Shown: positions 1 to 64,000 of the stretch, piece by piece
Numbering within the stretch: the first letter of the stretch is position 1
How the letters are laid out: each line of letters starts with the position of its first letter
Origin: a virus
Taxonomy: Duplodnaviria; Heunggongvirae; Uroviricota; Caudoviricetes
IMG/VR virus record: IMGVR_UViG_3300038451_000684
DNA length: 64,000 nucleotides
Reading direction: 5' to 3' (one strand)
The notes under the pieces: generated by a model
Databases searched by the model: none
What the model saw: the letters and a program-made list of their open reading frames with translations, nothing else
What the model was told of the DNA's origin: nothing
Program-made: the position numbers and the translations under genes

Positions 1-1121
1 AACCTTCCAACACAATGAATCCTGTAGACGTTGCTCCAGTTACCGTTGCTGCCGTGGTTGTAAGGCTTGTCACCAAGCTCGACGCCAACCCATTCGTGGT
101 CAAAATCGCTGGAACATAACTGAACGCCGTTGGAAAAGTGTAACTGGCGGTGCCGAGCGCAGCATCACAATAAATCATCACTTTTTTGTAGCTCGCACCC
201 TGCTCCGGCTGACTGAAAATAACGGTTCCAGAGGTCGACGCGTTCACTGTGGTCTGTGCAGCGGTGTTGAAAATTCCCGGCGCGGTCACCGTACCCGTGA
301 AGGTAGGCGATGCCTTTGGCGCCAGTAGCGCCAGCGCCGTGCTCAAGCCGGAAATGTCAGCCACTGCCGGCTGAGAAAGCTGCGGAACGCCGCTGGTGTT
401 GATCGAATTGATCCACTCCGATGCAACTTGGACAATGGCTTCGACGCCGCCCAATGTGGTGGTCGTCGGAGTTGGCAGTTGCGCGGCCGCAACGATCCCG
501 GAAATGTCCGTGAAAGCCGGTTGGGTCTGCGTAAACAATCCTGTGGTCGCGTCGTAGCTTGCCAGCCACTTGTGAACAATCGCCGCCGTGGTCACGGGAA
601 CAATCGGAATCAATTCCGCCCAGAAATTTGTGCCGTCAAAGACCACGGAAGCGAAATATCCTTGCGTGATCGGCATCGATGCGGCAGCAAGGTTTCCGGC
701 ATAGGTAATTGTTCCGGTTGCCGGGGTTAGTGTTGCTGTTCCCGCGCCAAGGTTAAGGAACTCTGCATACCACGGCAGCGTAAAGCCCGAGGTTGTGAGC
801 GACACCGCCACCGCTGCGGCGTCATCGAGGATGATGTACTTGCCGTAATCCGCTTGCAGCGTGGCGTAGGCGATTATTCCCGTCTGGTCGTTCACATAGC
901 CGAGAACCGTCGAAGCAATGTTGGTAATCGTGGATGTGCTGGTCGAAGTGCTTGCTGTCGCCGTGGTCGTGCTGGTGGTTGTGGTGGCCGCCGTTTGCTG
1001 CGATTTCAGCGATGCAACCGCCTGTTGCACACTCGTCAGAATGTTGTCATGCGTGCGCAGCGCCTGCTCCACCTCTGGATCGCATTTCCCGGAGACGTTG
1101 GACGACGAATAATAACCCATG
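1..1121 (-). CDS. tail fibre protein, N-terminal ~373 aa (gene 3' end lies beyond window start)
   Basis: Open minus-strand frame runs from ATG at 1119-1121 (preceded by GGAGGAGGTG RBS) to window edge. T/S/G/A-rich beta-strand repeats with fibre-like motif [12 protein letters not shown]. Translated by eye. Confidence 0.45.
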
Positions 1122-1125
1122 CCAC

Positions 1126-4100
1126 TCATCCTTCACCTCCTCCGCCCGCAAAGGGAAGAGCAGTCTGATAGGGCCCCGTACTCCCCCACGGCTTCACCTT
1201 GACGGCAAAGCCTTCCAGATTGATCTGGAACGGATGTGTCGAGGAGAACTGGAACCACATCAACTTCCATTTGTTCGCCCCCGGCCCGTTAAGAAGATTC
1301 AACTTCGTCAACGCTCCCCCAGAGCTGGGAAGGGTAATTGTTGCTGGCCCATAACTTCCGTTGTCCACGTCTGCCGACAAACATTTCAAGGTAATTGCCG
1401 CGGAGGAAATATACTCCACCGTAATATCCCGCACGTGCATCCATCCCGTGCCGCCGATGGCTGGCGTAAGCACCAGCGAGGACAATGTTTCCGTACCCGC
1501 GCTGCTCATCAGGCGAACCGAGCCATCCGCGCATCCAGCCAGAATTCCTTGCGTATCGGAGCCTTCATCAGGAGCGTGAACGGTCGCCGGCCACTGGTAC
1601 ACATCCCAAATCCAGCCCATGGCGGCAATATCGAAGACCAGCGTCCGCGAAACACCGGTAGTGTCCACGTAGTCGTAATAGAGATAGCCGTTCTGAATGC
1701 TGAACTTCTGCAATTGCGGCTGGCTATCGTCTGGCGGATAAATTGTCACGTCATTCCGCACGACGGATGTTGGAACCGATCCTTCATGCGAAAAGATCGG
1801 GTAGAGGACTTCATCCGTAATCGACTGCGAAGACAATCCCCCAGACGAAACATGAATGCCGTCATCAACGCGGAAAAAGACGTTTCCTCCGCCTTCTACC
1901 GCCAGGCAGCGCGGAATGAACAGCCCTCGGTTGATGCTCGACTCTTGAAGCGTCCAGGCCGATCCGGTGGTGCCGGTTGCGGTTGCTTCTGAATTGGAGA
2001 AGTTGGGCGTAATGACCCATGCGCGTTTGATCGAGAACAGCACGCCGCGCCCGCTGGAGATTGCTCCATTGACCAGCGGCTCGCTCGGATCGGTTACGTC
2101 CAGTTGATTTGTGTCCGGGGCCGAATCCAGGTTCGATCCCTTGCACCAGTAGAGAGTTCCCGGCCGCAGAGAGTCGCCCACGGCAAAGGTGTAGTTGATG
2201 TTGTCCGTCGGACCCCACATATAGGCCAGAGGCTGCGCGGCCAGCGTCGGTTCCGTGATCTCATAGGCCAGATTATCCCCGTCCGGCACGTTGGAGATGG
2301 TAATCTGGTCCACAAATCCAGGCGGAACCACAACGCCCCTGTCCGTGAAGGTCACGGTGTCGCTTGTCGTCGTGCCGCCCGTCGTGCTGAAGGTTGGTGT
2401 GGAGCTTCCCGTGGTTCCCGCCGTGGTCACCAGTTGGTAGTGGCCATTGGAATCCTCAATAATCCAGTTCAGCGGATAGGCCGTCAACGCGGCAAAGGCG
2501 CTTGCCGTAGGCCGAGAGGTCAACGTGTATTCCAGCGAAGTGGGCGAGCCGATCAGAATCTTCGTGCCCGCCACCCAGAAGCTATTGAACCCCGTCGCCG
2601 TGCCGCCGATGGCCCCACCACTTATCCAGGTAATCACGCCGCCGGAAACCGAGCAAACGCCCTTCTGTGGAAGATCGACAGAGGGAAAGGGCTCAAAGTT
2701 ATCTGATTCAAGCAGCGTCGTTCCCAGTTGAGTGTCCGTCAGGGCATCTGTAACCGCTGTATTCGTTCCGGTCAGCGTTCCCAAGTCATCGTTCGGCCCG
2801 GTGCAGACATAGGTGAAATCCGTCACCGAAGAATCCACGCGATAATAATCGACCTTGTCCACCTGGGGGTCGTTGGACCACTCCGAGGTGATGGTGTTTG
2901 AGGTGACAGGAATGGCTTCGGCGGTCGATTCGGGCGACGGATTGGAAACTGCTCCCGTCGCGCTGCTCCGGTAGACGTAGCGGTACTGAACTTGCTGCCT
3001 GACATTGGCCGTGATCGGAGGAATAATAGTCGGACTGGCGCCCGGCGTGGGAGATGCCATCAAGAGCAGAATGCGGCCGGAGTGGTACCAATAGTCATAA
3101 TCCAGCTCGATTGGATAGGTTCCTGCGGCAGTGACTTTGATCACTACGGTTGTTTTTGCGTAAGTTCCGCTTTCACCGCTGTTGCTGAACGTGTATGGCT
3201 GGCGAGGAAGCAGCGCAATTCCAGACACAACAGTGATCGTCTGACCGTAATTCGAGATTACGGGAGTTGAATGATTTCCAGTGGCTGAAACCAACGTGAC
3301 GCCCTTGATCCCCCAGATCACATCGTCATGATTTGTAAGTACAAAGGTGTAATTGCCCGGTTCAGGAAAATAGATACTTCCTACCAGGCAGAAATTGAAA
3401 TTGGCATACTGCGTATTGTTGGTAATGGTTGTCGTGAGCGGAGAAGCGAAAACCGCATTGGTGCCGATGGCAGTGCTCTCCGAGTCCAGCGTTGTCCATT
3501 CCATTGCCAAGGACGAATCTCCGATGCCCGGCAAGCCAGGTATTCCAGCCGGTTGTACGGGGCTGGCGGAGGAACCAAACTTGGTGTCAAAGATGAAGGA
3601 ATTTCCCGTTGTGCTTCCCACCGCGTTGGATGTGGAGCGAGTTGAGCCTGATCCCCCGGAATCATCTGGATTTTTCCAGGTGTATTTGCCCACTGAGCCG
3701 GAATGCGGGGAATCATCCCAGTAATAAATGGTCAAATCGCCCAGCGTGGCTGTCACTGCGGGCAGCGCGTTGGTCGTCACCGTGGTCGTAATGTCAAAGC
3801 TGCCAGAATTGGGGGGGCTAGCTTGCGTAAATGTATTTCCCGTCGAGTTGATGCCAATTTGGAATGCCACAGCTCCCGAAGGAACAGTGATCGCCGTGCC
3901 CAGCGTTCCGCCCACATCCACGATATTCGCGACATAGAGCGGCGCCGCGCCTGCGTCAACCACGTTTCCCGATCCATCCGTGAAGGCCCCAATAATGATC
4001 GATGGAGTCGTACTCGGCGGAGAAACTCCGCCCGCGGGCTGCACGTAATATCCAGGATTGGTCGAGGCCAGCGTCGGCCCGGTTGTTGCGGGGCTTGTGA

Positions 4101-4839
4101 TCGTGCTGTTTCCGTTGATGGTGACCGTGCCCGCTGTAACAGAGGGAATGGCAATCGTCACCGTGGAGGCATTCAATACATTGACCGAGTACGGCGCTGT
4201 TCCATCGACAGGAGCTATGGTATTGGGGTAGCCTTCCGTTTCACCATAATTGAAGATCGAGTTGGTGCCCGATGGATAGTTGGTCCACGGAATTGCTGTC
4301 GCGTGAAGACTGCTTGTTTTGGTGACGCCGGATGCTTCCGTTGAAATGCTGGGCTCGGTCTGTGGCTCCTTGATGCCCATTTTGTAGATGCGGCCATCCG
4401 AGCGAACCTTGACCATGCCAAAACACGGGAAGGTCACCGCAGCCCCGCTATAAAGCGAGTTGGTCGCAATCTCCACGTTTTCCGAGGAGTCGCCGACATA
4501 GGCCCAGGGCTGGACGCTGGTATTGGGACGGAACGGCACAATGGAAACCGGATTTCCGCTCATCCCGGTGGCCACGGGGGTTGTTCCCGCGTAGAGCGAT
4601 GTGCTGGCCCCTGCGATCAAGGCGTAGCCGCTGGCCGGGCCGTTGGGCGTCGAATCATTCAACCGGTGGATGCTGTGCAGAGCGTTAGGAAGGGTTTCCA
4701 CCGCTGCCGTCAACAGATTACGGGTAGTGAAGCCGCCTTTAACGTAGGCGCGGACGTTCTGGGCCAGTGCCACCCTGCCGCTGGGGATGCGGTTGATGGG
4801 GTTGACGAGGTCCATCCCCTTGAAGTTGAGCTGTGCCAT
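1126..4839 (-). CDS. large tail fibre / host-specificity protein (1237 aa)
   Basis: Long ORF with T/S/G/N-rich low-complexity beta-strand repeats typical of phage fibres. Sits in structural module and is preceded by conserved 5'UTR element copy 1. Confidence 0.6.
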
Positions 4840-4863
4840 CCATCCACCTTGGGCTTAAAAAAG

Positions 4864-4940
4864 GAAATGGCTCAAAACCATTTCGGTTTTGAGCCATTGC
4901 TTGTTCTCCGCAGGGAGGGGCATGTCGCTCGTCGATTCTG
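4864..4940 (-). promoter_or_regulatory. conserved late-gene 5'UTR hairpin element, copy 1 of 5
   Basis: Consensus, read on + strand, is AGAAATGGCyCAAgrCCATtTCyGGtyTTGAGCCATTGCTtrTTCyC..GGgGGGGCATGyyGCTCG. On the minus RNA a 13-15-bp hairpin is followed by a U tract (UUUUUU here), 20 nt upstream of the ATG of 1126..4839. Confidence 0.6.
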
Positions 4941-4962
4941 CTGTATTATACCGTTTTAGCTT

Positions 4963-6309
4963 TTACTTTGTTCCCTGAGACGATGCTTGGTTCCTCATCT
5001 GATTCGCGTTGTTGTAGCGTTCCTGGCTCCGATTCTGCGCTTGTCCGCGCTGCACCAGAATGTCGGAGAAAGATCCCGTGCTCATGAGCCGCGAATTCTC
5101 CGCCGCGCACGCTTGAATGGCTCTCGATTCCAGTTCCAATGCTTGCTGGAATTCCGCGCCTCCCTGCTTGAAGCAAGCCAGGCACTGCGCCAGATCGATC
5201 ACAATATCCCAGTTGCTGCGTGAAACCTGTACATAGTCGGCATCGAGCGTGGGCACGGGCGCATTGGCCAGCACCGTCACGCCAATGCCTGAGCCAACCG
5301 GGGCGGCCAGAAAATCAATGCCGCCAATTACGACGCAAGGTCCAAAGCTGGCAGGGGAAGAATCCCACTCCGGCATATAGCGGTCCATCGCTACAATGGA
5401 GGGCATATCACAGGCCATGCCGTTTACTTTTCCCAACATCGCCCAAGGCGTCTTCAGCAACAGGTTCAGACCGTCCTGATAACGCCGCAGACAATATGCC
5501 GCGCGCTGCCGGTCCGTGGCTTCCGTTTCACGGCCTAGCAAGTCGGCCAGCGCACCCCACTCCAGCACCCAGGCAAAATCGTTGGGGATGCCCAGCAAAG
5601 TCGCTGTGGGCGGATTGAAGGCCGCGCCGGATTGTAGAACAACCGCTTCATACGTTCCCGGCTGGTTCGGCGGCACATCCACGTCCCAGGCGAGCGGCGG
5701 CTCGCTGCTGAGCATAAAGGTTTGCGGCGGTTGCGCATTCTGCTGGTAGAGTGGAGCTTCGTAAAACTCCAGCGCCACCGTGTCATCGCGATAAAGCGTA
5801 TTGGGCGATCCGGTCGCGGGAATGTACCGGACGCGCTCCACGTCGATGACCGTGTCTGGCAGCAGAGTGCGCCGGGTGTTAGGTGTCAGCGCAATTCCAG
5901 TGAGCAGCGACTGGTTGCAGTTGGAGGCTTGCAGCATCTCGTCCCTGCGCCGCTGCAAGGCTTGCGTTAGATCGCTCATACTGAACTGCGTTGTTCCGGT
6001 CCAGGTTCCGCCTGTAGGCGGCTCCAGCAGCATGTACTCCATATTGGTGTAGGAATCGATGTCGGTCAGCGTGCGCAGCCGCGGCGAGCCGGTCAAAAGA
6101 CCGAGGGAATTCCAGAGCGACGATGAGTTGAAAGTGAAATCCTGCTTCCAGGTAAAGGTCAGCGCATTGAACATGCGCAGGGCTTTTTGGATATAGAGGC
6201 CGCACTCCGCGTCCGTCCAGAAGGTGGTTGACAAGGAACTGTCAATCGCCAACCGGCCGGCGAGCTGCTGCCGTGCTGTCGCATACGTGAGCCAACTGTA
6301 AGACGCCAT
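4963..6309 (-). CDS. hypothetical virion structural protein (448 aa)
   Basis: Long ORF in the structural operon with a good coding frame. No recognisable motif. Confidence 0.55.
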   Translation of the reverse strand: MASYSWLTYATARQQLAGRLAIDSSLSTTFWTDAECGLYIQKALRMFNALTFTWKQDFTFNSSSLWNSLGLLTGSPRLRTLTDIDSYTNMEYMLLEPPTGGTWTGTTQFSMSDLTQALQRRRDEMLQASNCNQSLLTGIALTPNTRRTLLPDTVIDVERVRYIPATGSPNTLYRDDTVALEFYEAPLYQQNAQPPQTFMLSSEPPLAWDVDVPPNQPGTYEAVVLQSGAAFNPPTATLLGIPNDFAWVLEWGALADLLGRETEATDRQRAAYCLRRYQDGLNLLLKTPWAMLGKVNGMACDMPSIVAMDRYMPEWDSSPASFGPCVVIGGIDFLAAPVGSGIGVTVLANAPVPTLDADYVQVSRSNWDIVIDLAQCLACFKQGGAEFQQALELESRAIQACAAENSRLMSTGSFSDILVQRGQAQNRSQERYNNANQMRNQASSQGTK

Positions 6310-6317
6310 CTGTTTTC

Positions 6318-6412
6318 CTTCGGAAAACAGGGGTTAGGGATCAGGGGGTAGGGATTAGTTCATAGATAGGTTGTATCTATAAAAAACTAACCCCTAATCC
6401 CTAGCCCCTGAC
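6318..6412. repeat. ~95-bp imperfect palindrome built from telomere-like TTAGGG(G)/CCCTAA units
   Basis: Left arm is acaggggttagggatcagggggtagggattagtt and right arm is aactaacccctaatccctagcccctgacccctgt, around an inner atagata/tatctat palindrome. The core is shared with the 53876..53950 element. Confidence 0.7.
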
Positions 6413-6419
6413 CCCTGTC

Positions 6420-6704
6420 TCACCCCCTCTTGCTGGTTGCGATCTTGCTCTTACCCTTTTTGCCTTTGCCCTTTTTGCCCTTGCCCTTCGGGCCGCAACT
6501 TGCAAGGTGCATGGAGGCAATCCGTAGCGCCGAGGCGTGATCTGGAGCGACAAAGGTTTTGCTCATGTAGCCCTTGTCAGGACCGCCGTCGCTGCTGGTA
6601 TGAATAACGAAGCCATTCTCCGCGCTATCGATCGAGGTTGTAATCCGGCCTGAACCGCCGCTTGTGCTCGGGGCTTCCTGCTGCGCTTTTTTCTTCGCCA
6701 TCAC
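6420..6704 (-). CDS. small lysine-rich basic protein (histone-H1-like tail KGKGKKGKGKKGK)
   Basis: 94-aa ORF, first of four tandem K/R-rich small ORFs. Confidence 0.5.
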   Translation of the reverse strand: MMAKKKAQQEAPSTSGGSGRITTSIDSAENGFVIHTSSDGGPDKGYMSKTFVAPDHASALRIASMHLASCGPKGKGKKGKGKKGKSKIATSKRG

Positions 6705-6986
6705 TTACCTCTTTCCCGTGGCCCGCTTGCGGCCACCCTTTTTCTTCGCTGTGGCCTTTTTCTGTCCGCTGGCGGCGGTGCCGGCCAACTTGCCCTTAGC
6801 CTTGCGCTTTGTTTTGTCTTTTTCTGCTGCCTCGCGAAAACTCTCGTTGGCCTTCCTCACCATCTCGTCATGCCATGAAGTGTCAACTTTGCGATGAGGC
6901 GTGGGGATGGCCATCAGGGTGTTCTCGAACGTATCTGCAACCCGATGCGCCGAATCGACAAGTCCACTTACTGCATCCCTGGACAT
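6705..6986 (-). CDS. small lysine-rich basic protein (C-term KKKGGRKRATGKR)
   Basis: 93-aa ORF. Its C-terminal KKKGGRKRAxxKR is shared with the next paralogue. Confidence 0.5.
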   Translation of the reverse strand: MSRDAVSGLVDSAHRVADTFENTLMAIPTPHRKVDTSWHDEMVRKANESFREAAEKDKTKRKAKGKLAGTAASGQKKATAKKKGGRKRATGKR

Positions 6987-6989
6987 TTC

Positions 6990-7265
6990 TCACCTCTTCG
7001 ATACTGCCCGCTTGCGACCGCCTTTTTTCTTTGCGGCGGCTTTCTTCAAATTTCCATGCTTGGCCTTGCCTTGAAAACGCAATGCCAGCCGACCACGCGC
7101 GGCGATCTTCTTGCTTGGCGATTTTGCTTCCGCCTTCGCCTCTGCCGTCACGGAGCGACGATGTTTCTTGGCCGCGTTTTTCACTGCGCCGGGGTGCGAC
7201 ACGGCTTTCTGAATCCACTTTCCGCCCGTGGATTCCCGGTTCGATGAATCAATTTCGTTTGCCAT
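6990..7265 (-). CDS. small lysine-rich basic protein (C-term KKKGGRKRAVSKR)
   Basis: 91-aa ORF, paralogue of 6705..6986. Confidence 0.5.
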   Translation of the reverse strand: MANEIDSSNRESTGGKWIQKAVSHPGAVKNAAKKHRRSVTAEAKAEAKSPSKKIAARGRLALRFQGKAKHGNLKKAAAKKKGGRKRAVSKR

Positions 7266-7287
7266 AAATCTCTCCTGCTTACTGCGC

Positions 7288-7482
7288 TCATTGCTTCGTA
7301 ATCAGCTTTTTCCGGTGCGTGCTCTTTCCTTTTTTGCCCTTGCGCGGCCCGATCCGGCCTTCTTTTCGCAGATAACTCAAAAGGATTGCCTTTGCCTGCT
7401 TCTTGTTGCGCACAATTTTTCCGCCCCGGCCGGAATGGAGTTTGTGCTTACGGAAGTCTTCCATTACTTCGGATGCCGGCAT
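7288..7482 (-). CDS. small basic protein (64 aa)
   Basis: ATG at 7480-7482 with GGAGGAGG RBS. K/R-rich. Lies directly downstream of element copy 2. Confidence 0.5.
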   Translation of the reverse strand: MPASEVMEDFRKHKLHSGRGGKIVRNKKQAKAILLSYLRKEGRIGPRKGKKGKSTHRKKLITKQ

Positions 7483-7508
7483 CGCCCCTCCTCCATGGCT
7501 CAGAAACA

Positions 7509-7582
7509 GAAATGGCTCAAGCCATTTCCGGCTTGAGCCATTGCTTGTTCGCCGCAGGGCGGAGCATGCTGCTCGACGAGAT
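7509..7582 (-). promoter_or_regulatory. conserved late-gene 5'UTR hairpin element, copy 2
   Basis: AAATGGCTCAAGCC/GGCTTGAGCCATT hairpin plus conserved flank, 27 nt upstream of the ATG of 7288..7482. Confidence 0.6.
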
Positions 7583-7710
7583 ATTTCAGCTTACAGTTTA
7601 CCGCAAAACTCACCGCACGCATGTTGCGCGGCTGGTCAGGATTCCCACCTGACGGGGGGCATGGTCGATAGGATCACCCCGCGTTGCTCAGGGCACAGCC
7701 GCGCAAGCTC

Positions 7711-8256
7711 TTACAGCTTCGCCTTCGTCAGGCCAAGGCCGGTCGCAAGATCGTTCCACTGCGACTTATACGCGCCCACCTTCGACTGCATGAAGTGCGG
7801 ATCTTTCAGCGGCACTACACCGCGATGTTGGTTAGCCTGAACCAGTGCCTTCACCTTGACCTTGGTCGCGCTGGTCTTGACGAACGTGGTCAAGATTACC
7901 TCGATGGCCGAAACCAGCAAGTCGATCAGCGTCGAATATGCTGACGTGACCGGAATGACCGCCAGAACCGCTTCCAGGGTGTCCAGAGCGCTCACGACGA
8001 TTGTTACAGCGGTAGACCCATTCCAGGACGATTCGGTGTTCTCCAGCGCGGTAATGGCGTCGCTGAGCGTGATGTACCAGCTATCGGTCGAGGAACCCAA
8101 CGCCAGGATTTTTTCGGCCGATTCCAGTACCGTATTCAAATAGCTCTTCAAGGTCGATGTGCTGATCGTGCAGCCTTCCATCGAGAGCAGCGCCGGAGCC
8201 GCCACCAGCGCGGCGCCGCCAAGTCCCGAAGTCTTCAAAAAGTTTCTGCGATTCAT
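7711..8256 (-). CDS. secreted protein with twin-arginine (Tat) signal peptide
   Basis: N-terminus MNRRNFLKTSGLGGAALVAAPALL matches the RRxFLK Tat motif. 181 aa. Confidence 0.5.
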   Translation of the reverse strand: MNRRNFLKTSGLGGAALVAAPALLSMEGCTISTSTLKSYLNTVLESAEKILALGSSTDSWYITLSDAITALENTESSWNGSTAVTIVVSALDTLEAVLAVIPVTSAYSTLIDLLVSAIEVILTTFVKTSATKVKVKALVQANQHRGVVPLKDPHFMQSKVGAYKSQWNDLATGLGLTKAKL

Positions 8257-8459
8257 AGTGTCCTTTCGTGTTGCGGTTCCGGAGCGCCCTGCGGAAATGG
8301 TGGTGGACCGGGTTGAGGTTGAGAATCCGGTGGGGGAAAAGGCGGAGGAAACGGTTGCGGACCAGGGCCGGGAGCGGGTGGAAGTGGTGGCTCCGGACCA
8401 GCGTTTACAATATCCCCCGCATCTTCAAGCACATGTCCAATCTTGCTGAAAATACTCAT
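8253..8459 (-). CDS. proline-rich small protein (68 aa)
   Basis: ORF with a PPxP-rich tail. Weak call. Confidence 0.3.
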   Translation of the reverse strand: MSIFSKIGHVLEDAGDIVNAGPEPPLPPAPGPGPQPFPPPFPPPDSQPQPGPPPFPQGAPEPQHERTL

Positions 8460-8473
8460 GTGTTAGCTCCTTA

Positions 8474-8938
8474 TCAGTTGACTTGCGTAAAGACCGCCAG
8501 GGAAATCAAAAGACTATCCTCTGGTGTAAACCAGTTGACGACTCTGGGATCAAGCGGGTGAAGCAGCCCGAAAGCCGCCAAGCCCTCCACCCACAATTTG
8601 CTGCAAATCCACTTGTTTGGATCATCCCAATTCCGGTCCAGCGCAATAGCGGCGATATTCAGAAAGTCATACTGCTTGCCGATTTGCGCATGGAGCCACT
8701 TCATGCCGTTATTCAACTGCTCTTCGGAGACTTCCGCCTGAAAGCGCCACTCCGCCTGAAATTTGGCGTAGTTGATCGGCCGTATCTGCACTCCGCCCAT
8801 GGCTCGCGCTCCGATGGTCTGCGTCCAGTCGTCAACGCAGAATTCGACATGCGTGGCCTGTCCCCGGCTGACAAATTTGATGGCTTCGCCGATCGGGTCG
8901 TTATCCGCCACCACGCGCCATTGAACGAAATAGCTCAT
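8474..8938 (-). CDS. hypothetical protein; possible permuted papain-fold (NlpC/P60-like) hydrolase
   Basis: 154 aa. Conserved His (ATHVEFC) precedes Cys (WICSKLW), the order seen in permuted NlpC/P60 enzymes. Assignment is tentative. Confidence 0.4.
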   Translation of the reverse strand: MSYFVQWRVVADNDPIGEAIKFVSRGQATHVEFCVDDWTQTIGARAMGGVQIRPINYAKFQAEWRFQAEVSEEQLNNGMKWLHAQIGKQYDFLNIAAIALDRNWDDPNKWICSKLWVEGLAAFGLLHPLDPRVVNWFTPEDSLLISLAVFTQVN

Positions 8939-9690
8939 TGGATTGCCGCCAAGTCCGTCTGCAATTGTTCGCTGTCAAATCCATCCGGTGATTTAAAGTC
9001 TGGAACGATGACGGCGTATAGCTCGTCCGGGTACAGCGCCAACGCTTTCCAGGTGATGCGGTAGGTTTGCTCCCACGTCAAGAATTCCAGGTAGTCAGGC
9101 GTGTATCTGGCCTTGCCATAGATCATGTGCCCGCCCCAGCTCCACGGAGCCCACGAGCCGGTCGTCAGCCCCTGCGGCGACACATCCCACGTCGTTTCTC
9201 CCTGCCAGGCCGTCGGCAACGCTACGCCAATATACAGGCCGCCAAAGTACCGCGCACTTAGCTTGATCTCGTCCGGCTTGCCAAGATTCAGCGCCAGATA
9301 GGCAACCGGCGCGTGACCAAAAGCCCCCGACTTCTGCAGGTATTTGAGCGTGGTCAGGCCGTCGCTGCCGTTGTCCGTGCTGGAGTCCCCCGGCTTGTAT
9401 CCGTCGCACTCTTCATACATCTGCAATACCTGAGCATCTGTGTAATCGAAGGGCTTTCCTGCTGCGGTCGAGAGGCTGTAGACCATGCCGGCATAGGCCG
9501 CCTTGGTGCAGTCCCCCAAAGTGTCATTGTCATAGTAGCTGGGCGTGGTGTCAGGAATGCCGAGCAGACCATAGGCTTCCGGCGCCGGGGCTAGAGCTTG
9601 CGTATAGGTTGCCAGCTTCAGATTGCGCTTGTCGTGCCGGGCGTGCTGTTTTAGAACGGGAACCGACTTGTGAAATTGCAGCAGATTCAT
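8935..9690 (-). CDS. hypothetical protein (251 aa)
   Basis: Good frame. Overlaps neighbours by 4 nt, consistent with an operon. Confidence 0.5.
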   Translation of the reverse strand: MNLLQFHKSVPVLKQHARHDKRNLKLATYTQALAPAPEAYGLLGIPDTTPSYYDNDTLGDCTKAAYAGMVYSLSTAAGKPFDYTDAQVLQMYEECDGYKPGDSSTDNGSDGLTTLKYLQKSGAFGHAPVAYLALNLGKPDEIKLSARYFGGLYIGVALPTAWQGETTWDVSPQGLTTGSWAPWSWGGHMIYGKARYTPDYLEFLTWEQTYRITWKALALYPDELYAVIVPDFKSPDGFDSEQLQTDLAAIQ

Positions 9691-9911
9691 TCCTTTCCTG
9701 CTTTCTCCGGTACTTCTTCGATTCTGTACTGGTGGCGTTTGCCGTCGCCCATCACGGCCATCATGTCTGAAAACGCATTTTCCAGAGTGCTCCAGCTACT
9801 GCTCTCGGCAAAGATTTCATACTTGTCATCGATCTCCACCGCCACCTGGAACTGTTTCTCCGAAATGGTCCAAACAAACCGTTTTGCCGGTCGCCCGTTC
9901 AGATTCATCAT
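9687..9911 (-). CDS. hypothetical protein (74 aa)
   Basis: Small ORF overlapping the upstream gene stop by 4 nt. Confidence 0.35.
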   Translation of the reverse strand: MMNLNGRPAKRFVWTISEKQFQVAVEIDDKYEIFAESSSWSTLENAFSDMMAVMGDGKRHQYRIEEVPEKAGKE

Positions 9912-10025
9912 TTCTGTTTCTTTCTGCTATCGCTCCAAACCATTGCCACCAAGGTAAAAAAGGTTCCAACGGTTAGGACAACATAGCCACCAAGTACAAC
10001 TTTATCGAGCATGTTCATACAACCC

Positions 10026-10292
10026 TCATTTGTTCAAGCCAAGCGTGGCTGTGCCGTCCACGGGCAGCTTCTCTTGGATGGTTGAGTGCGAATACTTGGC
10101 GACAACGCCCGCCAGTAGAATGATGTTTGACGCCGCGACTGGATGCGCTTGAAGGATTGACACAATGAAGCTTTGCGCCTGCTGATCGGTGGTAATCAAC
10201 ACCGCCAGCGCTACCGCGCCCGCGAGTACCGTGTGCGAAGTAATGTTTTTGCTTTTGAACCACGTAATGATGCTGTTCATAAATCCCCTCAT
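10026..10292 (-). CDS. two-TM membrane protein, holin-like
   Basis: 88 aa with two hydrophobic helices (VLAGAVALAVLI and IILLAGVVA). Confidence 0.4.
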   Translation of the reverse strand: MRGFMNSIITWFKSKNITSHTVLAGAVALAVLITTDQQAQSFIVSILQAHPVAASNIILLAGVVAKYSHSTIQEKLPVDGTATLGLNK

Positions 10293-10623
10293 TGGGCCGC
10301 GGTTTGCGGCATTCTGGTAGCTGCATCATAAGGTACTGGTGGCTGCGACACAACGGTCTTTTGCTGAGTTTGCGCACTTGGATGATTGTGGTAATAATCC
10401 TCAATGACGAGCTTCGCGGCAGGAACAATTTGATCGAGCGCCCAACTGGTAAAAGCCAGGAAGATTGCGAACAATCCCCCGGAGATCCAGATTGCGGCTT
10501 TCTCAAATCCCATGTGCCGTTCCATCCGGCGCTGAAAAGCGCGAAAGTTGCTGACTCCCTCCTCTACCGGCTTCAACCGCGTCTTCAGTTTTCCCAGTTC
10601 CACCGCCACGTCTTCGTTCGTCA
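10289..10623 (-). CDS. single-TM membrane protein (start at internal ATG 10621-10623)
   Basis: Reads MTNEDVAVELGKL... with TM helix AAIWISGGLFAIFLAFTSWAL. The upstream part of the track ORF overlaps the 10644..14342 gene. Confidence 0.4.
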
Positions 10624-10643
10624 TGCTTGGCCCTTTCTTGCTT

Positions 10644-13600
10644 TTAATATCCGCAACGATAATGAACGGTGTACGCCGTACTTGCTGCCGGTGCTGAGAA
10701 CGCATAGCGAGTGAATCCAGTGCTGTTTTCTAGCGTGTAGCCAACTGTGGATACCGCCGCCGCCGTGTGAACCTCGGCTGAACAGTTTGGATAAGTCGTT
10801 TGTGCCGATCCGTAGAGCACCACTGTAGCTGCCGTGCCAGTTGTTGTACCTGTTCCGGTCGTAAGCGTCAGATCGCCGCTATTGGTTGTGCAAGTGTGGT
10901 TCGTTTCGCAAACGCATGTTGCTCCCGTGCCTGCCGCCGCGCCAGGGGTGCAAGAGAAATTTGTGGATACACCTACATAATTTGGGACTGCGCCAAGACT
11001 GGTTAAGCTCGAATTTACTATGGTGGAATTCAGCGTTGTGCCTGCTAGTGTACTTGCCGATGGTGTGGGAACATTGAGGACGCCGCCGGACAATGATGCT
11101 GCCCCGGAACCGGTTGTGGTGAGGGACTGAAACGGCACCAAGGATGTTGAAAATGAACCTTGGAAGGAAGGCGCATATTCCCATGGCGCGGCAGTGGCTG
11201 TCGAGTTGACCGCTGTTCCCGCTGTCACGGTGGATATGAAAGCGGCGCCATCGTTCAGAAAAATCATTTTAAGAACACCAGTTTCAGCGGAAGAGGCGCT
11301 CATATTCACAATTGAAAAAGTCCACGTTGTTCCGCTGCCACTCGTTGCTGCTGTCAAATAGAGCGTCTGCGTTGAACTGCTGCCGTTGTTGGAAGCGATC
11401 TGCTCTATATATATGCCATCCGTAGAATATCCGGTGATGGTATAAATATTTGCTGTGCGAAGTGCATCGCTTGAAGTAAGAATGGCAATTGCGCTAATAG
11501 CTTGTGCCGGGTCTCCGGTGGTTGGGGCCGTCACGGTAATCACCTGAGAATTTGTACCCGAGCTTACAGCCAAAGAGTATTTGATCAGAAAATCTTGTTC
11601 ATAGGCAACTGTACCCAAATAAGTGGGTGCCCCTGTGATGATGGGGTTGCTTATCGTCGGAGATGTAGCCAGCACTGCCGCGCCGGAACCGGTCGTGTTC
11701 GATATCTGCGAAGTGTTGATCTGTCCGCTGCTGTTGCCGAGCGGGATTCCCGCCCAGGTTCCCGGCGTGCCTCCCGCCACGTTAACCCAGGCGGCGATGC
11801 CATTCACAGACGCGCCGGAGTTCTGCTCCATGTCTCCCTGCGACCAGGTGAGCGTCGTGGGTGCGACAGAGGACTTCGTCGGGAACTGCATCTCCGGGCC
11901 AAACGTCGGGGTAAAGAAAGTCAGCGCCGTTGCGGTGGAATAGGTTGAGCCGAGGGTGCTTTGCAGGTTTACAGTCACCGCGCTGGAATTCGTGGCATCA
12001 ATGTAAGAAATACTTTTGTTTGTATCTGTCCCGATGCTGATTCTTTGCCCAGCCGACAGGTCGGTAGCGCTGCTGCAAGTGAGCACATAAGTCCCGCTTG
12101 TGCCGGTGCAGGTTGTATTTCCGCTGTTAAGGGTACCAGTTGTTCCAGATTGATAAACCACGTCGATGGCATATCGGTTGCCATTCACGCCCTTCCAGTA
12201 GGTTGGCGGAGCAATAATCTGGCCTGGTAGCAAGGTCGTTCCGTTTGGCAGTGCGCCAAAGGCGGTATCCGAATACAAAAATGCGGAAGCCTGAACAGCG
12301 TTCTGATACAACTGACCGATGTTCACGTCGCCCAGCAAACTCAAGACTGCTTTCGAGGAGCCAGCGCGTATGCCCATGCTCCACGATGGCGAGTAGGAAA
12401 GAAAAGGCAACGAACCGGCAGATCCCATTGTATTGATCCGGGACAATGCGGGAATACCGACAAAAGGAGCGCTGCCTCCCATCAAACTATTGACTACGGT
12501 AATCTCAAGAGCTGCGTCGTTGGCAGGAGAAACGACAATTGACGGATAAGTCGTCACGGTTCCTCCATGCTGGTTCCAAACAGTATTGAAATTGAAAAAA
12601 GCCTGAGACGTACTTGTGTTGTTCGGGTTATTGAGCAACGTGACCATACCTATACCGGATTGCAGATTCGTGTTGCTCTCGAACTTGATATCGTGCATGT
12701 CGAGATAAATGTCTCCCGTGCGACCGGTGGCGTCCACCATAATTACCCCGCCGCTGCCGCTGGTGCATGAGGAGCAACTGTTATCGACTGTGCCAACACC
12801 CATCTCTAAATCATCGAAAGCATTAAGCCGCCAGTACACGCACGATGTTTCGACAGAATCGCACCGCCAGCCTCCGCCCATATTTGTATTGATACCGCCG
12901 CCGGAGAAATAATAGCCAAAATACTGTGCGTCCTGCATCCATGTGTTATACAGCCGAGTTCCTGTGTCTACCCGAGACCCATAATATATGTTGATTCCAA
13001 GTGCGGAAGCGCTTGTTACCGTTGGCCCCTGAACCAGTATGTTTGTAAACGATTCTTGATAGCGTGCTGCAGAGTCAGTCGCAATTGCAACGTTAATCGT
13101 TGTAGCCGTGCAGGTATCGGTATAGGTGCCATTCGATACAAGTGGTTCACCAGTAGCAATCGTAAATTGCGAGGAAGAGGCTGAGGTAACCTCACCCATT
13201 GCATAATTCATGCCCAGTGACGAAGTGCTTGTGCAACCGGTAATAATCGCCCAATTATGCACGGAAAATGAGTTAGTGCCCGTGAAGGTGGCAAGGTGCG
13301 ATGGGGCGACACTCGCTATCGGCGAACTCGGGGTGGTTATATAAGCTGAATTGCTGGCTACAACAAAACCAGTGGTGGCCGAGGTCGCTCCCGCAGCCGC
13401 GCCGTTCCATTTGATTTCTGGCGGAGCTTGGCCACCTGTATAGGTTTCGATTACGCCTTCAGTGGCGCATCCATCATATACGTTGATCGTGGAACTGATG
13501 ACATATGTTTTTGCGCCAGGAAACTCAACAACCCCACCGCGAGGGGCAACTCCGTTGTTGTAGCACGCCGCATACGCTGCTTGGATGCCGCTTGTATCGT

Positions 13601-14342
13601 CAGTTGAGCCATTTCCCACCGCGCCGTATTGTGTCACGTCATAGCGAGGACCAATGCTGGTCAGATTTTTGGCGGCAAAAGTATTTGACACGGTGGTTGG
13701 GCTGGTAAACGTTCCGCCGGTGACAGCAAGCGTTACCGTACCCACGCCGCCGGAAGGCGACACACTCACGTTCGCGCCAGGAACAATTTGGGTAACTCCT
13801 CCGGCTGAACTGGTTGGCACCTCCACACTGACGCTGCTGCCGCTTACCTGAAACACGCCGTTGACGTAGCCGCTTGCGGCGGCTGGCGTCGTGCTGTTGA
13901 AATTGGGGTTGCTGACAGAACTTCCGTTTACGTTGACAGTCGTGCCTCCCCCCGAACCGCCGCCTGGGAAGAGGTCAGTCAACGTCACCGGCGAAGGATA
14001 GACATTCGGACTTGTTCCTCCGTTCAGTACCACATCGTAGCCTTGAGTGGTTGCTGCGAAGAACAGCCAGGAACCATCCGTGTTAGCCGTGAACGGGTTC
14101 GTCAGAACCGTGGAAGAAGAATCGGAGTAGATTGTCGCCGGCGTTGTTGTGCCGGTCAGATACACGGTCACCCTGCAGGACGGAATGACGCCTTGCAAGT
14201 AATTGGTGGAATTCAGGCCGGAGGTAGACGCTTGTTTTGCGCCCAAAACGCAGTAATTCTCAACTGCCGCCGTCTGGGCAAACGCTGGGGCCGCAAGCAA
14301 AGACACCAAAACATACAAAAATGCAGTTCTCTTCATCTTCAT
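10644..14342 (-). CDS. secreted right-handed beta-helix (pectate-lyase fold) tailspike/depolymerase-like protein (1232 aa)
   Basis: Sec signal peptide MKMKRTAFLYVLVSLLAAPAFAQ. Motif YDVTQYGAVGNGSTDDTSGIQAAY matches the GH28/pectate-lyase_3 N-terminal signature. T/S/G-rich repeats. Confidence 0.6.
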   Translation of the reverse strand: MKMKRTAFLYVLVSLLAAPAFAQTAAVENYCVLGAKQASTSGLNSTNYLQGVIPSCRVTVYLTGTTTPATIYSDSSSTVLTNPFTANTDGSWLFFAATTQGYDVVLNGGTSPNVYPSPVTLTDLFPGGGSGGGTTVNVNGSSVSNPNFNSTTPAAASGYVNGVFQVSGSSVSVEVPTSSAGGVTQIVPGANVSVSPSGGVGTVTLAVTGGTFTSPTTVSNTFAAKNLTSIGPRYDVTQYGAVGNGSTDDTSGIQAAYAACYNNGVAPRGGVVEFPGAKTYVISSTINVYDGCATEGVIETYTGGQAPPEIKWNGAAAGATSATTGFVVASNSAYITTPSSPIASVAPSHLATFTGTNSFSVHNWAIITGCTSTSSLGMNYAMGEVTSASSSQFTIATGEPLVSNGTYTDTCTATTINVAIATDSAARYQESFTNILVQGPTVTSASALGINIYYGSRVDTGTRLYNTWMQDAQYFGYYFSGGGINTNMGGGWRCDSVETSCVYWRLNAFDDLEMGVGTVDNSCSSCTSGSGGVIMVDATGRTGDIYLDMHDIKFESNTNLQSGIGMVTLLNNPNNTSTSQAFFNFNTVWNQHGGTVTTYPSIVVSPANDAALEITVVNSLMGGSAPFVGIPALSRINTMGSAGSLPFLSYSPSWSMGIRAGSSKAVLSLLGDVNIGQLYQNAVQASAFLYSDTAFGALPNGTTLLPGQIIAPPTYWKGVNGNRYAIDVVYQSGTTGTLNSGNTTCTGTSGTYVLTCSSATDLSAGQRISIGTDTNKSISYIDATNSSAVTVNLQSTLGSTYSTATALTFFTPTFGPEMQFPTKSSVAPTTLTWSQGDMEQNSGASVNGIAAWVNVAGGTPGTWAGIPLGNSSGQINTSQISNTTGSGAAVLATSPTISNPIITGAPTYLGTVAYEQDFLIKYSLAVSSGTNSQVITVTAPTTGDPAQAISAIAILTSSDALRTANIYTITGYSTDGIYIEQIASNNGSSSTQTLYLTAATSGSGTTWTFSIVNMSASSAETGVLKMIFLNDGAAFISTVTAGTAVNSTATAAPWEYAPSFQGSFSTSLVPFQSLTTTGSGAASLSGGVLNVPTPSASTLAGTTLNSTIVNSSLTSLGAVPNYVGVSTNFSCTPGAAAGTGATCVCETNHTCTTNSGDLTLTTGTGTTTGTAATVVLYGSAQTTYPNCSAEVHTAAAVSTVGYTLENSTGFTRYAFSAPAASTAYTVHYRCGY

Positions 14343-14344
14343 CC

Positions 14345-15586
14345 TTATCCCACGCGCTCCACAATCGCGTCGATCCGATATACGCCACCCGTATTGCTGG
14401 CCACCGTGGTTGTGTATTGGATTACAGTCGCAGCAGCAGCGTAATACGTCGTTGAAAGACTTTGTGCAGCCGCTAAGGTTGTTAAGGATGCCGTAGCGGA
14501 TGCCGTCCCGTTGACCGTAGCCAATACTGTTCCAGCCGAACCAGCCGTAGTGGTCTGCACGGATGCCGTCACACGGTAGATTCCTGTTGCCAGGGTGGTA
14601 TAGAGCGTAGTCGCGGCAACGCTGGACGATTGAGTCAGCAAGCTGTACTGCGCCAGTTCCAGCGCCCCCGTAAAGTGAAGCGCAGTGCCACTTAACAGAG
14701 CCATAATTCCGTCAGGAGCGACATATGTGTAGGCAGATCCACAAGTGACTTGTCCAGCCGATACGCCCGTCAGATAATTAGCCACCGTGGAGCTGACGGC
14801 GCTACTTCCAGAGAGGTTGATGTTGACCACGCTGTTATTGTTTGTGGCAAGAAATCCGCGCAAAAGCGCAAGTCCGCCATTGCTCATATCGATGTTGGTG
14901 TAAGCGCCCGTAGCCAACGATTGGCTATCGATGACGGTCAACACAGTCGCTGCCGTAGCGCTCGATGCACTCTTGAATCGCGGCGTGCCGACAACGTTCG
15001 TGAAGACTGGCGTTGCGCCAACATTCAGTGTTACTAGTGTGTTCGTCAAAATCGACATATCGAAGAAGTGTTCGTAGCCGCTGGTGAAGATGCCGCCAGT
15101 GATGGTCAACGACCCGCCAATACGCTCCGATTCAGTCGCAGTTGTTGCCGCATAGGTCAGCGTTCCAGTTGCCGTGGTGTACAGATTTTCAATGTGGAAG
15201 GCCGCGTTCAATTGCACATTGCCCGTGAACGCCCATGTCGAGCCATTGCCAAAGATGGTCATGAAATAGGCAGGGAAGGACACATTGCCGGTATAGGTAT
15301 AGCTGGATGCGGTAGGCGTGGAATAGATTACGCACGGCCCTGTTGCGCTGGCCACGCCTGCAATGAGCTGAGTCAGCGTTGTGTACGGCAGCAATTCCGT
15401 TCCATTGGGCGTATAGCTGTCCGTGCGCGTGCCGTCCAAATAAAACGAGGCTACTGACGATCCAGGATACGCAAACGATGTGGTGCCAGCCGAAGACTGG
15501 TAGGGCTCCGCTCCAGTGGTGCCGCCCGCCAGGCTTGTCGCGACCGACGTTGATCCATAATCTCCAACCTGAACTTGTCCACTCAT
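14345..15586 (-). CDS. tail fibre-like protein (413 aa)
   Basis: T/S/A/G-rich low-complexity protein adjacent to the tailspike gene. Confidence 0.5.
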   Translation of the reverse strand: MSGQVQVGDYGSTSVATSLAGGTTGAEPYQSSAGTTSFAYPGSSVASFYLDGTRTDSYTPNGTELLPYTTLTQLIAGVASATGPCVIYSTPTASSYTYTGNVSFPAYFMTIFGNGSTWAFTGNVQLNAAFHIENLYTTATGTLTYAATTATESERIGGSLTITGGIFTSGYEHFFDMSILTNTLVTLNVGATPVFTNVVGTPRFKSASSATAATVLTVIDSQSLATGAYTNIDMSNGGLALLRGFLATNNNSVVNINLSGSSAVSSTVANYLTGVSAGQVTCGSAYTYVAPDGIMALLSGTALHFTGALELAQYSLLTQSSSVAATTLYTTLATGIYRVTASVQTTTAGSAGTVLATVNGTASATASLTTLAAAQSLSTTYYAAAATVIQYTTTVASNTGGVYRIDAIVERVG

Positions 15587-15590
15587 ACTC

Positions 15591-15968
15591 TTACCTCGTC
15601 AGCAAAATGGTGACTGCTACCGTGTTTGTTAATGCAACCACTTGTGCGCGCACATACTTTGCCCAGAAAGAAGGCAATTCGAGACGACCGACATAGGAAG
15701 TATTCAACCCGCCAGTTATTGTGTTGATGGTCACAAAATGCGAATCCGTATCCACATCGGCGGTCTGAATGTCGACTTCAAACGTTCCCGGATCGCCGCT
15801 GAATGACAATTCCAGCGAGATGCCCCATGGATAAAATGCGCCGCGCTCCCGGCGCAGCTGATAGGCAATGCTGGCCGTCCCTGCCGCCACGGTTTCGTTT
15901 TGAAAGAGAAACGCTTGGCGATTCTCGTAAAGAAGTTGCGCTTGTGCTGGTCCTGTGTATGCTGGCAT
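15591..15968 (-). CDS. hypothetical structural protein (125 aa)
   Basis: ORF in the structural operon. Confidence 0.45.
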   Translation of the reverse strand: MPAYTGPAQAQLLYENRQAFLFQNETVAAGTASIAYQLRRERGAFYPWGISLELSFSGDPGTFEVDIQTADVDTDSHFVTINTITGGLNTSYVGRLELPSFWAKYVRAQVVALTNTVAVTILLTR

Positions 15969-15986
15969 CTCTGCACCTTCCTGTTC

Positions 15987-16044
15987 CCTAACCCCTAATC
16001 CCTGTCACCTAACCCCTAACCCCTAATCCCTGTCTCTATCCCCA
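15987..16044. repeat. C-rich (+) / G-rich (mRNA strand) telomere-like repeat island (CCCTAA/CCCCTAA)n
   Basis: Sequence ctaacccctaatccctgtcacctaacccctaacccctaatccctgtc lies between 16036..17046 and 15591..15968. Confidence 0.6.
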
Positions 16045-17046
16045 TCCGCCAACATTGAGCTGTCCTTCCACCGTGCTGTACGGCTCGCCAAACGCCGACG
16101 GGAACCGTTCCATCCGGGTGAAGTACAGATCAACAAGATTTCTGTCCATGTTGCGAATCATTTGCAGCCGGTTGGCATATTCGGCGCGCGACGCCTGCAT
16201 CAGGAATTGCCAGTTGGCGCCCGAGCCGCGCTCCATCTCGTCGCCCTTTTGCGACTCTTTCCAGAGATAGAGCATCTCGTAGGCGCGCAGCTTTACCAGC
16301 TCTTCCGTCAGCGGAAAGGGCAGCGTATCGGCTGGATTGGTCAGCGCCGGCCAGTTTGCTTGGCAACAAAAGGTGTAGGGCAGTTGCGTAATCGGATGCG
16401 GCCACAGCTCATACAGCATCTGTCCATAAGTTGCTGAACCGGTTCGCGTGTCCTGGCCGTAGGGAACAACGTAAAGTGGCTCGTCGAAATCGGTCCGTTC
16501 CGCGTCTTCGTTGGCCAAGTCGATTTGCGTCTTGCTCCACCAGTCGAGCTGGTTGTTGTTGGTCGTGTCGCGTATGTTGTACCAGCGTTTGAAGCCTGCC
16601 GGAGCTGGATAGTAGGCTTGGTAGGCCATGTAGGTCCCGTTCGTCTGTGCGGGTTCCATCCATGGCCGGTCCAGCGTCAGCACCACGGCGGAGGTGTTTG
16701 TCGCATCGAGGGCAACGACGTTATAGAGCGAATAATACGGAACGCGGATCTGGTACTGGGTAATTAGCGGCGGGTTGGTGATCGTGGCAATCCATGCGGC
16801 CGAGGCCGTGGCGTCGCCGGTGATGGTGTTGGTAAAGGGCGTAACGGTAATTGTTCCGGGGCTGAGAAACTGCGTCGTAGGGCCGCCCAGCAGCGAGGGC
16901 GTCAGCCAGCCTCCGGTTTGAAGTTGGAAGCTCCAGACGTTTTCGTTCTGGATGGCCTGCAGGGCTTCATTGAGCTTGGTTTTGACCAAGCCAAGATTGC
17001 AACCAGGGATGCCGAGCAACTCTTGAATCATGTTTTGAAACGCCAT
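16036..17046 (-). CDS. hypothetical structural protein (336 aa)
   Basis: Long ORF with a good frame. Confidence 0.55.
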   Translation of the reverse strand: MAFQNMIQELLGIPGCNLGLVKTKLNEALQAIQNENVWSFQLQTGGWLTPSLLGGPTTQFLSPGTITVTPFTNTITGDATASAAWIATITNPPLITQYQIRVPYYSLYNVVALDATNTSAVVLTLDRPWMEPAQTNGTYMAYQAYYPAPAGFKRWYNIRDTTNNNQLDWWSKTQIDLANEDAERTDFDEPLYVVPYGQDTRTGSATYGQMLYELWPHPITQLPYTFCCQANWPALTNPADTLPFPLTEELVKLRAYEMLYLWKESQKGDEMERGSGANWQFLMQASRAEYANRLQMIRNMDRNLVDLYFTRMERFPSAFGEPYSTVEGQLNVGGWG

Positions 17047-17051
17047 GCCGC

Positions 17052-17101
17052 CACCCCTGACCCCTGACCCCTTCTCTTACCAAAACGCCTCCTGCGAGTT
17101 A
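17052..17101 (-). terminator. G-rich tract (GGGGTCAGGGGTCAGGGGTGG on mRNA strand) plus rho-independent terminator hairpin
   Basis: Minus-strand hairpin GACGCCUCUUGCG..CGCAGGAGGCGU is followed by UUUUGG, downstream of the 3' end of 17146..17712. Confidence 0.45.
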
Positions 17102-17145
17102 CCCCGCAAGAGGCGTCTGGTTTGTCTTCGGGGGAAAGACCTCGT

Positions 17146-17712
17146 TTAATACTGTCCGCCAAATCCCATCAGTTGCACCTGCTCGGCGGAAAGGTTGGCA
17201 CCGGCTGCCACTGGTGCGCCGATGGTGGAAAGAACACCTGTAAATGTTGCCGGTGTGCCTCCTGCCGCTGCCGTAAATGTTGGCGCCGAAGTGTAGTTTT
17301 TTCCAGGAGTAAGAACAATCGGCGTTGCCGTTACGGTTCCTCCTGCGGCAACCGTAATGGAAATTGCAGCTCCCGTTCCACCACCACCGCTTGTGGTAAG
17401 GGTGTAGGTGCCAGGCGTTTGTCCAGTGCCAGCCCCGGCAATTGTTGCGCTTGCAATACTGCCGCTGGTCGCAAACCGCCAGATCAGGGACCAACTGGCG
17501 CGCGGTCCGACAGCCGCCGGTTGGCCAATCACGTCGTAGGTTCCGCTCACGCTGCGGAAATTTCCGCCAATGTCATCGATGTAGTAGTTGTAGCGCGGAA
17601 GCGAAATCGGATCGCCCGTCGAAAGCAACGACGTAGGACCGCTTCCGTAACCGCACCATGTGCAGCGCAGTCCAACAAAATCCGGGTAACCATGAAGCAA
17701 TGTAAGTTGCAT
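17146..17712 (-). CDS. Ig-like decoration/head-fibre protein paralogue A (188 aa)
   Basis: Shares GGGGT...IVLTPG..TS.PT.T motif with 17764..18612. Confidence 0.5.
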   Translation of the reverse strand: MQLTLLHGYPDFVGLRCTWCGYGSGPTSLLSTGDPISLPRYNYYIDDIGGNFRSVSGTYDVIGQPAAVGPRASWSLIWRFATSGSIASATIAGAGTGQTPGTYTLTTSGGGGTGAAISITVAAGGTVTATPIVLTPGKNYTSAPTFTAAAGGTPATFTGVLSTIGAPVAAGANLSAEQVQLMGFGGQY

Positions 17713-17763
17713 TGCCGCTCCTTGTTGAAGTTCCGGCGACGGATTACCGTCGCCGGAAAGGTG

Positions 17764-18612
17764 TTAGTCCTGAACCGTCGCGCAAGCATATCCAAGAACA
17801 ATCTTGAATGGCGTAGTCGCCGTCGATCCGGTAGTCACAGGATCAAGGACAAGACCGATCACATATGGTGTGATGGTCGTAACCGAAGCAGGCATCAAGC
17901 CAATTGGGGTGGAACCCATAGCAGTCGCAACTGCCCAATTGTTTACAGCTTGCGCAGCTCCTGCCACGGACAGTACGGTAGCCACTCCGAGTTCCTGCAC
18001 AAATCCATAGTTGCCCGGTGTAATTGAGTTTAAGAAAACCACTGGGCGAACCATGTTGGTGGAAATATCTGCGCTGGTAACTTGGTTTACGCTATAACCC
18101 ATTTCAACGGTAAGCGTCGCAGGTGTTCCATCCGTGCCTGTCAGTGTGGCGGTTGGCAGCGATGTGAATCCAGTACCCGGTGTCAAAACGATTGGCGGGG
18201 CAATGGTCGTTGCGGTCAGCACCACAATTTGAATCGTCGCTTGTGTCGTACCGCCGCCGCCTGCAGTGGTAACGATGTAGGTGCCCGGTGCCATGCCAGA
18301 GCCAGCTACAAGCTGGTAAACGTTTTGCACAAAAGTGCCTGGTTGGATGTATCCCACCGTGTTCGTCTTCACATTGGCCGCAGTGGCATTCGACGCCACC
18401 TGCACATAGCGATAGCGTCCCGAGTGCAGCAAGCCGTTGGTCGTGTAGGATGCAGAGTTGGCTTCCTGCTCCGTGGCGTCAAAGTAGTCGCCCAGGTTCA
18501 GGCCACCTGCCGCAAAGGGCAAACCAGTGCGTAGATCCGTAAGCGCGGTCGGCGAGGTGAAGTTCGCGTTATTCCATGCTGTCCAAGTTGGAACAATCTG
18601 TTGCAGTGGCAT
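17764..18612 (-). CDS. Ig-like decoration/head-fibre protein paralogue B (282 aa)
   Basis: Paralogue of 17146..17712. Lies next to the capsid gene. Confidence 0.5.
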   Translation of the reverse strand: MPLQQIVPTWTAWNNANFTSPTALTDLRTGLPFAAGGLNLGDYFDATEQEANSASYTTNGLLHSGRYRYVQVASNATAANVKTNTVGYIQPGTFVQNVYQLVAGSGMAPGTYIVTTAGGGGTTQATIQIVVLTATTIAPPIVLTPGTGFTSLPTATLTGTDGTPATLTVEMGYSVNQVTSADISTNMVRPVVFLNSITPGNYGFVQELGVATVLSVAGAAQAVNNWAVATAMGSTPIGLMPASVTTITPYVIGLVLDPVTTGSTATTPFKIVLGYACATVQD

Positions 18613-18715
18613 CGTCCTTCTCCTTGAAACTAGCTGCCAGCTAACAGCCAGCAGCTAACAGTTCGAAAATCCTGATTTTGCAGGCAACGAATAGCTGATC
18701 GCTGCCTGCTGGCCT

Positions 18716-19948
18716 TTAGACCGAGAATCCAAAAGCATAGTTGTTGTGGCGCGGCTGCACGTTGTACAGGTTCGTGCCCAGCCGCATAAACAGAGCATCG
18801 ATGCTCACGTTATTCGGCATTGGCGCACGGCGCAGACCAAAGTTCCAGCCCTTCTTGTTGGTCGGGCGAATCTTGAAGCTTTCCGGCTCCAGGAAGTAAA
18901 TCACTTCGCTGGGCTGAATCGTGGTGACCGAAGGCAAACCGGAACCGGTCGGCGATACAAGGACGTTCGCGCCGTTCTTGGTGAACTGCGGAGTCGTGAA
19001 CGACACCGTTGTGGTGCTCGATCCAACGCCGTCCTGAAGGTTCGTATTGCCGGCTGCGCCGTTCGCCGGAGCCAGTTCGATGTAGTTCTGAGCCTGGGCT
19101 GAAGGCGCCAGCGGATCGGCATAAATGTCGACGCCGTTGAAGTTCAGGCCATCCCACTTGATGTCGTGCTTGGTGTTCGAAATGTCGCGGCGCTGCGCAT
19201 CGAGCGCGACGGCGATGGCTCTGAACCCGAAAACGTTGGTGATGCCCAGCGTCGGATTGCCGCCTGCGACCTTGATTGTCGACCACAACTGCATCAGGGC
19301 GGCAAAGTCGATCTGGCCGGGTGCTCCAGCCGATGTTCCCAGATATTGCGGCGTCGTGTTCAGCGCCGTGCCGATGTTGCCATTGCGCGCTTGTCCGCCG
19401 TAATTCGTGTAGATGTTGCCGTAGACGGAGGGATCGATGCCGTTGTTCAAGGCTTCGTCCATGCCGTTGATGGTCTTGATGCGATTGTCGAGAACAGTTG
19501 TCGAGGAAGGCTGGCCATGCCGGAAGGAATCCATCTCCTGCATGGTGTTCATGGTCATTACCATGGCTTCCATGTAGAGCTGGTACTCGTCGACAATCTT
19601 TGACGGACCGGAGTTAATCACACCGCCCGTGCCGGAGCCGTCATCCATTTCCCAGTCGTCCAGCGGATACCAGGTGGCATACGCCTTGGGCAGGAACTTG
19701 ATGCCGGTGTTGATCTGTTGGCGGGTCACGGTGACCGTCTGGCCGGGATTCACTGCGGCGCCTTGCGTGCGCCCGTAGAGAATGCCTTCCATCATGCCGG
19801 CGCCGCCGAGGAATTCATCCCACACACCAGCCCTGCGGAGCTTGGCCTGAAACGGCGTATCCACAAACAGGTTGTTGAAGACTACATTTTTGCGGACGCT
19901 TTCCAGGTTCGACGCATCGATTTCGTTATAGAGAGGATCGGTTGGCAC
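18716..19948 (-). CDS. putative major capsid protein (410 aa, GTG start at 19946-19948)
   Basis: Size and position (after scaffold-like gene, before decoration proteins) fit a major capsid protein. Preceded by element copy 3. No diagnostic motif verified. Confidence 0.5.
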   Translation of the reverse strand: MPTDPLYNEIDASNLESVRKNVVFNNLFVDTPFQAKLRRAGVWDEFLGGAGMMEGILYGRTQGAAVNPGQTVTVTRQQINTGIKFLPKAYATWYPLDDWEMDDGSGTGGVINSGPSKIVDEYQLYMEAMVMTMNTMQEMDSFRHGQPSSTTVLDNRIKTINGMDEALNNGIDPSVYGNIYTNYGGQARNGNIGTALNTTPQYLGTSAGAPGQIDFAALMQLWSTIKVAGGNPTLGITNVFGFRAIAVALDAQRRDISNTKHDIKWDGLNFNGVDIYADPLAPSAQAQNYIELAPANGAAGNTNLQDGVGSSTTTVSFTTPQFTKNGANVLVSPTGSGLPSVTTIQPSEVIYFLEPESFKIRPTNKKGWNFGLRRAPMPNNVSIDALFMRLGTNLYNVQPRHNNYAFGFSV

Positions 19949-19977
19949 TGGACACCTTCTTGAGAATGAAATAGAAA

Positions 19978-20050
19978 TGGCTCAAGCCATCTCTGGTCTT
20001 GAGCCATTGCTGATTCCCTGAAGGGGGGCATGCGTCTCGATTGATTTTTC
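19978..20050 (-). promoter_or_regulatory. conserved late-gene 5'UTR hairpin element, copy 3
   Basis: Same consensus as the other copies. Lies upstream of the capsid gene RBS AAGGTG. Confidence 0.6.
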
Positions 20051-20065
20051 AAAACTGCTGCGGAA

Positions 20066-21082
20066 CTAGGCTGCTACTTCTTGCCCATGCTCCACAACTT
20101 CATGGTGAATCGCCTGCGATGTTGCCTGCCGGCGCTGCTGTTCATTCAAATTCAACGGATCTGGCCGTTCGTTGGCCTTGACTGCGCGCGCAACATCGGC
20201 GAACCGGCTGGGCTGCGCAATATGCACGTCAGGGTTGGAACCAATCTTTTCGGCCCACTTGCGATCAGTTTCTTCAATCGCCTTCTGCTTGGCAGCTTCG
20301 GCTTCTTTCAACTTTGCTTCAAAAGGCGCTGAAACTTCTTGCCGAATCTTGGTATCGTGTTCTTCTTCCTGCTTGCGCTGAATCTCGGACTGCTTGCCTG
20401 CGAAGTCGTACTTCCGCGCCACGTAATCGCGGAAAGGCAACCGCGAATTGCTCGCTTCTTCCGCCAGCTTGTCGAAGGAATCGGGGAGGAACTGACCACC
20501 GCTCAATCTCTGGTACTCCTGCATGGCCCAACCGATATTGCTGATGCCGTTGCCCAGCCGCTGGTCGATGGCTTCCATCGTGAAGGTCGGGCTGCCTGGC
20601 GTGCCGCCCTGAACGCCGGCCACATAGCGGCCCTGCGCATCGCGTTGCGGCGTGGCCTGCGCGGCGGCTGGCTGCGGCTGATAGTTGGGGGCCTCTGTCG
20701 GAATAAATCCGGTGGCCTTTGCGCTTTCCAGTTGCGTCTTGTAGAAAGCCAGCTCAGCGTCTTTCTGGGTCTTTTCATTGCCCCAGTTATTCAGCGCCGG
20801 CACGATGCTTTCTTCGTAAAACTGATCGTTGCTGCGTTTGCGAACTTCTTGCGCTTCGAGCGCTTCCGCTGCAGCCTTCCGTTCCTGTTCGGCCTTTTCG
20901 ACCGATTCCGTCGCGGCTTTTCTTTCCTGCTCTGCTTTTGCAGTAGCCTGCTGTGCTGTCTGCCGTTCCTGTTCGGCGGTGGTAAGAACACCAGTAAACG
21001 CAGAAATCGCCTTCGCATCAAGCGCGGCGATCTGCTCGTCAGTCAACCCGGATTGCTTTAAAACCTCTTGGACAGTCGGCAT
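20066..21082 (-). CDS. scaffolding-protein-like coiled-coil protein (338 aa)
   Basis: A/E/K/Q-rich with repeated AEQERKAA heptads. Located between portal and capsid genes. Confidence 0.5.
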   Translation of the reverse strand: MPTVQEVLKQSGLTDEQIAALDAKAISAFTGVLTTAEQERQTAQQATAKAEQERKAATESVEKAEQERKAAAEALEAQEVRKRSNDQFYEESIVPALNNWGNEKTQKDAELAFYKTQLESAKATGFIPTEAPNYQPQPAAAQATPQRDAQGRYVAGVQGGTPGSPTFTMEAIDQRLGNGISNIGWAMQEYQRLSGGQFLPDSFDKLAEEASNSRLPFRDYVARKYDFAGKQSEIQRKQEEEHDTKIRQEVSAPFEAKLKEAEAAKQKAIEETDRKWAEKIGSNPDVHIAQPSRFADVARAVKANERPDPLNLNEQQRRQATSQAIHHEVVEHGQEVAA

Positions 21083-21103
21083 TTCGTGTATTCTCCCGAA
21101 GCG

Positions 21104-21448
21104 TTAATATTGCGGTTGTTGACTTACAGGGGTTGGCTGCGGCGGACTAACTAATGCCGTCTGCATTTCCTGAATTCCTTGCGCGATCTTTTCGGCGCCT
21201 GAAGCCAGACGCGGGTCGGAAGCGGCCATTTGCTTGACCGTCTGATACCAGCGCGCAAGCAGCATCTGCATGGGGTTCGCAGGTGCCTGAGAGGAAGCTC
21301 CCGGCTGCTGCGGCTGATTTTGATCTGGTGCGCCTTGATCTGGAGGAGTCGGTGGAGCGCCGCCACCTGGAGCTGGCGCGCCCTGACCTTGCTGATCTGG
21401 CATTGGTTGTGAAGCTGTAGCCATTGGATCTCCTGGTGAGGTCCCCAA
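21104..21448 (-). CDS. P/Q/G-rich hypothetical protein (114 aa)
   Basis: Low-complexity ORF. Confidence 0.35.
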   Translation of the reverse strand: MGTSPGDPMATASQPMPDQQGQGAPAPGGGAPPTPPDQGAPDQNQPQQPGASSQAPANPMQMLLARWYQTVKQMAASDPRLASGAEKIAQGIQEMQTALVSPPQPTPVSQQPQY

Positions 21449-21480
21449 CGGCGGCTAAGCTGCCGTTGGGGAACGGCTAA

Positions 21481-21591
21481 CTAAGCCTTGATGCTGCTGC
21501 GTTTCTTTCCGCCCTTGCGACGGCCCTTGCGGCCACCCTTCTTCAGGTGACTTGCCTTCATTGCGCTGACCTTTTTTCCACGCTTCGCCAT
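21481..21591 (-). CDS. small lysine-rich basic protein (36 aa, MAKRGKKVSAMKASHLKKGGRKGRRKGGKKRSSIKA)
   Basis: Internal ATG 21589-21591 with AAGGAG RBS. The longer track ORF would overlap element copy 4. Confidence 0.45.
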   Translation of the reverse strand: MAKRGKKVSAMKASHLKKGGRKGRRKGGKKRSSIKA

Positions 21592-21616
21592 GTGATTTCT
21601 CCTTGGGTGCAAAATA

Positions 21617-21695
21617 GAAATGGCCCAAGAGCCATTTCGGTTCTTGAGCCATTGCTGATTCCCCAAGGAGGGGGGGCATGTCGCTCGGTTGATTC
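21617..21695 (-). promoter_or_regulatory. conserved late-gene 5'UTR hairpin element, copy 4
   Basis: Hairpin AATGGCCCAAGAGCC/GGTTCTTGAGCCATT varies compensatorily relative to copies 1-3. Confidence 0.6.
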
Positions 21696-21738
21696 TTAAT
21701 CATCTGTAGGCCGAATCTTTTTTCGTGTCAAGGCCTAA

Positions 21739-21978
21739 TTACAAAATCTTTTCACCAATCTCCAGCAAAGGACGGATTTCGGCTGCCTGAGCATCAGAAA
21801 TCTTGGTGCGCTGTTCGACATTGACGCCCTGCACAGATCCCTGGTTATACTGAATCACCAGTTTTCCCGTGGTCTTTGTTGCCTTCAGGATTTCGCTCAA
21901 TTGCCCAATATCCGTGGGCAATTCAATGCTCGCTTCGGTCAGATAGAAGTCTCTCTGAATTTTGATTTCCGGCTTCAT
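21739..21978 (-). CDS. hypothetical protein (79 aa)
   Basis: Small ORF between portal gene and element copy 4. Confidence 0.4.
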   Translation of the reverse strand: MKPEIKIQRDFYLTEASIELPTDIGQLSEILKATKTTGKLVIQYNQGSVQGVNVEQRTKISDAQAAEIRPLLEIGEKIL

Positions 21979-21988
21979 GCTTTTCTCC

Positions 21989-24082
21989 TTAACTTTCGGT
22001 CACCGTCGTACGCGGGGTTCCGCCCTGTGCGCCTTTTTGCTTGAGTTTGGGCGCTTTTCCTCCTGACGGTTCTCGACCGCCGCCGCCGCCACCTTTGTCT
22101 CCGCCGCCACCCTTACCGCCCCCTTTGCCTTTTCCTGGTGCTCCCTGCTGGGGTTCAATGCCGAGTTGCTTCATTAACTGCGCAGCCTGAGCTTGCGCCA
22201 GAATTTGCAGCTTCTGTGTCTCCAGCTCCTCGTTGAACCACTTTTCGCGTTCGGTGTTGCCTGCCGCTTCCCCATAATTCTCGACACCCATTTTTTTCAT
22301 GACCGTCGCCCAGGAAATTGGCGCCTGACCGCGCTTCAGTTGCAGATACTTTAGTTGCTCTTGCATCTGCGTAATCTTCAGCAAGGTGCTGGGCACGGAC
22401 ACCAGCCGAATCTGCTTGGCAAACCAGCGCGCCCGTGTAAGTTGGTCATACTGCGAGGGCGATTCCGGGAAATTGCCGCCAACCATTTCATCCGGCAGAT
22501 GGCTGGGAACCAGATCATCGGGATTAAAATCGAAGACTTCGCGCGCAATGTTATCCGGCCCCACGTACTCCATAATCCGGCGCACATTGAACCATTGCAG
22601 AATCAGGAATTTCATGCGGTAGCCAACCGCTTTGTTGCCTTTCTCAATGCGTGCGGCAATGCCCTTGGCGATGGGTCCGATTGATTCCAGCATCTTGTCG
22701 GCCGTGTCGTTGGCAATGTTCATCTTCATGTTTTGAAGATTGCCCAGATCGGTTAGTCCAAGCTGCGATTGCTTGCAGTCCTTCAGATACTTCAGGAAAG
22801 TGAAGTGCGTATTGTCAACACGGACTTCCTCTGGCAGCAAGGATTGCAAAATGTCTTTCGGCTTGCCGTCAACTCCGTAGCGGACATTCTGGTCAAAAAT
22901 GTCAAAATGCTCAATTTTTGGGCCACCCGTCGCCGTGTGGTCGTAGCCGATCGGCGGATTCAACGTAATGGTGATCACGTCGTCGATCTTGCGTTCAATC
23001 TTGCGCGTCGTGGTTTCAATCGAAGCGACATCGCCGACCAGGGAACGGCCAAGCGACTCCCATGCCCAATCATCGACGGTGTATTGGATCACCGGCATTT
23101 TTCCGTCCCAGTCAAAAGCCGGGCCGTCATACATCGGTCGATCAAGCCCGGAAGACGTAATGATGAGTCGTAAATTTGGATAGACGCGGCAATCTTCTAC
23201 GGTTGCTGGCCGCATAAAGGGTTGTCCGTTGCGCATCCCGCCAAAGATATCCTGCCCGACAAACGGCACTTTATAGAACCAACTGGTGCCAAGATCGCCC
23301 ATGGGCATCTCATACCCTTTGCCGTTAATTGGCGCGTTGATTCGCAAATCGCGGACAAACGTGTAGCGAATCTCCGTGTAGAGGTTGCCAAAGCTCCGTC
23401 CTTGTTCCCCGTAACGAAAGCGTTCCGCGTAATCCATCCGGCGCGCTTGAACCTGTGTTTTGTAACTCCGCGGTCCCACCGTTTGTAATTGGCCCTGGAA
23501 GAGCGGAAAACGCCCATGCGCTTCCGCAATCGGCATGTAGTCGTAAATGGTGACGGCATAAGCATCCTGCACGTCATTGCTTCTGGGAATCTGTACCGGA
23601 ACCACGTCCAGAAGTCCCAACGCATCGAAAACCAGCTTGCGCTCGCCATAGCCATATTCATCCGCTCGTACTTTTGGCCATAGATAGCCGATGCCCGTGA
23701 CGCTGGCATATTGCAAAACCTTTAGAATTTGATATGGGAAATCGGATTCCAGATAAACGGCCTTGGAAACGCGGGTCAGCATCTCCGCCATCTGCTTGAA
23801 GGCTGGGATGTCCGATCCATAACCGGCGATTTCCCTTACTTCGGACAGTGTTTCGCAAAACTTCCGAATATCGTATTTCAGATCATTGGTGACCAGAATC
23901 GAGCGCGATTTGTCCCTGAAGATGGCATCGAAGATGCGCATGTTCGTGCCCAGGTTTTTGTAGCACGACTGACCTTCCAGGAAGCCTTCACCTTCCTGGA
24001 TCTGCTCCTCGACCCAGCCGACACGGGAACTCGGGGAAGATTCAAACTTCGGTACTTGCCAATTTACAGTTTGCAGTTCCAC
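21989..24082 (-). CDS. putative portal protein (697 aa)
   Basis: Size and location immediately downstream of the large terminase gene cluster. GGK-rich C-terminal tail. Confidence 0.5.
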   Translation of the reverse strand: MELQTVNWQVPKFESSPSSRVGWVEEQIQEGEGFLEGQSCYKNLGTNMRIFDAIFRDKSRSILVTNDLKYDIRKFCETLSEVREIAGYGSDIPAFKQMAEMLTRVSKAVYLESDFPYQILKVLQYASVTGIGYLWPKVRADEYGYGERKLVFDALGLLDVVPVQIPRSNDVQDAYAVTIYDYMPIAEAHGRFPLFQGQLQTVGPRSYKTQVQARRMDYAERFRYGEQGRSFGNLYTEIRYTFVRDLRINAPINGKGYEMPMGDLGTSWFYKVPFVGQDIFGGMRNGQPFMRPATVEDCRVYPNLRLIITSSGLDRPMYDGPAFDWDGKMPVIQYTVDDWAWESLGRSLVGDVASIETTTRKIERKIDDVITITLNPPIGYDHTATGGPKIEHFDIFDQNVRYGVDGKPKDILQSLLPEEVRVDNTHFTFLKYLKDCKQSQLGLTDLGNLQNMKMNIANDTADKMLESIGPIAKGIAARIEKGNKAVGYRMKFLILQWFNVRRIMEYVGPDNIAREVFDFNPDDLVPSHLPDEMVGGNFPESPSQYDQLTRARWFAKQIRLVSVPSTLLKITQMQEQLKYLQLKRGQAPISWATVMKKMGVENYGEAAGNTEREKWFNEELETQKLQILAQAQAAQLMKQLGIEPQQGAPGKGKGGGKGGGGDKGGGGGGREPSGGKAPKLKQKGAQGGTPRTTVTES

Positions 24083-24189
24083 ACATCGCCCGTTTCCTCC
24101 TCGGTGAGTTCCTGAGCCATGAGCGCATAGTAGGCATATTTTGTCTACACGTCTACGCTAATTTCAACATTGCGCATAACTTACGCATC

Positions 24190-24579
24190 TCAGCGTCCTT
24201 TTTCGTAGGCCTCCGCGTGCAGATAGCTTTCCGTATGCATCTGCGTTCTGTCAGCGCGCTTGTCATAGAGTTCCAGGTGCCGACGCAGGAATTCGCGGTT
24301 TACGTTGTTTCGTGCATTGGTCATCAGGTGGTAAATGTGATCGCGCTGCTGCCGCCGGATTCTTCCCTCGACCTCTTCCCGTTCCGCATCTTCCATCTGC
24401 TGCTTGTGGGCTTCCTGCTGCCGCATCTTTTCGGACCACAACTCGGCTTCGTGCGCCGAGTTACAGACAATCTTTTCGTGAAAATCCGGTGCGGGATACT
24501 CTTCCGGCAAACCCATCTTGATCTGGCCATTCAGTGTGTCCAGCCAAAAAACAATCTTTGTTGTCAGTTGCGCGTTCAT
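24190..24579 (-). CDS. hypothetical protein (129 aa)
   Basis: Good frame with charged residues. Confidence 0.45.
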   Translation of the reverse strand: MNAQLTTKIVFWLDTLNGQIKMGLPEEYPAPDFHEKIVCNSAHEAELWSEKMRQQEAHKQQMEDAEREEVEGRIRRQQRDHIYHLMTNARNNVNREFLRRHLELYDKRADRTQMHTESYLHAEAYEKGR

Positions 24580-25199
24580 TTGCTCTCCAGCATTTCCCTG
24601 TTCTCGGAAATAAGCCTGTCCGTATCAGCCCAAACGTCATTGAACTCTCGGAAGTTTTGGCGCGTAACGTTTTTGAGCCGGGCCAACTCTGACGGAGTAA
24701 GCTGGAGTGCAGCACCCGTGAGCGGATCTTTTGCATAACCACCATTTTCCAGAGCCCGTAAAGCTAACGGAGCACTCATCGCCATGACAAACGTCTTGCT
24801 CCATTTCAATTTTTGCGTGGCCTTCTTTGTTTGCGCGTGCAGCTCGGTTGCCGTCATCATCACCGGATGAAGCCGCTTGCCGGCAGCGATCTCATTGAAC
24901 TGTTTCTCAACAAAGTCACGCTGCTCCGTGTAATACTTTCGTGCCTTTCTGTACTTTGGATGCTGAGTAACAAAATGCAGCCAATTGAATTTGCTCGATT
25001 CCCCGAGATTGTGAAGATCGCGCCTTCCCCAATAGAAGATCGGTCCCCAACCACGGAGCAGAATTACCAGACCAAACTCGTCGCTTCTGCCATAGAGCAT
25101 GGCTCCCCAATCAAATAAAATCGTGAACCAGCGCGTTGCCCACGTGACACTGCGCGAGCATTGCTCTGGTTTTCTTTCGTCGCTAAAGCTGATTTTCAT
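24576..25199 (-). CDS. hypothetical protein, paralogue of 25222..25620 (207 aa)
   Basis: Shared motif GKRLHPVMMTATELH / GERLHPVMMTARERH. Confidence 0.5.
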   Translation of the reverse strand: MKISFSDERKPEQCSRSVTWATRWFTILFDWGAMLYGRSDEFGLVILLRGWGPIFYWGRRDLHNLGESSKFNWLHFVTQHPKYRKARKYYTEQRDFVEKQFNEIAAGKRLHPVMMTATELHAQTKKATQKLKWSKTFVMAMSAPLALRALENGGYAKDPLTGAALQLTPSELARLKNVTRQNFREFNDVWADTDRLISENREMLESK

Positions 25200-25221
25200 T
25201 TGTTTTATCTCCGTTTACTTC

Positions 25222-25620
25222 TTACCGGATGATCTGGCGAAGTTCTGCTTCAGTGAATTCAGACGAATATTCGATGGCGCAACCATTCGCATGTGCAAGA
25301 TGACTGCCGAGAATGGCCTCAAATCCCGCCATGACGCCATGCGAATCGCAGAAACCTTTGCTCCAATCAAGTCCTTTGATCACGCGAGCGGATTCCATGT
25401 GCCGTTCTCTGGCAGTCATCATGACCGGATGCAGACGCTCTCCTTGACGAATTGCTTCCATTTGTTCTTCAAACCAATTTTGATCGCGAGATTGAGAAAC
25501 AGTTTCATCCCTTGATTCTGTTTGTGTCGCCTCTTTGCCAAACAACACCGTGAATTGCAGCCACGGAGTTCGTAACGTCAAACCCCGCTTTTTTTCTTTC
25601 TGCAAGCCAAAACATTTCAT
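25222..25620 (-). CDS. hypothetical protein, paralogue of 24576..25199 (132 aa)
   Basis: Shared RLHPVMMTA motif. Confidence 0.5.
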   Translation of the reverse strand: MKCFGLQKEKKRGLTLRTPWLQFTVLFGKEATQTESRDETVSQSRDQNWFEEQMEAIRQGERLHPVMMTARERHMESARVIKGLDWSKGFCDSHGVMAGFEAILGSHLAHANGCAIEYSSEFTEAELRQIIR

Positions 25621-25632
25621 TGTCTTCCCCCC

Positions 25633-27792
25633 TTACCAATCCAGTCGACCAACCGAGACCATATTCACCGAGCACACAGACTTATTCAGCGGTGGTGTTC
25701 GATCCGCCGGCAACGTGTAACGCTTTTGCGCTTGAGAACGATCAGCCAAGATATCGAAGTCGTGCGCGGTAAAGTAAGATTGCGCCGCCGCACGCACGCG
25801 GTCATCATGCTGGCCGCTGCGGTGCTCCAGCTTGGAAACACGGCCTGCGGCTTCATGCCGTTCCAGCGTCTTCAGCTCTTCGATCAGCCATTTGGATGCC
25901 GGCCGATACCAGCCGCCGTTCACAGCTTCCGTAAAGCGCGTCATCAGCATCGGCACGCTCCACACATTGGAGTACCAACCCTGCTTTTTGGTGGAGTTGT
26001 CCTTGATCTTCTTACTGTCGTAGCGCCGTGGAATGTGATGCCAATGGAAGCCCATCAGCTTGAGCTGGTGCTGGCATGTATCGCCCGGCCTCCCGATCTG
26101 CTCTACGCAGAACTTCACGCCGCGCGCATCGCGCGCATTTTCTCCATACCAGGCGGCCATACAAGCTGCGAAGCCCACAATCTGCGCGGAATTGATGCGG
26201 TTCGATGTCAGCTCGGCCACTTGGTAGTCAAACTCATCGCCAAACCTGTTTCGTGTCATCGACACGACGGTCCGGTCTTCATCCTCGCCGCCCAAGCCAT
26301 CGGCCGTATCGATTCCGCAACTATAGCTGGTGCCGGGCGTGGGCGCTTCATAGACCAGCAGTTTGTCGAACGAATCAGGTTCCTTGTCTTCGTCAATTGG
26401 CAAAAGAGGAACCAGAACCCAGTCGTATTGCTGGCCCCGATCAGACTCCCAACTTACGCGAATACGTGGTTTCTCGTCGTCGACGAATGCTTCGTTGGGT
26501 TCAAAGCCATCGTCAATCGAGTCACCCGTAATGGCATACACCTGTACTTCTTTCTTTCTTTCCCGCGTGTCTCCATGCAGTTCATAAACGTTGTTTTCAA
26601 TTTCCTGCATGGTTTCCGCGTCGAAGACGCTGTCATGCAAGCCGGTCAACGCTTCAAAGTCATCGGCGGCCATCTGCGCCAGCCAGATTTTCTGTGTATG
26701 GTTCTTGCAGGCTTGCAGATAGTTGAACTCCCAGAACCACTGCTGCTCGACAGGCATTGTCCAACGCGTGCCAACCACCTTGGACAGATATGGAGTGTTG
26801 CGGATGTAGAGTTCGCAGCGCAAAACATGCTTGCGCGTAATCTCCTGCCGTTTGCTCATAAAGTCTTCAGGAACGGGGAATTTCCGTATCCAATCGGCTT
26901 CTGGATAAAGATCGGTCGCCATCGGCCAGGGAATGAAGATAGGGCACAACCGGGAAAGGCCCTTCGGCCAATCTTCCTTGGCGCTGCGCCAAGTGTTTGC
27001 CAGCCAGCCAGTATTGCCGCCACCAGTCCCTTCAAAAACCAGAAACAGGTTTTTTGAAGAGTGCGTAGCGCGCAACAGACCTTCTTCAATCACCTTTTCC
27101 GGCTTGGGAATATCGGCAATTTCCGACACATGGATACAGGTCGGAGTCCACCCCTGAGCAATGCCGGTGGCCTGCATGCCAGACTGGATGGAAAGCACGG
27201 AACCGTTCTCAAAAGCCCCCTTCGGCATTCTGCGCGGCACCAGCCACCACGGGCAGCGGTTGTAGGCAATGTCAAGAATGCGCCCGATCAGTTCGGACTT
27301 ATCCGACTGCACGGACGCCATCACAGCCTGCGTATGGGGAATGAACAAGAGGCGGTGAAGGAACTTCAACGCGGTCTTGGTCGTGATGCCAACCTGCCGG
27401 GCCTTGATCACCAGGATTTCAATTGCCACTTGCAGTTCGTCGAAGCCGGCAATCACAGAATCGAAGATTTCCTGCGATCTACGATTTTGGAACTTGAAGA
27501 TTTCGCCTTTTTCGTTGCAGACATAGGCGTAGCGGCTCTCGAAGTAGCCGGCATCGAGGCCGCACATCGCCTGTTCATTCTCGATCCAGCGCCAAATTTC
27601 CTGACGGCGTTTTTGGGTAATCGGCCGCATCAGGGTGACATAGGAACTGCGAGAGTTTGATTCAATTTTGGTTAGCGAGTCGACGTAATGCTTGAATTCT
27701 TCTATTTGATCGAACGTATGAGGAGCGGGCATCCACCCCTCACGCGCGGCAAATTCGTCCAGGTTCCGAAGAATGATCTTCTCGGAATACAT
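25633..27792 (-). CDS. terL: terminase large subunit (719 aa)
   Basis: Size, position upstream of portal, and an ATPase-like segment VIKARQVGITTKTA. The antisense 443-aa + ORF is rejected. Confidence 0.6.
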   Translation of the reverse strand: MYSEKIILRNLDEFAAREGWMPAPHTFDQIEEFKHYVDSLTKIESNSRSSYVTLMRPITQKRRQEIWRWIENEQAMCGLDAGYFESRYAYVCNEKGEIFKFQNRRSQEIFDSVIAGFDELQVAIEILVIKARQVGITTKTALKFLHRLLFIPHTQAVMASVQSDKSELIGRILDIAYNRCPWWLVPRRMPKGAFENGSVLSIQSGMQATGIAQGWTPTCIHVSEIADIPKPEKVIEEGLLRATHSSKNLFLVFEGTGGGNTGWLANTWRSAKEDWPKGLSRLCPIFIPWPMATDLYPEADWIRKFPVPEDFMSKRQEITRKHVLRCELYIRNTPYLSKVVGTRWTMPVEQQWFWEFNYLQACKNHTQKIWLAQMAADDFEALTGLHDSVFDAETMQEIENNVYELHGDTRERKKEVQVYAITGDSIDDGFEPNEAFVDDEKPRIRVSWESDRGQQYDWVLVPLLPIDEDKEPDSFDKLLVYEAPTPGTSYSCGIDTADGLGGEDEDRTVVSMTRNRFGDEFDYQVAELTSNRINSAQIVGFAACMAAWYGENARDARGVKFCVEQIGRPGDTCQHQLKLMGFHWHHIPRRYDSKKIKDNSTKKQGWYSNVWSVPMLMTRFTEAVNGGWYRPASKWLIEELKTLERHEAAGRVSKLEHRSGQHDDRVRAAAQSYFTAHDFDILADRSQAQKRYTLPADRTPPLNKSVCSVNMVSVGRLDW

Positions 27793-27841
27793 TGATCTCC
27801 AACATTCCGCAGTCCCAAGACGAATTTATATCGCTGAAGGA

Positions 27842-27959
27842 TTATCCCTTGACGGCGAGTGTCTTGCTGGCCCGCTTGCCGAGATGCTTCACACGCGCGG
27901 TCTGCTTTTTCAGGTGGTTGAGCTTTGGTGTGTAGATCTGCTTGCCCTTACGCTTTGTC
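27842..27959 (-). CDS. small basic protein (39 aa, MTKRKGKQIYTPKLNHLKKQTARVKHLGKRASKTLAVKG)
   Basis: Internal ATG 27957-27959 with GGAGG RBS. Element copy 5 lies immediately upstream. Confidence 0.4.
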
Positions 27960-27991
27960 ATGATGTTCCTCCTTGGAAGTGGCTTAGAACA

Positions 27992-28066
27992 GAAATGGCC
28001 CAAGGCCATTTCCGGTCTTGAGCCATTGCTTGTTCCCTGGAGGGGGGGCATGTGTCTCGGTGATTG
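27992..28066 (-). promoter_or_regulatory. conserved late-gene 5'UTR hairpin element, copy 5
   Basis: Same consensus. Hairpin AATGGCCCAAGGCC/GGTCTTGAGCCATT. Confidence 0.6.
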
Positions 28067-28114
28067 TTTTAGATGTATGCCGGATTGATTTTCTTGTCAA
28101 GACCTATTCCCGGC

Positions 28115-28588
28115 TTATGCCAGCCTGACATCATGTGCGCGTGTCAGCATATCGATTGCTCGATCGGCATCCTTTTCCGTCAGTCCCACGTCAAATGGCG
28201 TTTGGATCAGGTAGGGCTCCAGCTCTTCCATGTCACGATCATCGTCCAAAATCACAAAGGATTCGACATTCGTTTTGCCATGCAGATATTCGGCAATCTC
28301 TTCTCCACGTGAAGCGGCTCTCCATAAACTGTCTATCTTGCGGAAGAGAATCGGCGTCATGCCGATTACTTTGCCTGTTACGCCCCAGGATTTCAAAAGC
28401 TCGTGCATCCTGTGCAGACCGTCCGAGCGCCAATTACTGCTGACAACGATCACGGCGCCGGTTGTGTCCGTGATGCGGTTGAGCGCCTCCACGGAATCTG
28501 GCCATGCCTTGCTTTCGATTGCGCGTTCAGGCATATGGCTCTGCGCAGGAATGATGGGTCCGTCGAAATCGAGAAAAACTATCTTCAT
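28115..28588 (-). CDS. HAD-superfamily phosphatase-like protein (157 aa)
   Basis: N-terminal MKIVFLDFDGPI matches the HAD motif I (DxDG). An acidic DDD motif lies near the C-terminus. Confidence 0.5.
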   Translation of the reverse strand: MKIVFLDFDGPIIPAQSHMPERAIESKAWPDSVEALNRITDTTGAVIVVSSNWRSDGLHRMHELLKSWGVTGKVIGMTPILFRKIDSLWRAASRGEEIAEYLHGKTNVESFVILDDDRDMEELEPYLIQTPFDVGLTEKDADRAIDMLTRAHDVRLA

Positions 28589-29430
28589 GACGTCTCCAAT
28601 AGCCGCTGCCGGATTGGCACCAGCTTTTCCTGCATGTCACTTGGCGCTGGAAAGAGTTCGTCAATATCATCGTCGCCATCAAAAACAGTTGCATCGGCTG
28701 GTCCTTCCGTTTCCTTGCTGCTTCCCGGCCCAAAAACTGCTTTGCCGATAAATGTTGGCCCCTTCGGAGACGGCAAGAAGCCAAGCGCCTGGTGCATTGT
28801 GTTTCGGTCTTTAATCCCGCCAGGCATTTTGGCAAATTCAATTGTTTTCTGCATAATGAGTGGATGAGCGCTCAACGCAATCACCTTGACGGTATTCACG
28901 GAGGCTGCTTGCATGGCAAACAAAATTGCTCCGGTCAGGCGCTGAAGATCGATTTTGGCGGAAAGCGCAATGGCCTCCCATGGCACATGTCCGCGATCAC
29001 CAGCCGGAATCGCATCGTATTTCTTCAGAAACGCCGCGATGGTTTCATCTGCTGCGGAAAAGCGCATTGCGTTCAAAACGGTTCTCAAACCGCCTTCGGC
29101 CTTTCTAAACATGGGAGTGATTCGCGGACTGTTCTCAAGCTGTTCCGGTTTGATTTTCAGGCGCCGCAGTGCTTCCTTCATCCGATTCACCTTCACTGGC
29201 AGCTTGGGCACTGGCAGCGGCTTGGGCGTCAAGGAAGGCTCTTTCGCGCTCGCCGACAAGCTCCGGCTCGCCGAGGTCGGAGTACCAGTCTTCGATGGGG
29301 ATGGGTTGGTCGCTGGCTCCTTGTCCTTCGCGGATGCGATCTTCTTCGGTGGGGACGCGAGAGTAAACAGCTTCCCTGACTTCTTTTCGCTCTGGCCATT
29401 GCTTGCCGAATTGTTTTTCTTCTGTGTCAT
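28585..29430 (-). CDS. hypothetical protein (start uncertain; possibly internal ATG ~29181)
   Basis: K/S/P-rich N-terminal 83 aa may be 5' leader. Overlaps 29135..29500 in another frame. Confidence 0.4.
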   Translation of the reverse strand: MTQKKNNSASNGQSEKKSGKLFTLASPPKKIASAKDKEPATNPSPSKTGTPTSASRSLSASAKEPSLTPKPLPVPKLPVKVNRMKEALRRLKIKPEQLENSPRITPMFRKAEGGLRTVLNAMRFSAADETIAAFLKKYDAIPAGDRGHVPWEAIALSAKIDLQRLTGAILFAMQAASVNTVKVIALSAHPLIMQKTIEFAKMPGGIKDRNTMHQALGFLPSPKGPTFIGKAVFGPGSSKETEGPADATVFDGDDDIDELFPAPSDMQEKLVPIRQRLLETS

Positions 29431-29500
29431 GGATGCCTGTTAAAGCTGTTGCAATCTGTTCAAACGCGGCGACTAGCCGCTCTTCCTGTTCTTCAGTCAT
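29135..29500 (-). CDS. acidic hypothetical protein (121 aa)
   Basis: ORF that strongly overlaps 28585..29430. Only one of the two long overlaps is likely real. Confidence 0.3.
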   Translation of the reverse strand: MTEEQEERLVAAFEQIATALTGIHDTEEKQFGKQWPERKEVREAVYSRVPTEEDRIREGQGASDQPIPIEDWYSDLGEPELVGERERAFLDAQAAASAQAASEGESDEGSTAAPENQTGTA

Positions 29501-29775
29501 GGTTCCGGTTCCTCCACCCAGCCTTTTTCCCCTTTGAACATGACAACCCGTTGTTTCCGTTCTTCAGGAGTGAGGCTGGCTATTTCCGGCATAGCGGGAT
29601 CATTCAAAAAACCATCCAATATCTTGCGCAGATCCTTTCGCGTTCGAGCAGTACATGGTTCGTTCCATACAGCAAACTTTTGGCCGTCACTTCTGATGGC
29701 AAGAAGTACACCGCGGAATATCTTCTCGTAGACAATCTCGCCCATGCGAGTTCGCAGCCACCGATATTTGCTCAT
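29497..29775 (-). CDS. hypothetical protein (92 aa)
   Basis: 4-nt overlap coupling with neighbours. Confidence 0.4.
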   Translation of the reverse strand: MSKYRWLRTRMGEIVYEKIFRGVLLAIRSDGQKFAVWNEPCTARTRKDLRKILDGFLNDPAMPEIASLTPEERKQRVVMFKGEKGWVEEPEP

Positions 29776-30137
29776 TGGACCTCCTCCTGGTGGGCATCAC
29801 CGTAAGTTGGAAAGATAGTGCCGCTATACGCCGGCTCCTCTTCTGGGGTCAATGGCCGAAAAGCATTTTGGTTGATCGGCTCACCTTCCAGGCCGGGCGT
29901 ATCGAAGGGCAGCACGTCCATCAAGCGCTGTGCCAACTGGTAGGGCGTTTCGAGTGTCGGGTTGGCGCAATTCTTGTGCTCTACCTGATCCACCAGGAAT
30001 GGGCCCACCCTGACATGCCGGTACTTGTGCGTGCGCAGAATGCGCCTGTGGCATAGTCGGCAAGTGCGGTGGTGAACCGTCTCCAAGCTGAAGAACGCGA
30101 TCAAGCGTTCAAACCATGAAAGCCTTCTCTCTCTCAT
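29772..30137 (-). CDS. hypothetical protein (121 aa)
   Basis: ORF. The start may be internal. Confidence 0.35.
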   Translation of the reverse strand: MRERRLSWFERLIAFFSLETVHHRTCRLCHRRILRTHKYRHVRVGPFLVDQVEHKNCANPTLETPYQLAQRLMDVLPFDTPGLEGEPINQNAFRPLTPEEEPAYSGTIFPTYGDAHQEEVQ

Positions 30138-30145
30138 TGCGCACC

Positions 30146-30462
30146 TTACTTCTTTGCTGGCAATGCCGGCTTTGGCGTTGTAGCTTTTGGCAACGCAGGT
30201 TTTACCTGATCGGCTTCCACGGCAAAGGTCTGCGAATTTACATGGTAACCAGGATGCGCCGCATGAAACTCAACCAGAATGGTTTGCTCTTGTTGCATGA
30301 TTTCCTGCCACCGCTTTTGCAAATCCTGCTTTGCGCTTTCGCAGCTCTGCAGGGCAATGCGCTCTGTGGTTGTCAACTGAATTGGGGCGGCAGAAGGTTT
30401 CGGCGCCTCCTGTGCAAACGCTGGCATGGATGCCAGCAGAAAAAATGCCAACCAATGTTTCA
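30146..30462 (-). CDS. small secreted protein with Sec signal peptide (105 aa)
   Basis: MKHWLAFFLLASMPAFAQ signal at internal ATG ~30462. Confidence 0.45.
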
Positions 30463-30480
30463 TCGTCTTCTCCTGTTCGT

Positions 30481-30897
30481 TTAAGCTGCTGTTTTTGACT
30501 CCTGGCCGCGCCGGTAGGCATCGAGTATAGAATTCTGCATCACTCGCTCGTACTTTGCTCCATTCCACACTTCCAGTAGGTCCTTGATCTCCTCTGGTAC
30601 TTCCGGCGCGGGGGCGAGGAACATCCGTCTCTGCCAATCCGAACATGCCCATTTTACGTTCGTGCGAGAATGTTCCCTGATTACCTCTTCCACAAAGTCG
30701 TCTGTTGGTATTAGTGGATTCTCGGACAGCCAGTGGAGAGCTGCTTCGAGAGCGACACTAGCACGACCACTGGCTTGTTGTTCTGGCGTGCTGGAACTTG
30801 GCTCGAATGCATCGACTTTGCAATATTCATAGAGCAACAGCCGCTCAACTGCTGCTCTATGCATTCCCTCCGGTACAACAATCTTCTTCTCGCTCAT
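30481..30897 (-). CDS. hypothetical protein (~138 aa, MSEKKIVVPEGMHRAA...)
   Basis: Internal start chosen because upstream codons overlap the next gene. Coordinates are +/-3 nt. Confidence 0.4.
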   Translation of the reverse strand: MSEKKIVVPEGMHRAAVERLLLYEYCKVDAFEPSSSTPEQQASGRASVALEAALHWLSENPLIPTDDFVEEVIREHSRTNVKWACSDWQRRMFLAPAPEVPEEIKDLLEVWNGAKYERVMQNSILDAYRRGQESKTAA

Positions 30898-31024
30898 TGC
30901 TCTTCCTCCAGAATCGGACAGCCATTGGGATACGTCGAAACAGGCTTTTCCTTGCTCCGACGTATCCGCTTCTCTGGTTGTTTCTCTGGAACCTTCTCTT
31001 TTTTCTCTGTCATCCGTCACTCGA

Positions 31025-31312
31025 TTACAACTCAATGCCAGCTTCATTCTCAACAACTTCGATCTTCGCTTTCACCCTGAAGACTTTGTTCAGGATGTAT
31101 TCGCCCACCATGTTTTCGGCGTATCCGGTGCTCAATGCCGCTGTATTGAGCTTGGTAAAAACAACCAGATCGTTCATAGGGTCTAGTGGAATCGAAGGAT
31201 CTGGATTCGCATCGGAGTTAAGAACAGCGTAGAGCTTTTTGGGATAGTCTTCTGGGTCCATCATCAGTTGCATGGGCTCCCCACATGCTTCGCACTTCGG
31301 TGTGTCTGCCAT
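31025..31312 (-). CDS. hypothetical protein (95 aa)
   Basis: ORF with CxxC near the N-terminus. Confidence 0.4.
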   Translation of the reverse strand: MADTPKCEACGEPMQLMMDPEDYPKKLYAVLNSDANPDPSIPLDPMNDLVVFTKLNTAALSTGYAENMVGEYILNKVFRVKAKIEVVENEAGIEL

Positions 31313-31533
31313 TACGCTTTCTCCTTATGTTCTAACTGGAAGCGCAATCTTGATGCGAATTCTTCTTGCCGCACCATCATGGGCTCCATGGAAAATGTCG
31401 CTCCAGGTGTTCCTGTGTACAGCACCCGTATGTTGTTTTGCTCTGCCAATCTGTGGAATATCTCAGTGTCGCGTCGGTCCTCTGGAATCAGAGCGACCAC
31501 AGGAACCGCTCCATATTGAACTTCCAATTTCAT
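31312..31533 (-). CDS. hypothetical protein (73 aa, start MKLEVQYGAV)
   Basis: Internal ATG with GAGGAAG RBS avoids overlap with 31557..32420. Confidence 0.35.
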   Translation of the reverse strand: MKLEVQYGAVPVVALIPEDRRDTEIFHRLAEQNNIRVLYTGTPGATFSMEPMMVRQEEFASRLRFQLEHKEKA

Positions 31534-31556
31534 CTTCTTCCTCGCTCGCAGACGTG

Positions 31557-32420
31557 CTAGTTCACGCCCTTGGTCAATGTCGGACTTCCACCGATGATGA
31601 ACGTGCAGTTTGCGCCCTGATGACCGCATACCCCCTGCTGCATCTTGATGCGTTCAAGCTGGATGTACTGATCTGGTGAAAGGTGCATGTTCTCGCGGTA
31701 GGCATTGTCGGCATCTGCCCGGCTTGTCTCTGCCGCTTTACGTTGATCCTCGGCGAGCTTGCGCTGCTGTTCCGTAATAACTCTCTGTTCCTGCGCCGCC
31801 GTTTCAATGCGCTGGCTCTTGATGGCGTCTGGTGGATTGACGCGACCGACATTGACGGCAGTGAGCGCAATCGGAACTCCGGTTTGCACGACGATGGTTC
31901 GTGAGGCTGTTTCGACCTCCTGGCCAACAACATCCGCCGCCGACTGATCGATGGCCATCTCCTGCATATCGCGCTTCTTCACGGCATCGCGAACGGCGTT
32001 CTGAATGGGCTGGTCGAGATTGCGGTTCCAGAAGCCCCAGGTGCTTGGTTGCCCGGATGCATCTGTGCCGCGGTCGGCGCCGAACTTCGACACCAGTTTC
32101 ACAGAGTCAGTAACCCTGAACGTCAGCACAACATGGAAGCTGACTGGAACTCCGCTCTTCGTCATCATGTCGTCGAATTCCATATCGACGCGCTGTGGCC
32201 GCATATCCAGATCGATGTGATCGCTGGTAAGGGCGCCGAAGGACAAGCCGGAAGAAACGGGCGTGTCATCAACGCCGCCATGACCAAAAATCATTGGATG
32301 CTCAACCCAGACGGCCTCATGCCCGGCATCGGGTGAAGCGATGCTGCATCCAGACAACGGAATTGACGCGAGCAAAACCACGATAAGCGCAAACCTTCTC
32401 ATTGCCTTCCCCCTGTGCAA
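31557..32420 (-). CDS. SPFH/band-7 (stomatin/prohibitin-like) lipoprotein (287 aa)
   Basis: Lipoprotein signal LLASIPLSGCS. Central region fits the SPFH architecture, followed by a coiled-coil Q/E/R-rich segment. Confidence 0.45.
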   Translation of the reverse strand: MHRGKAMRRFALIVVLLASIPLSGCSIASPDAGHEAVWVEHPMIFGHGGVDDTPVSSGLSFGALTSDHIDLDMRPQRVDMEFDDMMTKSGVPVSFHVVLTFRVTDSVKLVSKFGADRGTDASGQPSTWGFWNRNLDQPIQNAVRDAVKKRDMQEMAIDQSAADVVGQEVETASRTIVVQTGVPIALTAVNVGRVNPPDAIKSQRIETAAQEQRVITEQQRKLAEDQRKAAETSRADADNAYRENMHLSPDQYIQLERIKMQQGVCGHQGANCTFIIGGSPTLTKGVN

Positions 32421-32562
32421 TTGGTTGTGGATCTGTTCTTGTTAAATTGCGCGGGCCGGGCGCTACTCCGGCTTCCTTATTCCAAAGGACCGCATCTAGT
32501 GGTGATAAATCTGTCCAACTATCAACGGGTGTCTGCTTTCCACGCCGCCGCGCACACTCGAA

Positions 32563-33021
32563 TTACGCTTTCTCCGCCGGACGCTGCTTCCGGGCATAGC
32601 GCCGCTTCTTCACGACCGCATTTCCGTTCTCGTCTTTGCCCAGCGACGGGATTTCCTGGCCGCTGCGCTCACGAACCAGATTCAATCGTGGCTCCAAAGG
32701 AATGTCCACATGCTCATCGACCTCAGTCTCTTCGATCTCGCCAGATTGCTCTGTTTCCGCCGGCCGCTTCACTTCGATCTTGGTCTTGACTTCGGCCAGA
32801 TCGAATCCGCGAAGCCTCAAATGCACATCAACCGTGCCATCGTAGCCGCCCGTGTAAGCATCCGCTTCGCGCAGATCGCAGTTGTGGCGCAGATTCTCCG
32901 CCACCTGTTCCAGCACATCGTTGATGATTTCTTCGCCCGTCAAACCCTCTACGTAATCGTCTTCCACCCTATGCCGCCTCTCTTGGTTGATGAATTTCGC
33001 GATCCAGTTCAACCGCGTCAA
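32563..33021 (-). CDS. acidic hypothetical protein (152 aa)
   Basis: ORF only. Confidence 0.4.
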   Translation of the reverse strand: MTRLNWIAKFINQERRHRVEDDYVEGLTGEEIINDVLEQVAENLRHNCDLREADAYTGGYDGTVDVHLRLRGFDLAEVKTKIEVKRPAETEQSGEIEETEVDEHVDIPLEPRLNLVRERSGQEIPSLGKDENGNAVVKKRRYARKQRPAEKA

Positions 33022-33244
33022 TCAGCTTGACCATGTCGTCCTCGTTCAAATTTCCACCAGCATCGGACACATCCATGCCCCAGCCGTCATACGTTCCATC
33101 CTCGGTTCTGAAGAAATGCGATGTGCCCGTGGACTCTACCACCAAATGCCCTTGTCCCCCCGGCGCAGCTTCAATCACAGAAACCTTCCCGATCAGATTG
33201 AGCGTTTCTGTCTGCCCATCACAGCGCACTACCTGAATCTTCAT
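32969..33244 (-). CDS. hypothetical protein (91 aa)
   Basis: ORF only. Confidence 0.35.
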   Translation of the reverse strand: MKIQVVRCDGQTETLNLIGKVSVIEAAPGGQGHLVVESTGTSHFFRTEDGTYDGWGMDVSDAGGNLNEDDMVKLIDAVELDREIHQPREAA

Positions 33245-33476
33245 CGTGCCGCTCCTCGTGTTCGTATTTTGTCTTCAGCGCCAGGAACTTTCTCAGGGTG
33301 CCTGGAAATGGACTTACACGACAGGACTCAATCAGTTGCACCGTGCGCCGGCTGATGTCCAAAACTTCCGCCAGCCTGACCTGGGTAAAAAGATTCTTTT
33401 TCCGGAACTGCGACCATTCCTGCTTGCGGCTCTCTCGCTGCTGCAGGTCTTCCTCACTAGGCTTCGGTCTTGGCAT
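33219..33476 (-). CDS. XRE-family helix-turn-helix transcriptional regulator (85 aa)
   Basis: Segment LFTQVRLAEVLDISRRTVQLIES is a classic HTH_XRE. Divergent from the + strand early genes across the control region. Confidence 0.6.
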   Translation of the reverse strand: MPRPKPSEEDLQQRESRKQEWSQFRKKNLFTQVRLAEVLDISRRTVQLIESCRVSPFPGTLRKFLALKTKYEHEERHDEDSGSAL

Positions 33477-33526
33477 ATCTCACCCCTAACTTCATCGAAA
33501 ATCCGTGCCCTGTCAACAATGATTTT

Positions 33527-33832
33527 TTAATCGGCAAACACCCTAGTTTGCGCCTTGCGCAATCTGTCAGCACCAGCAACATAACAGCGGCCAATAATCG
33601 CCGACGCAGGAATTGGCATTGAACTGCAAACTTCCCAATGAGCCCCGCCAGTTACAAAATGCGCCTTTACAAAAAACACATAGGCACCCCCAAAAGTAAC
33701 TGCATCTTCCATGTGCTGCGCAAAATACGTTGTCGCCTGAAATCCTTCCTTCTCGATCTCAGAAACCATTCCCTTGCTGTTCGTGCCATAAAACCAAACC
33801 ATTTGCTCATTCATGCTTCGCACCTGTTTCAC
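33527..33832 (-). CDS. hypothetical protein (101 aa)
   Basis: ORF only. Confidence 0.35.
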   Translation of the reverse strand: MKQVRSMNEQMVWFYGTNSKGMVSEIEKEGFQATTYFAQHMEDAVTFGGAYVFFVKAHFVTGGAHWEVCSSMPIPASAIIGRCYVAGADRLRKAQTRVFAD

Positions 33833-33847
33833 GAGGAACCTTTGCGC

Positions 33848-34081
33848 CTACCACACGTCTTGCCTAAACTCTTGCGGTCTGCGAATCCGCTTTCTTGCCC
33901 GGTACTGTTGCATTCCCTTCCGGCCTCTTCCGCCACGCGTCAGATACCGCTGCAACGGAGTTTCCGCATAAAAATTGTCACAGAGAAGCTTCATCAACTT
34001 GGCCAGTTTTGTCGGATTGATCTTTCGCAAAGCACACATAACTCCACTCATCCACTTTGCGCAGAAGTTACGCTTATCCAA
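33848..34081 (-). CDS. basic hypothetical protein (77 aa)
   Basis: ORF only. Confidence 0.3.
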   Translation of the reverse strand: MDKRNFCAKWMSGVMCALRKINPTKLAKLMKLLCDNFYAETPLQRYLTRGGRGRKGMQQYRARKRIRRPQEFRQDVW

Positions 34082-34685
34082 TTTTTTTGTCTACTGTGAT
34101 TTTCAGGTGCGCTTTCTTTGCGCCCAAGTTGCGCCCCGGTGTTTTCTCTTTCAGAAATTTCTATATTTTCAATTGCGCCAGAATTGCGCTTTAGGGTTTT
34201 CAAGTTATAAGAAAATGGGAGGTTCAAAGGCGTCGACGACGACGAGCGCCCCCCCCCTCCCGGACAACCTGGCGACAACGGACAGGGCCGCGCCCGGTAG
34301 CCTATTGGGGCGCCGACACGATACAAAGCAATAGGTGACGCCAAACCTACAGAATTAGCGGCGGTATGCCCTCTGTACGCGCTGGACAGCCCCTTACAGG
34401 GACTTTGCGGTAGCTCATGGCCTTGACTGCCGGACTTGCTAGCCTGCCATGCCAGAGCGCTCGCGCACCCCCGCAGACGCGGCGGTATTGACGTGACAGC
34501 TTGCGCCTGCTTTTTGATAGGTGGCCATGAATCTGACCTTGGGGCGAAAAGGCTTTACTCTATCCAGCCGTTTTTTCTTGCACTTGGGCGGCACCCCTAG
34601 CACCATGGAAACGCCCCGGCACGACATATCTATATATAGGTGCGCACGGCGCGAATACCGCACGACTGTATAACAGAAAATAAAT

Positions 34686-34737
34686 TGCACTCTGGTGCAA
34701 TTTATGCTTGACACTGTAGAGCGGAAAGGCGCAAAGT
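34686..34737 (+). promoter_or_regulatory. early promoter module 1: palindromic operator TGCACTCTGGTGCA + TTGACA -35 + conserved GAGCGgAAAGGCGCAAAGT
   Basis: One of three near-identical modules, with the others at 36636 and 44080. Confidence 0.5.
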
Positions 34738-34775
34738 TGTATCAGTTCGATGTTACAGGGCGAACGCCCGGAAGG

Positions 34776-34982
34776 ATGACGATTATGTACACACAAGAGA
34801 TTGCAACCGATGAATATCAGTTTGAGCACGCGCCCTCAGCATACGGGTTTGATTACCGGCATCAAGCATGGGTAAAAGATGGGAAGTATATTTCATGCGG
34901 TCACGGAAACAAACCCGCTTGCGGCTGCTATGGCGCAATCCATGCAGGCGAACCCATTGCAGCCGATGCAGAAGTTGAGTAA
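34776..34982 (+). CDS. Cys-rich hypothetical protein (~66-69 aa)
   Basis: ATG at 34776 or 34785 downstream of AAGGA. Contains CGHGNKPACGCYG. Confidence 0.4.
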   Translation: MTIMYTQEIATDEYQFEHAPSAYGFDYRHQAWVKDGKYISCGHGNKPACGCYGAIHAGEPIAADAEVE

Positions 34983-35278
34983 TCGATACAGCGCAATCTT
35001 TCACGCAACACAACAGGGCATTGCCCAAGAGGAGAAAGCATCATGGCTATTACGTTGATTGTTCTTTCAGGCGCGATTATCGGCGGAGTATGGATCATGC
35101 GCGAACACACGGCACACAAGCGGCAAGTGCAAGCGGCGAACGGGCAACGGCTGGCCAATGTGATACGCTCGTGACGGGTTTTTCCCGTCCATCGGGTAAT
35201 CGGTCCCGATGCTGAATGAGCGCGGCCAGTGGTCAAGCGCGAAACGGGAGCATAGCTCCGAATCCCAAGGGGGATAGA

Positions 35279-36229
35279 ATGAGCACAAACTATCACAACT
35301 TTACAATCGGCGCGGCAATCAATCCTAACGTTGCACTCCGCATGCAGACACCGTTAACCATGGAAGCGCTGCAGCACTATGCGCCGTCCGCGTTCGCCAC
35401 GGCCGCGCACGAGTCACGCTCTGACCGATATACATACATTCCTACTTCGGAGATTATCGCCGGTTTGGTCAAAGAGGGGTTCCAGCCTTTCAGCGCGACT
35501 CAGAGCCGTTGCAGGATTGCCGGAAAATCTGATTTTACGAAACACATGATAAAGTTTCGTCACCCCGATTCTTTCAGTGCAATCCAAAAAGTGGGCGATT
35601 CCGTGCCGGAAGTCGTGCTAGTCAACAGCCACGACGGAACCAGTGCGTACAAGTTGAGTGCCGGCTTGTACCGGCTGGTTTGCTCTAATGGGCTCATGGT
35701 TGCCGACTCTACCGTCCAGATGGTCAAGATCATGCACAAGGGCAATATCGTCGACCAAGTCATCGAAGGATCTTTCGAGATTGTCCAACAGTCCGAAAAA
35801 GCGCTCGCACGCGCCGATGATTGGCAACAGTTACAGCTTACGGCAGGCGAACAGGGCGCCTTTGCGGACGCGGCGCGCACATTGCGCTTCGCGGACGCGG
35901 ACGGCGAGATTAAAACGCCTATCACGGCCGAACAGCTTTTACGTCCCCGCCGTGACGAGGATGCACCAGGGCGTACGAATGACTGGCGGCGGCCTGCCAC
36001 TCCGAAACCGGACCTCTGGCACACGTTGAACGTGGTACAGGAAAACGTGGTCCGTGGCGGCCTGCACGCATGGCAACAGGGTATTGACGCGAATACAGGG
36101 CGCAAGACTGCCCGGCGCGTCACAACTCGTGAGGTGCGCGGCATCGATCAAGACGTAAAGCTCAACCGGGCTCTATGGATGCTCGCCGAAAAAATGGCGG
36201 AACTGAAGGGCATGGCTGTAGCGGCCTAG
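35279..36229 (+). CDS. DUF932-like phage/ICE-associated protein (316 aa)
   Basis: Start MSTNYHNFTIG after AAGGGGGATAGA RBS. Core LVNSHDGTSAYKLSAGLYRLVCSNGLMV resembles DUF932 family members. Assigned from memory of the family. Confidence 0.45.
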   Translation: MSTNYHNFTIGAAINPNVALRMQTPLTMEALQHYAPSAFATAAHESRSDRYTYIPTSEIIAGLVKEGFQPFSATQSRCRIAGKSDFTKHMIKFRHPDSFSAIQKVGDSVPEVVLVNSHDGTSAYKLSAGLYRLVCSNGLMVADSTVQMVKIMHKGNIVDQVIEGSFEIVQQSEKALARADDWQQLQLTAGEQGAFADAARTLRFADADGEIKTPITAEQLLRPRRDEDAPGRTNDWRRPATPKPDLWHTLNVVQENVVRGGLHAWQQGIDANTGRKTARRVTTREVRGIDQDVKLNRALWMLAEKMAELKGMAVAA

Positions 36230-36311
36230 ATCCTTCCACCTGGGCGGGCGAGTTCTTCGCCCGCTTCATCCTTCAATCCAATTTAAAACGGGTGCTGCAG
36301 GGGAGGGACCT

Positions 36312-36599
36312 ATGCCGCAAGACACACACACTAGCACAATTAGCGACTTCGGAATTAAGCCACGATTCAAGAGCACATCTGCAAACGAGACGGCAGAAGA
36401 ATTGATTCATATAGCCGTCCAAAAAGTGTTTGACCGTTGTAACGCAGTAGATAACGCGTGCGCGAAAGACTTCGCCGGAGAGATTAGAGACGCGGCGGCA
36501 AGCATAACGCACTATACCGCTTCCAAACGCACAACCGAACGGATACGAAAAGCTGTAGCGGACGCATTTTGGGGAAACAAGCGGGAACCGTGGAATTAA
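36312..36599 (+). CDS. hypothetical protein (95 aa)
   Basis: GGGGAGGG RBS 6 nt before ATG. Confidence 0.45.
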   Translation: MPQDTHTSTISDFGIKPRFKSTSANETAEELIHIAVQKVFDRCNAVDNACAKDFAGEIRDAAASITHYTASKRTTERIRKAVADAFWGNKREPWN

Positions 36600-36611
36600 A
36601 TCGAACGCTCT

Positions 36612-36629
36612 TTTGATAGGCGCCCAAAA
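36612..36629 (+). promoter_or_regulatory. post-stop motif TTTGATAGGCGCCCAAAA (representative of 8 copies)
   Basis: Family yTTTGATAGnnGcCCAAAa sits directly after stop codons of + strand early genes. Copies are at 34513, 36612, 38289, 39728, 40689, 41766, 44058 and 44143. Confidence 0.5.
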
Positions 36630-36635
36630 TAATCT

Positions 36636-36685
36636 CACCATAGTGTATTTTCTGCTTGACACTACGGAGCGCGGAAGCGCAAAGT
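36636..36685 (+). promoter_or_regulatory. early promoter module 2 (CACCATAGTG half-operator, TTGACA, GAGCGCGGAAGCGCAAAGT)
   Basis: Same architecture as module 1. Confidence 0.5.
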
Positions 36686-36721
36686 ATCAACAGAATCAAA
36701 ATTCGAAAGGGGAAAGACGCC

Positions 36722-37318
36722 ATGAAGTCACAGAAACGCATCCAAAAAATCACAGTTCAGCGAATTGACGACAATGAAGGCCCGGACACCAGTTATCCCA
36801 GCTATCTGGGGGAGTATGCCAGCAAGCCTACCAGCGAATTTAGCATCGACCGTGACCACGCTGAAGATTGCCCGCGGTTCTGGGCAAACGATGATATTCC
36901 CGATGACGCCAGAGTGTGTGATTGCACCACTCATGACCAAAACACTTATCGTTATTTCAATCCCGGCTCTGTAGAACCTTTTGACCCGGCTGCAAGCTGG
37001 ATTCCCGCCGATGTGACCGATAAGCACGCCCATTGGTTAGCAGCCATGCGCGAAAATGCCAGCGACGATTATGCACGCATGGAAGCCTACAACCGCGAAG
37101 AGTGGCATTTCATCGGCATTCAGGCGCAGGCGGAGATTGTTCTCGATGGGACTTGTCAGACTATTAAGTCTGGCGGACTATGGGGCATTGAATCGGACTC
37201 TGATGAATCGTATCTTTGCCATGTTGAGCGCGAGGAACTGACCTCCCTACGCGGCATTCTTCACACCATGGGATTTTCGAAACGCGCCATTGCCGCCGCC
37301 TGCAAGGGGACAAAATGA
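36722..37318 (+). CDS. hypothetical protein (198 aa)
   Basis: ATG after GGGGAAAGACGCC. Acidic with several Cys/His. Confidence 0.5.
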   Translation: MKSQKRIQKITVQRIDDNEGPDTSYPSYLGEYASKPTSEFSIDRDHAEDCPRFWANDDIPDDARVCDCTTHDQNTYRYFNPGSVEPFDPAASWIPADVTDKHAHWLAAMRENASDDYARMEAYNREEWHFIGIQAQAEIVLDGTCQTIKSGGLWGIESDSDESYLCHVEREELTSLRGILHTMGFSKRAIAAACKGTK

Positions 37319-37521
37319 ACCGTGAATACGTTCTATGGGGTTTGCCCGCCGGATCCAACGACCCGATAGACGAAAAAGTATTATCGACGCAAGCGAAAAC
37401 GCCTCAACAGATGGATACGGTCAAGCAAGCAGCCTTGCTTGATGGCTGGCATTCGTTCCGCGTCCAGATCCTAGACTTGGATGCAAAGCCGGATTTTGCC
37501 GGAGTAGTCAAGCACAGCTAA
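37315..37521 (+). CDS. hypothetical protein (68 aa)
   Basis: ATGA-coupled to the upstream gene. Confidence 0.4.
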   Translation: MNREYVLWGLPAGSNDPIDEKVLSTQAKTPQQMDTVKQAALLDGWHSFRVQILDLDAKPDFAGVVKHS

Positions 37522-37523
37522 CC

Positions 37524-37556
37524 ACCCGCCCGCCCGTGGGCTGGTACGCGGGCTGA
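37524..37556 (+). repeat. GC hairpin repeat CCGCCCGCCCGTGGGCTGGTACGCGGGC (copy 1 of 2)
   Basis: Inverted repeat GCCCGC...GCGGGC lies immediately after a stop codon. A second copy is at 37872..37906. Confidence 0.45.
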
Positions 37557-37573
37557 AACGGAAAGGGGAACCG

Positions 37574-37870
37574 ATGAACGTAGCAATCAAGGTTACGACC
37601 ACCAGCACCACGCTAGGCAATCCAGCGCTCACCACGTATGAGCAAATTGCGCGGGCGGACAGCCACTCAAACGCCGTACATTTTCTCATTACCGATGCAC
37701 CCGACGATATGCCGCGCAGGGAGGTCTATGCGCAATTTTGCCGCATTGCACCTTGTAAGCAATTTGCCAAGGGACACGGCGAAACAGGCAGCCCGGAGCG
37801 CCAACACTACGGAACAATTTACCCGTGGGCAGAGATTGCCGACAAACCGCAAGGCGCAATGATTTTCTGA
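37574..37870 (+). CDS. hypothetical protein (98 aa)
   Basis: GGGGAACCG ATG start. Confidence 0.4.
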   Translation: MNVAIKVTTTSTTLGNPALTTYEQIARADSHSNAVHFLITDAPDDMPRREVYAQFCRIAPCKQFAKGHGETGSPERQHYGTIYPWAEIADKPQGAMIF

Positions 37871-37871
37871 T

Positions 37872-37906
37872 TCTCGCGCCCGCCCGTGGGCCGATACGCG
37901 GGCAAG
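37872..37906 (+). repeat. GC hairpin repeat CGCGCCCGCCCGTGGGCCGATACGCGGGC (copy 2 of 2)
   Basis: Near-identical to 37524..37556. Sits after a stop codon and before the next RBS. Confidence 0.45.
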
Positions 37907-37917
37907 GAAAATTCACA

Positions 37918-38268
37918 ATGAATGAACGCGATTTTTTTGACAAGCAAGCTGCGGCAGGAACTCTCCAAGGATCTGTAACGGGAAATCCAGCCGCCGCCGT
38001 CCGCGCATTGGGACCGATAAAGACCATTCTCATTGGATGCGGCGCAATGCTGAACACCGAAACCAATACGCCCGCTATGGAAAAGCGCGTCCTGAAAGCA
38101 GCTCACAAGGCCCTCAACCGGCGCAATCTGACAGCCATTTTCGAGCATGGCCAATGGTGGATTGAACACTTGCCAAGCGGCGCACAGTGGGCAGTTAATG
38201 ACGCGAGCGGTCCGAGTTGCCCGGATGGATTCGACTTTGAACAGGTAACGCAAGGCAACGAAGATTAG
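37918..38268 (+). CDS. hypothetical protein (116 aa)
   Basis: ATG after AAGGAAAATTCACA. Confidence 0.45.
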   Translation: MNERDFFDKQAAAGTLQGSVTGNPAAAVRALGPIKTILIGCGAMLNTETNTPAMEKRVLKAAHKALNRRNLTAIFEHGQWWIEHLPSGAQWAVNDASGPSCPDGFDFEQVTQGNED

Positions 38269-38363
38269 GCGCAAAGTCCGTATTCTGGACTTTTGATAGG
38301 TGCCCAAGAATAGCGAACCATTTTGAAAAACCGGCCGCGAATCCGGCCAGAACCGAGGACAGC

Positions 38364-38654
38364 ATGAAATTTCAGCTTGAAATTGAATTGGGCAACGATG
38401 CCATGCAGACGCGCCGTGACATTGAAGAGGTATTACGCAGGACAGGGCAAAATCTTGCTTATATGTGTGACCCGCCCGAAGACGGCGACGAAGGCCCCAT
38501 TTTCGACTTGAACGGCAACAAGGTAGGAACATGGACGGTCACAGGTCAACGGCAAGCGTACGGCCAATGTATCAGCGAAGAAGAATTAGCAAGCGAGCGG
38601 GAACAGTTGAGCACAGAAGATCGTGACAAGCTGGATGCCCTGCCAAATGGCTAG
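38364..38654 (+). CDS. acidic hypothetical protein (96 aa)
   Basis: Preceded by the conserved leader AACCGAGGACAGCATG. Confidence 0.45.
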   Translation: MKFQLEIELGNDAMQTRRDIEEVLRRTGQNLAYMCDPPEDGDEGPIFDLNGNKVGTWTVTGQRQAYGQCISEEELASEREQLSTEDRDKLDALPNG

Positions 38655-38855
38655 TATCACAGCCCCGGCAAAGCCGGATTAGTGAAAGGTTACAGAATGA
38701 GACGAATCAGCAAAAGACGCTTCTACAGCTACGGCGGTTTTTCTAATCCGCATTGCATTCGCGTGACACGCGGCAAAAAATGGGCATACTTCTACGCGTT
38801 ATAGTTCAACCTCAACCCCTAACAGCGGCACAGCCGCAGAATCGAGCATCGATCA

Positions 38856-39181
38856 TGGCACAGGAACCAAAACAGATTATTGACATTCCCGAACTCAACA
38901 ACGAACAGGGCGCGGCAAAATTGGAGCTTAGCACGCGTAAGTATAGCAACGGGCAAATTGTTTCCGCCGCGCACATCCATTATGCAAAAGATGGAATGCT
39001 GACCTTTATGATGTATAGCGACTTCAGTAAGACCATGCTCCGCATCAAAGGCCGCGCCACACAAAAGACGCTGGACGCCCAACACGCGCAGGCATTCACA
39101 CCGGAGAGCATCGAAGCCTTGAAGGTCGAAGCGCTGGCATTCTATGCCAGCAAGCGCAAACGCGAAGCCATAGCAGCCTAA
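38856..39181 (+). CDS. hypothetical protein (~108 aa)
   Basis: Start chosen at MAQEPKQ. Weak RBS. Confidence 0.35.
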
Positions 39182-39270
39182 CAGCTCAAGCCGTGAGCGC
39201 GGTCACCTGGCCGCGCCCTTTCGTCCATCGCATCATAACGGGCGCACAGCCCCAAGAATTGAGGTTCGCA

Positions 39271-39720
39271 ATGCCAGAACAAGACAACATTTCCGGCGAA
39301 GTAATTTATAGCTACACCCGTGCACAAGCAATTGCAGACGGCGTTTTGGTGGATCTTTCGGACCCGTCTTTCACCTTCCGGCCTAGCCTGCCCATTCTGA
39401 AAGAAGCGGGAATCAAGTTTCCCGTTGCCATGACTTCGGCCGCCTTTGCGCGCACTGTGCAAGATCCTGATACCAATGAGCCATTACCGCCCGGCCAAGA
39501 CGTGAGCGGCCGTCTCTGGGACGTGCTGACAGTCTTCAAGCTCTACGCACGACGCGGCGGAAGTACGATGTTCTTTCCGGTTTGCGTCCAGAATTGGGTA
39601 TATGTCGGCGGCAAGCGCACGGCAAATATAAAGCATGAAGACGTGAACCTAAAGGCGGTTTGCGGTCCTGGCGACACGCCCGCGCCCGTCATTACGATCA
39701 TGCTGCCCGATGAAGATTGA
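39271..39720 (+). CDS. hypothetical protein (149 aa)
   Basis: Start MPEQDN after the GGCGC-ACAG-CCCC leader hairpin. Confidence 0.4.
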   Translation: MPEQDNISGEVIYSYTRAQAIADGVLVDLSDPSFTFRPSLPILKEAGIKFPVAMTSAAFARTVQDPDTNEPLPPGQDVSGRLWDVLTVFKLYARRGGSTMFFPVCVQNWVYVGGKRTANIKHEDVNLKAVCGPGDTPAPVITIMLPDED

Positions 39721-39800
39721 AGTCCCATTTGATAGCTGACCAAACTTCTTGACCCATAACGCAACACAACGGGCGCACAGCGCCAAGATTCGAGTTTCCG

Positions 39801-40694
39801 ATGGTTTTCAATCCTGATTATGATCTTGCGCGGCCACTGGCAAGCGCCTTGAAAGCGAAGTCTCCGTATGTCGGCATTCCTATTCCTGGCCATGCGCCTT
39901 TGATCTTCAAACGGTCTAAACTTCAAAACGCCCTGCGCGGCGTCAAGCCGATCTATATTGACGTGGCGATAGATCCCGCAGGCGAGCGCTTTTTGACGGT
40001 TGAGGGCGTGGCCAGTGCGCGCTGCCGCACCTTCATGCGCATGCGCTCTATCCACCGTGAAACCTTCTATAATCCCTTCTCCGAGCCATACAACGAGATG
40101 CAGAAGTGGAACCCCCTGAAAAAGGCCGCCGCGCTGCGCACATCCAAGTATGACAAGGCTCTCGCCAAGCTGGAAAAGCAGCTCGCCAAGCTAGGCGACC
40201 GTCCGCAGATTCAGAACCCGTGCCTTTCGCACAGCACGGTCGACACTTCCAATCATGCGCAGTTTTTCCGCTGGCATGAACAAAAAGACCTGCGCCGCAA
40301 AATCGGCGCGCTGGCATCGCTGGCATACAGCGGCAAGATCACTGCACGCGAGTTTTACAAGGCGCTGGCACCCTTGACCACCGTCAAGCGTTACTCCGAA
40401 TTTACCGAAAAGCAGCGGGAAAATATCATCGGCAAGGTGCCGTTTAGGCATGACGGTTTCATGATCTACGTCCACCCCAAAAACATATGGAAGTTTCTCC
40501 CCGATTTATCACGCTCTTGGATGGGTACGCGCCCAAGGCTCTACTGGGGAAGCTGGCAAGAGTGGCAGGCGGAACAAACGAAGGAATGGGGCGCCGCGCG
40601 GTATGAGGTGGTCTTGGAGTGGTCCCGCGCACGCCGTGAGATCCTGTCACAGATTCAAGGCATCCGCGATATGCAGCCCATCGCCTCTATTTGA
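39801..40694 (+). CDS. hypothetical protein (297 aa)
   Basis: Long ORF. Leader hairpin GGCGCACAGCGCC lies upstream. Confidence 0.5.
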   Translation: MVFNPDYDLARPLASALKAKSPYVGIPIPGHAPLIFKRSKLQNALRGVKPIYIDVAIDPAGERFLTVEGVASARCRTFMRMRSIHRETFYNPFSEPYNEMQKWNPLKKAAALRTSKYDKALAKLEKQLAKLGDRPQIQNPCLSHSTVDTSNHAQFFRWHEQKDLRRKIGALASLAYSGKITAREFYKALAPLTTVKRYSEFTEKQRENIIGKVPFRHDGFMIYVHPKNIWKFLPDLSRSWMGTRPRLYWGSWQEWQAEQTKEWGAARYEVVLEWSRARREILSQIQGIRDMQPIASI

Positions 40695-40767
40695 TAGAGG
40701 CCCCAAAACATCCACACCAGAACGCAGTTTTAACCGGGGCTCAGCCCCAAGAAAGCAGACATTTACC

Positions 40768-41757
40768 ATGGCAACCATGACTATGCCCATCACCAGCGCC
40801 ACCGCCGATAAACTTGTCAGCCGTTTCCGCACTTGGGCCGATGCCCTGCAAAGCAAGATTGACAACGCCTGTCGGCCAATGACAGAGAACCCGACGCCGA
40901 AGCGCAATTGCCAGTACCAGCGCCGTCTGCATGACGGTCGCAACTTGGAGCGTACGCAGAAGGCACTGCGCGCCCTGGCAGACGCACGTGAAAGCGGCAC
41001 GGTTCCGCCCGAGCTGGCAGACCTCAAAACGAAGAACGACATCGCCGAACTGGTGCGCAAGGGCATCGATGGCTCACGAGGCGAATATTACTCCTGCATT
41101 GAAGCGAGCGACTACGCCGAAACCTCCGAGGCCGCCCGGCAACTGCAAGCCATGATTAAGGGCAGTAGCCATGAGCAGGCCGAACGCGAACGCCTGCGCA
41201 GAGTTGACGCTCTCGAAGCCGAAATCAAGCTAACCACGATTCCCGGCTACTTCCCGACGCCCGCGCCCGTGGTCGACCTCATGCTGCAGCGCGCGCGCAT
41301 TTCGGATGACATGAAGGTGCTAGAGCCGTCAGCAGGTAGCGGCCACATTGCCGACGCTATCCGCGCCACTCACCCTGGCGCATGGATCGACACCATCGAA
41401 ATCGCCTCGCGTCTGCGCGATATTTTGGTACTCAAGAATTACCGCGTAATGGCTTTTGACTTTCTCGACTTCGAAAACGATCAAGAGCGCCCGTATGATC
41501 GCATCGTCATGAATCCGCCCTTTGAGCGGCAACAGGACATTGCCCACGTGCGCATGGCATATTCCTTGCTTGCACCTGGCGGCATCCTTGTCACCATCAT
41601 GTCACCCAGCTTTGAATTCCGCAGCGACCGCAAGAGCACAGAATTCCGCGCATGGCTGGAAGAAGTTGGCGCAACTTGGGAGAACCTGCCAGAAGGATCT
41701 TTCAAGGCCAGTGGCACCGGCGTATCCACCCGCCTTTTGACGATTGAACGCAACTAA
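40768..41757 (+). CDS. orphan N6-adenine (amino) DNA methyltransferase (329 aa)
   Basis: Motif I is VLEPSAGSGHI and motif IV is RIVMNPPF (NPPF). It carries a ~200-aa N-terminal extension. The start is at the internal ATG, since track ORF 40603 overlaps the upstream gene. Confidence 0.7.
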   Translation: MATMTMPITSATADKLVSRFRTWADALQSKIDNACRPMTENPTPKRNCQYQRRLHDGRNLERTQKALRALADARESGTVPPELADLKTKNDIAELVRKGIDGSRGEYYSCIEASDYAETSEAARQLQAMIKGSSHEQAERERLRRVDALEAEIKLTTIPGYFPTPAPVVDLMLQRARISDDMKVLEPSAGSGHIADAIRATHPGAWIDTIEIASRLRDILVLKNYRVMAFDFLDFENDQERPYDRIVMNPPFERQQDIAHVRMAYSLLAPGGILVTIMSPSFEFRSDRKSTEFRAWLEEVGATWENLPEGSFKASGTGVSTRLLTIERN

Positions 41758-41808
41758 ACAGCCCTTTTGATAGATGCCCAAACTTCAGAACCAGAAACCG
41801 AGGACAGC

Positions 41809-42078
41809 ATGGAAGAACAGACGAACACAAAAGCAGCGGTCAAAGAGCTGCTAGACGATTACCGGCAAGAAGCGCAAGGCGGTGGCCCGTTGTGGGTCGC
41901 CGCGGCAAAGGACATTGTCCGGGCATTGGAGCAGAAAACGCCAGAAGAGGCACTGGTCTTTTTCAAGCAGATGATCCGAAATTGCGGAAAGATGACCGTT
42001 GGCAGTTCCTATGAAGGCGCGGCCGCAACGCTGAAAAAAGCCATTCAGGCAGACAAACGCGCAGCAAAGAAGGGATAA
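41809..42078 (+). CDS. hypothetical protein (89 aa)
   Basis: Leader AACCGAGGACAGCATG. Confidence 0.4.
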   Translation: MEEQTNTKAAVKELLDDYRQEAQGGGPLWVAAAKDIVRALEQKTPEEALVFFKQMIRNCGKMTVGSSYEGAAATLKKAIQADKRAAKKG

Positions 42079-42082
42079 GCCA

Positions 42083-42319
42083 ATGAGCTACGCACAAGCA
42101 ATGAAATGGGGGCGCATACACCGCAAAGGCACACGCCAGCCGATCATCATGTCGACCGGCTCCGGGTTCTGGCCTGCCCATGCATGGCTGGTAGGAAATT
42201 TTTGGCCTTATGTGGAGCAATGCAAAGCGACTGGCATTGAACCGATGAAGTGCGAAGCCTACTACAACGCCACAGTAAGCGGAGGCGCGGGAGATCCGCG
42301 TCTTCCCAGACAGGAATAA
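42083..42319 (+). CDS. hypothetical protein (78 aa)
   Basis: ORF only. Confidence 0.4.
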   Translation: MSYAQAMKWGRIHRKGTRQPIIMSTGSGFWPAHAWLVGNFWPYVEQCKATGIEPMKCEAYYNATVSGGAGDPRLPRQE

Positions 42320-42362
42320 CGCAGGATCAACCGGAGCACAGCTCCAAAATCGGGGGAAGGGT

Positions 42363-43028
42363 ATGAAACTAACAGATCGTTTTCGCCCAAAGAAAGATGC
42401 CAGATCTCTGCAAGAGTGGAATCAAGCGGCTTGGCAAACACGTTCAGATGCGCTTTCCGAACGAATCAAGGCCGAAGCAGGGGAAGCGCTCGCCGCGCAC
42501 ATTGAAACCTTGTATCCGGCTCAAGACATGGCCGTTCTCGCAAAGTACAACAGCGCCATCACGCTTACCGATGTGTCTTTGATGGTGCGTGTGCCTGACT
42601 CCGATTCCTGGTCCGAACACTTTTGCATTGCATTGCCGCGCGCCGTGGTGGTAGCTGCTTCTTACATCGGTTTGTATTGCGGCGGCCCGCGTTTTTCGCA
42701 GATGCCCGGCTATGGACTCCACGCAAAATCGCTTGAGGAGATCAAAGCCGGAAAAAACGACACATTCAAGTCTTTGGAGTCCTATCTTGAATCGCATCGA
42801 GAAACCGAGCGGAAAAGGCTTCCTGAAGCATTGGAACCTTTGATCTTCGCTTTGGCCTATGCTCGCCAGCAATACAAAGCGGAATACAAGCAAATCGCAA
42901 GTTGGCCAAAGGAATACAACGCGGCGCATGGCGTTTACCCAACCTGGGGCGAAATTGCCGCAGAGTTCCCCATGGCTGGTGCATTGATCCAGCAAGCCGC
43001 ACAGGACAAGCCCAAAGACGCAGCGTAA
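42363..43028 (+). CDS. hypothetical protein (221 aa)
   Basis: GGGGGAAGGGT ATG start. Leader hairpin GGAGCACAGCTCC lies upstream. Confidence 0.5.
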   Translation: MKLTDRFRPKKDARSLQEWNQAAWQTRSDALSERIKAEAGEALAAHIETLYPAQDMAVLAKYNSAITLTDVSLMVRVPDSDSWSEHFCIALPRAVVVAASYIGLYCGGPRFSQMPGYGLHAKSLEEIKAGKNDTFKSLESYLESHRETERKRLPEALEPLIFALAYARQQYKAEYKQIASWPKEYNAAHGVYPTWGEIAAEFPMAGALIQQAAQDKPKDAA

Positions 43029-43105
43029 GGCATCGGTGTGATAGCTAAACGCAACACGACCGCAATCTCTAACCGGCACACAACGCCAGAAACCGAGGGA
43101 GCACG

Positions 43106-43381
43106 ATGAGAACTACAACCACATCCAGAGCCAAAATTGCCTTTGTACTTACCATCTTGACCGCAGCGGCGGCTTTGGTTGCTGCTTTCCCAATAATTCG
43201 CAATTTCCTTTATGGCAATCGCTCTACGCATACAGATCCGCGCATTGCTTCGGGGGAATGGAAGATCGAAGTCCAGACGCCCCCCTGTGAGAGCGCCAAG
43301 AATCTGCAAGTCATCTGGCCTAAAGAGTCCGGCGCGCCCGTCACCATCGAATGCAATGCCCTGCCGGTCCCCGTCAAGTAA
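43106..43381 (+). CDS. small secreted protein (91 aa)
   Basis: N-terminal hydrophobic signal/anchor AKIAFVLTILTAAAALVAAFPII. Confidence 0.45.
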   Translation: MRTTTTSRAKIAFVLTILTAAAALVAAFPIIRNFLYGNRSTHTDPRIASGEWKIEVQTPPCESAKNLQVIWPKESGAPVTIECNALPVPVK

Positions 43382-43422
43382 CCGCAACACAACCGGAGCA
43401 CAGCTCCAGAAAGGTTTTCAGC

Positions 43423-44049
43423 ATGGCGCCCTTAACCGCTGTTCCCGATCCGCCGGAGTCCACCCGCCACCGCGGCCGCCCGGCACTGACTCCAGCCGAG
43501 CGCACGGCACGCATTGAAGCACGGAAAGAGAAGCGCCGCGCCGACCGGCGTCAAGCTCGGCGCGCTCTTGAGGTTGTGACTGCGCAAGAAAGCGCGCCGG
43601 CACCTGCACCACCCGCACCAGCCGCGCCGCATGTGTACTTTGCGCTAGGCCAGCGCGCTCGCGCCCTGCTGGGCTTCGCCGTGGGCGCATTCGTTCCCCT
43701 GGCCAGCTATACCGTGGTGCATACGGAAGTCAGCACGCGCCCGCTTATGTGGTTTCTGGTTGCCGGTGGCCTGCTGTACTCATCGATCAGCGTCTACACC
43801 TGGGCCGTCCAGATGTTTCATTGGCGGCTCAGGGCCCTGGGCTTTGTCGTCCTGCTGGAAAGCACCTTGACCTTTTGCGGCATCCGTTGGCTGGGCCTGG
43901 CAGGACTGGCAATCCTCATGTTGCTCAACGCGCTCAACGCGGCCGTGTCCTTGCAGCAAGCCGGAGCTTCCGAGGCGCCGGCCACCGAGGCCGAACCCTG
44001 CTACAGTCCAGAATCTGGACTGTGCCTGACCAGCGCCAAGCAGCGGTAA
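43423..44049 (+). CDS. multi-pass membrane protein with basic N-terminus (208 aa)
   Basis: Start MAPLTAV after the leader hairpin. Four predicted TM helices. Confidence 0.45.
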   Translation: MAPLTAVPDPPESTRHRGRPALTPAERTARIEARKEKRRADRRQARRALEVVTAQESAPAPAPPAPAAPHVYFALGQRARALLGFAVGAFVPLASYTVVHTEVSTRPLMWFLVAGGLLYSSISVYTWAVQMFHWRLRALGFVVLLESTLTFCGIRWLGLAGLAILMLLNALNAAVSLQQAGASEAPATEAEPCYSPESGLCLTSAKQR

Positions 44050-44079
44050 CTCCTATTTGATAGGGGACCAAAAAATTAC

Positions 44080-44128
44080 ACCAGAGTGCGCTAATCTCTT
44101 GACACTACAGAGCGACTAGCGCAAAGTG
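44080..44128 (+). promoter_or_regulatory. early promoter module 3 (CACCAGAGTGC, TTGACA, GAGCGACTAGCGCAAAGT)
   Basis: Third copy of the module. Confidence 0.5.
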
Positions 44129-44258
44129 CAAATAGGCCCTATTTGATAGGTGCCCAAACTTTTGGTTCTGTAACGCATTTTTAGCCGGAGCACAGCTCCA
44201 GATACCAGCGTTTCCGCAACAGGTTTGGATCGCTGACAAGGGAAGGGAAGTAAGCATT

Positions 44259-44549
44259 ATGAATTTCACAGGACATCAGGCACGCGTTTTGGCTGGCATT
44301 CCGCCGCTGGTAGAAGATGCGACATGGAAGGCCATCGCTCCGCAAGATCAGCACCGCATCGAGTGTGAGCATTTCCATGCGTGCGGAGAAGATGCGACGT
44401 GGACCACGCGGCAAGGCACTCTTTGCGTCTGCGATTATCATCGCTTCACTGCGGACATTCAGCGCATCATCAAAGCCCTGACGATCCAGAACCAGAACTT
44501 TTTGATTCCTGCTGTTGAGAGGCCGTCGCATGAACGAATCAGCGCATGA
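44259..44549 (+). CDS. Cys/His-rich hypothetical protein (96 aa)
   Basis: Residues CEHFHACGED...CVCDYH. GGGAAGGGAAG RBS. Confidence 0.4.
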   Translation: MNFTGHQARVLAGIPPLVEDATWKAIAPQDQHRIECEHFHACGEDATWTTRQGTLCVCDYHRFTADIQRIIKALTIQNQNFLIPAVERPSHERISA

Positions 44550-45207
44550 CCAAAAGCGGATGGCGGCGGGGTTCGTTGTCATGGCCTGCATGATGGTTCT
44601 CGTTCTTTGGCGCTGGCACCAGCGGCAATTGGACTTGGGAATTCGACATCGCACGGCGCATTTGGAGCGCGAAAATGAACAAATGCGCTACTACGCCGAA
44701 CACGATGATCTGACCGGCTTATGGAATCGCCGCATGATTCTCCAGCGGTTGCATCAAGAAGTGAACCGCGCACAACGCGACCACACCCCCTTGAGCGTTG
44801 TTTTGCTTGATCTGGACCATTTCAAGCGGGTCAACGACACATTCGGCCATCCGGGCGGGGATCTGGTTCTCGAAAAGGTTAGCGCCATCTTGCAGAATTT
44901 TGTGCGTTCTTATGATTGGGTCGGCCGTTGCGGAGGCGAAGAGTTTTTGTTGATTCTCCCAGGAGCCAATTTGCTCAATGCGCAAACGCGCGCCGAACAA
45001 TTACGGCAAACCATCGCTTTGTCAGAGTTTTTGCACGACGGCGCACTGATCCAGATCACGACTAGCTTAGGGGTTGTTTGCAGCTTCCCGGCTATGTGTG
45101 ACGGTCTGATCCGCACCGTCGACTCCGCGCTCTACGAAGCCAAAAAGAAGGGAAGGAACTGCGTCGTGGCGATTGAGATGAAACCTTGCGAAAGGGAAAA
45201 TCGATGA
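44515..45207 (+). CDS. membrane-anchored GGDEF-domain diguanylate cyclase (start 44515 or 44530)
   Basis: One N-terminal TM helix. The canonical LLDLDHFKRVNDTFGHPGGDLVL and RCGGEEF active-site motifs are both present. Confidence 0.8.
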   Translation: MRGRRMNESAHDQKRMAAGFVVMACMMVLVLWRWHQRQLDLGIRHRTAHLERENEQMRYYAEHDDLTGLWNRRMILQRLHQEVNRAQRDHTPLSVVLLDLDHFKRVNDTFGHPGGDLVLEKVSAILQNFVRSYDWVGRCGGEEFLLILPGANLLNAQTRAEQLRQTIALSEFLHDGALIQITTSLGVVCSFPAMCDGLIRTVDSALYEAKKKGRNCVVAIEMKPCERENR

Positions 45208-45500
45208 ATATTTATCCCATCCAACCACCGGCGGACGTGCCGGAATATGCTTGGCCCGCGTGGTTCGATTGCCTTCTGTGGGCCCTTTATGAACCGGAGA
45301 TTCGCGATAGGTTCACAGCGGACTCCGGTATGAGTTACAGCCCGCCGAAAAGCAAACTGGAAGCCATGATCGATGAAGCAAGCGGCTTTGATCCCGCTGA
45401 GAAATTTGTCATGGCGTTTGTTCCATGGTTCAACGCCAACATCTGGGGGTCGTGGAACGAAGAAAAAGCTGTCCAACAAAAACAGAATAACCAGAACTAG
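45204..45500 (+). CDS. hypothetical protein (98 aa)
   Basis: ATGA/ATG coupling with the GGDEF gene. Confidence 0.4.
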   Translation: MNIYPIQPPADVPEYAWPAWFDCLLWALYEPEIRDRFTADSGMSYSPPKSKLEAMIDEASGFDPAEKFVMAFVPWFNANIWGSWNEEKAVQQKQNNQN

Positions 45501-45509
45501 GAGATTCAA

Positions 45510-46046
45510 TTGCCTGCTGAAGAAATCACGGTTAAGCGTTATCGCTGCGTTTGCAAACGGCCAAACTGCCCCGGCAAACGCCGGCCCTGGCTGTCCAAGG
45601 AAGACAAGATCCCGGAGCAGTGCAGCTGGTGCAAAAGACCTACGTGGGGGAAAAGAGAACTGCAGTTTCACTTGGACTATGAGCAAGTAACCATCAAACG
45701 CTATCGCTGCATCTGCGAACAACCCAGATGTATTGCGAAGATCGGCAAAGGCCGCTCTTGGATATCCAAAACGCATGAGCTGCCAGCGCGCTGCAACTGG
45801 TGCAAGAGCCCCAACTGGAATGGCCACAAGAAGAAACAAAAATCCGTGGTGAGCAAGCAGGTGATTGAAGCCGCTCTCGCCCGCGGCGCTACGTCGATTA
45901 CCATCACCAACACGGATGCCAGCGGCAACGCGATCGGTACGCCTTTGACCATCGCTTTGCCTGTGAAGAAAGCCCAACCAGCCAAAGGGAAAAAACCAGC
46001 GATTATTACACTGCCCAAACCGCGAAAAGTGAGGAACAATGACTGA
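45510..46046 (+). CDS. protein with internally duplicated Cys-rich (zinc-ribbon-like) module (178 aa)
   Basis: Two tandem repeats of KRYRC[VI]C...P.C.......W[LI]SK......C.WCK.P.W. Lys-rich C-terminal tail. Confidence 0.5.
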   Translation: MPAEEITVKRYRCVCKRPNCPGKRRPWLSKEDKIPEQCSWCKRPTWGKRELQFHLDYEQVTIKRYRCICEQPRCIAKIGKGRSWISKTHELPARCNWCKSPNWNGHKKKQKSVVSKQVIEAALARGATSITITNTDASGNAIGTPLTIALPVKKAQPAKGKKPAIITLPKPRKVRNND

Positions 46047-46326
46047 ACATTACATACGGGTTCGGGCTTCGAAGTACAAGAATCTTGCTGGTGATCTAGT
46101 CGACAATCTCTCCGGCTTGAACCCCGTTTTTTATGGGCTCGGCCCCGGCGGCGAACGCCGCTGTTTGGAAGAGGAAACGCTGTACAGCTACGAACCCGGC
46201 CACGATTATCGTTCCGGCCGCATTGTCACCAAGGATGGAACGCGCATGGCGACCACCCAGGCCAATGCACTGGAAGCAGGCTGGGCAGACGTGGCCAACA
46301 TGATGGCAGAACGGAGCATCAAATGA
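46039..46326 (+). CDS. hypothetical protein (95 aa)
   Basis: ORF only. Confidence 0.4.
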   Translation: MTEHYIRVRASKYKNLAGDLVDNLSGLNPVFYGLGPGGERRCLEEETLYSYEPGHDYRSGRIVTKDGTRMATTQANALEAGWADVANMMAERSIK

Positions 46327-46595
46327 CAACTTCTTACATACGCTTTCGTATTCTCAGTGCATGGGGCCCAAAGGATGTATTCCGCTTTTCACAAGAGGGT
46401 GTGGTCCAAGTCGAAAGTTTGCTGGATGTAAAACAGGCCATTCAAAAGATTTCTGTCGTTTATCCGTTGACCTCTTTCGATGTGCTGGAACTGGAATTCA
46501 GCGCGTCCTATGCCTACTTCACATTTGCGGCAGATCCGCATGATCCCGACCAGGAATTGAACCCCAGTAAACCAATCTATGTACCAAAAGGGTGA
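46323..46595 (+). CDS. hypothetical protein (90 aa)
   Basis: ORF only. Confidence 0.4.
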   Translation: MTTSYIRFRILSAWGPKDVFRFSQEGVVQVESLLDVKQAIQKISVVYPLTSFDVLELEFSASYAYFTFAADPHDPDQELNPSKPIYVPKG

Positions 46596-46602
46596 ATCAG
46601 TA

Positions 46603-47286
46603 ATGACCGATGTTTTTGCATATCTGCGCGTCTCCGGCCCCAGCCAGCTTCGCGGTGACGGCTTCCGGCGGCAGTTCATCGCCATTCGGAAATACTGCGT
46701 CGCGAACCAGTTGCATATCGTCCGCATCTTCAAAGAGCGCGGCATCTGCGGCGCAACGGAACTTGAGAACCGACCGGCGCTTTCCGAACTTTTCAATGCG
46801 CTTGAATCAGACGGCGTCAAGGCGGTGGTGATTGAGCGGCTGGACCGGCTGGCGCGCGATCTCATGGTGCAGGAAACCATCATCGCCGATATGCAGAAAT
46901 CGGGTTATGTGCTGCATTCCAGCTGTGAGCCCGATCTTTGTTCGATAGATCCCAGCCGCGTGCTGGTGCGGCAAATCTTCGGCGCAATCGCGCAGTATGA
47001 GAAGTGCATGATCGTACTCAAGCTGCGCGGCGCCCGGCAACGCAAGAAGGCCCGTGGTGAGCGGGGAGAGGGCCGCCACGCTTACGGAGAGAAGCCCGGC
47101 GAGGAAGTGACCTTGCAGCGGATTCTTGCTCTTCAATCCACCGGCCATTCAACGCGCGCCATTGCCAATTTTCTCAATACGGCGGGCGACGCCACACGCA
47201 TGGGCGGCACCTGGAAGCCCGGCACGGTAGCCAAAATTCTGGCGCGCGACTCAACAAAAGAAAAGATTCACCACGCTTGCGCGTAA
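46603..47286 (+). CDS. small serine recombinase (resolvase/invertase family, 227 aa)
   Basis: N-terminus MTDVFAYLRVSGPSQ carries the catalytic Ser motif. C-terminal HTH GHSTRAIANFL. Ends 60 bp before CRISPR array 1. Confidence 0.75.
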   Translation: MTDVFAYLRVSGPSQLRGDGFRRQFIAIRKYCVANQLHIVRIFKERGICGATELENRPALSELFNALESDGVKAVVIERLDRLARDLMVQETIIADMQKSGYVLHSSCEPDLCSIDPSRVLVRQIFGAIAQYEKCMIVLKLRGARQRKKARGERGEGRHAYGEKPGEEVTLQRILALQSTGHSTRAIANFLNTAGDATRMGGTWKPGTVAKILARDSTKEKIHHACA

Positions 47287-47345
47287 ATTGCGCATTTTGA
47301 CGATTGGTTCGCGGCCGGCAATTGGCAAACGAGAGGCTGCCACGG

Positions 47346-48383
47346 GTTGCATCAACAGATGTACTGAAAATTCCTTGCTACCATATTGATGATTCTTTGG
47401 AGCTCGTGCGTACAGTTGCATCGAACAGATGCACTTAAAATTCCTTGCTACCTCTCCTTGGAAGCGCTGCTTGGGCTGCATTGCGTTGCATCGAACAGAT
47501 GCACTGAAAGTTCCTTGCGACGCCATTTCGCAAGCAACGATATGAAAGGCCAGCTGTTGCATCGAACTGATGCACTGAAAATTCGTTGCTACCGCCAAAT
47601 TACTCTGGGACGACACTGCAAAATTTGGTTGCATCAAACAGATGCACTGAAAGTTCCTTGCTACGCTGATAGCTCTTGGATATTGCAACGGAATCAAAGT
47701 TGCATCAAACAGATGCACTGAAAGTTCCTTGCTACTGTCTTTCTGCGGAACGGGCCTAGCTAGGAAAAGAGTTGCATCAAACAGATGCACTGAAAGTTCC
47801 TTGCTACGGAACGGGATAAAGGCCGGCGGCGGGCGTCTCGATGTTGCATCAAACAGATGCACTGAAAGTTCCTTGCTACACCTTACATGCTTACCGCAGA
47901 CTGCACATGGTTGGGTTGCATCAAACAGATGCACTGAAAGTTCCTTGCTACGAAATTTCCCTTGACGTAATAGGTGAACCCTGATTGTTGCATCAAACAG
48001 ATGCACTGAAAGTTCCTTGCTACCCCAAGTTCCTTCTGATGGCGCGTGCAATGCAACAGGTTGCATCAAACAGATGCACTGAAAGTTCCTTGCTACATTG
48101 TGGCAGGGGACTACAAGTGTCAACCTTGGTGTTGCATCAAACAGATGCACTGAAAGTTCCTTGCTACTACGAGCCGGGCGACGTGGTGCGCTATGCGAAG
48201 AAGTTGCATCAAACAGATGCACTGAAAGTTCCTTGCTACGTCCCGCAACGCGCAACGGTCAGGCGATTGACATGTTGCATCAAACAGATGCACTGAAAGT
48301 TCCTTGCTACATGTCATCTGGAACTGCGTTTGTCGGCCAGTCACGGTTGCATCAAACAGATGCACTGAAAGTTCCTTGCTACC
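47346..48383 (-). CRISPR. CRISPR array 1: 15 repeats of 37 bp, 14 unique spacers of 33-36 bp, no adjacent cas gene
   Basis: Repeat, read on + strand, is GTTGCATCAAACAGATGCACTGAAAGTTCCTTGCTAC. Eleven repeats are identical and the four at the 47346 end are degenerate (one has a 1-nt deletion). The AT-richer leader-like sequence at 48384-48560 therefore implies minus-strand transcription. Confidence 0.85.
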
Positions 48384-48559
48384 GCTCGATTATAACTCTT
48401 TTGTTTTGAATGGCTCCAATCCGCTTTCCGCTAACCTCGACTAGGAGCGCCTCGTCGGTTGTGACATAGAATACATGAATCATCCAATCCCCTTCAAAAT
48501 CATCATTTTACCCCTTCCGCGAACCTCCCGGCTTTTGGCCGTAGCTGGGGGTTCGCGCT

Positions 48560-48985
48560 TTACGAATTCCACACTTGGAGTTCCCATGTCCGCCGGGCAA
48601 GCAAATCTTTGTTCGCCTTACCGCCCGTCTCGTCCCATCGCAGCAGTTGCTTTCCGGCCGCCGCGTACTGTTGCTGGTTGAGCAATTCCAGCAACGTGGA
48701 TTTCTGCAAGCGGCCGGCGCCCAGGTTGTACACAAAATCCACCAGCGCGTCGAACTGGCCTTGCGTCAGCGACACTTTCACCAGCGTCTCCACCTGCGAT
48801 TCCACTTTGGCTACATCCTCTTCAAACGCTATTTTCGCTTGGAGCGTAGTCCAAACCAGCCCGGCATGGACCTCCGGCCCATGGTGGCCATAACCGATGG
48901 CCCAGCCGCTCACGTCCCATTTCGCCTGCAGGATCAGGCCTTCGGACTGTTGAATGCGATCAAGTAGCTTCTGGGATGCCTTCAT
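48560..48985 (-). CDS. GH24 phage lysozyme (endolysin, 141 aa)
   Basis: Catalytic E/D region IQQSEGLILQAKWDVSGWAIGYGHH and motif GQFDALVDFVYNLG are both conserved T4/lambda-type lysozyme features. Confidence 0.8.
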   Translation of the reverse strand: MKASQKLLDRIQQSEGLILQAKWDVSGWAIGYGHHGPEVHAGLVWTTLQAKIAFEEDVAKVESQVETLVKVSLTQGQFDALVDFVYNLGAGRLQKSTLLELLNQQQYAAAGKQLLRWDETGGKANKDLLARRTWELQVWNS

Positions 48986-49542
48986 CGTATTGCCTCCGCA
49001 TATTCACGCATCAGCGTCTTTTGTAAAAATTGAGAATAGGCGCGCAACGCCACCCCGCGCCCCACATCCTGGCATCGATCGATGAAGAACACGCCATGCA
49101 GATGATCGATCTCGTGCTGCACAATCCGCGCGGCCTGCGCCTTGTAAATCGAGCGCTGAACGGCGTCGGGATCTTGCAGCGTTCCGCTGCGCACATCTAC
49201 GATTTCGCTGCGCCATACGCGCGCCTTGACTTCGCCAGTGGGCGGCAAGCTCAAGCAGCTTTCCGATTCCAGCAGATCCTTTCCCGACAAATTCACGATC
49301 TCTGGATTGATCAGCACATGCACGTTTTTATAGGGCGGGATCTGAAAAATAGCTAACTGAATAAAAATGCCGACTTGCGGCGCGGCCAGCCCTGTTTCGT
49401 TATGCTGTTTCATTAACCGCGTCATTTCTTGCACCAGCTTTGTCAAGGCTTGCAAGTTGTCCAGCTTTACCACCCGCCGGCACGGTTTGTTCACAAGCTC
49501 CGGTCGATAGTATTCCAGGGATAGTTTTCCTAACTCCAGCAC
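48982..49542 (-). CDS. def: peptide deformylase (186 aa)
   Basis: All three PDF motifs are present: GLAAPQVG, ESCLSLP (EGCLS) and QHEIDHLHG (HExxH). Confidence 0.8.
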   Translation of the reverse strand: MLELGKLSLEYYRPELVNKPCRRVVKLDNLQALTKLVQEMTRLMKQHNETGLAAPQVGIFIQLAIFQIPPYKNVHVLINPEIVNLSGKDLLESESCLSLPPTGEVKARVWRSEIVDVRSGTLQDPDAVQRSIYKAQAARIVQHEIDHLHGVFFIDRCQDVGRGVALRAYSQFLQKTLMREYAEAIR

Positions 49543-49661
49543 AGGTCGCTCCTAGGACGGTGGATAAATCCTTCGTCAGAGCGCATTGTAAATCGATTTT
49601 AAAACAGGCATTCTAATACGTCACAAAGTCGAAAAAGGTATAGATTGAATCGTCAAAACAC

Positions 49662-50138
49662 CTAATTCATTTTAGATAAATCCGACTTTTTCTGGAAGGC
49701 ATCCAAGCTGCGGTTCAGGGGCTCCAAATTGAGAGGAAATCCATACTCGACCATAAGCTGCACGGCGACGGCCGCCAGCGCGACTTCTTTTAATTGCCGG
49801 TTTTCATTTTCCAGATTCTTGACTTGTTTTTTTTGCGCCAGAAGAAGTTTTCTCCACCAATAATTCCGAACAACAAGGACAACGCACAAGAAAAGCGTGA
49901 CGACGGCATTCATCCATCCCAGCCACCTGCCCCGTATCGCATCGATGGCCATGATCGCGCCGTTGCCGCAAAGCAAAAGGCAGTTCGAGATATCGTAACC
50001 GACAAAAAGCGCCGTTTGCCGCCGCGGCGTGATGCCGCCCCACCAGCGTTCAATCGCCTCAATCATTTTGCGCATTGCGTTCCTTTCAGCCAATCCTGGT
50101 ACGTCGAACAACTGTTTGCTGCGCGCTGTCAATACCAA
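49662..50138 (-). CDS. membrane protein (158 aa)
   Basis: Two or three TM helices and a coiled-coil KQVKNLENENRQLKE segment. Confidence 0.45.
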   Translation of the reverse strand: MVLTARSKQLFDVPGLAERNAMRKMIEAIERWWGGITPRRQTALFVGYDISNCLLLCGNGAIMAIDAIRGRWLGWMNAVVTLFLCVVLVVRNYWWRKLLLAQKKQVKNLENENRQLKEVALAAVAVQLMVEYGFPLNLEPLNRSLDAFQKKSDLSKMN

Positions 50139-50500
50139 AGAAACGTCAGCTCCGCCCAGTTGAGCACCTTCGGGTTTGACATCTGCTCATGATAGCTGCT
50201 GGCTTCGGCCAGGCGTTTCATGAAAATCGGCTGGTAGGCAAACTCCTCGGCGTGCCGACCGTCTTCTTCGTAGTTCGCTGAGGTGTAGACAAAACACTTG
50301 GTGTATTCGGGCATCGGCTGCCCAGGTATCAGGCCCGCCCGCACCTCCCATGCCGCCTTGAGCCGTGTCGCTTTCGCAGCTTCCTCTGCATGCCAGAGAT
50401 GCGTATCGGGATCAACAACAATCCAATGGCCGCACTTCGCGCAAATCGTTCTCTCTTTAACCGGATTCATCGGTACATGACCGCAAACGGTCTCACTCAT
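50129..50500 (-). CDS. Cys-rich hypothetical protein (123 aa)
   Basis: CGHV...CAKCGHW zinc-ribbon-like N-terminus. Confidence 0.4.
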   Translation of the reverse strand: MSETVCGHVPMNPVKERTICAKCGHWIVVDPDTHLWHAEEAAKATRLKAAWEVRAGLIPGQPMPEYTKCFVYTSANYEEDGRHAEEFAYQPIFMKRLAEASSYHEQMSNPKVLNWAELTFLWY

Positions 50501-50723
50501 GACTTTTCACCTTTTCCACCTTCGTCCAAGGATAACCGTCTGTCGTGCAGACCAGTTCAGGGTCGCGCTCCAGTCGCGCGAAGATCCCCATCAATTTTGC
50601 GTTTGCGCTCGCCTCGAAGCAGGAGTAGCGCCCAGCCTCCAGCACCCGCGCCTTGACGGTTTCGTAGGTCGGCTTCTTCAAGTTCAACGTCGAATCGAAA
50701 CGGCAAAGATGTGCGTAACTCAA
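50493..50723 (-). CDS. hypothetical protein (76 aa)
   Basis: ORF only. Confidence 0.35.
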   Translation of the reverse strand: MSYAHLCRFDSTLNLKKPTYETVKARVLEAGRYSCFEASANAKLMGIFARLERDPELVCTTDGYPWTKVEKVKSHE

Positions 50724-50883
50724 GACTCAACCTTTCTTGCTTTGCTGCGGCGCAATCTGAGGCTTCCGCTTTGCGGCGGCGCACAGTGCTGCGACAACAA
50801 AACCAATGGCAAAGCCCCAAAACACGCCAACAATCAAACCAATCCAAAAGGGAATTATATACTTGACTTCCGTGGGCCATAAG

Positions 50884-51525
50884 TTAGCCCCATTGCTCGG
50901 CAAATGCGGTGGCAATGCCAGGATAGGTGATTGAACGCCGTTGCTGTCGGGTGAGACCGTTTTTGATTCCAGGAGATTCATAATGCACCCTCGGTACTCT
51001 TCCATCGACGATATTAGACGGCTGCAAAAGTGGAAGACCTTTCAGCCAAAGACACGTTCCCTTGGTTTCGCCGTGCCCAAACTGCCAAGGCTGGATAATC
51101 TGGTCGGGCTTGCGCCAGCGACTCGACATCAAGCCAATGGGGTTCTCTATAGCGATCTTCGGGATGTCGGCATTGGCGAACAGCATGAACAGGTCTATCG
51201 CTTGTATCTGCTCTGCCTGTTTATCCTTCCACCATCGAGCGCCACTGACCGCAAGACGAGTGCAAGGAGGAAAGGCAATCATCATGTCCCACTGATAGGT
51301 GTATGGCAGCAAAGCATCCCAAGCGTCACCTACGATGTGGAACTCACTCCCATCAGCAGCCGGGAGAATATCGAGGGACCAAGCATCATGGCCCCGCTCA
51401 CGGAAGGCGCGTCTGACCGCGCCGGAAAACTCACACGCGATCAGGATTTTCAAGTTTCTTCTCTTTCCTCTTCCGTTTCTTGGCTGCTTTGCTCTTCGGT
51501 TTTGGCTTATAGGCCAGTACCACAT
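50884..51525 (-). CDS. IS passenger gene: protein with C5-cytosine-methyltransferase-like motifs (213 aa)
   Basis: AFPPCTRLAVSG resembles motif IV (PC) and IENPIGL resembles motif VI (ENV). It is too short for a complete Dcm-type enzyme, so function is uncertain. Confidence 0.35.
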   Translation of the reverse strand: MWYWPISQNRRAKQPRNGRGKRRNLKILIACEFSGAVRRAFRERGHDAWSLDILPAADGSEFHIVGDAWDALLPYTYQWDMMIAFPPCTRLAVSGARWWKDKQAEQIQAIDLFMLFANADIPKIAIENPIGLMSSRWRKPDQIIQPWQFGHGETKGTCLWLKGLPLLQPSNIVDGRVPRVHYESPGIKNGLTRQQRRSITYPGIATAFAEQWG

Positions 51526-51558
51526 CGGTTATCTTATCCAACACTTCGGGCGTTTCTT

Positions 51559-52476
51559 TCATGCTGTCAGCCTCTTATAAGTCAAACGCTGCCCGTCAAC
51601 CGCGGAAATGAACGAGTCCAGCCGGTCCAAGGTGTGATTGGCCACGTTACCAGCATTCAGCCGGAAGGTGACTTCATTGACGTATCGAGCAACGTGCTTG
51701 GCGCTGATGTGATGCCAAGTGCCGTAGACGCCGCGTTTCAGGAGTGCCCACACAGACTCGATACCATTGGTGTGGACTTCGCCCCGGCTGTACTCGCCAG
51801 CGCCGTGATTCACGGTCGCATGGCTGTAGAACAGTCCATCCATGCCCTGATAGCCGCTGGCCTCATCCGTCATGACTTTGGAGCCAATCTCGACGTTATC
51901 CAGGACTGCGCCTTGAAGAGCCTCTTTATCGGTGTTCTCAACTGGAAACGCAATCGTCCGACCACCGCGCTCCCTGAGTCCCACAACGGCGGTCTTGCCA
52001 ACAGCGCCCCGGCCCATGTGGAGTTTCTTCGACTCGTGTTTGTTGGCTTCCTTGCCGCCTACAAAGCACTCATCCACTTCAATCAGGCCGGACAGTTTAT
52101 CCATCTTTCCGGCGCAAGCCTCACGCAGCCGCTGCAACATAAACCAGGCCGTCTTCTGAGTCACGCCGATCTCTTTAGCGAGTTGCATCGAACTGATTCC
52201 CTTCCGCGCCGTGACTACGAGGTACATGGCATAAACCCACTTGTGGAGCGGTACATGCGACCGCTCAAAAATTGTGCCGGTGCGGACCGTGAAAGTAGTT
52301 TCGCAGCGGTTGCAACGGTAAAAGTCACCCTTGCGGTTGGTGATGCGCTCACGGCCCGCGCATGTCGGGCACGTAACGCCATCGGGCCAAAGTCTAGATT
52401 CCAGATAGAGCCTTGCGGTTTCCGCATCTGGGATCAGGTTGAACAACTCGAACGTGCTGATTGTACTCTTGCTCAT
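51559..52476 (-). CDS. IS1595-family (ISXO2-like) DDE transposase (305 aa)
   Basis: N-terminal zinc finger CPTCAG...CNRC. Core IEVDECFVGG...HATVNHGAGEYSRGEVHTNGIESVWALLKRG...HISAKHV is typical of DDE_Tnp_IS1595. Confidence 0.75.
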   Translation of the reverse strand: MSKSTISTFELFNLIPDAETARLYLESRLWPDGVTCPTCAGRERITNRKGDFYRCNRCETTFTVRTGTIFERSHVPLHKWVYAMYLVVTARKGISSMQLAKEIGVTQKTAWFMLQRLREACAGKMDKLSGLIEVDECFVGGKEANKHESKKLHMGRGAVGKTAVVGLRERGGRTIAFPVENTDKEALQGAVLDNVEIGSKVMTDEASGYQGMDGLFYSHATVNHGAGEYSRGEVHTNGIESVWALLKRGVYGTWHHISAKHVARYVNEVTFRLNAGNVANHTLDRLDSFISAVDGQRLTYKRLTA

Positions 52477-52542
52477 GAGTTAAAGATACTTGAGTTCCCC
52501 ACGGAAGTCAAGTATATAATTCCCATCCAAAATCCAGTCATG

Positions 52543-52923
52543 CTACTCCTCTACGGCCGCTCCTTGATTCGTTTCGGCTTCATCTTCCGGCCATGCCGGT
52601 CCCAGCGGATGATCGCCACAAACCGGCGTCAACGGCGCGTGTTTCTTGCCCTTCCCGAGCACTGGCAACCCAGGCGCGCTCAGACTATGCGCATAGAACT
52701 CGCAAAGCATGGTCCACATTACCTTGCGTCGCTTGCCGCATTCCGCGCAGGGAACCGCTTGGTTAAAGCGCAGAAACCGGACGGCGACCCGTGCTTCTTC
52801 CGTGAACATAGGATTCGGTTTGGCTTCCAGAATCTGGACGACCAGGATCTCGCGCTTTTTGGCTAATCCCTTACCCCTAGTCCCTAACCCCTGTTTTTTC
52901 ACAGCCAGACCTCCACGATGCAC
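52543..52923 (-). CDS. hypothetical Cys-containing protein (start uncertain, probably ~52809)
   Basis: The N-terminal 38 codons of the track ORF are encoded by the CCCTAA repeat island and are probably 5'UTR. The stop overlaps (ATGA) the start of the split membrane-protein gene. Confidence 0.35.
   Translation of the reverse strand: MHRGGLAVKKQGLGTRGKGLAKKREILVVQILEAKPNPMFTEEARVAVRFLRFNQAVPCAECGKRRKVMWTMLCEFYAHSLSAPGLPVLGKGKKHAPLTPVCGDHPLGPAWPEDEAETNQGAAVEE
52863..52893. repeat. telomere-like C-rich island ctaatcccttacccctagtccctaacccctg
   Basis: Same CCCTAA/CCCCTA unit family as the 6318, 15987, 17052, 53876 and 62970 sites. Confidence 0.55.
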
Positions 52924-53150
52924 GGATCATCGTCCTTGAAGCGCTCCAAGCAAAAGAGCCCCGGCGGAACGCTCAAGCGGATCTCTTCCAGTGTATTTGC
53001 CAGAGCTATGTCGTCGGTCATCTGCATCACACCAGGCTCCCGTATCTCCCAGCGCCGCATCATGTACTTGTCGGGAAAGTCGCGCGGATGATCGTAGATC
53101 ACCCACTGCGACATGACCAGATGCGGAGTAACGGTCGAGTCGTCTTCCAT
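52899..53150 (-). CDS. hypothetical protein (~83 aa, start MEDDSTV with GGGGAGG RBS)
   Basis: The longer track ORF would read into CRISPR array 2. An internal start has a good RBS 7 nt upstream. Confidence 0.35.
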   Translation of the reverse strand: MEDDSTVTPHLVMSQWVIYDHPRDFPDKYMMRRWEIREPGVMQMTDDIALANTLEEIRLSVPPGLFCLERFKDDDPCIVEVWL

Positions 53151-53265
53151 GCAATGCCTCCCCGTAAATTGCATCGGCCTCCCGGCCGGCTGTAGTGCGG
53201 GCGTCCCCGCCCGCGCTGGTTCATGATTAGCTACCAATTCATTCCCTTGTTCCCACACTTCCATC

Positions 53266-53866
53266 GTTGCATCGAACAGATGCACTGAAAATTCTTTGCT
53301 ACGAAAGTTTGCCACCGAGGTCGTAATCAGTGCGATGAGTTGCATCAAACTGATGCACTTAAAATTCGTTGCTACAGCGTCGATTCCCGCAGCAAATGGA
53401 TTCGATCATGTTGCATCGAACAGATGCACTGAAAGTTCCTTGCGACTCACGAACGCTTATCTTACGGACGTGATCGGACTGTTGCATCGAACAGATGCAC
53501 TTAAAATCCGTTGCTACGGATGGCTGCCAAACGCCTCGGGAATCTTGAAAAGGTTGCATCGAGCTGATGCACTGAAAATTCATTGCTACGTTGAGCACTT
53601 CTGCTGCGCGATCGGTCGGCACGCCGTTGCATCGAACTGATGCACTGAAAGTTTGTTGCTACCTTGCGGGGCCATGTATCTCTGAAGCCGCACTGCGCGT
53701 TGCATCAAACTGATGCACTGAAAATTCCTTGCTACGTTCCATGAGTCCTGATAGAAACAAGAGGCCCTTGTTGCATCGAACAGATGCACTTAAAATTCCT
53801 TGCTACCGAGGTCAAAACGGCAGCGAGTGGATGGCAGTGCGTTGCATCGAACAGATGCACTGAAAA
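53266..53866. CRISPR. CRISPR array 2: 9 degenerate copies of the same 37-bp repeat (last truncated), 8 spacers of 34-36 bp
   Basis: Repeats are GTTGCATCGAACAGATGCACTGAAAATTCTTTGCTAC and variants, each differing by 1-4 nt from the array-1 consensus. Orientation is ambiguous and no cas gene is present. Confidence 0.8.
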
Positions 53867-53875
53867 AAGCAGGAA

Positions 53876-53950
53876 ACAGGGAATAGGGATCAGGGATTAG
53901 TTTATAAATATCTATAAACTAACCCCTGATCCCTAACTCCTAATCCCTGC
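53876..53950. repeat. ~75-bp imperfect palindrome of telomere-like units with core GGGATTAGTTTATAAATATCTATAAACTAACCCCT
   Basis: Arms cagggaatagggatcagggattagtttata and tataaactaacccctgatccctaactcctaatccctg. Related to the 6318..6412 palindrome. Confidence 0.65.
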
Positions 53951-53961
53951 CTCTACTGCCT

Positions 53962-54408
53962 CTACTGCCGTCTGGTCAGCTCGGCAAGGTTGGCGGCAGT
54001 CTGCTTCACAAATTCCTTCTCCGGCAATCCGCTCTCGCGTGCGATCTGTTCGGCCAGGCTTTCCAGTCTGCCCATCGCGTAGCCCAGCATCGCTTCGGAA
54101 ATCTTCGCTGGCTGAATCCGACTTTCGACCGTCGCAACCGCAGCGGGCACAATGGCTGTTTGCTTGTGGTGTTTTGCCGGCTTAGTCTGTTGCGCACCCT
54201 TGGCTTTTTCCAATTCGTCTTGCTTTTTGTAGAAGGAAGCTGAGGATGGTGAAGTGCCCCTTACGCCGTGCGTAAAATGCCGGTGAAGGCCCAATCCCCG
54301 CCTATCTTTGAAGGTGGCTTTTTTGCCTGCTTTCTCGCATTCCGGGCAGATCAAATCGCCAGATTCTTTTGCCTTTTGAGTTGTCATATTCTCCTCGGTG
54401 GTTCCCAT
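53962..54408 (-). CDS. C2H2-zinc-finger-like protein (~148 aa, start MGTTEEN)
   Basis: CPECEKAGKKATFKDRRGLGLHRHFTH fits C-x2-C-x17-H-x4-H. Internal start with GGAG RBS. Confidence 0.4.
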   Translation of the reverse strand: MGTTEENMTTQKAKESGDLICPECEKAGKKATFKDRRGLGLHRHFTHGVRGTSPSSASFYKKQDELEKAKGAQQTKPAKHHKQTAIVPAAVATVESRIQPAKISEAMLGYAMGRLESLAEQIARESGLPEKEFVKQTAANLAELTRRQ

Positions 54409-54490
54409 GGGTATTCTCCACAAAGCTAACTGCGAGTAAAGGATACACCCTTTTAGAAGCGATTCGCCATAAAATTGCGCGCTTACTTCT

Positions 54491-55126
54491 TCAGAGGTCA
54501 AAGACCCGTGGAGGCCGGGCATACGTCCTGAGCTGTTCGAGGATCGCCGAGACGTTATACCACTCGCGCACGAAGCCGCCCACTCGAACTTCGTCTAGGT
54601 AAGTTCCTCCGCATTCGTGAATGTGACCAAAGATATGCTTGCGGATTTTTCGTTTTTCAATGGCCTCTCTCAATGCCTCGGAACCTTTTCTGTTGTCGAG
54701 AATGCCTTTAGGCGGCGCGTGAGTAATCAGCACGTCCACCTCCGCAGGCATATTGAGATAGCGCCGTCTTAGCTCGTCTTCGGTTGCCATAAAAGCCATG
54801 CAGCGCGGATTGACTCCCTCGAAGGTCTGCGACCAGGGGGAACCGTAGAAGACACGGCCTTGGTATTCCCAAGCTTCGTCAATCAGCAGATGGGTGTTCG
54901 GCGCAAAAGGGAACTGCTCTGCCGTGGGGAACTGTTCGAAGGCGTTGTCGTGATTGCCCGGCACCAGCAACACGGCATCATAAGAATCGTTTCCTAGCCG
55001 TTTGCCCAGAGCTGCGGTTTCCTTCCACGTTCCCCATCCGGTCATGTCACCGGCATGGATGAACAAGTCCGTCATGGGCCGGGCGAATTGAAGTCCATGC
55101 GTATCGGAAATGGCGGCAATCTTCAT
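54491..55126 (-). CDS. calcineurin-like metallophosphoesterase (211 aa, start MKIAAISDTHG)
   Basis: Motifs ISDTHG, GDMTGWG, GNHD and GHIHE are all present. Confidence 0.75.
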   Translation of the reverse strand: MKIAAISDTHGLQFARPMTDLFIHAGDMTGWGTWKETAALGKRLGNDSYDAVLLVPGNHDNAFEQFPTAEQFPFAPNTHLLIDEAWEYQGRVFYGSPWSQTFEGVNPRCMAFMATEDELRRRYLNMPAEVDVLITHAPPKGILDNRKGSEALREAIEKRKIRKHIFGHIHECGGTYLDEVRVGGFVREWYNVSAILEQLRTYARPPRVFDL

Positions 55127-55491
55127 TCCTTGCTCCAAGGCTTCAAGCCGTATTTCTCCCAAACAGGATCAAAACTGCAATTCTCTGGCGCATCCAGAAA
55201 CAGCGGCGCCATCTGGTCATCGGTAAAGCCAGCCAGTCCGCAGCCAATGCGAACCACCCGGAATTCCAGTTCTGGATGCTCATGCGCATAGACGAGGAAC
55301 CACTCAATACCTTCCCGCACGTCACTCAAGCGCAATCGCTTGTAAGGTGTCTCTTTGGTGGGAATGGCGTAGGCCTGCCCGGTGCGGCCCTCGCCGACTC
55401 CGAATTTGGCGCCGTACTGCTGCACGGCGATCTTCGCTGTCCCGGCGCCATGAATGCCCTTGCGATTGCTGCCAAAGACAAAGATGCTCAT
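55123..55491 (-). CDS. hypothetical Rossmann-like protein (122 aa, MSIFVFGSNRKGIHGAGTA)
   Basis: FGSNxxGxHGAG nucleotide-binding-like N-terminus (LOG/SLOG-like?). ATGA coupling to the upstream gene. Confidence 0.4.
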   Translation of the reverse strand: MSIFVFGSNRKGIHGAGTAKIAVQQYGAKFGVGEGRTGQAYAIPTKETPYKRLRLSDVREGIEWFLVYAHEHPELEFRVVRIGCGLAGFTDDQMAPLFLDAPENCSFDPVWEKYGLKPWSKE

Positions 55492-55754
55492 ACTACACTC
55501 AATGCTTTCTTCGCAGCACAATCCAGCGGCCACGCTCCATCCGGCAATCCATTCTCCCGATTGCGCGCACGCACTTGTGCTTTGCAGACAGGATCGGTGC
55601 AAGTCATGATGCCGTGATTGGGGAGATCACGATTCCATAGGACCTCCCCGCGCTTGCTTTCCTGACCGCCAAACATGCGTCCGCAGTTCGGACAGGGAAG
55701 CCAGAAATATCCGCCCAAGGCGGCTTTCAACCGCTCAATCCATTCGATTCTCAT
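55488..55754 (-). CDS. zinc-ribbon protein (88 aa)
   Basis: CPNCGRMF...C..PVC motifs. Confidence 0.4.
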   Translation of the reverse strand: MRIEWIERLKAALGGYFWLPCPNCGRMFGGQESKRGEVLWNRDLPNHGIMTCTDPVCKAQVRARNRENGLPDGAWPLDCAAKKALSVV

Positions 55755-55757
55755 CGT

Positions 55758-56012
55758 TCACCACCTTACCATTCGCCAGTTTTCATACCCACATATCCTA
55801 GCTTCAAAAGAGAACGGATCACAAGGTTTTGGAAAGCAGTCTGTCAAGTATTCCCGCTTCGCAGGAACCGCATTCGGATAGAACTTTTCATGAACGCCGG
55901 CTTTGACCATCAACGGAGTTTGGCAATCCACGCAACGGTACCCGATCAACGGTATCCGGGGGCGATAGTCATGAACCTCGACATGAAGATGTTTACACTG
56001 TGCGTTCGTCAT
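55758..56012 (-). CDS. Cys-rich protein (84 aa)
   Basis: CKHLH...CVDCQ motifs. Confidence 0.4.
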   Translation of the reverse strand: MTNAQCKHLHVEVHDYRPRIPLIGYRCVDCQTPLMVKAGVHEKFYPNAVPAKREYLTDCFPKPCDPFSFEARICGYENWRMVRW

Positions 56013-56293
56013 GACTCCTCTTCCGGCTCGGCCGCAATGGCAAAGACCTTGACCGGGTCCGGCCCGAAGTGTTCATGCGTGATGGTCCTGATCTCGTAGC
56101 CGTGATACGGAAAAGTCATGACCGTGGCTTCGCTCCTTGGTTTGTAGGCGTCCCAAAGCACCAGCCGGTCGTATCTTCGGTTCAATAGCCTCCGCGTCCA
56201 GTACGAATTGCATAGACGGTACTCGTGCCGCTTGGTCCTGGCCTTGATCTGCTGGAAATACTTTGACTTCAGATGCAGCACCAGATCAGCCAT
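56009..56293 (-). CDS. ASCH/PUA-like small protein (94 aa, start MADLVLHLKSKYFQQIKARTKRHEYR)
   Basis: Internal ATG with GAGGAGAAT RBS. Pattern LHLKSKYFQQIKARTKRHEYR resembles the ASCH N-terminal strand-helix. Confidence 0.4.
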   Translation of the reverse strand: MADLVLHLKSKYFQQIKARTKRHEYRLCNSYWTRRLLNRRYDRLVLWDAYKPRSEATVMTFPYHGYEIRTITHEHFGPDPVKVFAIAAEPEEES

Positions 56294-56468
56294 GATTCTC
56301 CTCTTCCGGCTCGGCCGCAAACACAGCTCCATCCTTGGGAGAGTGCATCGGCTTACCCTGTCTATCAAAGCAGATCAGCGATTGATCTTCCGTGTGCCGC
56401 CACTTCAATTCGGGCGCGCCAAGCGAATTGCTGGGTTCAATCGGTTTGTGACAATGCTTGCAGTTCAT
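56286..56468 (-). CDS. small CxxC protein (60 aa)
   Basis: MNCKHCHKPI N-terminus. Confidence 0.3.
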   Translation of the reverse strand: MNCKHCHKPIEPSNSLGAPELKWRHTEDQSLICFDRQGKPMHSPKDGAVFAAEPEEENHG

Positions 56469-57204
56469 ACACGCATTCCTCTGTCATCTTCTTGAACGAA
56501 ACGCGCCATACCCAGGGATTCACGGCCCAAGGATGCTTCGTGCCGTTGATCGAGTCCCATAGCGCGGCGTAAGCTTCCACGGCGGTCTTGAACCTGTTCT
56601 TTGAAAGGTCGCCCCAATGATACCGGTTGCCGTTCAAGTCAGGGAGCGCTTGCCGCTGGATTCCTTCGGCCAGCGCGCCGGCTTCACTGATCTCCTGCAC
56701 TTGTTGGGGCCAGATGCCGGTTACTTTCAGCCACAGCCGCGCCGCCCACCGCGGCATGGTGACCGGGCTGCGCCACTTGTTGTTGGTCGCTCCCCGGTCG
56801 CACTCCTCCGGCATCATGCCGGGATAATCGGTATAGAAGATCACGCGCTCGCGCCAATAGTCCAGTAATATCGAATTCTTTTCGACGCGCCAGGCAACCG
56901 GCAATTCGTAGTCTCGACGGACATTTGTCGGATAGGGTTCAACCCGCGCCCAAATTTCTCTCACCCACAATTCGTCGCCGGGAACGCCATAAGGGGAGCG
57001 CCAGCTCTGTCCGCCTTCCCCTATCCATTTGAGCAAATTTTCCGGGTCTTGAACCGGGCGCGGCCCAACAGGCTGCGGATACATCGTGCGCCGCGTCTGC
57101 GTCTTCAACAGCTTCTGAATTCCGCCGATGCTGGTCGCCGTCATGCTGATCGGCCGAAGGCTGATGATGGGTGCGGACGGTGCCGGGAAAAGTTCGTTAG
57201 TCAT
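56437..57204 (-). CDS. hypothetical protein with PUA/ASCH-like N-terminus (255 aa)
   Basis: SIGGIQKLLKTQTRR...GDELWVRE pattern. AGGAAG RBS. Confidence 0.45.
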   Translation of the reverse strand: MTNELFPAPSAPIISLRPISMTATSIGGIQKLLKTQTRRTMYPQPVGPRPVQDPENLLKWIGEGGQSWRSPYGVPGDELWVREIWARVEPYPTNVRRDYELPVAWRVEKNSILLDYWRERVIFYTDYPGMMPEECDRGATNNKWRSPVTMPRWAARLWLKVTGIWPQQVQEISEAGALAEGIQRQALPDLNGNRYHWGDLSKNRFKTAVEAYAALWDSINGTKHPWAVNPWVWRVSFKKMTEECVYELQALSQTD

Positions 57205-57290
57205 TCCATTCCACTTCCTGCCAAGCTCGTTCGTTACTTCGGTTGTAGAAAACCAGATCGAACGATTCTCGCATGATGCACAACCTCTTT

Positions 57291-57563
57291 TTATGGTTTA
57301 GGAGGATACCAACTCATGCCTCTGCCCCTGCATAATGTATCGTGCAAGCTATCGACAAAATCCTCAAAATTGCCATTCATGCTACCCACATGGGTGTGAG
57401 ATTTTCCGACTTCGATGGTCCACGAAAACGGCCCCCAGTCTGGAGACAGTCCAATTACCGGACCGGGCAGGTTGTCACGCTCCTGCTCTTCCGCATGGCC
57501 TTGTAGAATTTGGTCCATAGCCTGTAAAATTTCAACGGCTTTACGCTGCGTATCTCTTTTCAT
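57291..57563 (-). CDS. hypothetical protein (90 aa)
   Basis: ORF only. Confidence 0.35.
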   Translation of the reverse strand: MKRDTQRKAVEILQAMDQILQGHAEEQERDNLPGPVIGLSPDWGPFSWTIEVGKSHTHVGSMNGNFEDFVDSLHDTLCRGRGMSWYPPKP

Positions 57564-57961
57564 TTTTCAACATCTTCTCCTACCACAAACTTTTTGGCCG
57601 CAATTACAGCATTTGTCCTCGAAACCAGATGAATGTAGACTTTGAGGCCCTTCTCGCGAGCAGTTTGAATCATGTGCCTGGTGCCGGGGCTCTTGTTATT
57701 CCAGACTGCAATCAGCGCATCAGCATACTCTGCCATGCGCACGTTGCGCAAGTAACCGGCGCTTCGGCCGTCCCGATCCCAATCGGCAGGGAAGCTGGCC
57801 ACGGGAATGGAGTGCTGTCCAGCCCACCACCGCCCCAGCGCATCCACGCCGCGCGCTTCACCGCAAACCACTTCCGTAATCTCGAAGCCCGATTCGCGAA
57901 TGGCGGCGGTTAGCTCGTTGCTGCCGATAATGCAGCGGCAGCCAGCAAGAATAACTTTCAT
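57560..57961 (-). CDS. SLOG/DUF2493-like Rossmann-fold protein (133 aa)
   Basis: N-terminus MKVILAGCRCIIGSNELTAAI and GEARGVDALG resemble phage DUF2493 proteins. Tentative. Confidence 0.4.
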   Translation of the reverse strand: MKVILAGCRCIIGSNELTAAIRESGFEITEVVCGEARGVDALGRWWAGQHSIPVASFPADWDRDGRSAGYLRNVRMAEYADALIAVWNNKSPGTRHMIQTAREKGLKVYIHLVSRTNAVIAAKKFVVGEDVEK

Positions 57962-58245
57962 GGTTTGATCCGCTTCGACTGAAGAAAAGAGCCAATGACG
58001 TTTTGCGCCTTCAACAGAAGGGAGAAAGCTGCGGGGTGCTCAAGCGCTATCTCCGCCAGATCATCGTCTGAAAGTCTTTGCAACCCACCCTCTGCATCGA
58101 ACTTCAACGCCGTTCCACAGTAAATGCAAGCCGTCAAACAGCCGGCTGCGGGAGGTTCCTTGTGGTGCAGGCTCATGGCCCCATCAAGAACTTTTCCGCA
58201 AGTTGGACAAGCTGCCAGCTTCACGTGAAAATCTTCTGACTCCAT
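57958..58245 (-). CDS. zinc-ribbon protein (95 aa)
   Basis: CPTCGK...CIYCGT motifs. Confidence 0.4.
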   Translation of the reverse strand: MESEDFHVKLAACPTCGKVLDGAMSLHHKEPPAAGCLTACIYCGTALKFDAEGGLQRLSDDDLAEIALEHPAAFSLLLKAQNVIGSFLQSKRIKP

Positions 58246-58462
58246 GGCGCCCTTTTCCTCGGACCGCTCGGTCGCGAACAGTTTTTAATTCAAAATTCGT
58301 TCCTAAATCCGTTCCCATTACGATACCGATTCTGAAACGGAAAAACCACAAAAAACTGCGCTCTTGCTGTCTATTCTCCTCAATTTGCGCGCTTTGCGCA
58401 AATTAAAATGGAAGAAGGATTGATTGAAGGATCACGATGCCCCCAGTTAGGAAACTGTTTCA

Positions 58463-58885
58463 ATGCAGAAGGTTCCATCCGAAATCGCCGTCTCTATCAA
58501 CTTGAAAGAGTTGAAGCTTTTCCGGCGCGCCTTGGCCACGGCCGCAGAAGAAGGTCTGCTTGACCGGGAAAAAGCATGGCAGCGGATCATGGAATTGCAA
58601 CTTCTGGAGTGGCAAGCTGAAGACAACTTGCTTTTGCCGCGGCAGCAACGTAAAAACCTCTCCGAAGCTACCAAAGCCGGGTTGGAACGGCAACGTCTCC
58701 ATGGTTCACCGGGGCCGGGGGGATATTTTGCTCCTGGCCGCCCTCAAGCCAAGTTCGATCATGAGCTGGCAGAATCCCTTCGCTCCGCTGGCCTCTCTCA
58801 AAAACAGATCGCCGAGAAATGCGGGGTCTCCAAAACAACGATCTGGCGCTACTTTCAAAAGATGTTGCCCAACCAGCGTTTGTGA
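58463..58885 (+). CDS. resolvase-related HTH protein lacking the catalytic domain (degenerate paralogue of 59173..59784)
   Basis: C-terminal ATKAGLERQRLHGSPGPGGYFAPGRPQAKFD...GLSQKQIAEKCGVSKTTIWRYF aligns with the C-terminus of the next serine recombinase. No Ser-recombinase N-domain is present. Confidence 0.45.
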   Translation: MQKVPSEIAVSINLKELKLFRRALATAAEEGLLDREKAWQRIMELQLLEWQAEDNLLLPRQQRKNLSEATKAGLERQRLHGSPGPGGYFAPGRPQAKFDHELAESLRSAGLSQKQIAEKCGVSKTTIWRYFQKMLPNQRL

Positions 58886-59172
58886 ACAGGGAACAGTGTT
58901 CACTGTTTCTTCGGCTTTACATGCGGCCAGGTGCGGCGATCTTCGCCACCGGTGTTCCAACTGGGCTTCCGGCATGTGCGGTTCCAGCATCGCTTGGGCA
59001 ATGGTTTGCTCTCATCGTAGATTTTACGAGCTTTACACACATCGCAGACCAGAATTTTCCCAATAGTAATCACGTTTTTAATTTACCGTATTAGCTTTCT
59101 TTTCTCAAACAAAGTGGTGCATTGCGCCACTTTGTTTGGTACAATGTACCTAATGCGGGGGGAGGACGAACA

Positions 59173-59784
59173 ATGTGCGCTGGAATTTATTTGCTCGGCT
59201 CCGAAGAAGATACTTATCTCACGGAAAAGCAGCTGCAAAAAATGCAAGCATGTGTTGCCAGAAACGGCTGGAAAACAGTCCACGTTTACCGCGATACCGC
59301 TCCCGTTGTCAAAAAAGACCGGCCGGCTTTCCGAAAAATGATGAAGGATGCTCAACAGCATCGTTTCGACCGCCTCCTCTTCTGGTCGCTGGATCAACTG
59401 CAACATGGCGCGAGAAAGACGACGCTGCTGTTGAATAACCTTTCCAGTTGGGGCATCGGCTTCTGCTCCTGCACAGAGCCGCACATCAACACTTGCCATG
59501 AGCGGAAAGACACCGTCATTGCCGTTTTGGCTTCTCTGGCCCAGCAAGATAGTGCGCACATTTCGGAGCGCACACGCGCCGGCCTCGAACGGCAACAGAT
59601 CACCCGCAAGCCCGGTCCTCATGGACGCTTGGGACCGGGACGCCCGCCGGTCGAATTCAATCAAGAACGCGCCAAAGCCCTGCGCGCCAAGAACAAGTCC
59701 TACGATCAAATCGCCATGGCTTGCGGCATTTCCAAAGCGACCATACAACGGTTTTTCAAAAGCATGGAAAAGCCTAATTCCTAG
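59173..59784 (+). CDS. small serine recombinase (resolvase family, 203 aa)
   Basis: Start MCAGIYLLGSEED after GGGGGGAGGACGAACA RBS. Resolvase core plus C-terminal HTH (KSYDQIAMACGISKATIQRFF). The active-site Arg is replaced (YLLGS), so activity is uncertain. Confidence 0.55.
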   Translation: MCAGIYLLGSEEDTYLTEKQLQKMQACVARNGWKTVHVYRDTAPVVKKDRPAFRKMMKDAQQHRFDRLLFWSLDQLQHGARKTTLLLNNLSSWGIGFCSCTEPHINTCHERKDTVIAVLASLAQQDSAHISERTRAGLERQQITRKPGPHGRLGPGRPPVEFNQERAKALRAKNKSYDQIAMACGISKATIQRFFKSMEKPNS

Positions 59785-59851
59785 TCCCTGCTCCCTGGTT
59801 GTTTTCACGCTTGCAGAGCATAAGGATGAAATTCAACAGAATGGTCTGCGG

Positions 59852-60268
59852 TCATTCGTTCACCGTCAACTGATTCCGTTTCGCACCTTCCTGAATCATC
59901 CACTCAATCAGCCCTGACCAATCCTTGCGGTCAGCAAACGCTTGCACGGCCTTCTGGCCAGCTTGGCTCGCTTCGCCGGAAGTCAAATATCCACGCAACA
60001 TTCCACGAGCAAGCGCTTCCTCCCCCGTCGGATGGCGGCGGCCAAAAACCGAATGCTCCGTTTCAAACAAGTCATAAATCCGGTCCGCGGTTGTTGGATC
60101 TTCATAGCCGGCTATATAGCCGATATTCGAGAGTAGCGTTCTTTTCACCTCCGCCGGATCGCGTCTTGGCTCCTTTTTGCGAATATTCTCCACTTCCGCC
60201 GCTACCAGCTCCCGAGCTTTTTCCCGCGTTCCCGCAGCTAGGGCCGTCCGTACAATTTTTTCCAGATC
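59852..60268 (-). CDS. hypothetical protein (~138 aa)
   Basis: Internal start MDLEKIV. The N-terminal extension of the track ORF is G/A/P-rich. Confidence 0.35.
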   Translation of the reverse strand, partial: DLEKIVRTALAAGTREKARELVAAEVENIRKKEPRRDPAEVKRTLLSNIGYIAGYEDPTTADRIYDLFETEHSVFGRRHPTGEEALARGMLRGYLTSGEASQAGQKAVQAFADRKDWSGLIEWMIQEGAKRNQLTVNE

Positions 60269-60678
60269 CATGTTTCCACCTTTGGTCTTGCCTTTATGCA
60301 AATACGATCCAGGAATTTTTCCTGCGCCGCCTTGCATTCCTTTACCAACTGGGCGTGGCCAGCCAGCGCCTCTTCGCGTGACCGGTAGCGCCGCTGTTCC
60401 CGGTCCAGCTTCCCGCCAAAAACCATCGTCTCCCATACCAGCGGTTTGTAAGTCAGAGGATCTGGCGCCGAACCGAAGAAAGAGAAATAGCCTTGATCAA
60501 GTCCTAAGAAAATAGTCGAAACTCTTCCCCATCTGAATCGTGTCAATGCTATCTGTCGCTGCGCCGTCTGATACCACTGTGCCCAAGTCAGCACATCGTG
60601 TTCCGGTCGGGGATTTCCTTGCTCGTCCAGAACGTACTCGCCGATCCAGTGCAGTTCCTCTTCATTTTGCTTTTCCAT
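60238..60678 (-). CDS. hypothetical protein (146 aa)
   Basis: ORF only. Confidence 0.4.
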   Translation of the reverse strand: MEKQNEEELHWIGEYVLDEQGNPRPEHDVLTWAQWYQTAQRQIALTRFRWGRVSTIFLGLDQGYFSFFGSAPDPLTYKPLVWETMVFGGKLDREQRRYRSREEALAGHAQLVKECKAAQEKFLDRICIKARPKVETWIWKKLYGRP

Positions 60679-60934
60679 CAGGATCTTCCTTCTTGCCGGC
60701 GTCCAGCTTTCCGCCTAGCTGCTTGAGATCGGGGAACAGCCCATCCATCGACGATTCCTTCTTCATCTTATGCACGGCGACTTCCAGCTTGGCGGCGTCG
60801 ATCACCTCCCTGGCAGTCATCCGTACCGCAGCGGCTCTTTTGATGTTTGTCTCCAGCGCCGTCGTGCTGCTGGTTTTGAGCGCGTCCAGAGAATCGAACA
60901 GATAATCATACAGTTCCGTTAGCGTATGCTTCAC
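60662..60934 (-). CDS. hypothetical protein (90 aa)
   Basis: ORF only. Confidence 0.35.
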   Translation of the reverse strand: MKHTLTELYDYLFDSLDALKTSSTTALETNIKRAAAVRMTAREVIDAAKLEVAVHKMKKESSMDGLFPDLKQLGGKLDAGKKEDPDGKAK

Positions 60935-61592
60935 TCGTCTCTCTCACTTTCCTTTTCAGCGCCCCGGCCAGTTGGATTACCGCTTGCAACTCCATGGGCA
61001 GGTTATGCACGCTATTGCGCTTCATCAACTCCGCGCGCGAAATCAATTCCAGATTACTGAGCCGGATATGTGTCCTGTCTCCGTCCTTGAAGGCCAAAGC
61101 AAAGCCCTTCGGCACCGGCCCGTGCTTTTCTTCCCAGAGCATCGTGTGCACGCCCTTCCAGTTCCCATAAAGGCCATTTCGTTCGCGAAACTTCACTTCA
61201 AGGTAACCATCTCTGCTAATCCGCTTCGTCCCCAAAGGCTTCCATTGTTTCCGGGCGGCTCCGGCCATCTCGCCTTTTTTGAACTGTGTTGTGGCCATTC
61301 TTCCCGGCGCCCATCCCGGCCGGCGTAGCCCCTTGTTGGCCGGCACATGCCCAGGCTTGAAGCGGCCCAGCGCACCAACCTCTGGCCGCCTCCGCAGCAA
61401 ACATGCCTCCTCGCTGGCCAGCCATTCCGCGCTCTTCTTCACGCCCAAGAGCGTAGCCCGTTGGTACACGCTCCGCACACTCCGGCCAAAGTAAAGCGCC
61501 AGATGCTCGGTCTTCGTGACGGGATACAGACGCCGAAGGACCTCATCTTCATACGGATGCCAAAATCTGCGCTTGTTCTGACCGCTGTTCAC
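60906..61592 (-). CDS. HNH homing-endonuclease-like protein (228 aa)
   Basis: C-terminal GYLEVKF...HTMLWEEKHGPVPKGFALAFKDGDRTHIRLSNLELISRAELMKRN matches the HNH_3 pattern (His, GD, N..L). Confidence 0.55.
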   Translation of the reverse strand: MNSGQNKRRFWHPYEDEVLRRLYPVTKTEHLALYFGRSVRSVYQRATLLGVKKSAEWLASEEACLLRRRPEVGALGRFKPGHVPANKGLRRPGWAPGRMATTQFKKGEMAGAARKQWKPLGTKRISRDGYLEVKFRERNGLYGNWKGVHTMLWEEKHGPVPKGFALAFKDGDRTHIRLSNLELISRAELMKRNSVHNLPMELQAVIQLAGALKRKVRETSEAYANGTV

Positions 61593-62755
61593 TGTTCACT
61601 GTCCGCTGTCTTATCCAGCCGATAGATTCCATTCCCCACGCGCTGCAGCCTGCCCGACTTGGCAAGCGCAGACAAGAGCGCATAGATTTGCTGCTTTTGG
61701 GTGTGTTCTTTTTTGGACGCAGGCAGCGCTTTGTAGACTTCAGAAATGCTCCAATTCACGCCAGAATTGGCATTAAAGAATTGAATTAGATCATCAGGAT
61801 GGCAGACGGCCGGATCATTTCTTCGTGCGCGAACAGAAGCGAAAGGTGTTCCCATTTTTCTTTCAATATGCCGATGATGATAGATCTGGTTCGCCACTAG
61901 CAATCCAGGCTTCAGATTAGCGCTTTGTTCCGCCACCAGCGCGCAAGCTGAGATGTTGTCATCCAAGACTCGCAGGTTTTCCTTTTGCTCCTCAATTCCA
62001 TATTCCGCGGCATCCAACTGCTTTCGAAGTTCCTTTTGCCGCGCTTGGTATTGTTCCAGGGTAAAGATCACGCGCTGCCGGGCGTCTCTTAGCTCATTCA
62101 CGATTGCGGTAAGGTTGGTTGCGAAAGGTGTTGGTTTTTTGAGCCATTCCAGATTGGAAGGCAAAACAACCGCAGGCTCTGTTTCAACGTCTTCGTATTC
62201 GGAGTCAATTACCGGAGTCTCTGGTGGCGCGGGTGTTTCTGGTTGAGGCTTTTCCTCAACATGGGCTTCCTTGACTATGGGAACCAGAACAGGACCGAGG
62301 TCTTCAGGTGGCTTTTCAAAAATCGGAATAGGCGTAACGGGCGTTACTTTGGCCGGGCTCTTCAATTCGATGGGGACGTTCACGATCTTCGGGGAAGCCG
62401 CTGTCTCAGGTTGCTTTGTTTCTACAACCGGGACTTGCTGTTCAGACTCCTCAACTTCCAATTCCGGTTCTGCCTCGACCGGAGGTTCAGGAACAGTCAC
62501 AGCCGAATAAGCATGAACTGAAAATGGACTTCTTTTGCTCCTGGGATCAATATAACGAGGGGCATAAACCGGTTTTGGTTTGTTCTGGCTGGGGAAACTC
62601 GCCGCAAAATTCTGTTCTTTGGTTTTCTTGGTGAGTTTTCGTCGTGTGGCTTTTACTGCGGAAAGCACTGCCTCATCGGTTTGATGTTCAAGCTGCGTGT
62701 TCACCCCACGCGTCAGGATATCCGTCAAAGCATCCTGCATCGTCGTATTACGCAT
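61589..62755 (-). CDS. hypothetical protein with P/E/V-rich central region (388 aa)
   Basis: Long ORF with a good frame. Confidence 0.5.
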   Translation of the reverse strand: MRNTTMQDALTDILTRGVNTQLEHQTDEAVLSAVKATRRKLTKKTKEQNFAASFPSQNKPKPVYAPRYIDPRSKRSPFSVHAYSAVTVPEPPVEAEPELEVEESEQQVPVVETKQPETAASPKIVNVPIELKSPAKVTPVTPIPIFEKPPEDLGPVLVPIVKEAHVEEKPQPETPAPPETPVIDSEYEDVETEPAVVLPSNLEWLKKPTPFATNLTAIVNELRDARQRVIFTLEQYQARQKELRKQLDAAEYGIEEQKENLRVLDDNISACALVAEQSANLKPGLLVANQIYHHRHIERKMGTPFASVRARRNDPAVCHPDDLIQFFNANSGVNWSISEVYKALPASKKEHTQKQQIYALLSALAKSGRLQRVGNGIYRLDKTADSEQ

Positions 62756-62934
62756 TTGCTCCCTCCATTTGATTCTCCTGCCAAAAACCTGATCCCTTGC
62801 CCTTTTAGCCTTTTTATCGGTTCAAAAAGGGTCACAACACACTGTAGAACACATAATGATCTTTGTCTAATAAATAATTGCGCTCATGCCCCTACATTAC
62901 TTTGATTAGCCAAAGTTGGCAATATCGGCAGTGG

Positions 62935-63016
62935 ACAGCGGACAGATTGAAAAGCTGTTCGCTGTCCCCTAACCCCTAATCCCTAATCCCTAACCCCTAA
63001 TTTCTAGCCCCTAACC
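62935..63016. repeat. 13-bp-stem hairpin (GGACAGCGGACAG...CTGTTCGCTGTCC) followed by (CCCTAA/CCCCTAA)n telomere-like island
   Basis: Sequence cctaacccctaatccctaatccctaacccctaatttctagcccctaacccctg lies directly after the stop of 63024..63977. Confidence 0.6.
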
Positions 63017-63023
63017 CCTGTTT

Positions 63024-63977
63024 TTACATCGTCGCTTCAAACTTCGGTTCCGACCAGACCTCTACGTAAGCCGACATTTCCTCGTCCATGCTGCGATTCA
63101 GCGTTTGCACGCCCAGAACAAAGTCTGACAGGGGCGTAAGCGAGACGATCAGGAAGGGGTCTACCGCCAGTTCCTCCACGTAAAATTCGGCTTCTGGCAG
63201 CAACTTCTTGATCTCCACAGCCTTTTGCAGCACAAACTCCGGCACCGGCTTCTTGTACTCTTTGAGCGTGGTCAGCCGCCATGTTGGCTGAACCATCTTG
63301 CCGGCGGTTTCGTAGTGCGCGGCCATCTGCTTCTTGTAGGCGACCACGCTGTCGCGGTCCAGAACCTCCATCTCCAGTTGAGCCAGCACCCGTTTCAGCG
63401 TCCCCGGCGTCCGCAGTTCCTCCCGCAGGGGCGTGTAACCCAACAGCGCCTCAGCGTCGGTAGCCAGCTTTTGCCGTGGATCATCAAGGTTCAGGTTCTC
63501 GACATCCACCGTCGTCCGCTGCAGCATGGCCCGGCTTGGCTCCTCCACCACCGCGACGCCGGGCTGCGGCCCAAGCTGAAGCCGACGTGAAGCCGCCCAG
63601 AAAGCTTCACTCACCTCTGGTGGACCATAGTTGCCAAAACTAGGCAAGTAAGCCCCCCAAGGATCGAACATAGCGGCGTCAACAGATTGTTGCTGGGCCG
63701 CTACAGAATCCATTGCTGGGTGATAGCTGGATGGATCAAGATAGGCAGGGTCGACGCCAACAGAATAGTCGCTCCGGCTGTTGAGGTTGTTGAACGCCAA
63801 CGGCGGATTACTAGCCATGAGCTGTATTCTCGCTTGCATCTCCGCAACTCTGTCCGCGCGCTCGCTTTGCTCCGCCAACATAGCTTCCACTCCGTTCGCC
63901 GTGGCCGAGCCCGTGTTCGGCAACGCGTGGACACGTTCTTGCTCCTGCCTCCACAACGTTTCAAAAAACTTAGGCAT
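63024..63977 (-). CDS. hypothetical protein (317 aa)
   Basis: Long ORF. GGAGGAGCGT ATG start context. Confidence 0.5.
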   Translation of the reverse strand: MPKFFETLWRQEQERVHALPNTGSATANGVEAMLAEQSERADRVAEMQARIQLMASNPPLAFNNLNSRSDYSVGVDPAYLDPSSYHPAMDSVAAQQQSVDAAMFDPWGAYLPSFGNYGPPEVSEAFWAASRRLQLGPQPGVAVVEEPSRAMLQRTTVDVENLNLDDPRQKLATDAEALLGYTPLREELRTPGTLKRVLAQLEMEVLDRDSVVAYKKQMAAHYETAGKMVQPTWRLTTLKEYKKPVPEFVLQKAVEIKKLLPEAEFYVEELAVDPFLIVSLTPLSDFVLGVQTLNRSMDEEMSAYVEVWSEPKFEATM

Positions 63978-64000
63978 ACGCTCCTCCTCGTAAGGTGCGC

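What the first reader, a model, noticed from the sequence alone, without database searches (positions are those of the whole stretch)
4864..28066. Five copies of a conserved, covarying ~75-nt hairpin element upstream of late genes
Copies at 4864-4940, 7509-7582, 19978-20050, 21617-21695 and 27992-28066 share the consensus AGAAATGGCyCAAgrCCATtTCyGGtyTTGAGCCATTGCTtrTTCyC..GGgGGGGCATGyyGCTCG (+ strand). On the coding (minus) RNA this gives a conserved CAUGCCCCCCUCC (anti-SD-like) segment, then a 13-15-bp hairpin, then a U-rich tract. Each copy lies 20-40 nt upstream of the RBS of the tail-fibre gene, the putative capsid gene and three small basic-protein genes. Hairpin arms covary between copies (CAAAACC/GGTTTTG, CAAGCC/GGCTTG, CCCAAGAGCC/GGTTCTTGAGCC), which argues for a structural role. 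It may act as a partial terminator, a processing or stabilising site, or an antiterminator target that sets late-gene stoichiometry.
Basis: seen in the sequence. Interest (0 to 1): 0.75.

Follow-up and report, generated by a model that had tools for sequence, protein, structure and literature searches.

The report
Two-state leader RNA before phage late genes
The five repeats are copies of a roughly 95-nucleotide leader RNA, often carrying its own bacterial-type promoter, that can fold in two mutually exclusive ways and probably acts as an on/off switch for the structural genes of an uncultivated ~130-kb peat-soil phage.

Summary
The window has exactly five copies (85-100 bits; next best 16 bits), all in the sense orientation of the late genes. 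The same element turns up in more than 100 contigs of related uncultivated peat phages.

- About 65% of copies carry a sigma-70-type promoter (TTGACA/G, about 17 nt, TA...T) at a fixed distance upstream. The element is therefore the 5' leader of the transcript.
- The RNA has four covarying helices, not one. P0+P1+P3 (Fold A) and P1+P2 (Fold B) exclude each other.

Fold B is a GC-rich hairpin followed by a conserved U tract, which looks like a terminator. It also leaves the C-rich 5' part free to pair with the Shine-Dalgarno sequence and start codon. Fold A is predicted to free the ribosome site.

Best reading: a default-off leader that an unknown factor flips on. No Rfam family matches, and no cultured phage has it. 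Function is inferred, not shown. I rate it a new variant of a known kind, with interest about 0.6.

The parts
21607..21701 (-). Copy 4 of the leader RNA element (covariance-model hit), upstream of a 36-aa basic protein gene
   Evidence: R1 99.6 bits, R2 90.1 bits; sequence
21703..21731 (-). Sigma-70-type promoter of copy 4: TTGACA (21731-21726), 17-nt spacer, TACAGA (21708-21703). The -10 ends 16 nt before the invariant GAG
   Evidence: Read. -35 at a fixed distance in 49 of 76 contexts and 59 of 91
21676..21686 (-). S1 of copy 4 (GAGCGACAUGC), the 5' strand of helix P0
   Evidence: P0 pairs: 99% paired, 3 of 8 compensatory, 0/500; divergent set 90.8%, 21 double-change cells vs 5.2 expected; predicted in 71 of 76 5' fragments
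21661..21673 (-). P1 of copy 4: CCCC-UCCUU-GGGG hairpin. Its loop plus 3' arm (CUCCUUGGG) is complementary to the SD region CCCAAGGAG
   Evidence: All 4 P1 pairs show compensatory changes; anti-SD duplexes
21646..21655 (-). S2 of copy 4 (GCAAUGGCUC), the strand shared by P0 (with S1) and P2 (with S4)
21619..21653 (-).
21617..21638 (-). P3 of copy 4 (GAAAUGGCU-CUUG-GGCCAUUUC), the alternative short hairpin formed when P0 holds S2
   Evidence: terminator scan; Fold A; covariation 92.5% paired, 6 of 8 pairs compensatory, 0/500
21611..21618 (-). U-rich tract of copy 4 (UCUAUUUU)
   Evidence: UUU at +5 to +7 after P2 in at least 93% of 76 sequences; mean 5.4 U in 9 nt
21481..21604 (-). SD AAGGAG (21604-21599) and the 36-aa basic protein gene (ATG 21591 to TAG 21481), MAKRGKKVSAMKASHLKKGGRKGRRKGGKKRSSIKA
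27982..28073 (-). Copy 5 of the element, upstream of a 39-aa basic protein gene (27842-27961) that precedes the large terminase gene
   Evidence: R1 94.2 bits
28072..28100 (-). Sigma-70-type promoter of copy 5: TTGACA (28100-28095), 17 nt, TACATC (28077-28072)
   Evidence: Read
19964..20053 (-). Copy 3, promoterless, starting about 28 nt after the stop codon of the 338-aa gene and ending 15 nt before the GTG of the major capsid gene (18716-19948)
   Evidence: R1 96.6 bits; no -35; capsid call
7499..7589 (-). Copy 2, with no convincing promoter, upstream of the 63-aa DUF6496 gene (7291-7482)
   Evidence: R1 85.2 bits
4854..4950 (-). Copy 1 plus a TATAAT box (4950-4945) at the usual -10 position with a weak -35, upstream of the 1237-aa protein gene (1126-4839)
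   Evidence: R1 86.3 bits
7640..7690 (-). Partial sixth copy: only the 5' half (CGACCAUGCCCCCCGUCAGGUGGGAAUC), with no P2
   Evidence: not found by the covariance models

Best explanation
The element is a cis-acting 5' leader RNA. It is usually delivered with its own strong host-type (sigma-70) promoter, and it works as a two-state switch in front of the most heavily used late genes: capsid, small basic proteins and a large fibre-like protein.

The two states:
- Fold B (P1 + the long hairpin P2 + U tract). This fold is thermodynamically favoured. Inference: it is also the easier fold to reach during transcription, because the top of P2 can nucleate and then displace P0. It presents an intrinsic-terminator-like hairpin, and it leaves the C-rich 5' segment free to pair with the Shine-Dalgarno sequence and start codon. 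Both read-through and translation are therefore off by default.
- Fold A (P0 + P1 + P3). Here the 5' segment S1 captures the 5' arm of P2. This removes or weakens the terminator hairpin and frees the ribosome-binding site.

Inference: a trans-acting factor made earlier in infection stabilises P0/P1 and switches all cassettes on together. Most likely this is a phage RNA-binding protein. That would give late timing even though the promoters look constitutive.

Shown here: the sequence family, the promoter-like boxes, the four helices and their mutual exclusivity, the conserved U tract, and the matched anti-SD complementarity.

Inferred: termination, the direction of the switch, and the existence and identity of the factor.
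For: Occurrence:
- Five copies in the window and none elsewhere.
- The element was found in 44 IMG/VR stretches and 38 metagenome stretches by exact pattern, and in relatives with 64-98% capsid identity.
- All 118 hits lie on the capsid-gene strand.

Promoter:
- TTGAC at a fixed 40-48 nt before the invariant GAG in 49 of 76 contexts and 59 of 91.
- T/A at +23/+24 and T at +29 from the -35 start, with a 67% AT upstream region.

Helices:
- P1+P2: 97.2% paired, 12 of 17 pairs compensatory, 0/500 shuffles; 94.9% and 14 of 17 on the divergent set.
- P0: 99% paired, 3 of 8 pairs compensatory, 0/500; slid controls about 27%. On the divergent set, 21 double-change cells against 5.2 expected. Examples: CAUGC:GCaAUG becomes CGCGC:GCgGCG, CUUGC:GUaGAG, CAGAC:GUCaUG.
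- P0+P1 is the minimum-energy fold of the 5' fragment in 71 of 76 copies.
- P3: 92.5% paired, 6 of 8 pairs compensatory, 0/500.
- P0 and P2 use the same nucleotides (alignment A6, columns 84-91).

Outputs:
- U tract: UUU conserved in at least 93% of copies, 5.4-5.6 U in 9 nt.
- In the clade without S3, Fold A leaves no hairpin next to the U tract.
- Predicted SD accessibility is 0.49 in Fold A and 0.18 in Fold B over 63 leaders, p=4e-10.
- Own versus swapped leader:SD duplex: -15.6 vs -13.2 kcal/mol, p=2.7e-6. Compensated examples include CUCCUUGGG/CCCAAGGAG against CUCCUUUGG/CCAAAGGAG.
Against: - There are no transcript, termination or translation data of any kind.
- In the window's own clade, Fold A still ends in a 9-bp hairpin (P3) directly before the U tract. 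Fold A may therefore still terminate, and the transcriptional output of the switch is uncertain there.
- The capsid-gene copies have no promoter, yet they precede the gene that needs the highest expression. A default-off element is an odd fit there unless the activator is abundant.
- No candidate antiterminator or RNA-binding regulator was found among the window's proteins.
- The unpaired conserved nucleotides are few and mostly A-rich.
- Compensatory events in P0 come from about five lineages, and the shuffle controls ignore phylogeny.
- The host is unknown, so it is assumed rather than known that its RNA polymerase uses TTGACA promoters and hairpin-U terminators.
Confidence: 0.45

Rival explanations
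1. The element is a processing and stabilising site, like the RNase III sites of phage T7. The closed form (5' segment paired to the SD region, stacked under P2) is a long interrupted duplex. A double-strand-specific or AU-specific host RNase cuts it. This gives every late mRNA the same end whether it started at the cassette promoter or read through from upstream. It leaves a protective hairpin on the upstream RNA and releases the ribosome-binding site.
For: - Minimum-energy folds of full leaders form a long rod: 5' C-rich segment and CAUG paired with SD and AUG, enclosing P2.
- Promoterless copies exist inside operons, including before the capsid gene. That fits an RNA-level role that raises expression.
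- From memory (Dunn and Studier 1983, not checked here), several T7 promoters are followed directly by RNase III sites of similar size.
Against: - It gives no reason for the covarying alternative helices P0 and P3.
- It gives no reason for the conserved U tract.
- No cleavage data exist, and the host RNases are unknown.
Confidence: 0.2
2. The element is a fixed, unregulated promoter-plus-leaky-terminator cassette. It insulates transcription units and sets gene dosage, and it also acts as a portable recombination module, as proposed for the PeSL cassettes of T4-like phages.
For: - The cassette has the same general make-up as PeSLs: near-consensus sigma-70 promoter, stem-loop and SD within about 130 bp, in several copies per genome (PMC2839356, PMC4122927).
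- In relatives, cassettes sit in front of variable inserts such as an HNH-like gene and other extra ORFs.
- A half copy at 7640-7690 suggests recombination scars.
Against: - The hairpin lies 40-60 nt downstream of the -10 box, inside the cassette's own transcript. In PeSLs the stem-loop usually lies between or over the promoter boxes (PMC2839356).
- A plain terminator would not conserve its stem sequence across phages with 64-98% capsid identity.
- It would not need P0, P1, P3 or the matched anti-SD.
Confidence: 0.15
3. The cassette is mainly a small-RNA gene. Transcripts end at the U tract and give an abundant ~95-nt RNA (P0/P1 body plus P3 terminator hairpin) that acts in trans, for example as a decoy carrying a 16S-like CCUCC sequence. 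Downstream genes are fed by read-through.
For: - The layout is promoter, structured ~95-nt RNA, hairpin and U tract.
- Fold A looks like a typical bacterial sRNA.
Against: - Promoterless copies keep the full RNA.
- The element is always placed 10-30 nt from an SD and start codon, with complementarity matched to that particular SD. That points to action in cis.
Confidence: 0.08
4. The element is a riboswitch for a small molecule, for example a cyclic dinucleotide made by the phage's own GGDEF enzyme. The ligand would stabilise Fold A.
For: - The architecture is bistable, with a shared strand.
- The phage encodes a GGDEF protein with an intact GGEEF site.
- Homologues of that protein occur in at least four other element-bearing contigs.
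Against: - There is no match to any riboswitch family in Rfam.
- The putative sensor (P0/P1) is a simple irregular hairpin. Its P1 loop varies from 3 to about 50 nt, and it has few conserved unpaired bases.
- GGDEF presence was checked only in a few contigs.
Confidence: 0.05
5. The element is a DNA-level signal: an inverted-repeat operator for a DNA-binding protein, or a recombination site.
For: - The P2 arms are a near-perfect inverted repeat and are strongly conserved in sequence.
Against: - 40 of 76 sequences have U.G at one P2 position, which would be a C.A mismatch on the other strand.
- Arm-length changes and bulges are tolerated.
- Orientation is strictly the sense of the genes.
- P0, P1 and P3 covary as RNA helices.
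Confidence: 0.03

Closest known systems
Protein-dependent antiterminator/terminator leaders (BglG/SacY RAT type) and the L4-controlled S10 leader
   Same: A weaker upstream helix shares a strand with a stronger terminator hairpin that is followed by a U tract. The terminator is the default state. In the S10 leader one factor controls both transcription and translation. This comparison rests on general knowledge.
   Different: - There is no sequence or Rfam match.
- No PRD/CAT, ANTAR or similar regulator was found in the window.
- The leader is present five times in one phage genome in front of structural genes.
- It has an extra alternative hairpin (P3) and a built-in anti-SD.
Lambda PR'-tR' late control (constitutive promoter, short terminated RNA, Q antitermination)
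   Same: A strong host-type promoter is followed within about 100 nt by a terminator, upstream of late structural genes. This logic would make late expression depend on a factor acting after initiation.
   Different: - Lambda Q loads on DNA at the promoter. Here promoterless copies keep the RNA and the RNA helices covary, so recognition is likely at the RNA level.
- There are five cassettes instead of one.
PeSL cassettes of T4-like phages (PMC2839356, PMC4122927)
   Same: Repeated ~100-bp intergenic cassettes with a near-consensus sigma-70 promoter, an AT-rich upstream region, a stem-loop and the SD of the next gene. They are associated with variable small genes.
   Different: - The PeSL stem-loop sits between or over the promoter boxes and stops upstream transcripts. 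Here it lies within the cassette's own transcript.
- PeSLs lie in early hyperplastic regions. Here the cassettes are in the late structural module.
- No multi-helix covarying RNA is described for PeSLs.
T7 RNase III processing sites
   Same: Several copies of a conserved ~60-90-nt structured element lie between genes, some directly after promoters and just upstream of an SD. This comparison is from memory.
   Different: T7 sites have no U tract and no alternative folds. Cleavage was not tested here.
HK022 put RNAs
   Same: A two-hairpin RNA lies just downstream of phage promoters and affects termination in cis.
   Different: put has two adjacent stem-loops with no terminator of its own. Here the second hairpin is itself terminator-like, and the helices are separated by an 11-nt linker.

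Membership tests
Intrinsic (Rho-independent) terminator | GC-rich hairpin immediately followed by a U-rich tract on the transcript | tested here: met
   P2 has 13-15 bp with a GGCUC/GAGCC core. The tail is U-C/U-U-N-U-U-U with UUU in at least 93% of copies
Intrinsic (Rho-independent) terminator | RNA 3' ends produced at the U tract by RNA polymerase | not testable with these tools
   No transcript data. Metagenome contigs gave no informative ends
Transcription attenuator (antiterminator/terminator switch) | An alternative helix that shares a strand with the terminator hairpin and is itself conserved | tested here: met
   P0 uses alignment A6 columns 82-91, and P2 uses 84-97. P0 is 99% paired with compensatory changes and is predicted in 71 of 76 5' fragments
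Transcription attenuator (antiterminator/terminator switch) | The alternative fold removes the hairpin next to the U tract | tested here: inconclusive
   True in the clade without S3 (L201-L207). In the window's clade, the P3 hairpin remains in Fold A
Transcription attenuator (antiterminator/terminator switch) | A defined effector (protein, tRNA, ribosome or ligand) | not testable with these tools
   No regulator was recognised. The leader-peptide idea was rejected: the AUG in S1 is not conserved and the reading frame differs between copies (alignments)
PeSL (promoter-early stem-loop) cassettes | Repeated cassette with sigma-70 promoter, stem-loop and SD | tested here: met
PeSL (promoter-early stem-loop) cassettes | Stem-loop placed between or over the -35/-10 boxes, acting on upstream transcripts; located in early hyperplastic regions | tested here: not met
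   The hairpin starts about 45 nt downstream of the -10 box. The cassettes are in the late structural module; PeSL layout from PMC2839356
Any described RNA family (Rfam 15) | Covariance-model match at or near the gathering score | tested here: not met
   No hits at gathering over the window. Only chance-level hits with E of at least 0.7 around copies 3 and 4
Lambda-type nut site | boxA (CGCUCUUA-like) followed by a short boxB hairpin with a GNRA-like pentaloop | tested here: not met
   No boxA-like sequence in the consensus. P2 is 13-15 bp and has a U tract. Apical loops are often GAAA-like, but that is not specific
HK022 put | Two adjacent stem-loops with no terminator of their own, conferring read-through in cis | tested here: not met
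   There is an 11-nt linker between P1 and P2, and P2 carries a U tract. Read-through activity is not testable
Riboswitch | Highly conserved ligand-binding core of unpaired nucleotides and junctions | tested here: inconclusive
   Only a few conserved unpaired bases (C/CC, and AA-nn-A after P1). P1 loop length varies from 3 to about 50 nt
RNase III processing site (T7 type) | Cleavage by RNase III within an interrupted long duplex | not testable with these tools
   A long interrupted duplex is predicted. No cleavage data

The most novel reading that the evidence does not exclude
The leader is a new class of bistable phage riboregulator flipped by a signal the phage itself makes. One candidate is a cyclic dinucleotide from its own GGDEF cyclase. 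Another is the arginine/lysine-rich 33-40-aa mini-proteins encoded right behind two of the cassettes, which would give a self-amplifying late switch. In either case a single RNA module would time both read-through and translation of all structural genes from otherwise constitutive host-type promoters.
Probability: 0.12. Interest if true: 0.85.

Novelty: new variant of a known kind. Interest (0 to 1): 0.6.

Why it matters
Late-gene timing is understood for only a handful of model phages, through Q, N, Ogr, T4 late sigma and T7 RNA polymerase. This element belongs to a widespread group of uncultivated ~130-kb peat phages with almost no recognisable proteins. Its regulatory logic can still be read from sequence: strong host-type promoters followed by a multi-copy, four-helix, two-state leader that carries both a terminator and an anti-Shine-Dalgarno segment.

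If the model holds, it adds a new RNA family to the small set of phage cis-regulators. It also gives a direct handle, by affinity capture with the RNA, for finding an unknown late regulator. And it provides a compact portable expression switch. The family is large and diverse enough for a curated Rfam entry now.

Tried and rejected
1. The genome-contig scan used the pattern AATGGCTCAAN{6,20}TTGRGCCATT. Model R2 scores them at most 40 bits, against at least 85 bits for the window copies.
2. Rfam gave nothing, at gathering over the whole window or with permissive settings around copies 3 and 4.
3. The cultured-phage collection gave no DNA match to the window or to the cassette. The only protein relatives are the acidobacterial phages Tunturi_1 and Tunturi_2, with 27-29% identity. 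Tunturi_1 lacks the element; its best hit is 5 bits.
4. The leader-peptide idea (AUG in CAUGCC followed by Pro-Pro) was rejected. The AUG becomes CGC, CUU, CAG or CUC in divergent copies, in step with S2. The reading frame also differs between copies 3/4 and copy 5.
5. The DNA-level operator idea was rejected because of U.G wobbles and strict orientation.
6. The search for a regulator gave no antiterminator, sigma factor or RNA-binding domain. It covered PHROGs and Pfam on about 45 window proteins and the precomputed Pfam for the terminase neighbourhood.
7. The metagenome scan, run in the hope of transcript-like contig ends, returned only ordinary assemblies. It did show that the genome is about 130 kb.
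8. The simple sigma-70 scanner missed the cassette promoters because it requires T at position 6 of the -10 hexamer. They were found by reading the sequence and by anchoring on the -35.

Full report
**Observation**

A covariance model built from 35 distinct instances (R1) scores the window copies at 85-100 bits. With filters off, the next-best non-mirror hit in 64 kb is 11.6 bits. A broader model (R2) gives 85-94 bits against 16 bits. The weak plus-strand hits are the mirror image of the palindromic hairpin. All copies lie in intergenic gaps of a long minus-strand block. That block holds the large terminase (25633-27792) and the major capsid gene (18716-19948).

**Distribution**

The element is a family trait, not a quirk of this window.
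- An exact pattern taken from the hairpin arms finds it in 44 IMG/VR stretches and 38 JGI metagenome stretches. Several of the metagenome contigs are 129-134 kb, which suggests a genome of about 130 kb. By their record names the samples look like peat.
- Loci fetched through the capsid protein (64-98% identity) gave 118 model hits, every one on the capsid-gene strand.
- The broader model finds progressively more divergent copies down to about 65% capsid identity.
- No Rfam family matches. No record in the cultured-phage collection has the DNA.
- The only cultured relatives, the acidobacterial phages Tunturi_1 and Tunturi_2 (27-29% identity), lack the element.

Upstream of copies 4 and 5 the minus strand reads TTGACA-17 nt-TACAGA and TTGACA-17 nt-TACATC. 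The -10 box ends 13-16 nt before an invariant GAG that opens the element. Across relatives, TTGAC lies 40-48 nt before that GAG in 49 of 76 distinct contexts and in 59 of 91 when the divergent set is added. By my own estimate, chance would give about 2%.

Anchored on the -35, the consensus is cTTGACa..aaa.a..AttcgG..Ta.a..T. T and A at +23/+24 and T at +29 occur in 70-90% of cassettes, and the upstream 20 nt are 67% AT. The divergent clade has canonical TAnnnT boxes.

The element is therefore the first ~95 nt of a transcript. Copy 1 has a perfect TATAAT at the right distance but a weak -35. Copy 2 has no convincing promoter, and neither does any copy in front of the capsid gene. Those capsid copies begin about 28 nt after the stop codon of the preceding gene. 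The RNA part is thus conserved with or without a promoter.

The parts from 5' to 3' are:
- S1: GAGC-nn-CAUGC
- a C-rich run
- P1: a small hairpin (CCCC/GGGG, CUCC/GGAG, CGCC/GGCG, CCCAGU/ACUGGG and others)
- an A-rich linker ending in AGC
- S2: AAUGGCUCAAG
- S3: a second near-copy of S2 (GAAAUGGCU) inside the hairpin loop
- S4: CUUGRGCCAUUUC
- a U-rich tail

The helices and their support:
12 of 17 pairs show compensatory changes, and none of 500 shuffles does as well. On 26 divergent sequences the figures are 94.9% and 14 of 17.
- P0 (S1:S2) is 99% paired, with compensatory changes at three of eight pairs. Slid controls drop to about 27%.
- In the divergent set P0 has 21 double-change cells against 5.2 expected. 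Examples are CAUGC:GCaAUG replaced by CGCGC:GCgGCG, CGUGC:GUgACG, CUUGC:GUaGAG and CAGAC:GUCaUG.
- Most of the unpaired cells at one P0 pair (24:94 in A7) are resolved by a one-nucleotide register shift; this was read from the alignment.
- Folding only the 5' fragment gives P0 enclosing P1 in 71 of 76 cases. The other five are shifted by one nucleotide.
- P3 (S3:S4) is 92.5% paired with compensatory changes at six of eight pairs. GAAAU/AUUUC becomes GAAAC/GUUUC, GCAAU/AUUGC, GUAAU/AUUAC or GAAAA/UUUUC.

P0 and P2 use the same S2 nucleotides. P3 and the top of P2 also share nucleotides. So the RNA has two exclusive folds: Fold A (P0+P1+P3) and Fold B (P1+P2). Each fold has pairs found only in it that covary. 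For Fold A these are the S1 side of P0 and the S3 side of P3. For Fold B they are the apical P2 pairs, for example 93:134 with AU 49, GC 15, GU 8 and UA 2. The three-way constraint on S2 also explains why its sequence is so strongly conserved.

**Outputs of the two folds**

P2 has a GC-rich core (GGCUC.../...GAGCC). It is followed by U-C/U-U-N-U-U-U, with UUU kept in at least 93% of copies and 5.4-5.6 U in the first nine bases. This is the anatomy of an intrinsic terminator, and the simple scanner flags it as such.

In the clade whose P2 loop lacks S3 (L201-L207), Fold A leaves no hairpin next to the U tract. That is a textbook antiterminator/terminator pair. In the window's clade, Fold A still ends in the 9-bp P3 hairpin before the U tract. 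There the effect on termination is uncertain.

The second output is translation.
- The C-rich 5' part, often including a CCUCC or CUCCUU that mimics the 16S rRNA tail, is complementary to the Shine-Dalgarno region and often to the start codon of the gene that follows.
- The match is specific to each cassette. Own leader:SD duplexes average -15.6 kcal/mol against -13.2 for swapped partners, and 76% of cassettes beat their mean swap (Wilcoxon p=2.7e-6, not corrected for relatedness).
- Compensated pairs are visible by eye. They include CUCCUUGGG/CCCAAGGAG against CUCCUUUGG/CCAAAGGAG (L217), UCCUUGGAG/CUCCAAGGA (L021) and ACAGACUCC/GGAGUCUGU (L202).
- With the full leader, the predicted unpaired probability of the SD is 0.49 when Fold A is imposed and 0.18 when Fold B is imposed. 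For the start codon the values are 0.51 and 0.29. The free ensemble equals Fold B, which is on average 13 kcal/mol more stable (63 leaders, p=4e-10).

**Most likely mechanism**

The promoters look constitutive for a host sigma-70-type polymerase, while the leader defaults to Fold B. The upper part of P2 is not involved in P0. Inference: it can nucleate as soon as it is made and then displace S1.

Fold B both stops the polymerase at the U tract and hides the ribosome site. I therefore read the element as a default-off leader that is turned on when something stabilises P0/P1. The most economical candidate is a phage RNA-binding protein made earlier in infection. That would switch all cassettes on together and would also act on the promoterless copy in front of the capsid gene. 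This follows the logic of lambda PR'-tR' with Q, but carried out at the RNA level as in BglG/SacY-type leaders. It has the dual transcription/translation reach known from the L4-S10 leader. These comparisons rest on general knowledge.

The genes served are the capsid protein, two families of 33-40-aa extremely basic proteins found behind cassettes in all relatives, a DUF6496 protein and a 1237-aa protein with a weak PA14 match.

I put this model at 0.45. The structure is solid. The termination, the direction of the switch and the factor are inferred.

**Rivals**

- A T7-like processing site (0.2) fits the long closed duplex and the promoterless copies, but not the alternative helices or the U tract.
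- A fixed promoter/leaky-terminator cassette of the PeSL kind (0.15) shares the make-up of the cassette and its association with variable inserts (PMC2839356, PMC4122927). In PeSLs, however, the stem-loop lies within or before the promoter, and nothing there calls for P0, P1, P3 or a matched anti-SD.
- A trans-acting small RNA (0.08), a small-molecule riboswitch (0.05) and a DNA-level site (0.03) are less likely, for the reasons given in their entries.
- The riboswitch idea is kept alive only by the phage's own GGDEF cyclase. It has an intact GGEEF site and homologues in at least four other element-bearing contigs.

**Novelty and verdict**

Leaders with competing terminator and antiterminator helices, SD sequestration, and repeated promoter cassettes in phages are all known ideas. 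This particular RNA family is not in Rfam. It combines all three features, has a fourth helix that makes both folds end in a hairpin, occurs about five times per genome in front of structural genes, and belongs to an uncultivated ~130-kb phage lineage. I rate it a new variant of a known kind, with interest 0.6.

The host was not identified. My one scan of the genome collection was wasted on too loose a pattern.

Noticed in passing
47345-48397 and 53266-53892: Two CRISPR-like arrays (15 and 9 repeats of the 37-nt unit GTTGCATCAAACAGATGCACTGAAAGTTCCTTGCTAC, spacing 70-73 nt). No cas gene was recognised among the ORFs scanned nearby. Between them lie a peptide deformylase (48982-49542) and an IS1595 transposase (51559-52476). 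Degenerate lone repeats sit at 52182 and 60893. This looks like a phage-borne, cas-less array.
   Followed up: partly
6371-6437, 15980-16066, 52847-52899, 53903-53955, 59773-59803, 62946-63040: Intergenic tracts of the heptamer CCCTAAC/CCCCTAA, which reads as TTAGGGG-like G-runs on the opposite strand. The same kind of tract lies just upstream of some cassettes in relatives (L185, L186). Function unknown; it may be another regulatory or G-quadruplex-forming signal.
   Followed up: no
40720-40749, 42317-42346, 43379-43408, 44171-44200 (+ strand): Four copies of TAACGCA-N6-AACCGGAGCACAGCTCCA, containing a GGAGC-ACA-GCTCC hairpin. They lie in intergenic gaps of the plus-strand (early/middle) gene block and form a second, different repeated leader-like element.
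   Followed up: partly
34678-34737 and 36626-36685 (+ strand); also 36610, 38290, 39726: A paired ~60-nt repeat containing an AT-rich hairpin followed by GCTTGACAC and GAGCG..GCGCAAAGT, plus a 32-nt repeat CTTTTGATAGGCGCCCAAAATAATCTCACCAT in three copies. These are likely early promoter/operator regions at the divergence point of the two gene blocks.
   Followed up: no
44515-45207 (+): A phage-encoded GGDEF diguanylate cyclase with an intact GGEEF site and an N-terminal hydrophobic segment. Homologues (54-90% identity) occur in five related viral contigs, four of which are known to carry the element.
   Followed up: partly
21481-21591 and 27842-27961 (- strand): Two families of 33-42-aa, extremely basic proteins sharing an (S/A)H(L/V)KK motif and an A(I/V)K(A/G) C-terminus. 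They lie behind a cassette in every related phage examined and have no Pfam match. Gene callers replace the first one with an 82-aa ORF that overlaps the RNA element.
   Followed up: partly
7640-7690 (- strand): A half copy of the element (S1, C-run, P1 and linker, but no P2) lies about 75 nt upstream of copy 2. It may be a recombination scar.
   Followed up: partly
6705-6986 and 6990-7265 (- strand): Two adjacent small genes (93 and 91 aa) share an 81%-identical 42-nt segment and are therefore paralogues. They lie downstream of the DUF6496 gene served by copy 2 (family D11).
   Followed up: no
L294 5640-5810 (Tunturiibacter phage Tunturi_1): An unannotated 28-aa lysine-rich ORF (MAKESKKEMKKEELKKKKSGKK...) is preceded by a hairpin-U terminator and a promoter-like sequence. 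It sits at the same genome position (between portal and capsid) as the small basic gene of the window phage, but without the RNA element.
   Followed up: no

Follow-up and report, generated by a model that had tools for sequence, protein, structure and literature searches.

Heptanucleotide repeats have long been known between the genes of cyanobacteria and Xanthomonas; here such repeats are carried by a phage. The closest described systems are GGGAATC in Xanthomonas and GGGGA(C/T)T in Nostoc PCC 7120 (Rehm et al. 2015, PLoS One; PMC4692102). These repeats share with the arrays described below a 7-nt unit with a G3-4 tract capable of G-quadruplex (G4) formation, repeated in tandem from 2 to more than 20 times. 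The arrays are intergenic, with a G strand that starts at the end of the neighbouring gene, are scarce between divergent genes and, when paired, are only convergent (G-arm-first); their length and sequence vary among close relatives while the type of site is kept. Two differences are that the units in our case are GGGGTTA, GGGATTA, GGGGTCA and GGGGCTA, and that the carrier is a phage, whereas Rehm et al. report none on Anabaena plasmids, phages being outside their scope.

Other heptamers are the STRR of Calothrix and Nostoc, as cited in the same work (ref. 39 of PMC4692102), and the intergenic TAACTGA repeats of marine Beggiatoaceae, Cyanobacteria and Bacteroidetes, which usually precede start codons closely, in forward orientation, and for which a translational role was proposed (MacGregor 2015; PMC4679880). 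The latter also form short arrays of stop-rich units at gene ends, with a patchy cross-phylum spread whose transfer mechanism is not known, and their reverse complement, TCAGTTA, has the TYAG start of TCAGGGG and TTAGGGG; unlike these, TAACTGA has no G-tract. According to Mrazek (2007), as reported in PMC4679880 and PMC4692102, long heptanucleotides are the commonest class of long simple-sequence repeats, and polymerase slippage was proposed as their origin.

Heptamer arrays in the phage sequence

In a 64,000-nt stretch of a tailed-phage genome (the window), the preliminary description had noted telomere-like islands at six sites. These are real and lie within a few bases of the positions given there; all six are intergenic, and they do form one repeat family between cistrons whose likeness to telomeres is coincidental (Table 1). 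The identity with the vertebrate telomere unit does not hold, because the unit is a heptamer (TTAGGGG, ATTAGGG, TCAGGGG, ACAGGGG), with periods of 7, 14 and 21 by Tandem Repeats Finder, and no tandem hexamer, CCCTAACCCTAA or TTAGGGTTAGGG, is found anywhere in the window. The word CCCTAACCC is present in 7 copies for 0.23 expected, a count reached in 0 of 100 shuffles.

Table 1. Heptamer arrays, inverted pairs and adjoining features in the window
Feature	Positions	Strand	Array on + strand	Details
Small hairpin	6310..6330	-		CTGTTTTCC-TTCG-GGAAAACAG; directly before ATG (6309) of 448-aa gene
P1 G-rich arm	6326..6353	+	G-rich	AACAGGGG TTAGGGA TCAGGGG GTAGGG; four G-tracts
P1 paired arms	6327-6360 / 6385-6418			34 nt, 79% complementary
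P1 centre	6354..6390			A/T-rich; own 10-nt inverted repeat TTCATAGATA / TATCTATAAA
P1 second arm	6391..6419	-	C-rich	G-rich on sense strand; directly follows TGA (6420-6422) of 94-aa basic-protein ORF
Two-block array	15986..16034	-	C-rich	Between stop (16036) of 336-aa gene and start (15968) of 125-aa gene
Three GGGGTCA units	17054..17074	-	C-rich	Between ATG (17046) of 336-aa gene and intrinsic terminator (~17080-17120; hairpin + TTTTGG)
Second-family inverted pair	18631..18719			CAGC/GCTG-type heptamers; gap after head-protein-like gene
Four-unit array	52863..52895	-	C-rich	3 nt past stop at 52899; same sequence in relative L240
P2 hairpin (82 bp)	53862..53950	-		Arms 53869-53909 / 53910-53950, 41 nt, 80% complementary; 12 nt past stop (53962) of 186-aa gene
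P2 arrays	53875-53900		G-rich
	53919-53950		C-rich
Second-family tandem array	61580..61615	-		GACAGCG GACAGTG AACAGTG AACAGCG; junction of 388-aa and HNH genes
Second-family hairpin	62925..62962	-		ACAGCGAACAGC...CTGTCCGCTGT; adjoins next array
Array of 7-8 units	62966..63019	-	C-rich	Begins 4 nt past stop at 63024

At all four single islands the G strand is the mRNA strand. Most islands begin 0 to 12 nt past the stop of the minus-strand gene that precedes them, and their position is therefore inter-cistronic or 3'-proximal; a placement between cistrons had been proposed together with one in 5'UTRs, but the islands are not elements of the classical 5'UTR type. The two long arrays contain stop codons in all six frames, and the others block four or five; that at 17054 blocks only two.

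Missed in the preliminary description, a second family of heptamers (ACAGYGN / CAGC type) is present at three sites. The units are heterogeneous within single arrays, and the strict 7-nt register and an invariant YAG are kept though the rest of the unit differs between families. The window has GGG-type units, and ACAGTG/ACAGC-type units occur in the relatives L240, L238 and L002; before the 336-aa gene, GGG-type units are found in the window and in L003, and ACAGC-type heptamers in L002. Several families likewise coexist in one genome among the STRR; they reportedly include STRR1, CCCCA(A/G)T, and STRR3, CAACAGT (Mazel and colleagues, 1990), and our phage group similarly holds a C4/G4-tract family and an ACAGT-containing one. 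The STRR units are different exact heptamers, and the host here is probably an acidobacterium, not a cyanobacterium.

Position, polarity and turnover

The arrays follow the published position and polarity rules of G-rich heptameric simple-sequence repeats. Among 190 fetched loci, viral and genomic, in which ORFs were crudely called as the longest ORF, 198 of 208 arrays fall outside an ORF, and convergent gene pairs are more numerous than divergent ones (38:17). Single arrays are nearer to the ORF located 5' of the G strand (81 versus 48, p = 0.005), a bias also seen for those at most 10 nt from an ORF (46 versus 16). G-sense arrays are placed close to the upstream stop (23 versus 5), C-sense arrays close to the downstream start (16 versus 9). 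In genomes, the sense strand is equally often the C strand, and both orientations relative to genes occur. All 27 inverted pairs are G-arm-first, a strict rule that may reflect mechanism instead of selection.

The islands differ between close relatives, and two of the sites are tight gene junctions of 3 to 8 nt in most of them. Between the 336-aa and 125-aa genes, seven relatives have only 7 to 8 nt; at this junction the window has 67 nt and L003 has 75 nt, filled with non-identical heptamers, and the array begins in native TGGGG and provides the TAG stop. After the 317-aa gene (62966..63019), about 7 units are present in the window and 2 in L238/L239, a difference of exactly 5 x 7 nt (35 nt) between flanks that are ~96% identical. 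Arrays are gained, lost and resized in 7-nt steps among close relatives, and absent from most. The preliminary description had associated a lack of conservation, together with absence of G4 formation in vitro, with neutral low-complexity sequence, an argument that fails as worded: the islands are indeed poorly conserved in related phages, but they are not random low-complexity sequence, being members of a class of heptanucleotide repeats that has been described and that follows rules.

The inverted pairs P1 and P2

The long palindromes reported at two islands are confirmed, and in RNA folding both give hairpins on the sense strand (P1, -61.5 kcal/mol, z -5.6; P2, -58.9 kcal/mol, z -9.6). The core said to be common to them is approximately right, the centres sharing TTAGTT.ATA...TATCTATAAA...ACTAA. 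On the 3' side of the P2 hairpin, the sense strand reads CUGCUUUUUU (U6); at P1 the run is only U4.

In the orthologue of P2 in L240, the centre and the U-run tail are kept and the hairpin folds at -44.9 kcal/mol, with arms made of ACAGTG-type heptamers, a family unlike that of the P2 arms in the window; 7 of 34 consensus pairs have changed on both sides with pairing maintained. This conservation of hairpin, centre and U-run with arms of another family, which sets P2 apart from the repeats of Rehm et al., suggests that it is an intrinsic (Rho-independent) terminator. Its ~40-bp stem of heptamer units would most likely act in this way, or as a 3'-end stabiliser. Typical intrinsic terminators have a stem of 5 to 15 bp, whereas that of P2 is imperfect, built of 7-nt units and open to slippery alternative registers, and a simple terminator scan (loops of at most 8 nt) flagged neither P1 nor P2. 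Such a role is not general, because among the 27 inverted pairs elsewhere only 7 carry a T-run past the 3' arm; the single arrays of the window, unlike intrinsic terminators, have neither hairpin nor U-run. The phage also has a separate conserved terminator hairpin family of its own. A truncated CRISPR repeat adjoins P2.

P1 is a ~105-bp insertion, which includes the small hairpin at 6310..6330, at a place where relatives have TGA, 3 nt and ATG. Its centre is homologous to that of the L240 orthologue of P2, at a map position 47 kb away. Slippage at a 3-nt junction cannot have produced it, and a copy or transfer event is needed; P1 would be a diverged second copy, tolerated at this formerly 3-nt junction.

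Origin and distribution of the arrays

The question arises as to how such arrays are generated and maintained. We favour, with moderate confidence, the view that they are host-type G-tract heptanucleotide simple-sequence repeats, slippage-prone, restricted to intergenic DNA and mostly without a dedicated role, P2 being terminator-like. They would originate from replication slippage or from unequal exchange, starting on G-rich gene-end sequence such as the native TGGGGA ending the 336-aa gene, and would survive only between genes because most reading frames gain stop codons from them. Selection on expression would then sort their orientation: G-rich RNA immediately past a stop codon would be harmless, whereas G-rich, Shine-Dalgarno-like or G4-prone RNA beside a start codon, or C-rich, Rho-loading RNA immediately past a stop, would be costly. 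On this view most single arrays would lack a function of their own, with the inverted pair P2 as the exception.

Alternatively, the arrays may be selected G4 or i-motif switches, in which G-rich RNA or non-template DNA folds past stops or before starts and adjusts the transcription, the translational coupling or the mRNA turnover of the adjacent phage genes. We find this doubtful. The sense position of the G strand at the single islands agrees with it, and sister repeats of other bacteria form G4 and i-motifs in vitro, with a reported preference for four units (PMC4692102). Four or more G-tracts had been claimed for the islands; 4 of 9 arrays have at least four G3+ tracts with loops of at most 7 nt, matching G3+N1-7 x4 (6330-6353, 6391-6415, 52868-52891 and 62966-62990), and the other five do not. 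Predicted G4 potential thus extends to about half the arrays, but the window as a whole contains 4 canonical motifs, no more than its shuffles give (3.2), and the palindrome hairpins (-59 to -61 kcal/mol) compete with G4. Moreover, orthologous sites in relatives swap GGG units for ACAGTG/ACAGC units incapable of G4, most relatives have no array, and the C strand is as often sense in genomes. Nothing here demonstrates the G4 regulatory role first proposed, and Rehm et al. found none for their repeats (PMC4692102).

A role of the heptads as a periodic binding array appears improbable; the nucleic-acid-binding protein, of host or phage origin, could be S1, Csp, one like CsrA or one specific to G-tracts, and would control translation or what becomes of the mRNA. 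Such a role would account for the 7-nt register and YAG persisting across families, for the same units in many phyla and for the 17054 array taking up the ribosome-binding-site position before the 336-aa gene, and protein binding was proposed for TAACTGA in Beggiatoaceae (MacGregor 2015; PMC4679880). However, no candidate binding protein was identified in the window, both orientations to genes occur, close relatives dispense with the arrays, and copy number is unconstrained (2 to more than 15 units).

It is very unlikely that a small non-autonomous mobile element (MITE- or REPIN-like) gave rise to P1 and P2, its copies being moved by a host transposase acting on heptamer arms as terminal inverted repeats. 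Like REPIN, REP and MITE, P1 and P2 are intergenic inverted-repeat doublets folding into hairpins, with arms flanking a spacer; P1 resembles a recent insertion, clean and with the junction intact in relatives, and the homology of its centre to a distant one points the same way. Yet there are only two diverged copies in 64 kb, no near-identical dispersed ones, no RAYT or cognate transposase and no visible target-site duplication. The only transposase of the window, an IS1595, lies 390 nt off behind another ORF and has no detectable inverted ends. The idea of miniature mobile remnants finds little support from searches: among 2.9 million viral contigs (IMG/VR), the core pattern gave only three hits, all unrelated, and a metagenome scan gave only the same-locus copy, twice (L252, L260). 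In other genomes, the 27 inverted pairs have mutually unrelated centres, some with their own terminator hairpins, and therefore the arms accrete around pre-existing sequence and do not travel with it.

Protelomerase sites or telomerase-like additions on a linear phage replicon, evoked solely by the superficial TTAGGG(G) likeness and two long palindromes, were rejected, on sequence evidence, as practically inconceivable: the unit is a heterogeneous heptamer, the six sites are internal and adjoin gene ends, the same arrays occur inside ordinary bacterial chromosomes, and ~50 window ORFs scanned against Pfam include neither a protelomerase nor a reverse transcriptase.

As for the distribution of the heptamer units, they are found across more than 10 phyla, at 38 to 71% GC. 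Slippage alone does not account for this recurrence of the same few units, which hints at some constraint that they share, for example G4 formation, a factor that binds them, or horizontal spread. The exact 19-mer CCCCTAACCCCTAATCCCT is present in at least 120 genome contigs, ~20 of them from Acidobacteriota, Terracidiphilus included, and all named homologues of the IS1595 transposase are from Terracidiphilus. Judging indirectly, from these matches, the phage probably infects soil Acidobacteria of a Terracidiphilus-like lineage, which carries the same heptamer units.

Position, unit and turnover of the arrays

All six island sites of the preliminary description are present in the window sequence. 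Their arrays, located by regular expression, are C-rich on the plus strand, and two of them face a G-rich inverted partner (see table); the motif CCCTAACCC occurs 7 times in the window, for 0.23 occurrences expected. At the six sites, Tandem Repeats Finder reports a period of 7, not 6, with higher-order periods of 14 and 21 nt. The units (TTAGGGG, ATTAGGG, TCAGGGG, CTAGGGG and ACAGGGG) are each 7 nt long with a G3-4 tract, and are arranged head-to-tail.

All arrays of the window are intergenic. The islands are flanked by co-directional minus-strand genes and start 0 to 12 nt past the upstream gene's stop codon. The exception is the array at 17054, which has a conventional terminator (hairpin plus TTTTGG) on one side and the 336-aa gene's start codon on the other, and occupies the ribosome-binding-site position. 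The two long arrays block 6 of 6 reading frames with stops, the others 4 to 5, and the 17054 array only 2. In total, nine arrays are found in the 64-kb window, and more are present past the window end in the relatives L236 to L238. A second heptamer family, of ACAGYGN or CAGC type, occurs together with the GGG-type (TTAGGGG-like) units, which it replaces in relatives at orthologous positions; both families have YAG at the same place in the heptad. We take this second family to resemble the cyanobacterial STRR3 repeat.

Coordinates of the features discussed (in the window unless a relative is named)
Feature	Position	Strand	Upstream stop
Array, C-rich on + strand	6391-6419		6420
Array, C-rich on + strand	15986-16034		16036
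Array, C-rich on + strand	17054-17074
Array, C-rich on + strand	52863-52895		52899
Array, C-rich on + strand	53919-53950		53962
Array, C-rich on + strand	62966-63019		63024
Inverted partner, G-rich on + strand	6326-6353
Inverted partner, G-rich on + strand	53875-53900
Palindrome P1, arms	6327-6360 / 6385-6418
Palindrome P2, arms	53869-53909 / 53910-53950
Second heptamer family	18631-18719
Second heptamer family	61580-61615
Second heptamer family	62925-62962
Second heptamer family, relative L002	~12100-12200
Second heptamer family, relative L240	3553-3672
Second heptamer family, relative L238	2740-3425
Conserved ~70-nt element	4866-4898	-
Conserved ~70-nt element	7511-7542	-
Conserved ~70-nt element	19973-19994	-
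Small ORF upstream of P1	6420-6704	-
Lysine/glycine-rich tail of this ORF	6445-6488	-
Weak major-head hit	18716-19948
Large-terminase-like protein	25633-27792	-
Serine recombinase ORF	46579-47286
CRISPR array 1	47345-48382
IS1595-family transposase	51559-52476	-
CRISPR array 2	53266-53877

Conservation of the islands in related phages, considered in the preliminary description, is poor: most of the 79 loci of the terminase family are without such arrays. Where arrays are present, they differ between close relatives. The junction between the 336-aa and 125-aa genes measures 7 to 8 nt in seven relatives (...GGATGGGGAGATTAAcATG), 67 nt in the window and 75 nt in L003, and in the last two it is filled with heptamers. 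These arrays begin within a native TGGGG, provide the TAG stop and end in a new ribosome-binding site, CAGGAAGGTGC, common to the window and L003; the two arrays differ from each other, with about 90% identity between the flanking proteins. Directly before the 448-aa gene, the sequence in relatives is TGA, 3 nt and ATG, and the window has the P1 element of about 105 bp there. Past the 317-aa gene, 2 units are found in L238 and L239 versus 7 in the window, a difference of 35 nt (5 x 7) within an intergenic region about 96% identical. Past the terminator and ahead of the 336-aa gene, the units are of GGG type in the window and L003 and read AAACAGC GAACAGC TCACAGC in L002; remoter relatives have only a ribosome-binding site. 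By these comparisons, the islands are young and unstable. In several relatives (L013, L019, L027 and L036), the homologue of the highly conserved 336-aa protein gives a two-piece match, the pieces being about 180 to 200 nt apart, which points to a frameshift or to inserted sequence (intron or intein-like).

The palindromes P1 and P2

The arms of P1 are 34 nt long and 79% complementary, those of P2 41 nt and 80%, and the sense-strand folds (-61.5 and -58.9 kcal/mol, respectively) are far below those of shuffled sequences. P2 lies 12 nt past the stop of the 186-aa gene; on the sense strand, CUGCUUUUUU comes directly after it. P2 and its orthologue in L240 are G+C-rich stem-loops located past a gene, each with a U-run immediately behind it on the transcribed strand; P1 has only U4, and single arrays are without the hairpin and U-run pattern. 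The L240 element keeps the centre TTTATAGAT...ATCTATAAA and the tail CTGCTTTTTT, and folds into a long hairpin (-44.9 kcal/mol). ACAGTGA, ACAGTGG and ACAGCCG heptamers make up its arms in place of GGG-type units, and the 7-nt register and the invariant AG are kept. Among the three sequences P1, P2 and L240, 7 of the 34 consensus pairs are changed on both sides and still paired, a covariation that weakly supports a hairpin kept as structure at the P2 site. P2 would most simply be a maintained hairpin with a heptamer-built stem, serving as intrinsic terminator or 3'-end stabiliser.

The centre of P1, ATAGATAGGTTGTATCTATAAAAAACTA, is clearly homologous to that of the L240 element, so that P1 is probably a second copy, brought to the former 3-nt junction in one event of copying or transfer. 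Once folded, the P1 hairpin would hold the upstream stop near the downstream start, and the insertion may have been tolerated for this reason. A 15-nt tandem repeat encodes the lysine/glycine-rich tail, GKGKKGKGKKGKSK, in which the small minus-strand ORF upstream of P1 ends; relatives keep a basic tail there.

A simple terminator scan did not flag P1 or P2, owing to its loop limit of 8 nt, and brought out a separate conserved hairpin family. This is an element of about 70 nt, with three copies located at major gene boundaries, made of CATGCCCC..., a hairpin AATGGCTCAA(N)...TTGAGCCATT and a T-rich tail. It appears to be a hairpin family of the phage itself, for termination or regulation, separate from the heptamer islands.

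Occurrence in other genomes and origin of the arrays

Heptanucleotide repeats have been known in bacteria since 1990 and, judged by sequence, the islands are members of a known G-rich class (STRR or GGGNATC); the units, the phage carrier and the probable acidobacterial host are new. Shared with this class are the 7-nt unit with G3-4, the bias towards non-coding DNA, the rarity between divergent genes, the position rule (nearest ORF 5' of the G strand), the occurrence of pairs in convergent arrangement only, and the differences in copy number and unit sequence at the same site in close relatives. The G-rich heptamers described in Xanthomonas (GGGAATC) and Nostoc (GGGGA(C/T)T) follow the same position, polarity and pairing rules (PMC4692102), paired arrays being convergent only (Rehm, PMC4692102). 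They form G4 and i-motif in vitro, are transcribed on both strands and vary between close relatives, and no function was identified (PMC4692102). In many genomes, no long simple-sequence repeats are more abundant than heptanucleotides, for which polymerase slippage was proposed (Mrazek 2007, as reported in PMC4679880), and the TAACTGA repeat of Beggiatoaceae, Cyanobacteria and Bacteroidetes is a related case (PMC4679880).

The exact 19-mer CCCCTAACCCCTAATCCCT was found in 18 unrelated viral contigs and in at least 120 genome contigs. Among the matches listed are Planctomycetota, Chloroflexota, Cyanobacteria, Gemmatimonadota, Bacteroidota, Bacillota, CPR lineages and about 20 Acidobacteriota loci, with all loci between 38 and 71% G+C. 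In the fetched loci, which represent host chromosomes only by 8-kb pieces picked for containing a match, period 7 dominates among short tandem repeats (279 of 879 arrays). By tblastn with all window proteins, no match was obtained in the heptamer-bearing viral and genomic loci, which are therefore not prophages of the window's family.

With crude ORF calls, 198 of 208 arrays in the fetched loci fall outside ORFs, and convergent versus divergent gene pairs surround them in a 38:17 ratio. For single arrays of these loci, the nearer ORF is 5' of the G strand in 81 cases versus 48 (p = 0.005), and in 46 versus 16 when the ORF is at most 10 nt away. In gaps between tandem genes, G-sense arrays adjoin the upstream stop (23 versus 5) and C-sense arrays the downstream start (16 versus 9). 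Inverted pairs have the G arm first in 27 of 27 cases, P1 included, and P2 likewise by inspection; the centres of the 27 pairs are mutually unrelated, 6 to 84 bp long, and some have a terminator hairpin of their own. As a T-run follows only 7 of the 27 pairs in other genomes, and single arrays show no excess of it, we do not claim a terminator role for the heptamer class.

The islands may be slippage-prone heptanucleotide repeats of host type, seeded on G-rich sequence at gene ends. They would be restricted to intergenic DNA because the arrays put stops into most frames, and their orientation would be sorted by selection on expression: a G-rich 3' tail would be harmless, but G-rich sequence at the ribosome-binding site would be costly, as would a C-rich, Rho-loading sequence past the stop. 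Such tolerance at the RNA level would result in a DNA polarity regardless of gene orientation. Single arrays would have no dedicated function, and paired arrays would be hairpins open to co-option, P2 being a possible example. We lean, with some reserve, towards this scheme as a whole. Gains, losses and length differences in 7-nt steps between near-identical relatives indicate that heptamer repeats arise quickly, and an orthologous hairpin with arms from two heptamer families indicates that the structure formed by paired arrays can be maintained.

Alternatively, the arrays may be modular stem-building units, not passive slippage products but either generated by a polar, template-guided process or kept by a factor reading a YAG-N4 heptad. 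Starting at a hairpin or gene end, symmetric growth would then add complementary 7-nt units towards the outside, with the G arm always 5'. If so, phage and host would gain fast-evolving terminators or insulators, whose arms swap heptamer family while the hairpin is kept; we regard this as improbable.

The G4 reading of the preliminary description fares unevenly. Four of the nine arrays fit the canonical motif. The motif count of the window (4) is about that of shuffled sequence (3.2), and G4Hunter at threshold 1.5 was uninformative, shuffles yielding more regions than the real sequence. The heptamers of relatives at the same sites cannot form G4. G4 formation is plausible for some arrays, and is not the defining trait of the islands. 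Chi-like recombination hotspots were also considered, since the polarity rule ignores gene orientation. This idea was set aside, as tolerance at the RNA level would yield the same DNA polarity and Chi sites are not known to form intergenic tandem arrays.

As for remnants of a miniature mobile repeat, MITE or REPIN elements should exist as many dispersed near-identical copies. Only two diverged copies are found in the window, and no other loci in the IMG/VR or metagenome scans: the core GGGATTAGTT N5-30 AACTAACCCC had three unrelated hits in IMG/VR, without heptamers, and the 38 metagenome matches of the palindrome centre were 36 unrelated A/T-rich sequences and 2 of the P1 locus, with no other insertion sites. 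The P1 insertion shows no visible target-site duplication, and the only transposase of the window is an unrelated IS1595. We consider the G4 and mobile-element readings unproven or unsupported. The telomere reading is wrong: the unit is of 7 nt, a tandem TTAGGG hexamer is not present (CCCTAACCCTAA and TTAGGGTTAGGG are both missing from the window), the six sites are internal and adjoin genes, and no protelomerase or telomerase-type enzyme was found in about 50 window ORFs (Pfam/PHROGs). Such islands should not be annotated as telomeres or mobile elements.

The phage and its probable host

The window is a segment of a tailed-phage genome with a G+C content of about 54%. The minus strand carries the genes of 1-33 kb and 48.5-64 kb, the plus strand those of the middle part; besides those in the table, the genes include genes for a lysozyme, a peptide deformylase and an HNH endonuclease. 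Megablast of window positions 1-25000 against the INPHARED phages gave no near match among deposited phages, and a large family of relatives exists in IMG/VR (terminase identity 56 to 99%). No Rfam family reached gathering thresholds in the whole window, and no tRNA or tmRNA was found in it.

The host lineage is best indicated by the IS1595 transposase, which has 98%-identical copies in metagenomes and whose named homologues (74 to 77% identity) all come from Terracidiphilus MAGs. Terracidiphilus loci also carry GGG-type units as in the window, including the GACAGGGATTAGGG start. From these two observations, a Terriglobales-type Acidobacteriota host is probable. A cyanobacterial host, considered in view of the STRR-like units and the phage peptide deformylase, was dropped, as the IS1595 and genome-hit evidence favours Acidobacteriota. 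An inverted-repeat search around the transposase revealed no terminal inverted repeats, so the 52.9 kb island is not an IS end. A phage carrying units of its probable host lineage would offer a small, manipulable system for indel rates, termination and translation coupling.

The window also has two CRISPR arrays, whose 37-nt repeat is GTTGCATCAAACAGATGCACTGAAAGTTCCTTGCTAC. Of the 15 repeats in array 1, 11 are identical and 4, at the left end, are degenerate. All 9 repeats of array 2 are degenerate, the last being truncated where P2 starts; at the array 2 position, 5 degenerate repeats are found in L240. No cas genes were recognised among the window ORFs scanned, and the spacers had no match in any fetched locus. 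The serine recombinase ORF (235 aa) contains a Resolvase domain and only the start of a Recombinase domain, that is, the N-terminal half of the protein. As it stops 58 nt before array 1, it may be a truncated integrase. Finally, in two metagenome contigs of about 2 kb (L252, Ga0187858_10092905, and L260, Ga0187866_1042561), P1 and its flanks are identical to the window, so that the same or a near-identical phage was present in these samples.

Follow-up and report, generated by a model that had tools for sequence, protein, structure and literature searches.

What is the short cassette that recurs three times among the variable early genes of an uncultured 131-kb soil phage, and what might it do? 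The window, that is, the whole stretch of DNA analyzed here, is 64 kb long. In it the cassette core, CTTGACACTNNRGAGCG, has exactly three matches (34707, 36655, and 44098), all on the plus strand, where shuffling predicts 0.21 copies; no further window match was found at up to two mismatches. The complete promoter cassette measures roughly 65 bp, and its three copies (modules M1, M2, and M3) head three gene groups of the early-gene island. An earlier note had described three sites here with four shared parts (an upstream dyad, TTGACA, a spacer box, and a tail), and all three are in place with all four. Some of its strings need revision. The spacer box is present, but CT-N3-GAGCG describes it better than the proposed CTAC(A/G)GAGCG, as M1 reads CTGTAGAGCG. 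The tail is also present: GCGCAAAGT begins 4 to 5 nt 3' of the core in all modules, and the tail ends at 34737 (M1), 36685 (M2), and 44127 (M3). The proposed A(A/G)GCGCAAAGT nevertheless fails in M3, which reads TAGCGCAAAGT and has a spacer one base shorter than the other modules. What had been called half-sites in M2 and M3 are actually complete short dyads, CAC-N4-GTG. The elements are as follows.

34680..34705, plus strand: M1 upstream dyad, proposed operator O1, a perfect 26-bp palindrome (ATAAATTGCAC-tctg-GTGCAATTTAT) centred at about -51.5
34686-34699, plus strand: M1 dyad core TGCACtctgGTGCA, within the 26-bp palindrome
34708..34713, plus strand: M1 -35, TTGACA, with an invariant C just 5'
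34712..34722, plus strand: M1 second, imperfect dyad CACTgtAGAGC, proposed operator O2, lying over the -35 and spacer at 24 bp from O1
34732..34737, plus strand: M1 -10, CAAAGT, after an 18-bp spacer and within the invariant GCGCAA..T
A34744, plus strand: M1 predicted start, the A in CAG
36636..36645, plus strand: M2 upstream dyad CACcataGTG (proposed O1)
36656..36685, plus strand: M2 core promoter (TTGACA, 36656-36661; CAAAGT, 36680-36685; predicted start, A36692)
36660-36670, plus strand: M2 second dyad CACTacGGAGC
44079..44088, plus strand: M3 upstream dyad CACcagaGTG (proposed O1); GCACcagaGTGC in the relative L001
44099..44127, plus strand: M3 core promoter (TTGACA, 44099-44104; CAAAGT, 44122-44127; predicted start, A44134)
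44103-44113, plus strand: M3 second dyad CACTacAGAGC

The modules have the anatomy of promoters. All are intergenic and co-oriented with the genes that follow, whose start codons, with purine-rich ribosome sites, lie 30 to 125 nt 3'. The -35 matches TTGACA at 6/6 positions in the three window modules and in all nine distinct copies, orthologous and paralogous, that we aligned. It is separated from the -10 by 18 bp in M1 and M2 and by 17 bp in M3, within the 17 ± 1 bp of sigma-70 promoters. The -10 (CAAAGT or CAATCT) matches TATAAT at 3/6 positions and retains A2 and T6 (A-11 and T-7), the host's consensus being inferred solely from the promoters of relatives. A generic promoter scan called none of the module sites, with the -10 falling below its threshold. 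Invariant columns in the alignment comprise CAC, GTG, CTTGACACT, GAGC, GCGCAA..T, and A..AG or CAG at the predicted start; variation falls in the centre of the dyad and in mid-spacer. These invariant columns are the expected promoter elements, which, together with the intergenic position and the promoter sequence of a distant relative (see below), supports the earlier reading of the modules as promoters. The invariant GCG before the -10 and the GAGC in the spacer are not required by a plain sigma-70 promoter.

Relatives at 76 to 94% identity have the same modules in the same positions. A sequence profile (R1) built from the nine distinct copies detected three modules in the window, three in L020, two in L029, and one in L023, all syntenic, and none in roughly 20 kb of phage sequence that flanks the window. 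L020 has kept M1 but with a different gene downstream and with CAATCT as its -10, A2 and T6 being preserved. The more distant L027 and L028 (133 kb; about 55% amino acid identity) carry a homologous module, TTGACACTATGG..-N17-TAAAAT, with TACTATAGTG upstream (R1 E = 0.004); their first rightward promoter is TTGACA-N17-CATACT, and CACCATAGTA overlaps its -35. Six intergenic cTTGACA promoters occur in the rightward block of L025 (-10s TAGATT, TATTAA, and TACAAA). Given the TTGACA-N17-TAAAAT at the homologous L027 module, CAAAGT is best seen as a degenerate form of the -10 in which A-11 and T-7 are retained.

Judged from these sequences, each module is probably a promoter read by the housekeeping (sigma-70-type) RNA polymerase of the host and furnished with operators for a phage DNA-binding protein. 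From 5' to 3' it would comprise an A-rich tract, O1 (gCACY-NN-RGTGc, about -51.5), cTTGACA, O2 (an imperfect dyad copy, CACT-NN-RGAGC, over the -35 end and spacer, 24 bp from O1), the 17- to 18-bp spacer, and a nonconsensus -10 (CAAAGT, or CAATCT in some relatives). The predicted transcription start is the A of the conserved CAG, 7 nt after the -10. The cassette is real and conserved, yet control elements of this type are familiar from phages.

The operator part of this reading is drawn from the dyads. The centre of O1 lies 15.5 bp before TTGACA in 9/9 aligned copies, with no indels between dyad and -35. Its CAC and GTG arms are invariant and its centres vary (TCTG, CATA, CAGA, CTTA, and TACA), a pattern that suggests a protein-binding dyad, as previously proposed. 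A stable hairpin is predicted in M1 only (RNA fold of -12.3 kcal/mol; z = -4); M2 (z = -0.3) and M3 (z = +0.8) fold no better than shuffles. The window shows no excess of CAC-N4-GTG by itself (8 copies versus 16.4 expected), so the dyad owes its significance to being fixed in position in all three modules and invariant in relatives. The broader pattern CACYNNRGWGC has nine window matches versus 4.2 expected (3 of 100 shuffles reach nine), and six of these fall in the modules, at two fixed positions. The modules may hold a second, imperfect operator over the -35; such an O2 would explain the invariant GAGC but not the GCG. Some features count against the operator reading. O1 sits at about -57 to -46, upstream of the core of the polymerase footprint, a location as fitting for an activator as for a repressor, and arms of 4+4 bp around a 4-bp centre are shorter than is usual for a helix-turn-helix (HTH) dimer. 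Since O2 overlaps the polymerase site, repression seems more likely than activation, and one dimeric regulator on O1 and O2 could switch all three downstream units together. The units and the candidate regulator are listed here.

34785..36599, plus strand: first transcription unit, 3' of M1; a DUF932 protein (35216-36229) together with small ORFs
36722..44049, plus strand: second transcription unit, 3' of M2; some 14 genes, most of them ORFans, among them DUF6573 (39193-39720) and a methyltransferase (40603-41757)
44259..47286, plus strand: third transcription unit, 3' of M3; its products include a GGDEF protein (44515-45207) and a small serine recombinase (46579-47286)
33219..33476, minus strand: XRE/HTH_3-like protein of 85 amino acids, third gene of a leftward operon and the binder suggested by the earlier note

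The units make up a 12.6-kb rightward block, co-oriented with the modules and consisting mostly of ORFans. This ORFan-rich accessory island, with its DUF932, DUF6573, methyltransferase, and GGDEF proteins, fits the designation "early." The XRE gene had been called adjacent; it is in fact 1.2 kb away, inside the leftward operon. Its product matches HTH_3 weakly (E = 4.6e-4, short of the Pfam cutoff), and no extra dyad copies were found near the gene. L027 has an identical XRE recognition helix (ISRRTVQ) and retains the dyad core as AC(Y)ATAGT, and these sequences are compatible with binding of the dyad by this candidate. Rha/ANT genes and genes for small serine recombinases are also present in the phage, but a large integrase was not seen. 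Its closest cultured TerL proteins (28.7% identity) belong to Tunturiibacter (Acidobacteriota) phages.

Homology of the window with L020 and L023 breaks at 34734 (the 3' edge of M1), 36611/36612 (the 5' edge of the M2-bearing unit), and 38368. Being repeated and conserved, the cassettes may also act as junctions for the exchange of gene cargo between related phages.

Promoters with built-in operators have parallels in temperate phages with multi-operator repressor systems, such as the tandem OR/OL operators of lambda and the C1 operators of P1, dispersed at many promoters. Similarities include short dyads at a fixed position at several promoters, one proposed site over the -35, and a candidate regulator that could control several operons. 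The proposed O1 and O2, two related sites 24 bp apart, match the 24-bp spacing of lambda OR1-OR2, and the C repressor operators of Rhizobium phage 16-3 have 4- or 6-bp centres. Here, however, it is upstream of the -35 (about -51.5), and not over the core promoter, that the strongest site is found. The large virulent phages T5, SPO1, and T4 have clustered early promoters for host RNA polymerase, likewise several promoters with strong-looking consensus -35s before small host takeover or antidefense genes. The present modules differ in that the -10 is conserved in a nonconsensus form and the spacer has conserved sequence.

Alternatively, the promoter could be silent alone, firing only when a phage or host activator occupies the upstream dyad or when an alternative sigma factor recognizes cTTGACA together with GCGCAAAGT, a dependence that the earlier note deduced from the weak -10. 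We consider this unlikely, even though a dyad centred at about -51.5 is where activators bind and the invariance of GCGCAA..T goes well beyond the needs of a sigma-70 -10. GCGCAA(AG/TC)T is also found without any -35 in independent contexts, 14 nt 5' of the separate 17-mer repeat described below (window position 38268; L023 position 1826), and may thus be an element in its own right. Moreover, cTTGAnA with a C/G-rich -10 ending in ..A...T loosely resembles sigma-32 promoters. The deduction itself is unsupported: A-11 and T-7 are kept behind a perfect -35, which can suffice for basal activity, and about 85 kb of the phage contains no sigma factor, RNA polymerase, or MotA-like gene that we could see. 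The canonical -10s of L027 (TAAAAT and CATACT) and the TAGATT and TATTAA of L025 further indicate that the lineage uses ordinary sigma-70 promoters here. A sigma-54 promoter (GG-N10-GC; TGGCAC-N5-TTGC) fits just the M1 copies of the window and L020 (TGGTGC..TGCT), 2 of 9; the other seven have AG for GG.

The cassettes also recall the PeSLs (promoter-early stem-loops) of T4-type phages described by Arbiol, Comeau, and Krisch, whose upstream element is a real terminator stem-loop (PMC2839356, PMC4122927). Like PeSLs, they are short and conserved, contain what is probably an early sigma-70-type promoter, are repeated among the small, mostly ORFan genes of a hyperplastic region, and coincide with mosaic breakpoints between relatives (34734, 36611/36612, and 38368 versus L020/L023). 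If they were PeSLs, the palindrome would be an RNA stem-loop that terminates transcription of the unit before it, joined to an early promoter with no operator protein involved. The stable M1 palindrome, flagged as terminator-like on the minus strand, and the location of the cassettes between small ORFs at breakpoints of the hypervariable block (cf. PMC4122927, PMC2839356) agree with this, but we regard it as very unlikely. Stable folding is limited to one of the three copies; the arms are just 3 to 5 bp in M2, M3, and most orthologues, which fold no better than shuffles and lack the dyad in the minimum-energy structure, and CAC and GTG are invariant, not covarying. This phage is also unrelated to T4. 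An intrinsic terminator was rejected as a reading of the palindrome: no T-run follows the dyad on the plus strand, and the scan flags M1 only in its minus-strand reading, toward which no gene is transcribed from the right.

Slim chances attach as well to a primary role in recombination, in which the cassettes would be crossover sites (the serine recombinase at 46579-47286 being one possible enzyme) or simply patches of homology through which gene cassettes are shuffled, with the promoter resemblance secondary. The L020/L023 breakpoints at cassette edges, island content that ranges from 6 to 12.6 kb among relatives, and a recombinase gene that closes the block in all of them suit such a role, as does the 26-bp M1 palindrome, the length of a hix-type site. 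The outer dyad arms of M2 and M3 are asymmetric (5-6/11), however, and the central bases differ freely between copies, a freedom that would prevent conservative site-specific exchange. Conservation is highest at the -35 and -10 positions and not in a crossover core, and homologous recombination at any conserved repeat accounts for the breakpoints without a dedicated site. That the copies are recent duplications without a function of their own is hardly credible: spacer sequence is partly kept between paralogues, as expected soon after duplication, but paralogues differ at about one-fourth of positions with the invariant columns forming blocks, and those columns remain unchanged in orthologues with as little as 76% identity and, in part, in the 55%-identity relative.

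The sequence just 5' of the M2 and M3 dyads, missed in the earlier note, belongs to a separate, co-oriented 17-nt repeat family, TTTGATAGGNGCCCAAA, with eight copies in the window.

36612..36628, plus strand: 17-mer copy directly 5' of M2
34513, 38292, 39728, 40690, 41766, 44056, and 44142: other 17-mer copies

The 17-mer and the promoter module are distinct elements; in L027, the distance between them is about 65 nt greater. All 34 of 34 copies have a single orientation and are limited to nonstructural genes and short intergenic gaps, often with the upstream stop codon inside the motif. In these features, and as an asymmetric 13- to 17-nt repeat, the 17-mer is like the stoperators of Cluster A (L5) and the start-associated sequences (SAS; GGGATAGGAGCCC) of Cluster K mycobacteriophages, the latter located 3 to 7 nt before the start codon (PMC3203893). 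The next start codon follows the 17-mer at 0 to 110 nt, unlike SAS, and the host lineage and phage are unrelated, but the two repeats have the string GATAGGnGCCC in common.

The window covers part of a divergent tailed phage. Its protein P0001 has an identical copy on a 131.5-kb JGI contig, about 85 kb of which the analysis covered; near-identical fragments of the phage occur on JGI contigs Ga0187858, and its closest cultured relatives by terminase are phages of Tunturiibacter (Acidobacteriota) only, at 28.7% identity.

Terminase and head genes of the phage
25633-27792, minus strand, large terminase
18716-19948, minus strand, major head protein

Genes run leftward up to about position 34081, rightward from 34785 to 47286, and leftward afterwards. 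The 12.6-kb rightward block consists almost wholly of ORFans, the exceptions being DUF932, DUF6573, a methyltransferase, a GGDEF protein, and a small serine recombinase; this content gives it the profile of an early, host-takeover or anti-defense island. PHROGs and Pfam searches of the block likewise left almost all genes as ORFans and revealed no regulator there. We recovered relatives through homologues of the gene following module M2, exact-protein look-ups, and DNA pattern scans. Loci L001, L018, L020 to L024, and L029 share 76 to 94% nucleotide identity with the window; L025 and L027/L028 are distant. The phages are uncultured, measure 131 to 133 kb, and come from peat. Among 50,697 annotated phage records, neither positions 33000 to 45000 (megablast) nor M2 (blastn) had a match, and the module pattern had none in 185,579 genomes searched for a host. 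Eight viral loci retrieved by DUF932 (L010 to L017, 38 to 51% identity) contain neither the module nor the 17-mer motif described below; both motifs are clade-specific.

The three modules are real, beyond chance, and lie where the earlier note had placed them, with the core CTTGACACTNNRGAGCG on the plus strand at 34707 (M1), 36655 (M2), and 44098 (M3). These three copies compare with 0.21 expected from shuffles, and no further core matches were found in the window at up to two mismatches. A sequence profile (R1) built from nine aligned distinct copies, paralogous and orthologous, found exactly three copies in the window; about 20 kb of flanking DNA from the phage had none, nor did unrelated phages that carry DUF932. 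In each module, GCGCAAAGT follows the core by 4 to 5 nt, and the center of a CAC-N4-GTG dyad lies exactly 15.5 bp before TTGACA; in M1, a perfect 26-bp palindrome (34680-34705) is built around the dyad. The consensus strings first proposed need minor correction (M1 actually reads CTGTAGAGCG, and M3 reads TAGCGCAAAGT); the M3 spacer is one base shorter. Because CAC-N4-GTG by itself is not enriched in the window (8 found versus 16.4 expected), the weight of the dyad comes from its position and conservation, not its count. M1 stands at the end of a 680-bp divergent noncoding region and heads the rightward block, with M2 2 kb and M3 9.4 kb into it. Each module is intergenic, 30 to 125 nt ahead of a start codon with a purine-rich ribosome site.

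Syntenic copies occur in L020 (three), L029 (two), and L023 (one). The dyad arms CAC and GTG, CTTGACACT, GAGC, GCGCAA..T, and A..AG around the predicted start are invariant in the alignment; the four central dyad bases (TCTG, CATA, CAGA, CTTA, or TACA) and the middle of the spacer vary. A perfect -35, a 17- to 18-bp spacer, and a hexamer CAAAGT with its second-position A and sixth-position T are kept, and a pyrimidine-purine step (CA; TA in M3) lies 7 nt past the hexamer. The invariant columns are those that a sigma-70 promoter needs, and we therefore read the modules, with good though not full confidence, as promoters. In L020 and L029 the M1 hexamer is CAATCT, with changes at noncritical positions only, and since M1 of L020 precedes a different gene, conservation of the cassette does not depend on its cargo. 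The strongest evidence for a promoter comes from the homologous module in the distant L027 (R1 E = 0.004), TACTATAGTG-N9-TTGACACTATGG...-N17-TAAAAT, which places a canonical -10 exactly at the position of CAAAGT in the window. The first rightward promoter of L027 is TTGACA-N17-CATACT, and the rightward block of L025 has six intergenic cTTGACA promoters (-10s include TAGATT, TATTAA, and TACAAA), which implies that, in this phage group, transcription of the island is driven by several ordinary promoters of the host type. The window lineage keeps a predicted -10 that is degenerate. The earlier note held that transcription probably needs an activator or alternative sigma factor; we found nothing in support of an alternative sigma, and the ORFs tested and the flanks yielded no sigma factor, RNA polymerase, or other regulator. 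A sigma-54 reading of the dyad/-35 junction was set aside, as it fits M1 copies only.

The modules are probably best explained as three paralogous, conserved early promoter-operator cassettes that would be read by the host polymerase and would double as recombination junctions. Operator-bearing early promoters in several copies are commonplace among phages; something new could come from the conserved nonconsensus -10, the conserved spacer, and the neighboring 17-mer. The modules supply three concrete predicted transcription starts, at about 34744, 36692, and 44134, and a testable candidate operator sequence, and their predicted control target is an island of ORFan, anti-defense-like early genes.

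We folded the 43 nt upstream of each -35.

Predicted folding upstream of the -35 elements
M1, -12.3 kcal/mol, z -4.0
M2, -5.2 kcal/mol, z -0.3
M3, -3.6 kcal/mol, z +0.8

In M2 and M3 the dyad falls outside the minimum-energy structure, and the dyad arms are invariant, without covariation. Together, these results favor a dyad bound by protein over a terminator stem-loop of general occurrence. We consider the chances about even that the dyads serve as operators. The upstream dyad (O1, gCACY-NN-RGTGc) is nearly repeated in the conserved spacer box (O2, aCACT-NN-RGAGC), which lies 24 bp from O1 and overlaps the -35 at its end. A pattern that covers both, CACYNNRGWGC, has nine matches in the window versus 4.2 expected, six of them at the O1 and O2 positions of the three modules, and in the first promoter of L027 the good dyad copy (CACCATAGTA) is the one over the -35. 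A pair of operators would account for the conserved GAGC and favor repression; with nine matches also reached in 3 of 100 shuffles, this is no more than suggestive. It leaves unexplained the invariant GCG before the -10 and the occurrence of GCGCAA(AG/TC)T without a -35, seen at window position 38268 and at 1826 in L023, 14 nt upstream of the separate 17-mer described below. We rejected GCGCAA itself as a special site: with 122 occurrences in 64 kb, it is frequent across the genome and single matches carry little weight. Only a TTGCGC cluster at 34107-34190 stands out. This cluster, at the left end of the divergent region, has five direct repeats of (A)TTGCGC at 11- to 12-bp intervals (six in L027, 8730-8850) and could represent iterons or operators for the leftward operon. 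In reverse complement the repeat reads GCGCAA(T), as found at the -10 of the modules.

The XRE regulator gene (33219-33476, minus strand), described in the earlier note as adjacent to the modules and as a candidate binder, is in fact 1.2 kb away, the third gene of a leftward operon that also encodes conserved small proteins at 33527-33832 and 33848-34081. Its product has a weak HTH_3 match (E 4.6e-4, below Pfam's cut-off) and matches PHROG 8, "transcriptional regulator" (E 3.8e-4). In L027 the orthologue shares 61% identity and the whole recognition helix (ISRRTVQ), a finding compatible with survival of the dyad core in that phage and no test of binding. Around the promoter region of the XRE gene itself, no additional dyads occur, and a PDB sequence search gave weak PbsX/CylR2-type matches and nothing on its operator. 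We regard XRE as a rather unlikely, though still candidate, binder of the dyad. A perfect minus-strand TTGACA (33511-33516), with an A-tract upstream and 17 bp to GAAGTT, lies directly ahead of the XRE start codon and may belong to a promoter of that gene; the leader would then be very short.

Homology between the window and L020/L023 breaks at 34734, the 3' edge of M1; at 36611/36612, the 5' edge of the M2-bearing unit; and at 38368, a start codon after a 17-mer. The interval from DUF932 to M2 is about 0.3 kb in the window; in its place L020 has 1.3 kb and L023 has 2 kb of different small genes. The same breakpoint behavior has been described for the promoter-early stem-loop (PeSL) cassettes of T4-type phages (PMC2839356, PMC4122927), which makes a PeSL-like mobile regulatory cassette the closest functional analogue, although the upstream element of a PeSL is a terminator, whereas here it is an operator-like dyad. 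Like T4-type phages, this lineage appears to exchange gene cargo at conserved regulatory cassettes.

A second repeat, the 17-mer TTTGATAGGNGCCCAAA, has eight copies in the window versus 0.55 expected from shuffles, all between 34513 and 44158.

Copies of the 17-mer (17 nt each)
34513, plus strand
36612, plus strand
38292, plus strand
39728, plus strand
40690, plus strand
41766, plus strand
44056, plus strand
44142, plus strand

Across seven loci, 34 of 34 copies are co-oriented with the genes, and the motif is perfect even in the distant L027 (55% identity). It sits directly after or over the upstream stop codon, often overlapping it (TGA and TAG lie inside the motif), with the next start codon 0 to 110 nt away; in some copies, half-repeats stand in tandem, with TTGATAG at a spacing of 14 or 21 nt. 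Copies directly precede M2 and M3, and one more follows M3. In L027 the 17-mer lies about 65 nt further from the promoter and is thus an element independent of the module. The copy at 34513, which lies ahead of the first promoter, points to action on DNA or to a role as a promoter itself, not to action on RNA. A reading of TTGATA as a -35 can be set aside, as no -10 follows at constant spacing and, in L023 (3011) and L020 (2904), the motif directly adjoins the start codon. The reverse complement agrees at 11 of 15 positions with the Syn5 promoter, ATTGGGCACCCGTAA; we rejected a single-subunit polymerase promoter, since its transcripts would run antisense to all genes and we saw no polymerase of this type. 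The 17-mer resembles L5-type stoperators in being asymmetric, intergenic, and co-oriented, and it has GATAGGnGCCC in common with the start-associated sequence (SAS) of Cluster K mycobacteriophages, GGGATAGGAGCCC (PMC3203893).

Two kinds of hairpin also occur. One, AGTCCAGA..TCTGGACT, with a stem of 5 to 8 bp, recurs shortly before several 17-mer copies (38277-38291 and 44005-44023) and has equivalents in L006 and L027. The other is G+C rich and about 13 nt long (plus strand; 35247, 38665, 38825, 39772, 40736, 42333, 43395, and 44187), and it pairs over 5 bp around a 3-nt loop (GGNGC-aca-GCNCC), precedes A(A/G)A, and lies 15 to 70 nt before start codons in the rightward block. Its stems vary while pairing persists (for example, GGAGCacaGCTCC in the window versus GGGGCttaGCCCC in L001), and an AACGCA box commonly precedes it.

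It seems improbable that the promoter-operator cassettes, the co-oriented 17-mer, and the start-associated hairpins form one control-and-shuffling system of an anti-defense gene-cassette island. On that account, a single phage regulator would silence the three promoters and block read-through at at least eight stoperator/SAS-like sites, and the same repeats would be the junctions for cassette swaps between phages. If true, the stoperator/SAS phenomenon, including the GATAGGnGCCC core and so far confined to actinobacteriophages, would extend to an unrelated, possibly Acidobacteriota-infecting lineage.

The 600-nt divergent noncoding stretch before M1 (34100-34680) is partly conserved even in L027, its best-conserved stretch being CAAAGGCGTCGACGACGnCGnGCnCCCCCCCCTCCCGGACAA. 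A structured RNA there was rejected: across 539 columns the consensus fold reaches a weak -24 kcal/mol (covariation term, -0.38), and Rfam gave no match, either across the whole window at gathering thresholds or at 33900-34900 at E <= 1. The window has no tRNAs or tmRNAs. Unusual cargo genes of the phage encode a GGDEF diguanylate cyclase domain protein directly after M3 (44515-45207; 7.8e-45) and, on the minus strand, a peptide deformylase (48982-49542), a HAD_SAK_2 "RNA repair" domain protein (28115-28588), and an SPFH/Band 7 protein (31557-32420). An insertion absent from L001 (50884-52526) comprises an IS1595-family transposase (51559-52476, minus strand; Pfam 1.8e-44) with an adjoining 213-amino-acid ORF; a 641-amino-acid plus-strand ORF over the insertion is spurious.

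Two CRISPR arrays (47346-48382 and 53266-53877) share the 37-nt repeat GTTGCATCAAACAGATGCACTGAAAGTTCCTTGCTAC, with 15 repeats in the first, nine degenerate ones in the second, and spacers of 32 to 36 nt. A 334-amino-acid ORF (47251-48255, minus strand) is an artifact of the first array, which L001 lacks almost wholly. We saw no cas gene in the window and no spacer matches among the DNA examined here, and in the search for a host the repeat matched only a single hairpin, not an array, in an Obscuribacteraceae MAG. Directly after the M1 -10, 34738-34756 (TGTATCAGTTCGATGTTAC) matches a repeat variant in reverse complement at 16 of 19 positions; 47 kb contain only one other match of this kind. L029 conserves the stretch in part, M1 of L020 lacks it, and the predicted start at 34744 would cut it, so an anti-repeat or repeat mimic was rejected, and the match is probably due to chance. 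The 37-nt repeat of the window's arrays also forms two arrays of 25 and 6 repeats (8232-9998 and 12427-12816) on another viral contig, L034 (IMGVR 3300044799_000509), which also encodes an integrase and RecT. These arrays flank a 754-amino-acid protein (10120-12384, minus strand) whose C terminus matches Cas12m (PDB, E 4.6e-6) and a Cas12f1-like TNB domain (Pfam, E 2.2e-4). The arrays in the window therefore look like orphan type V arrays.
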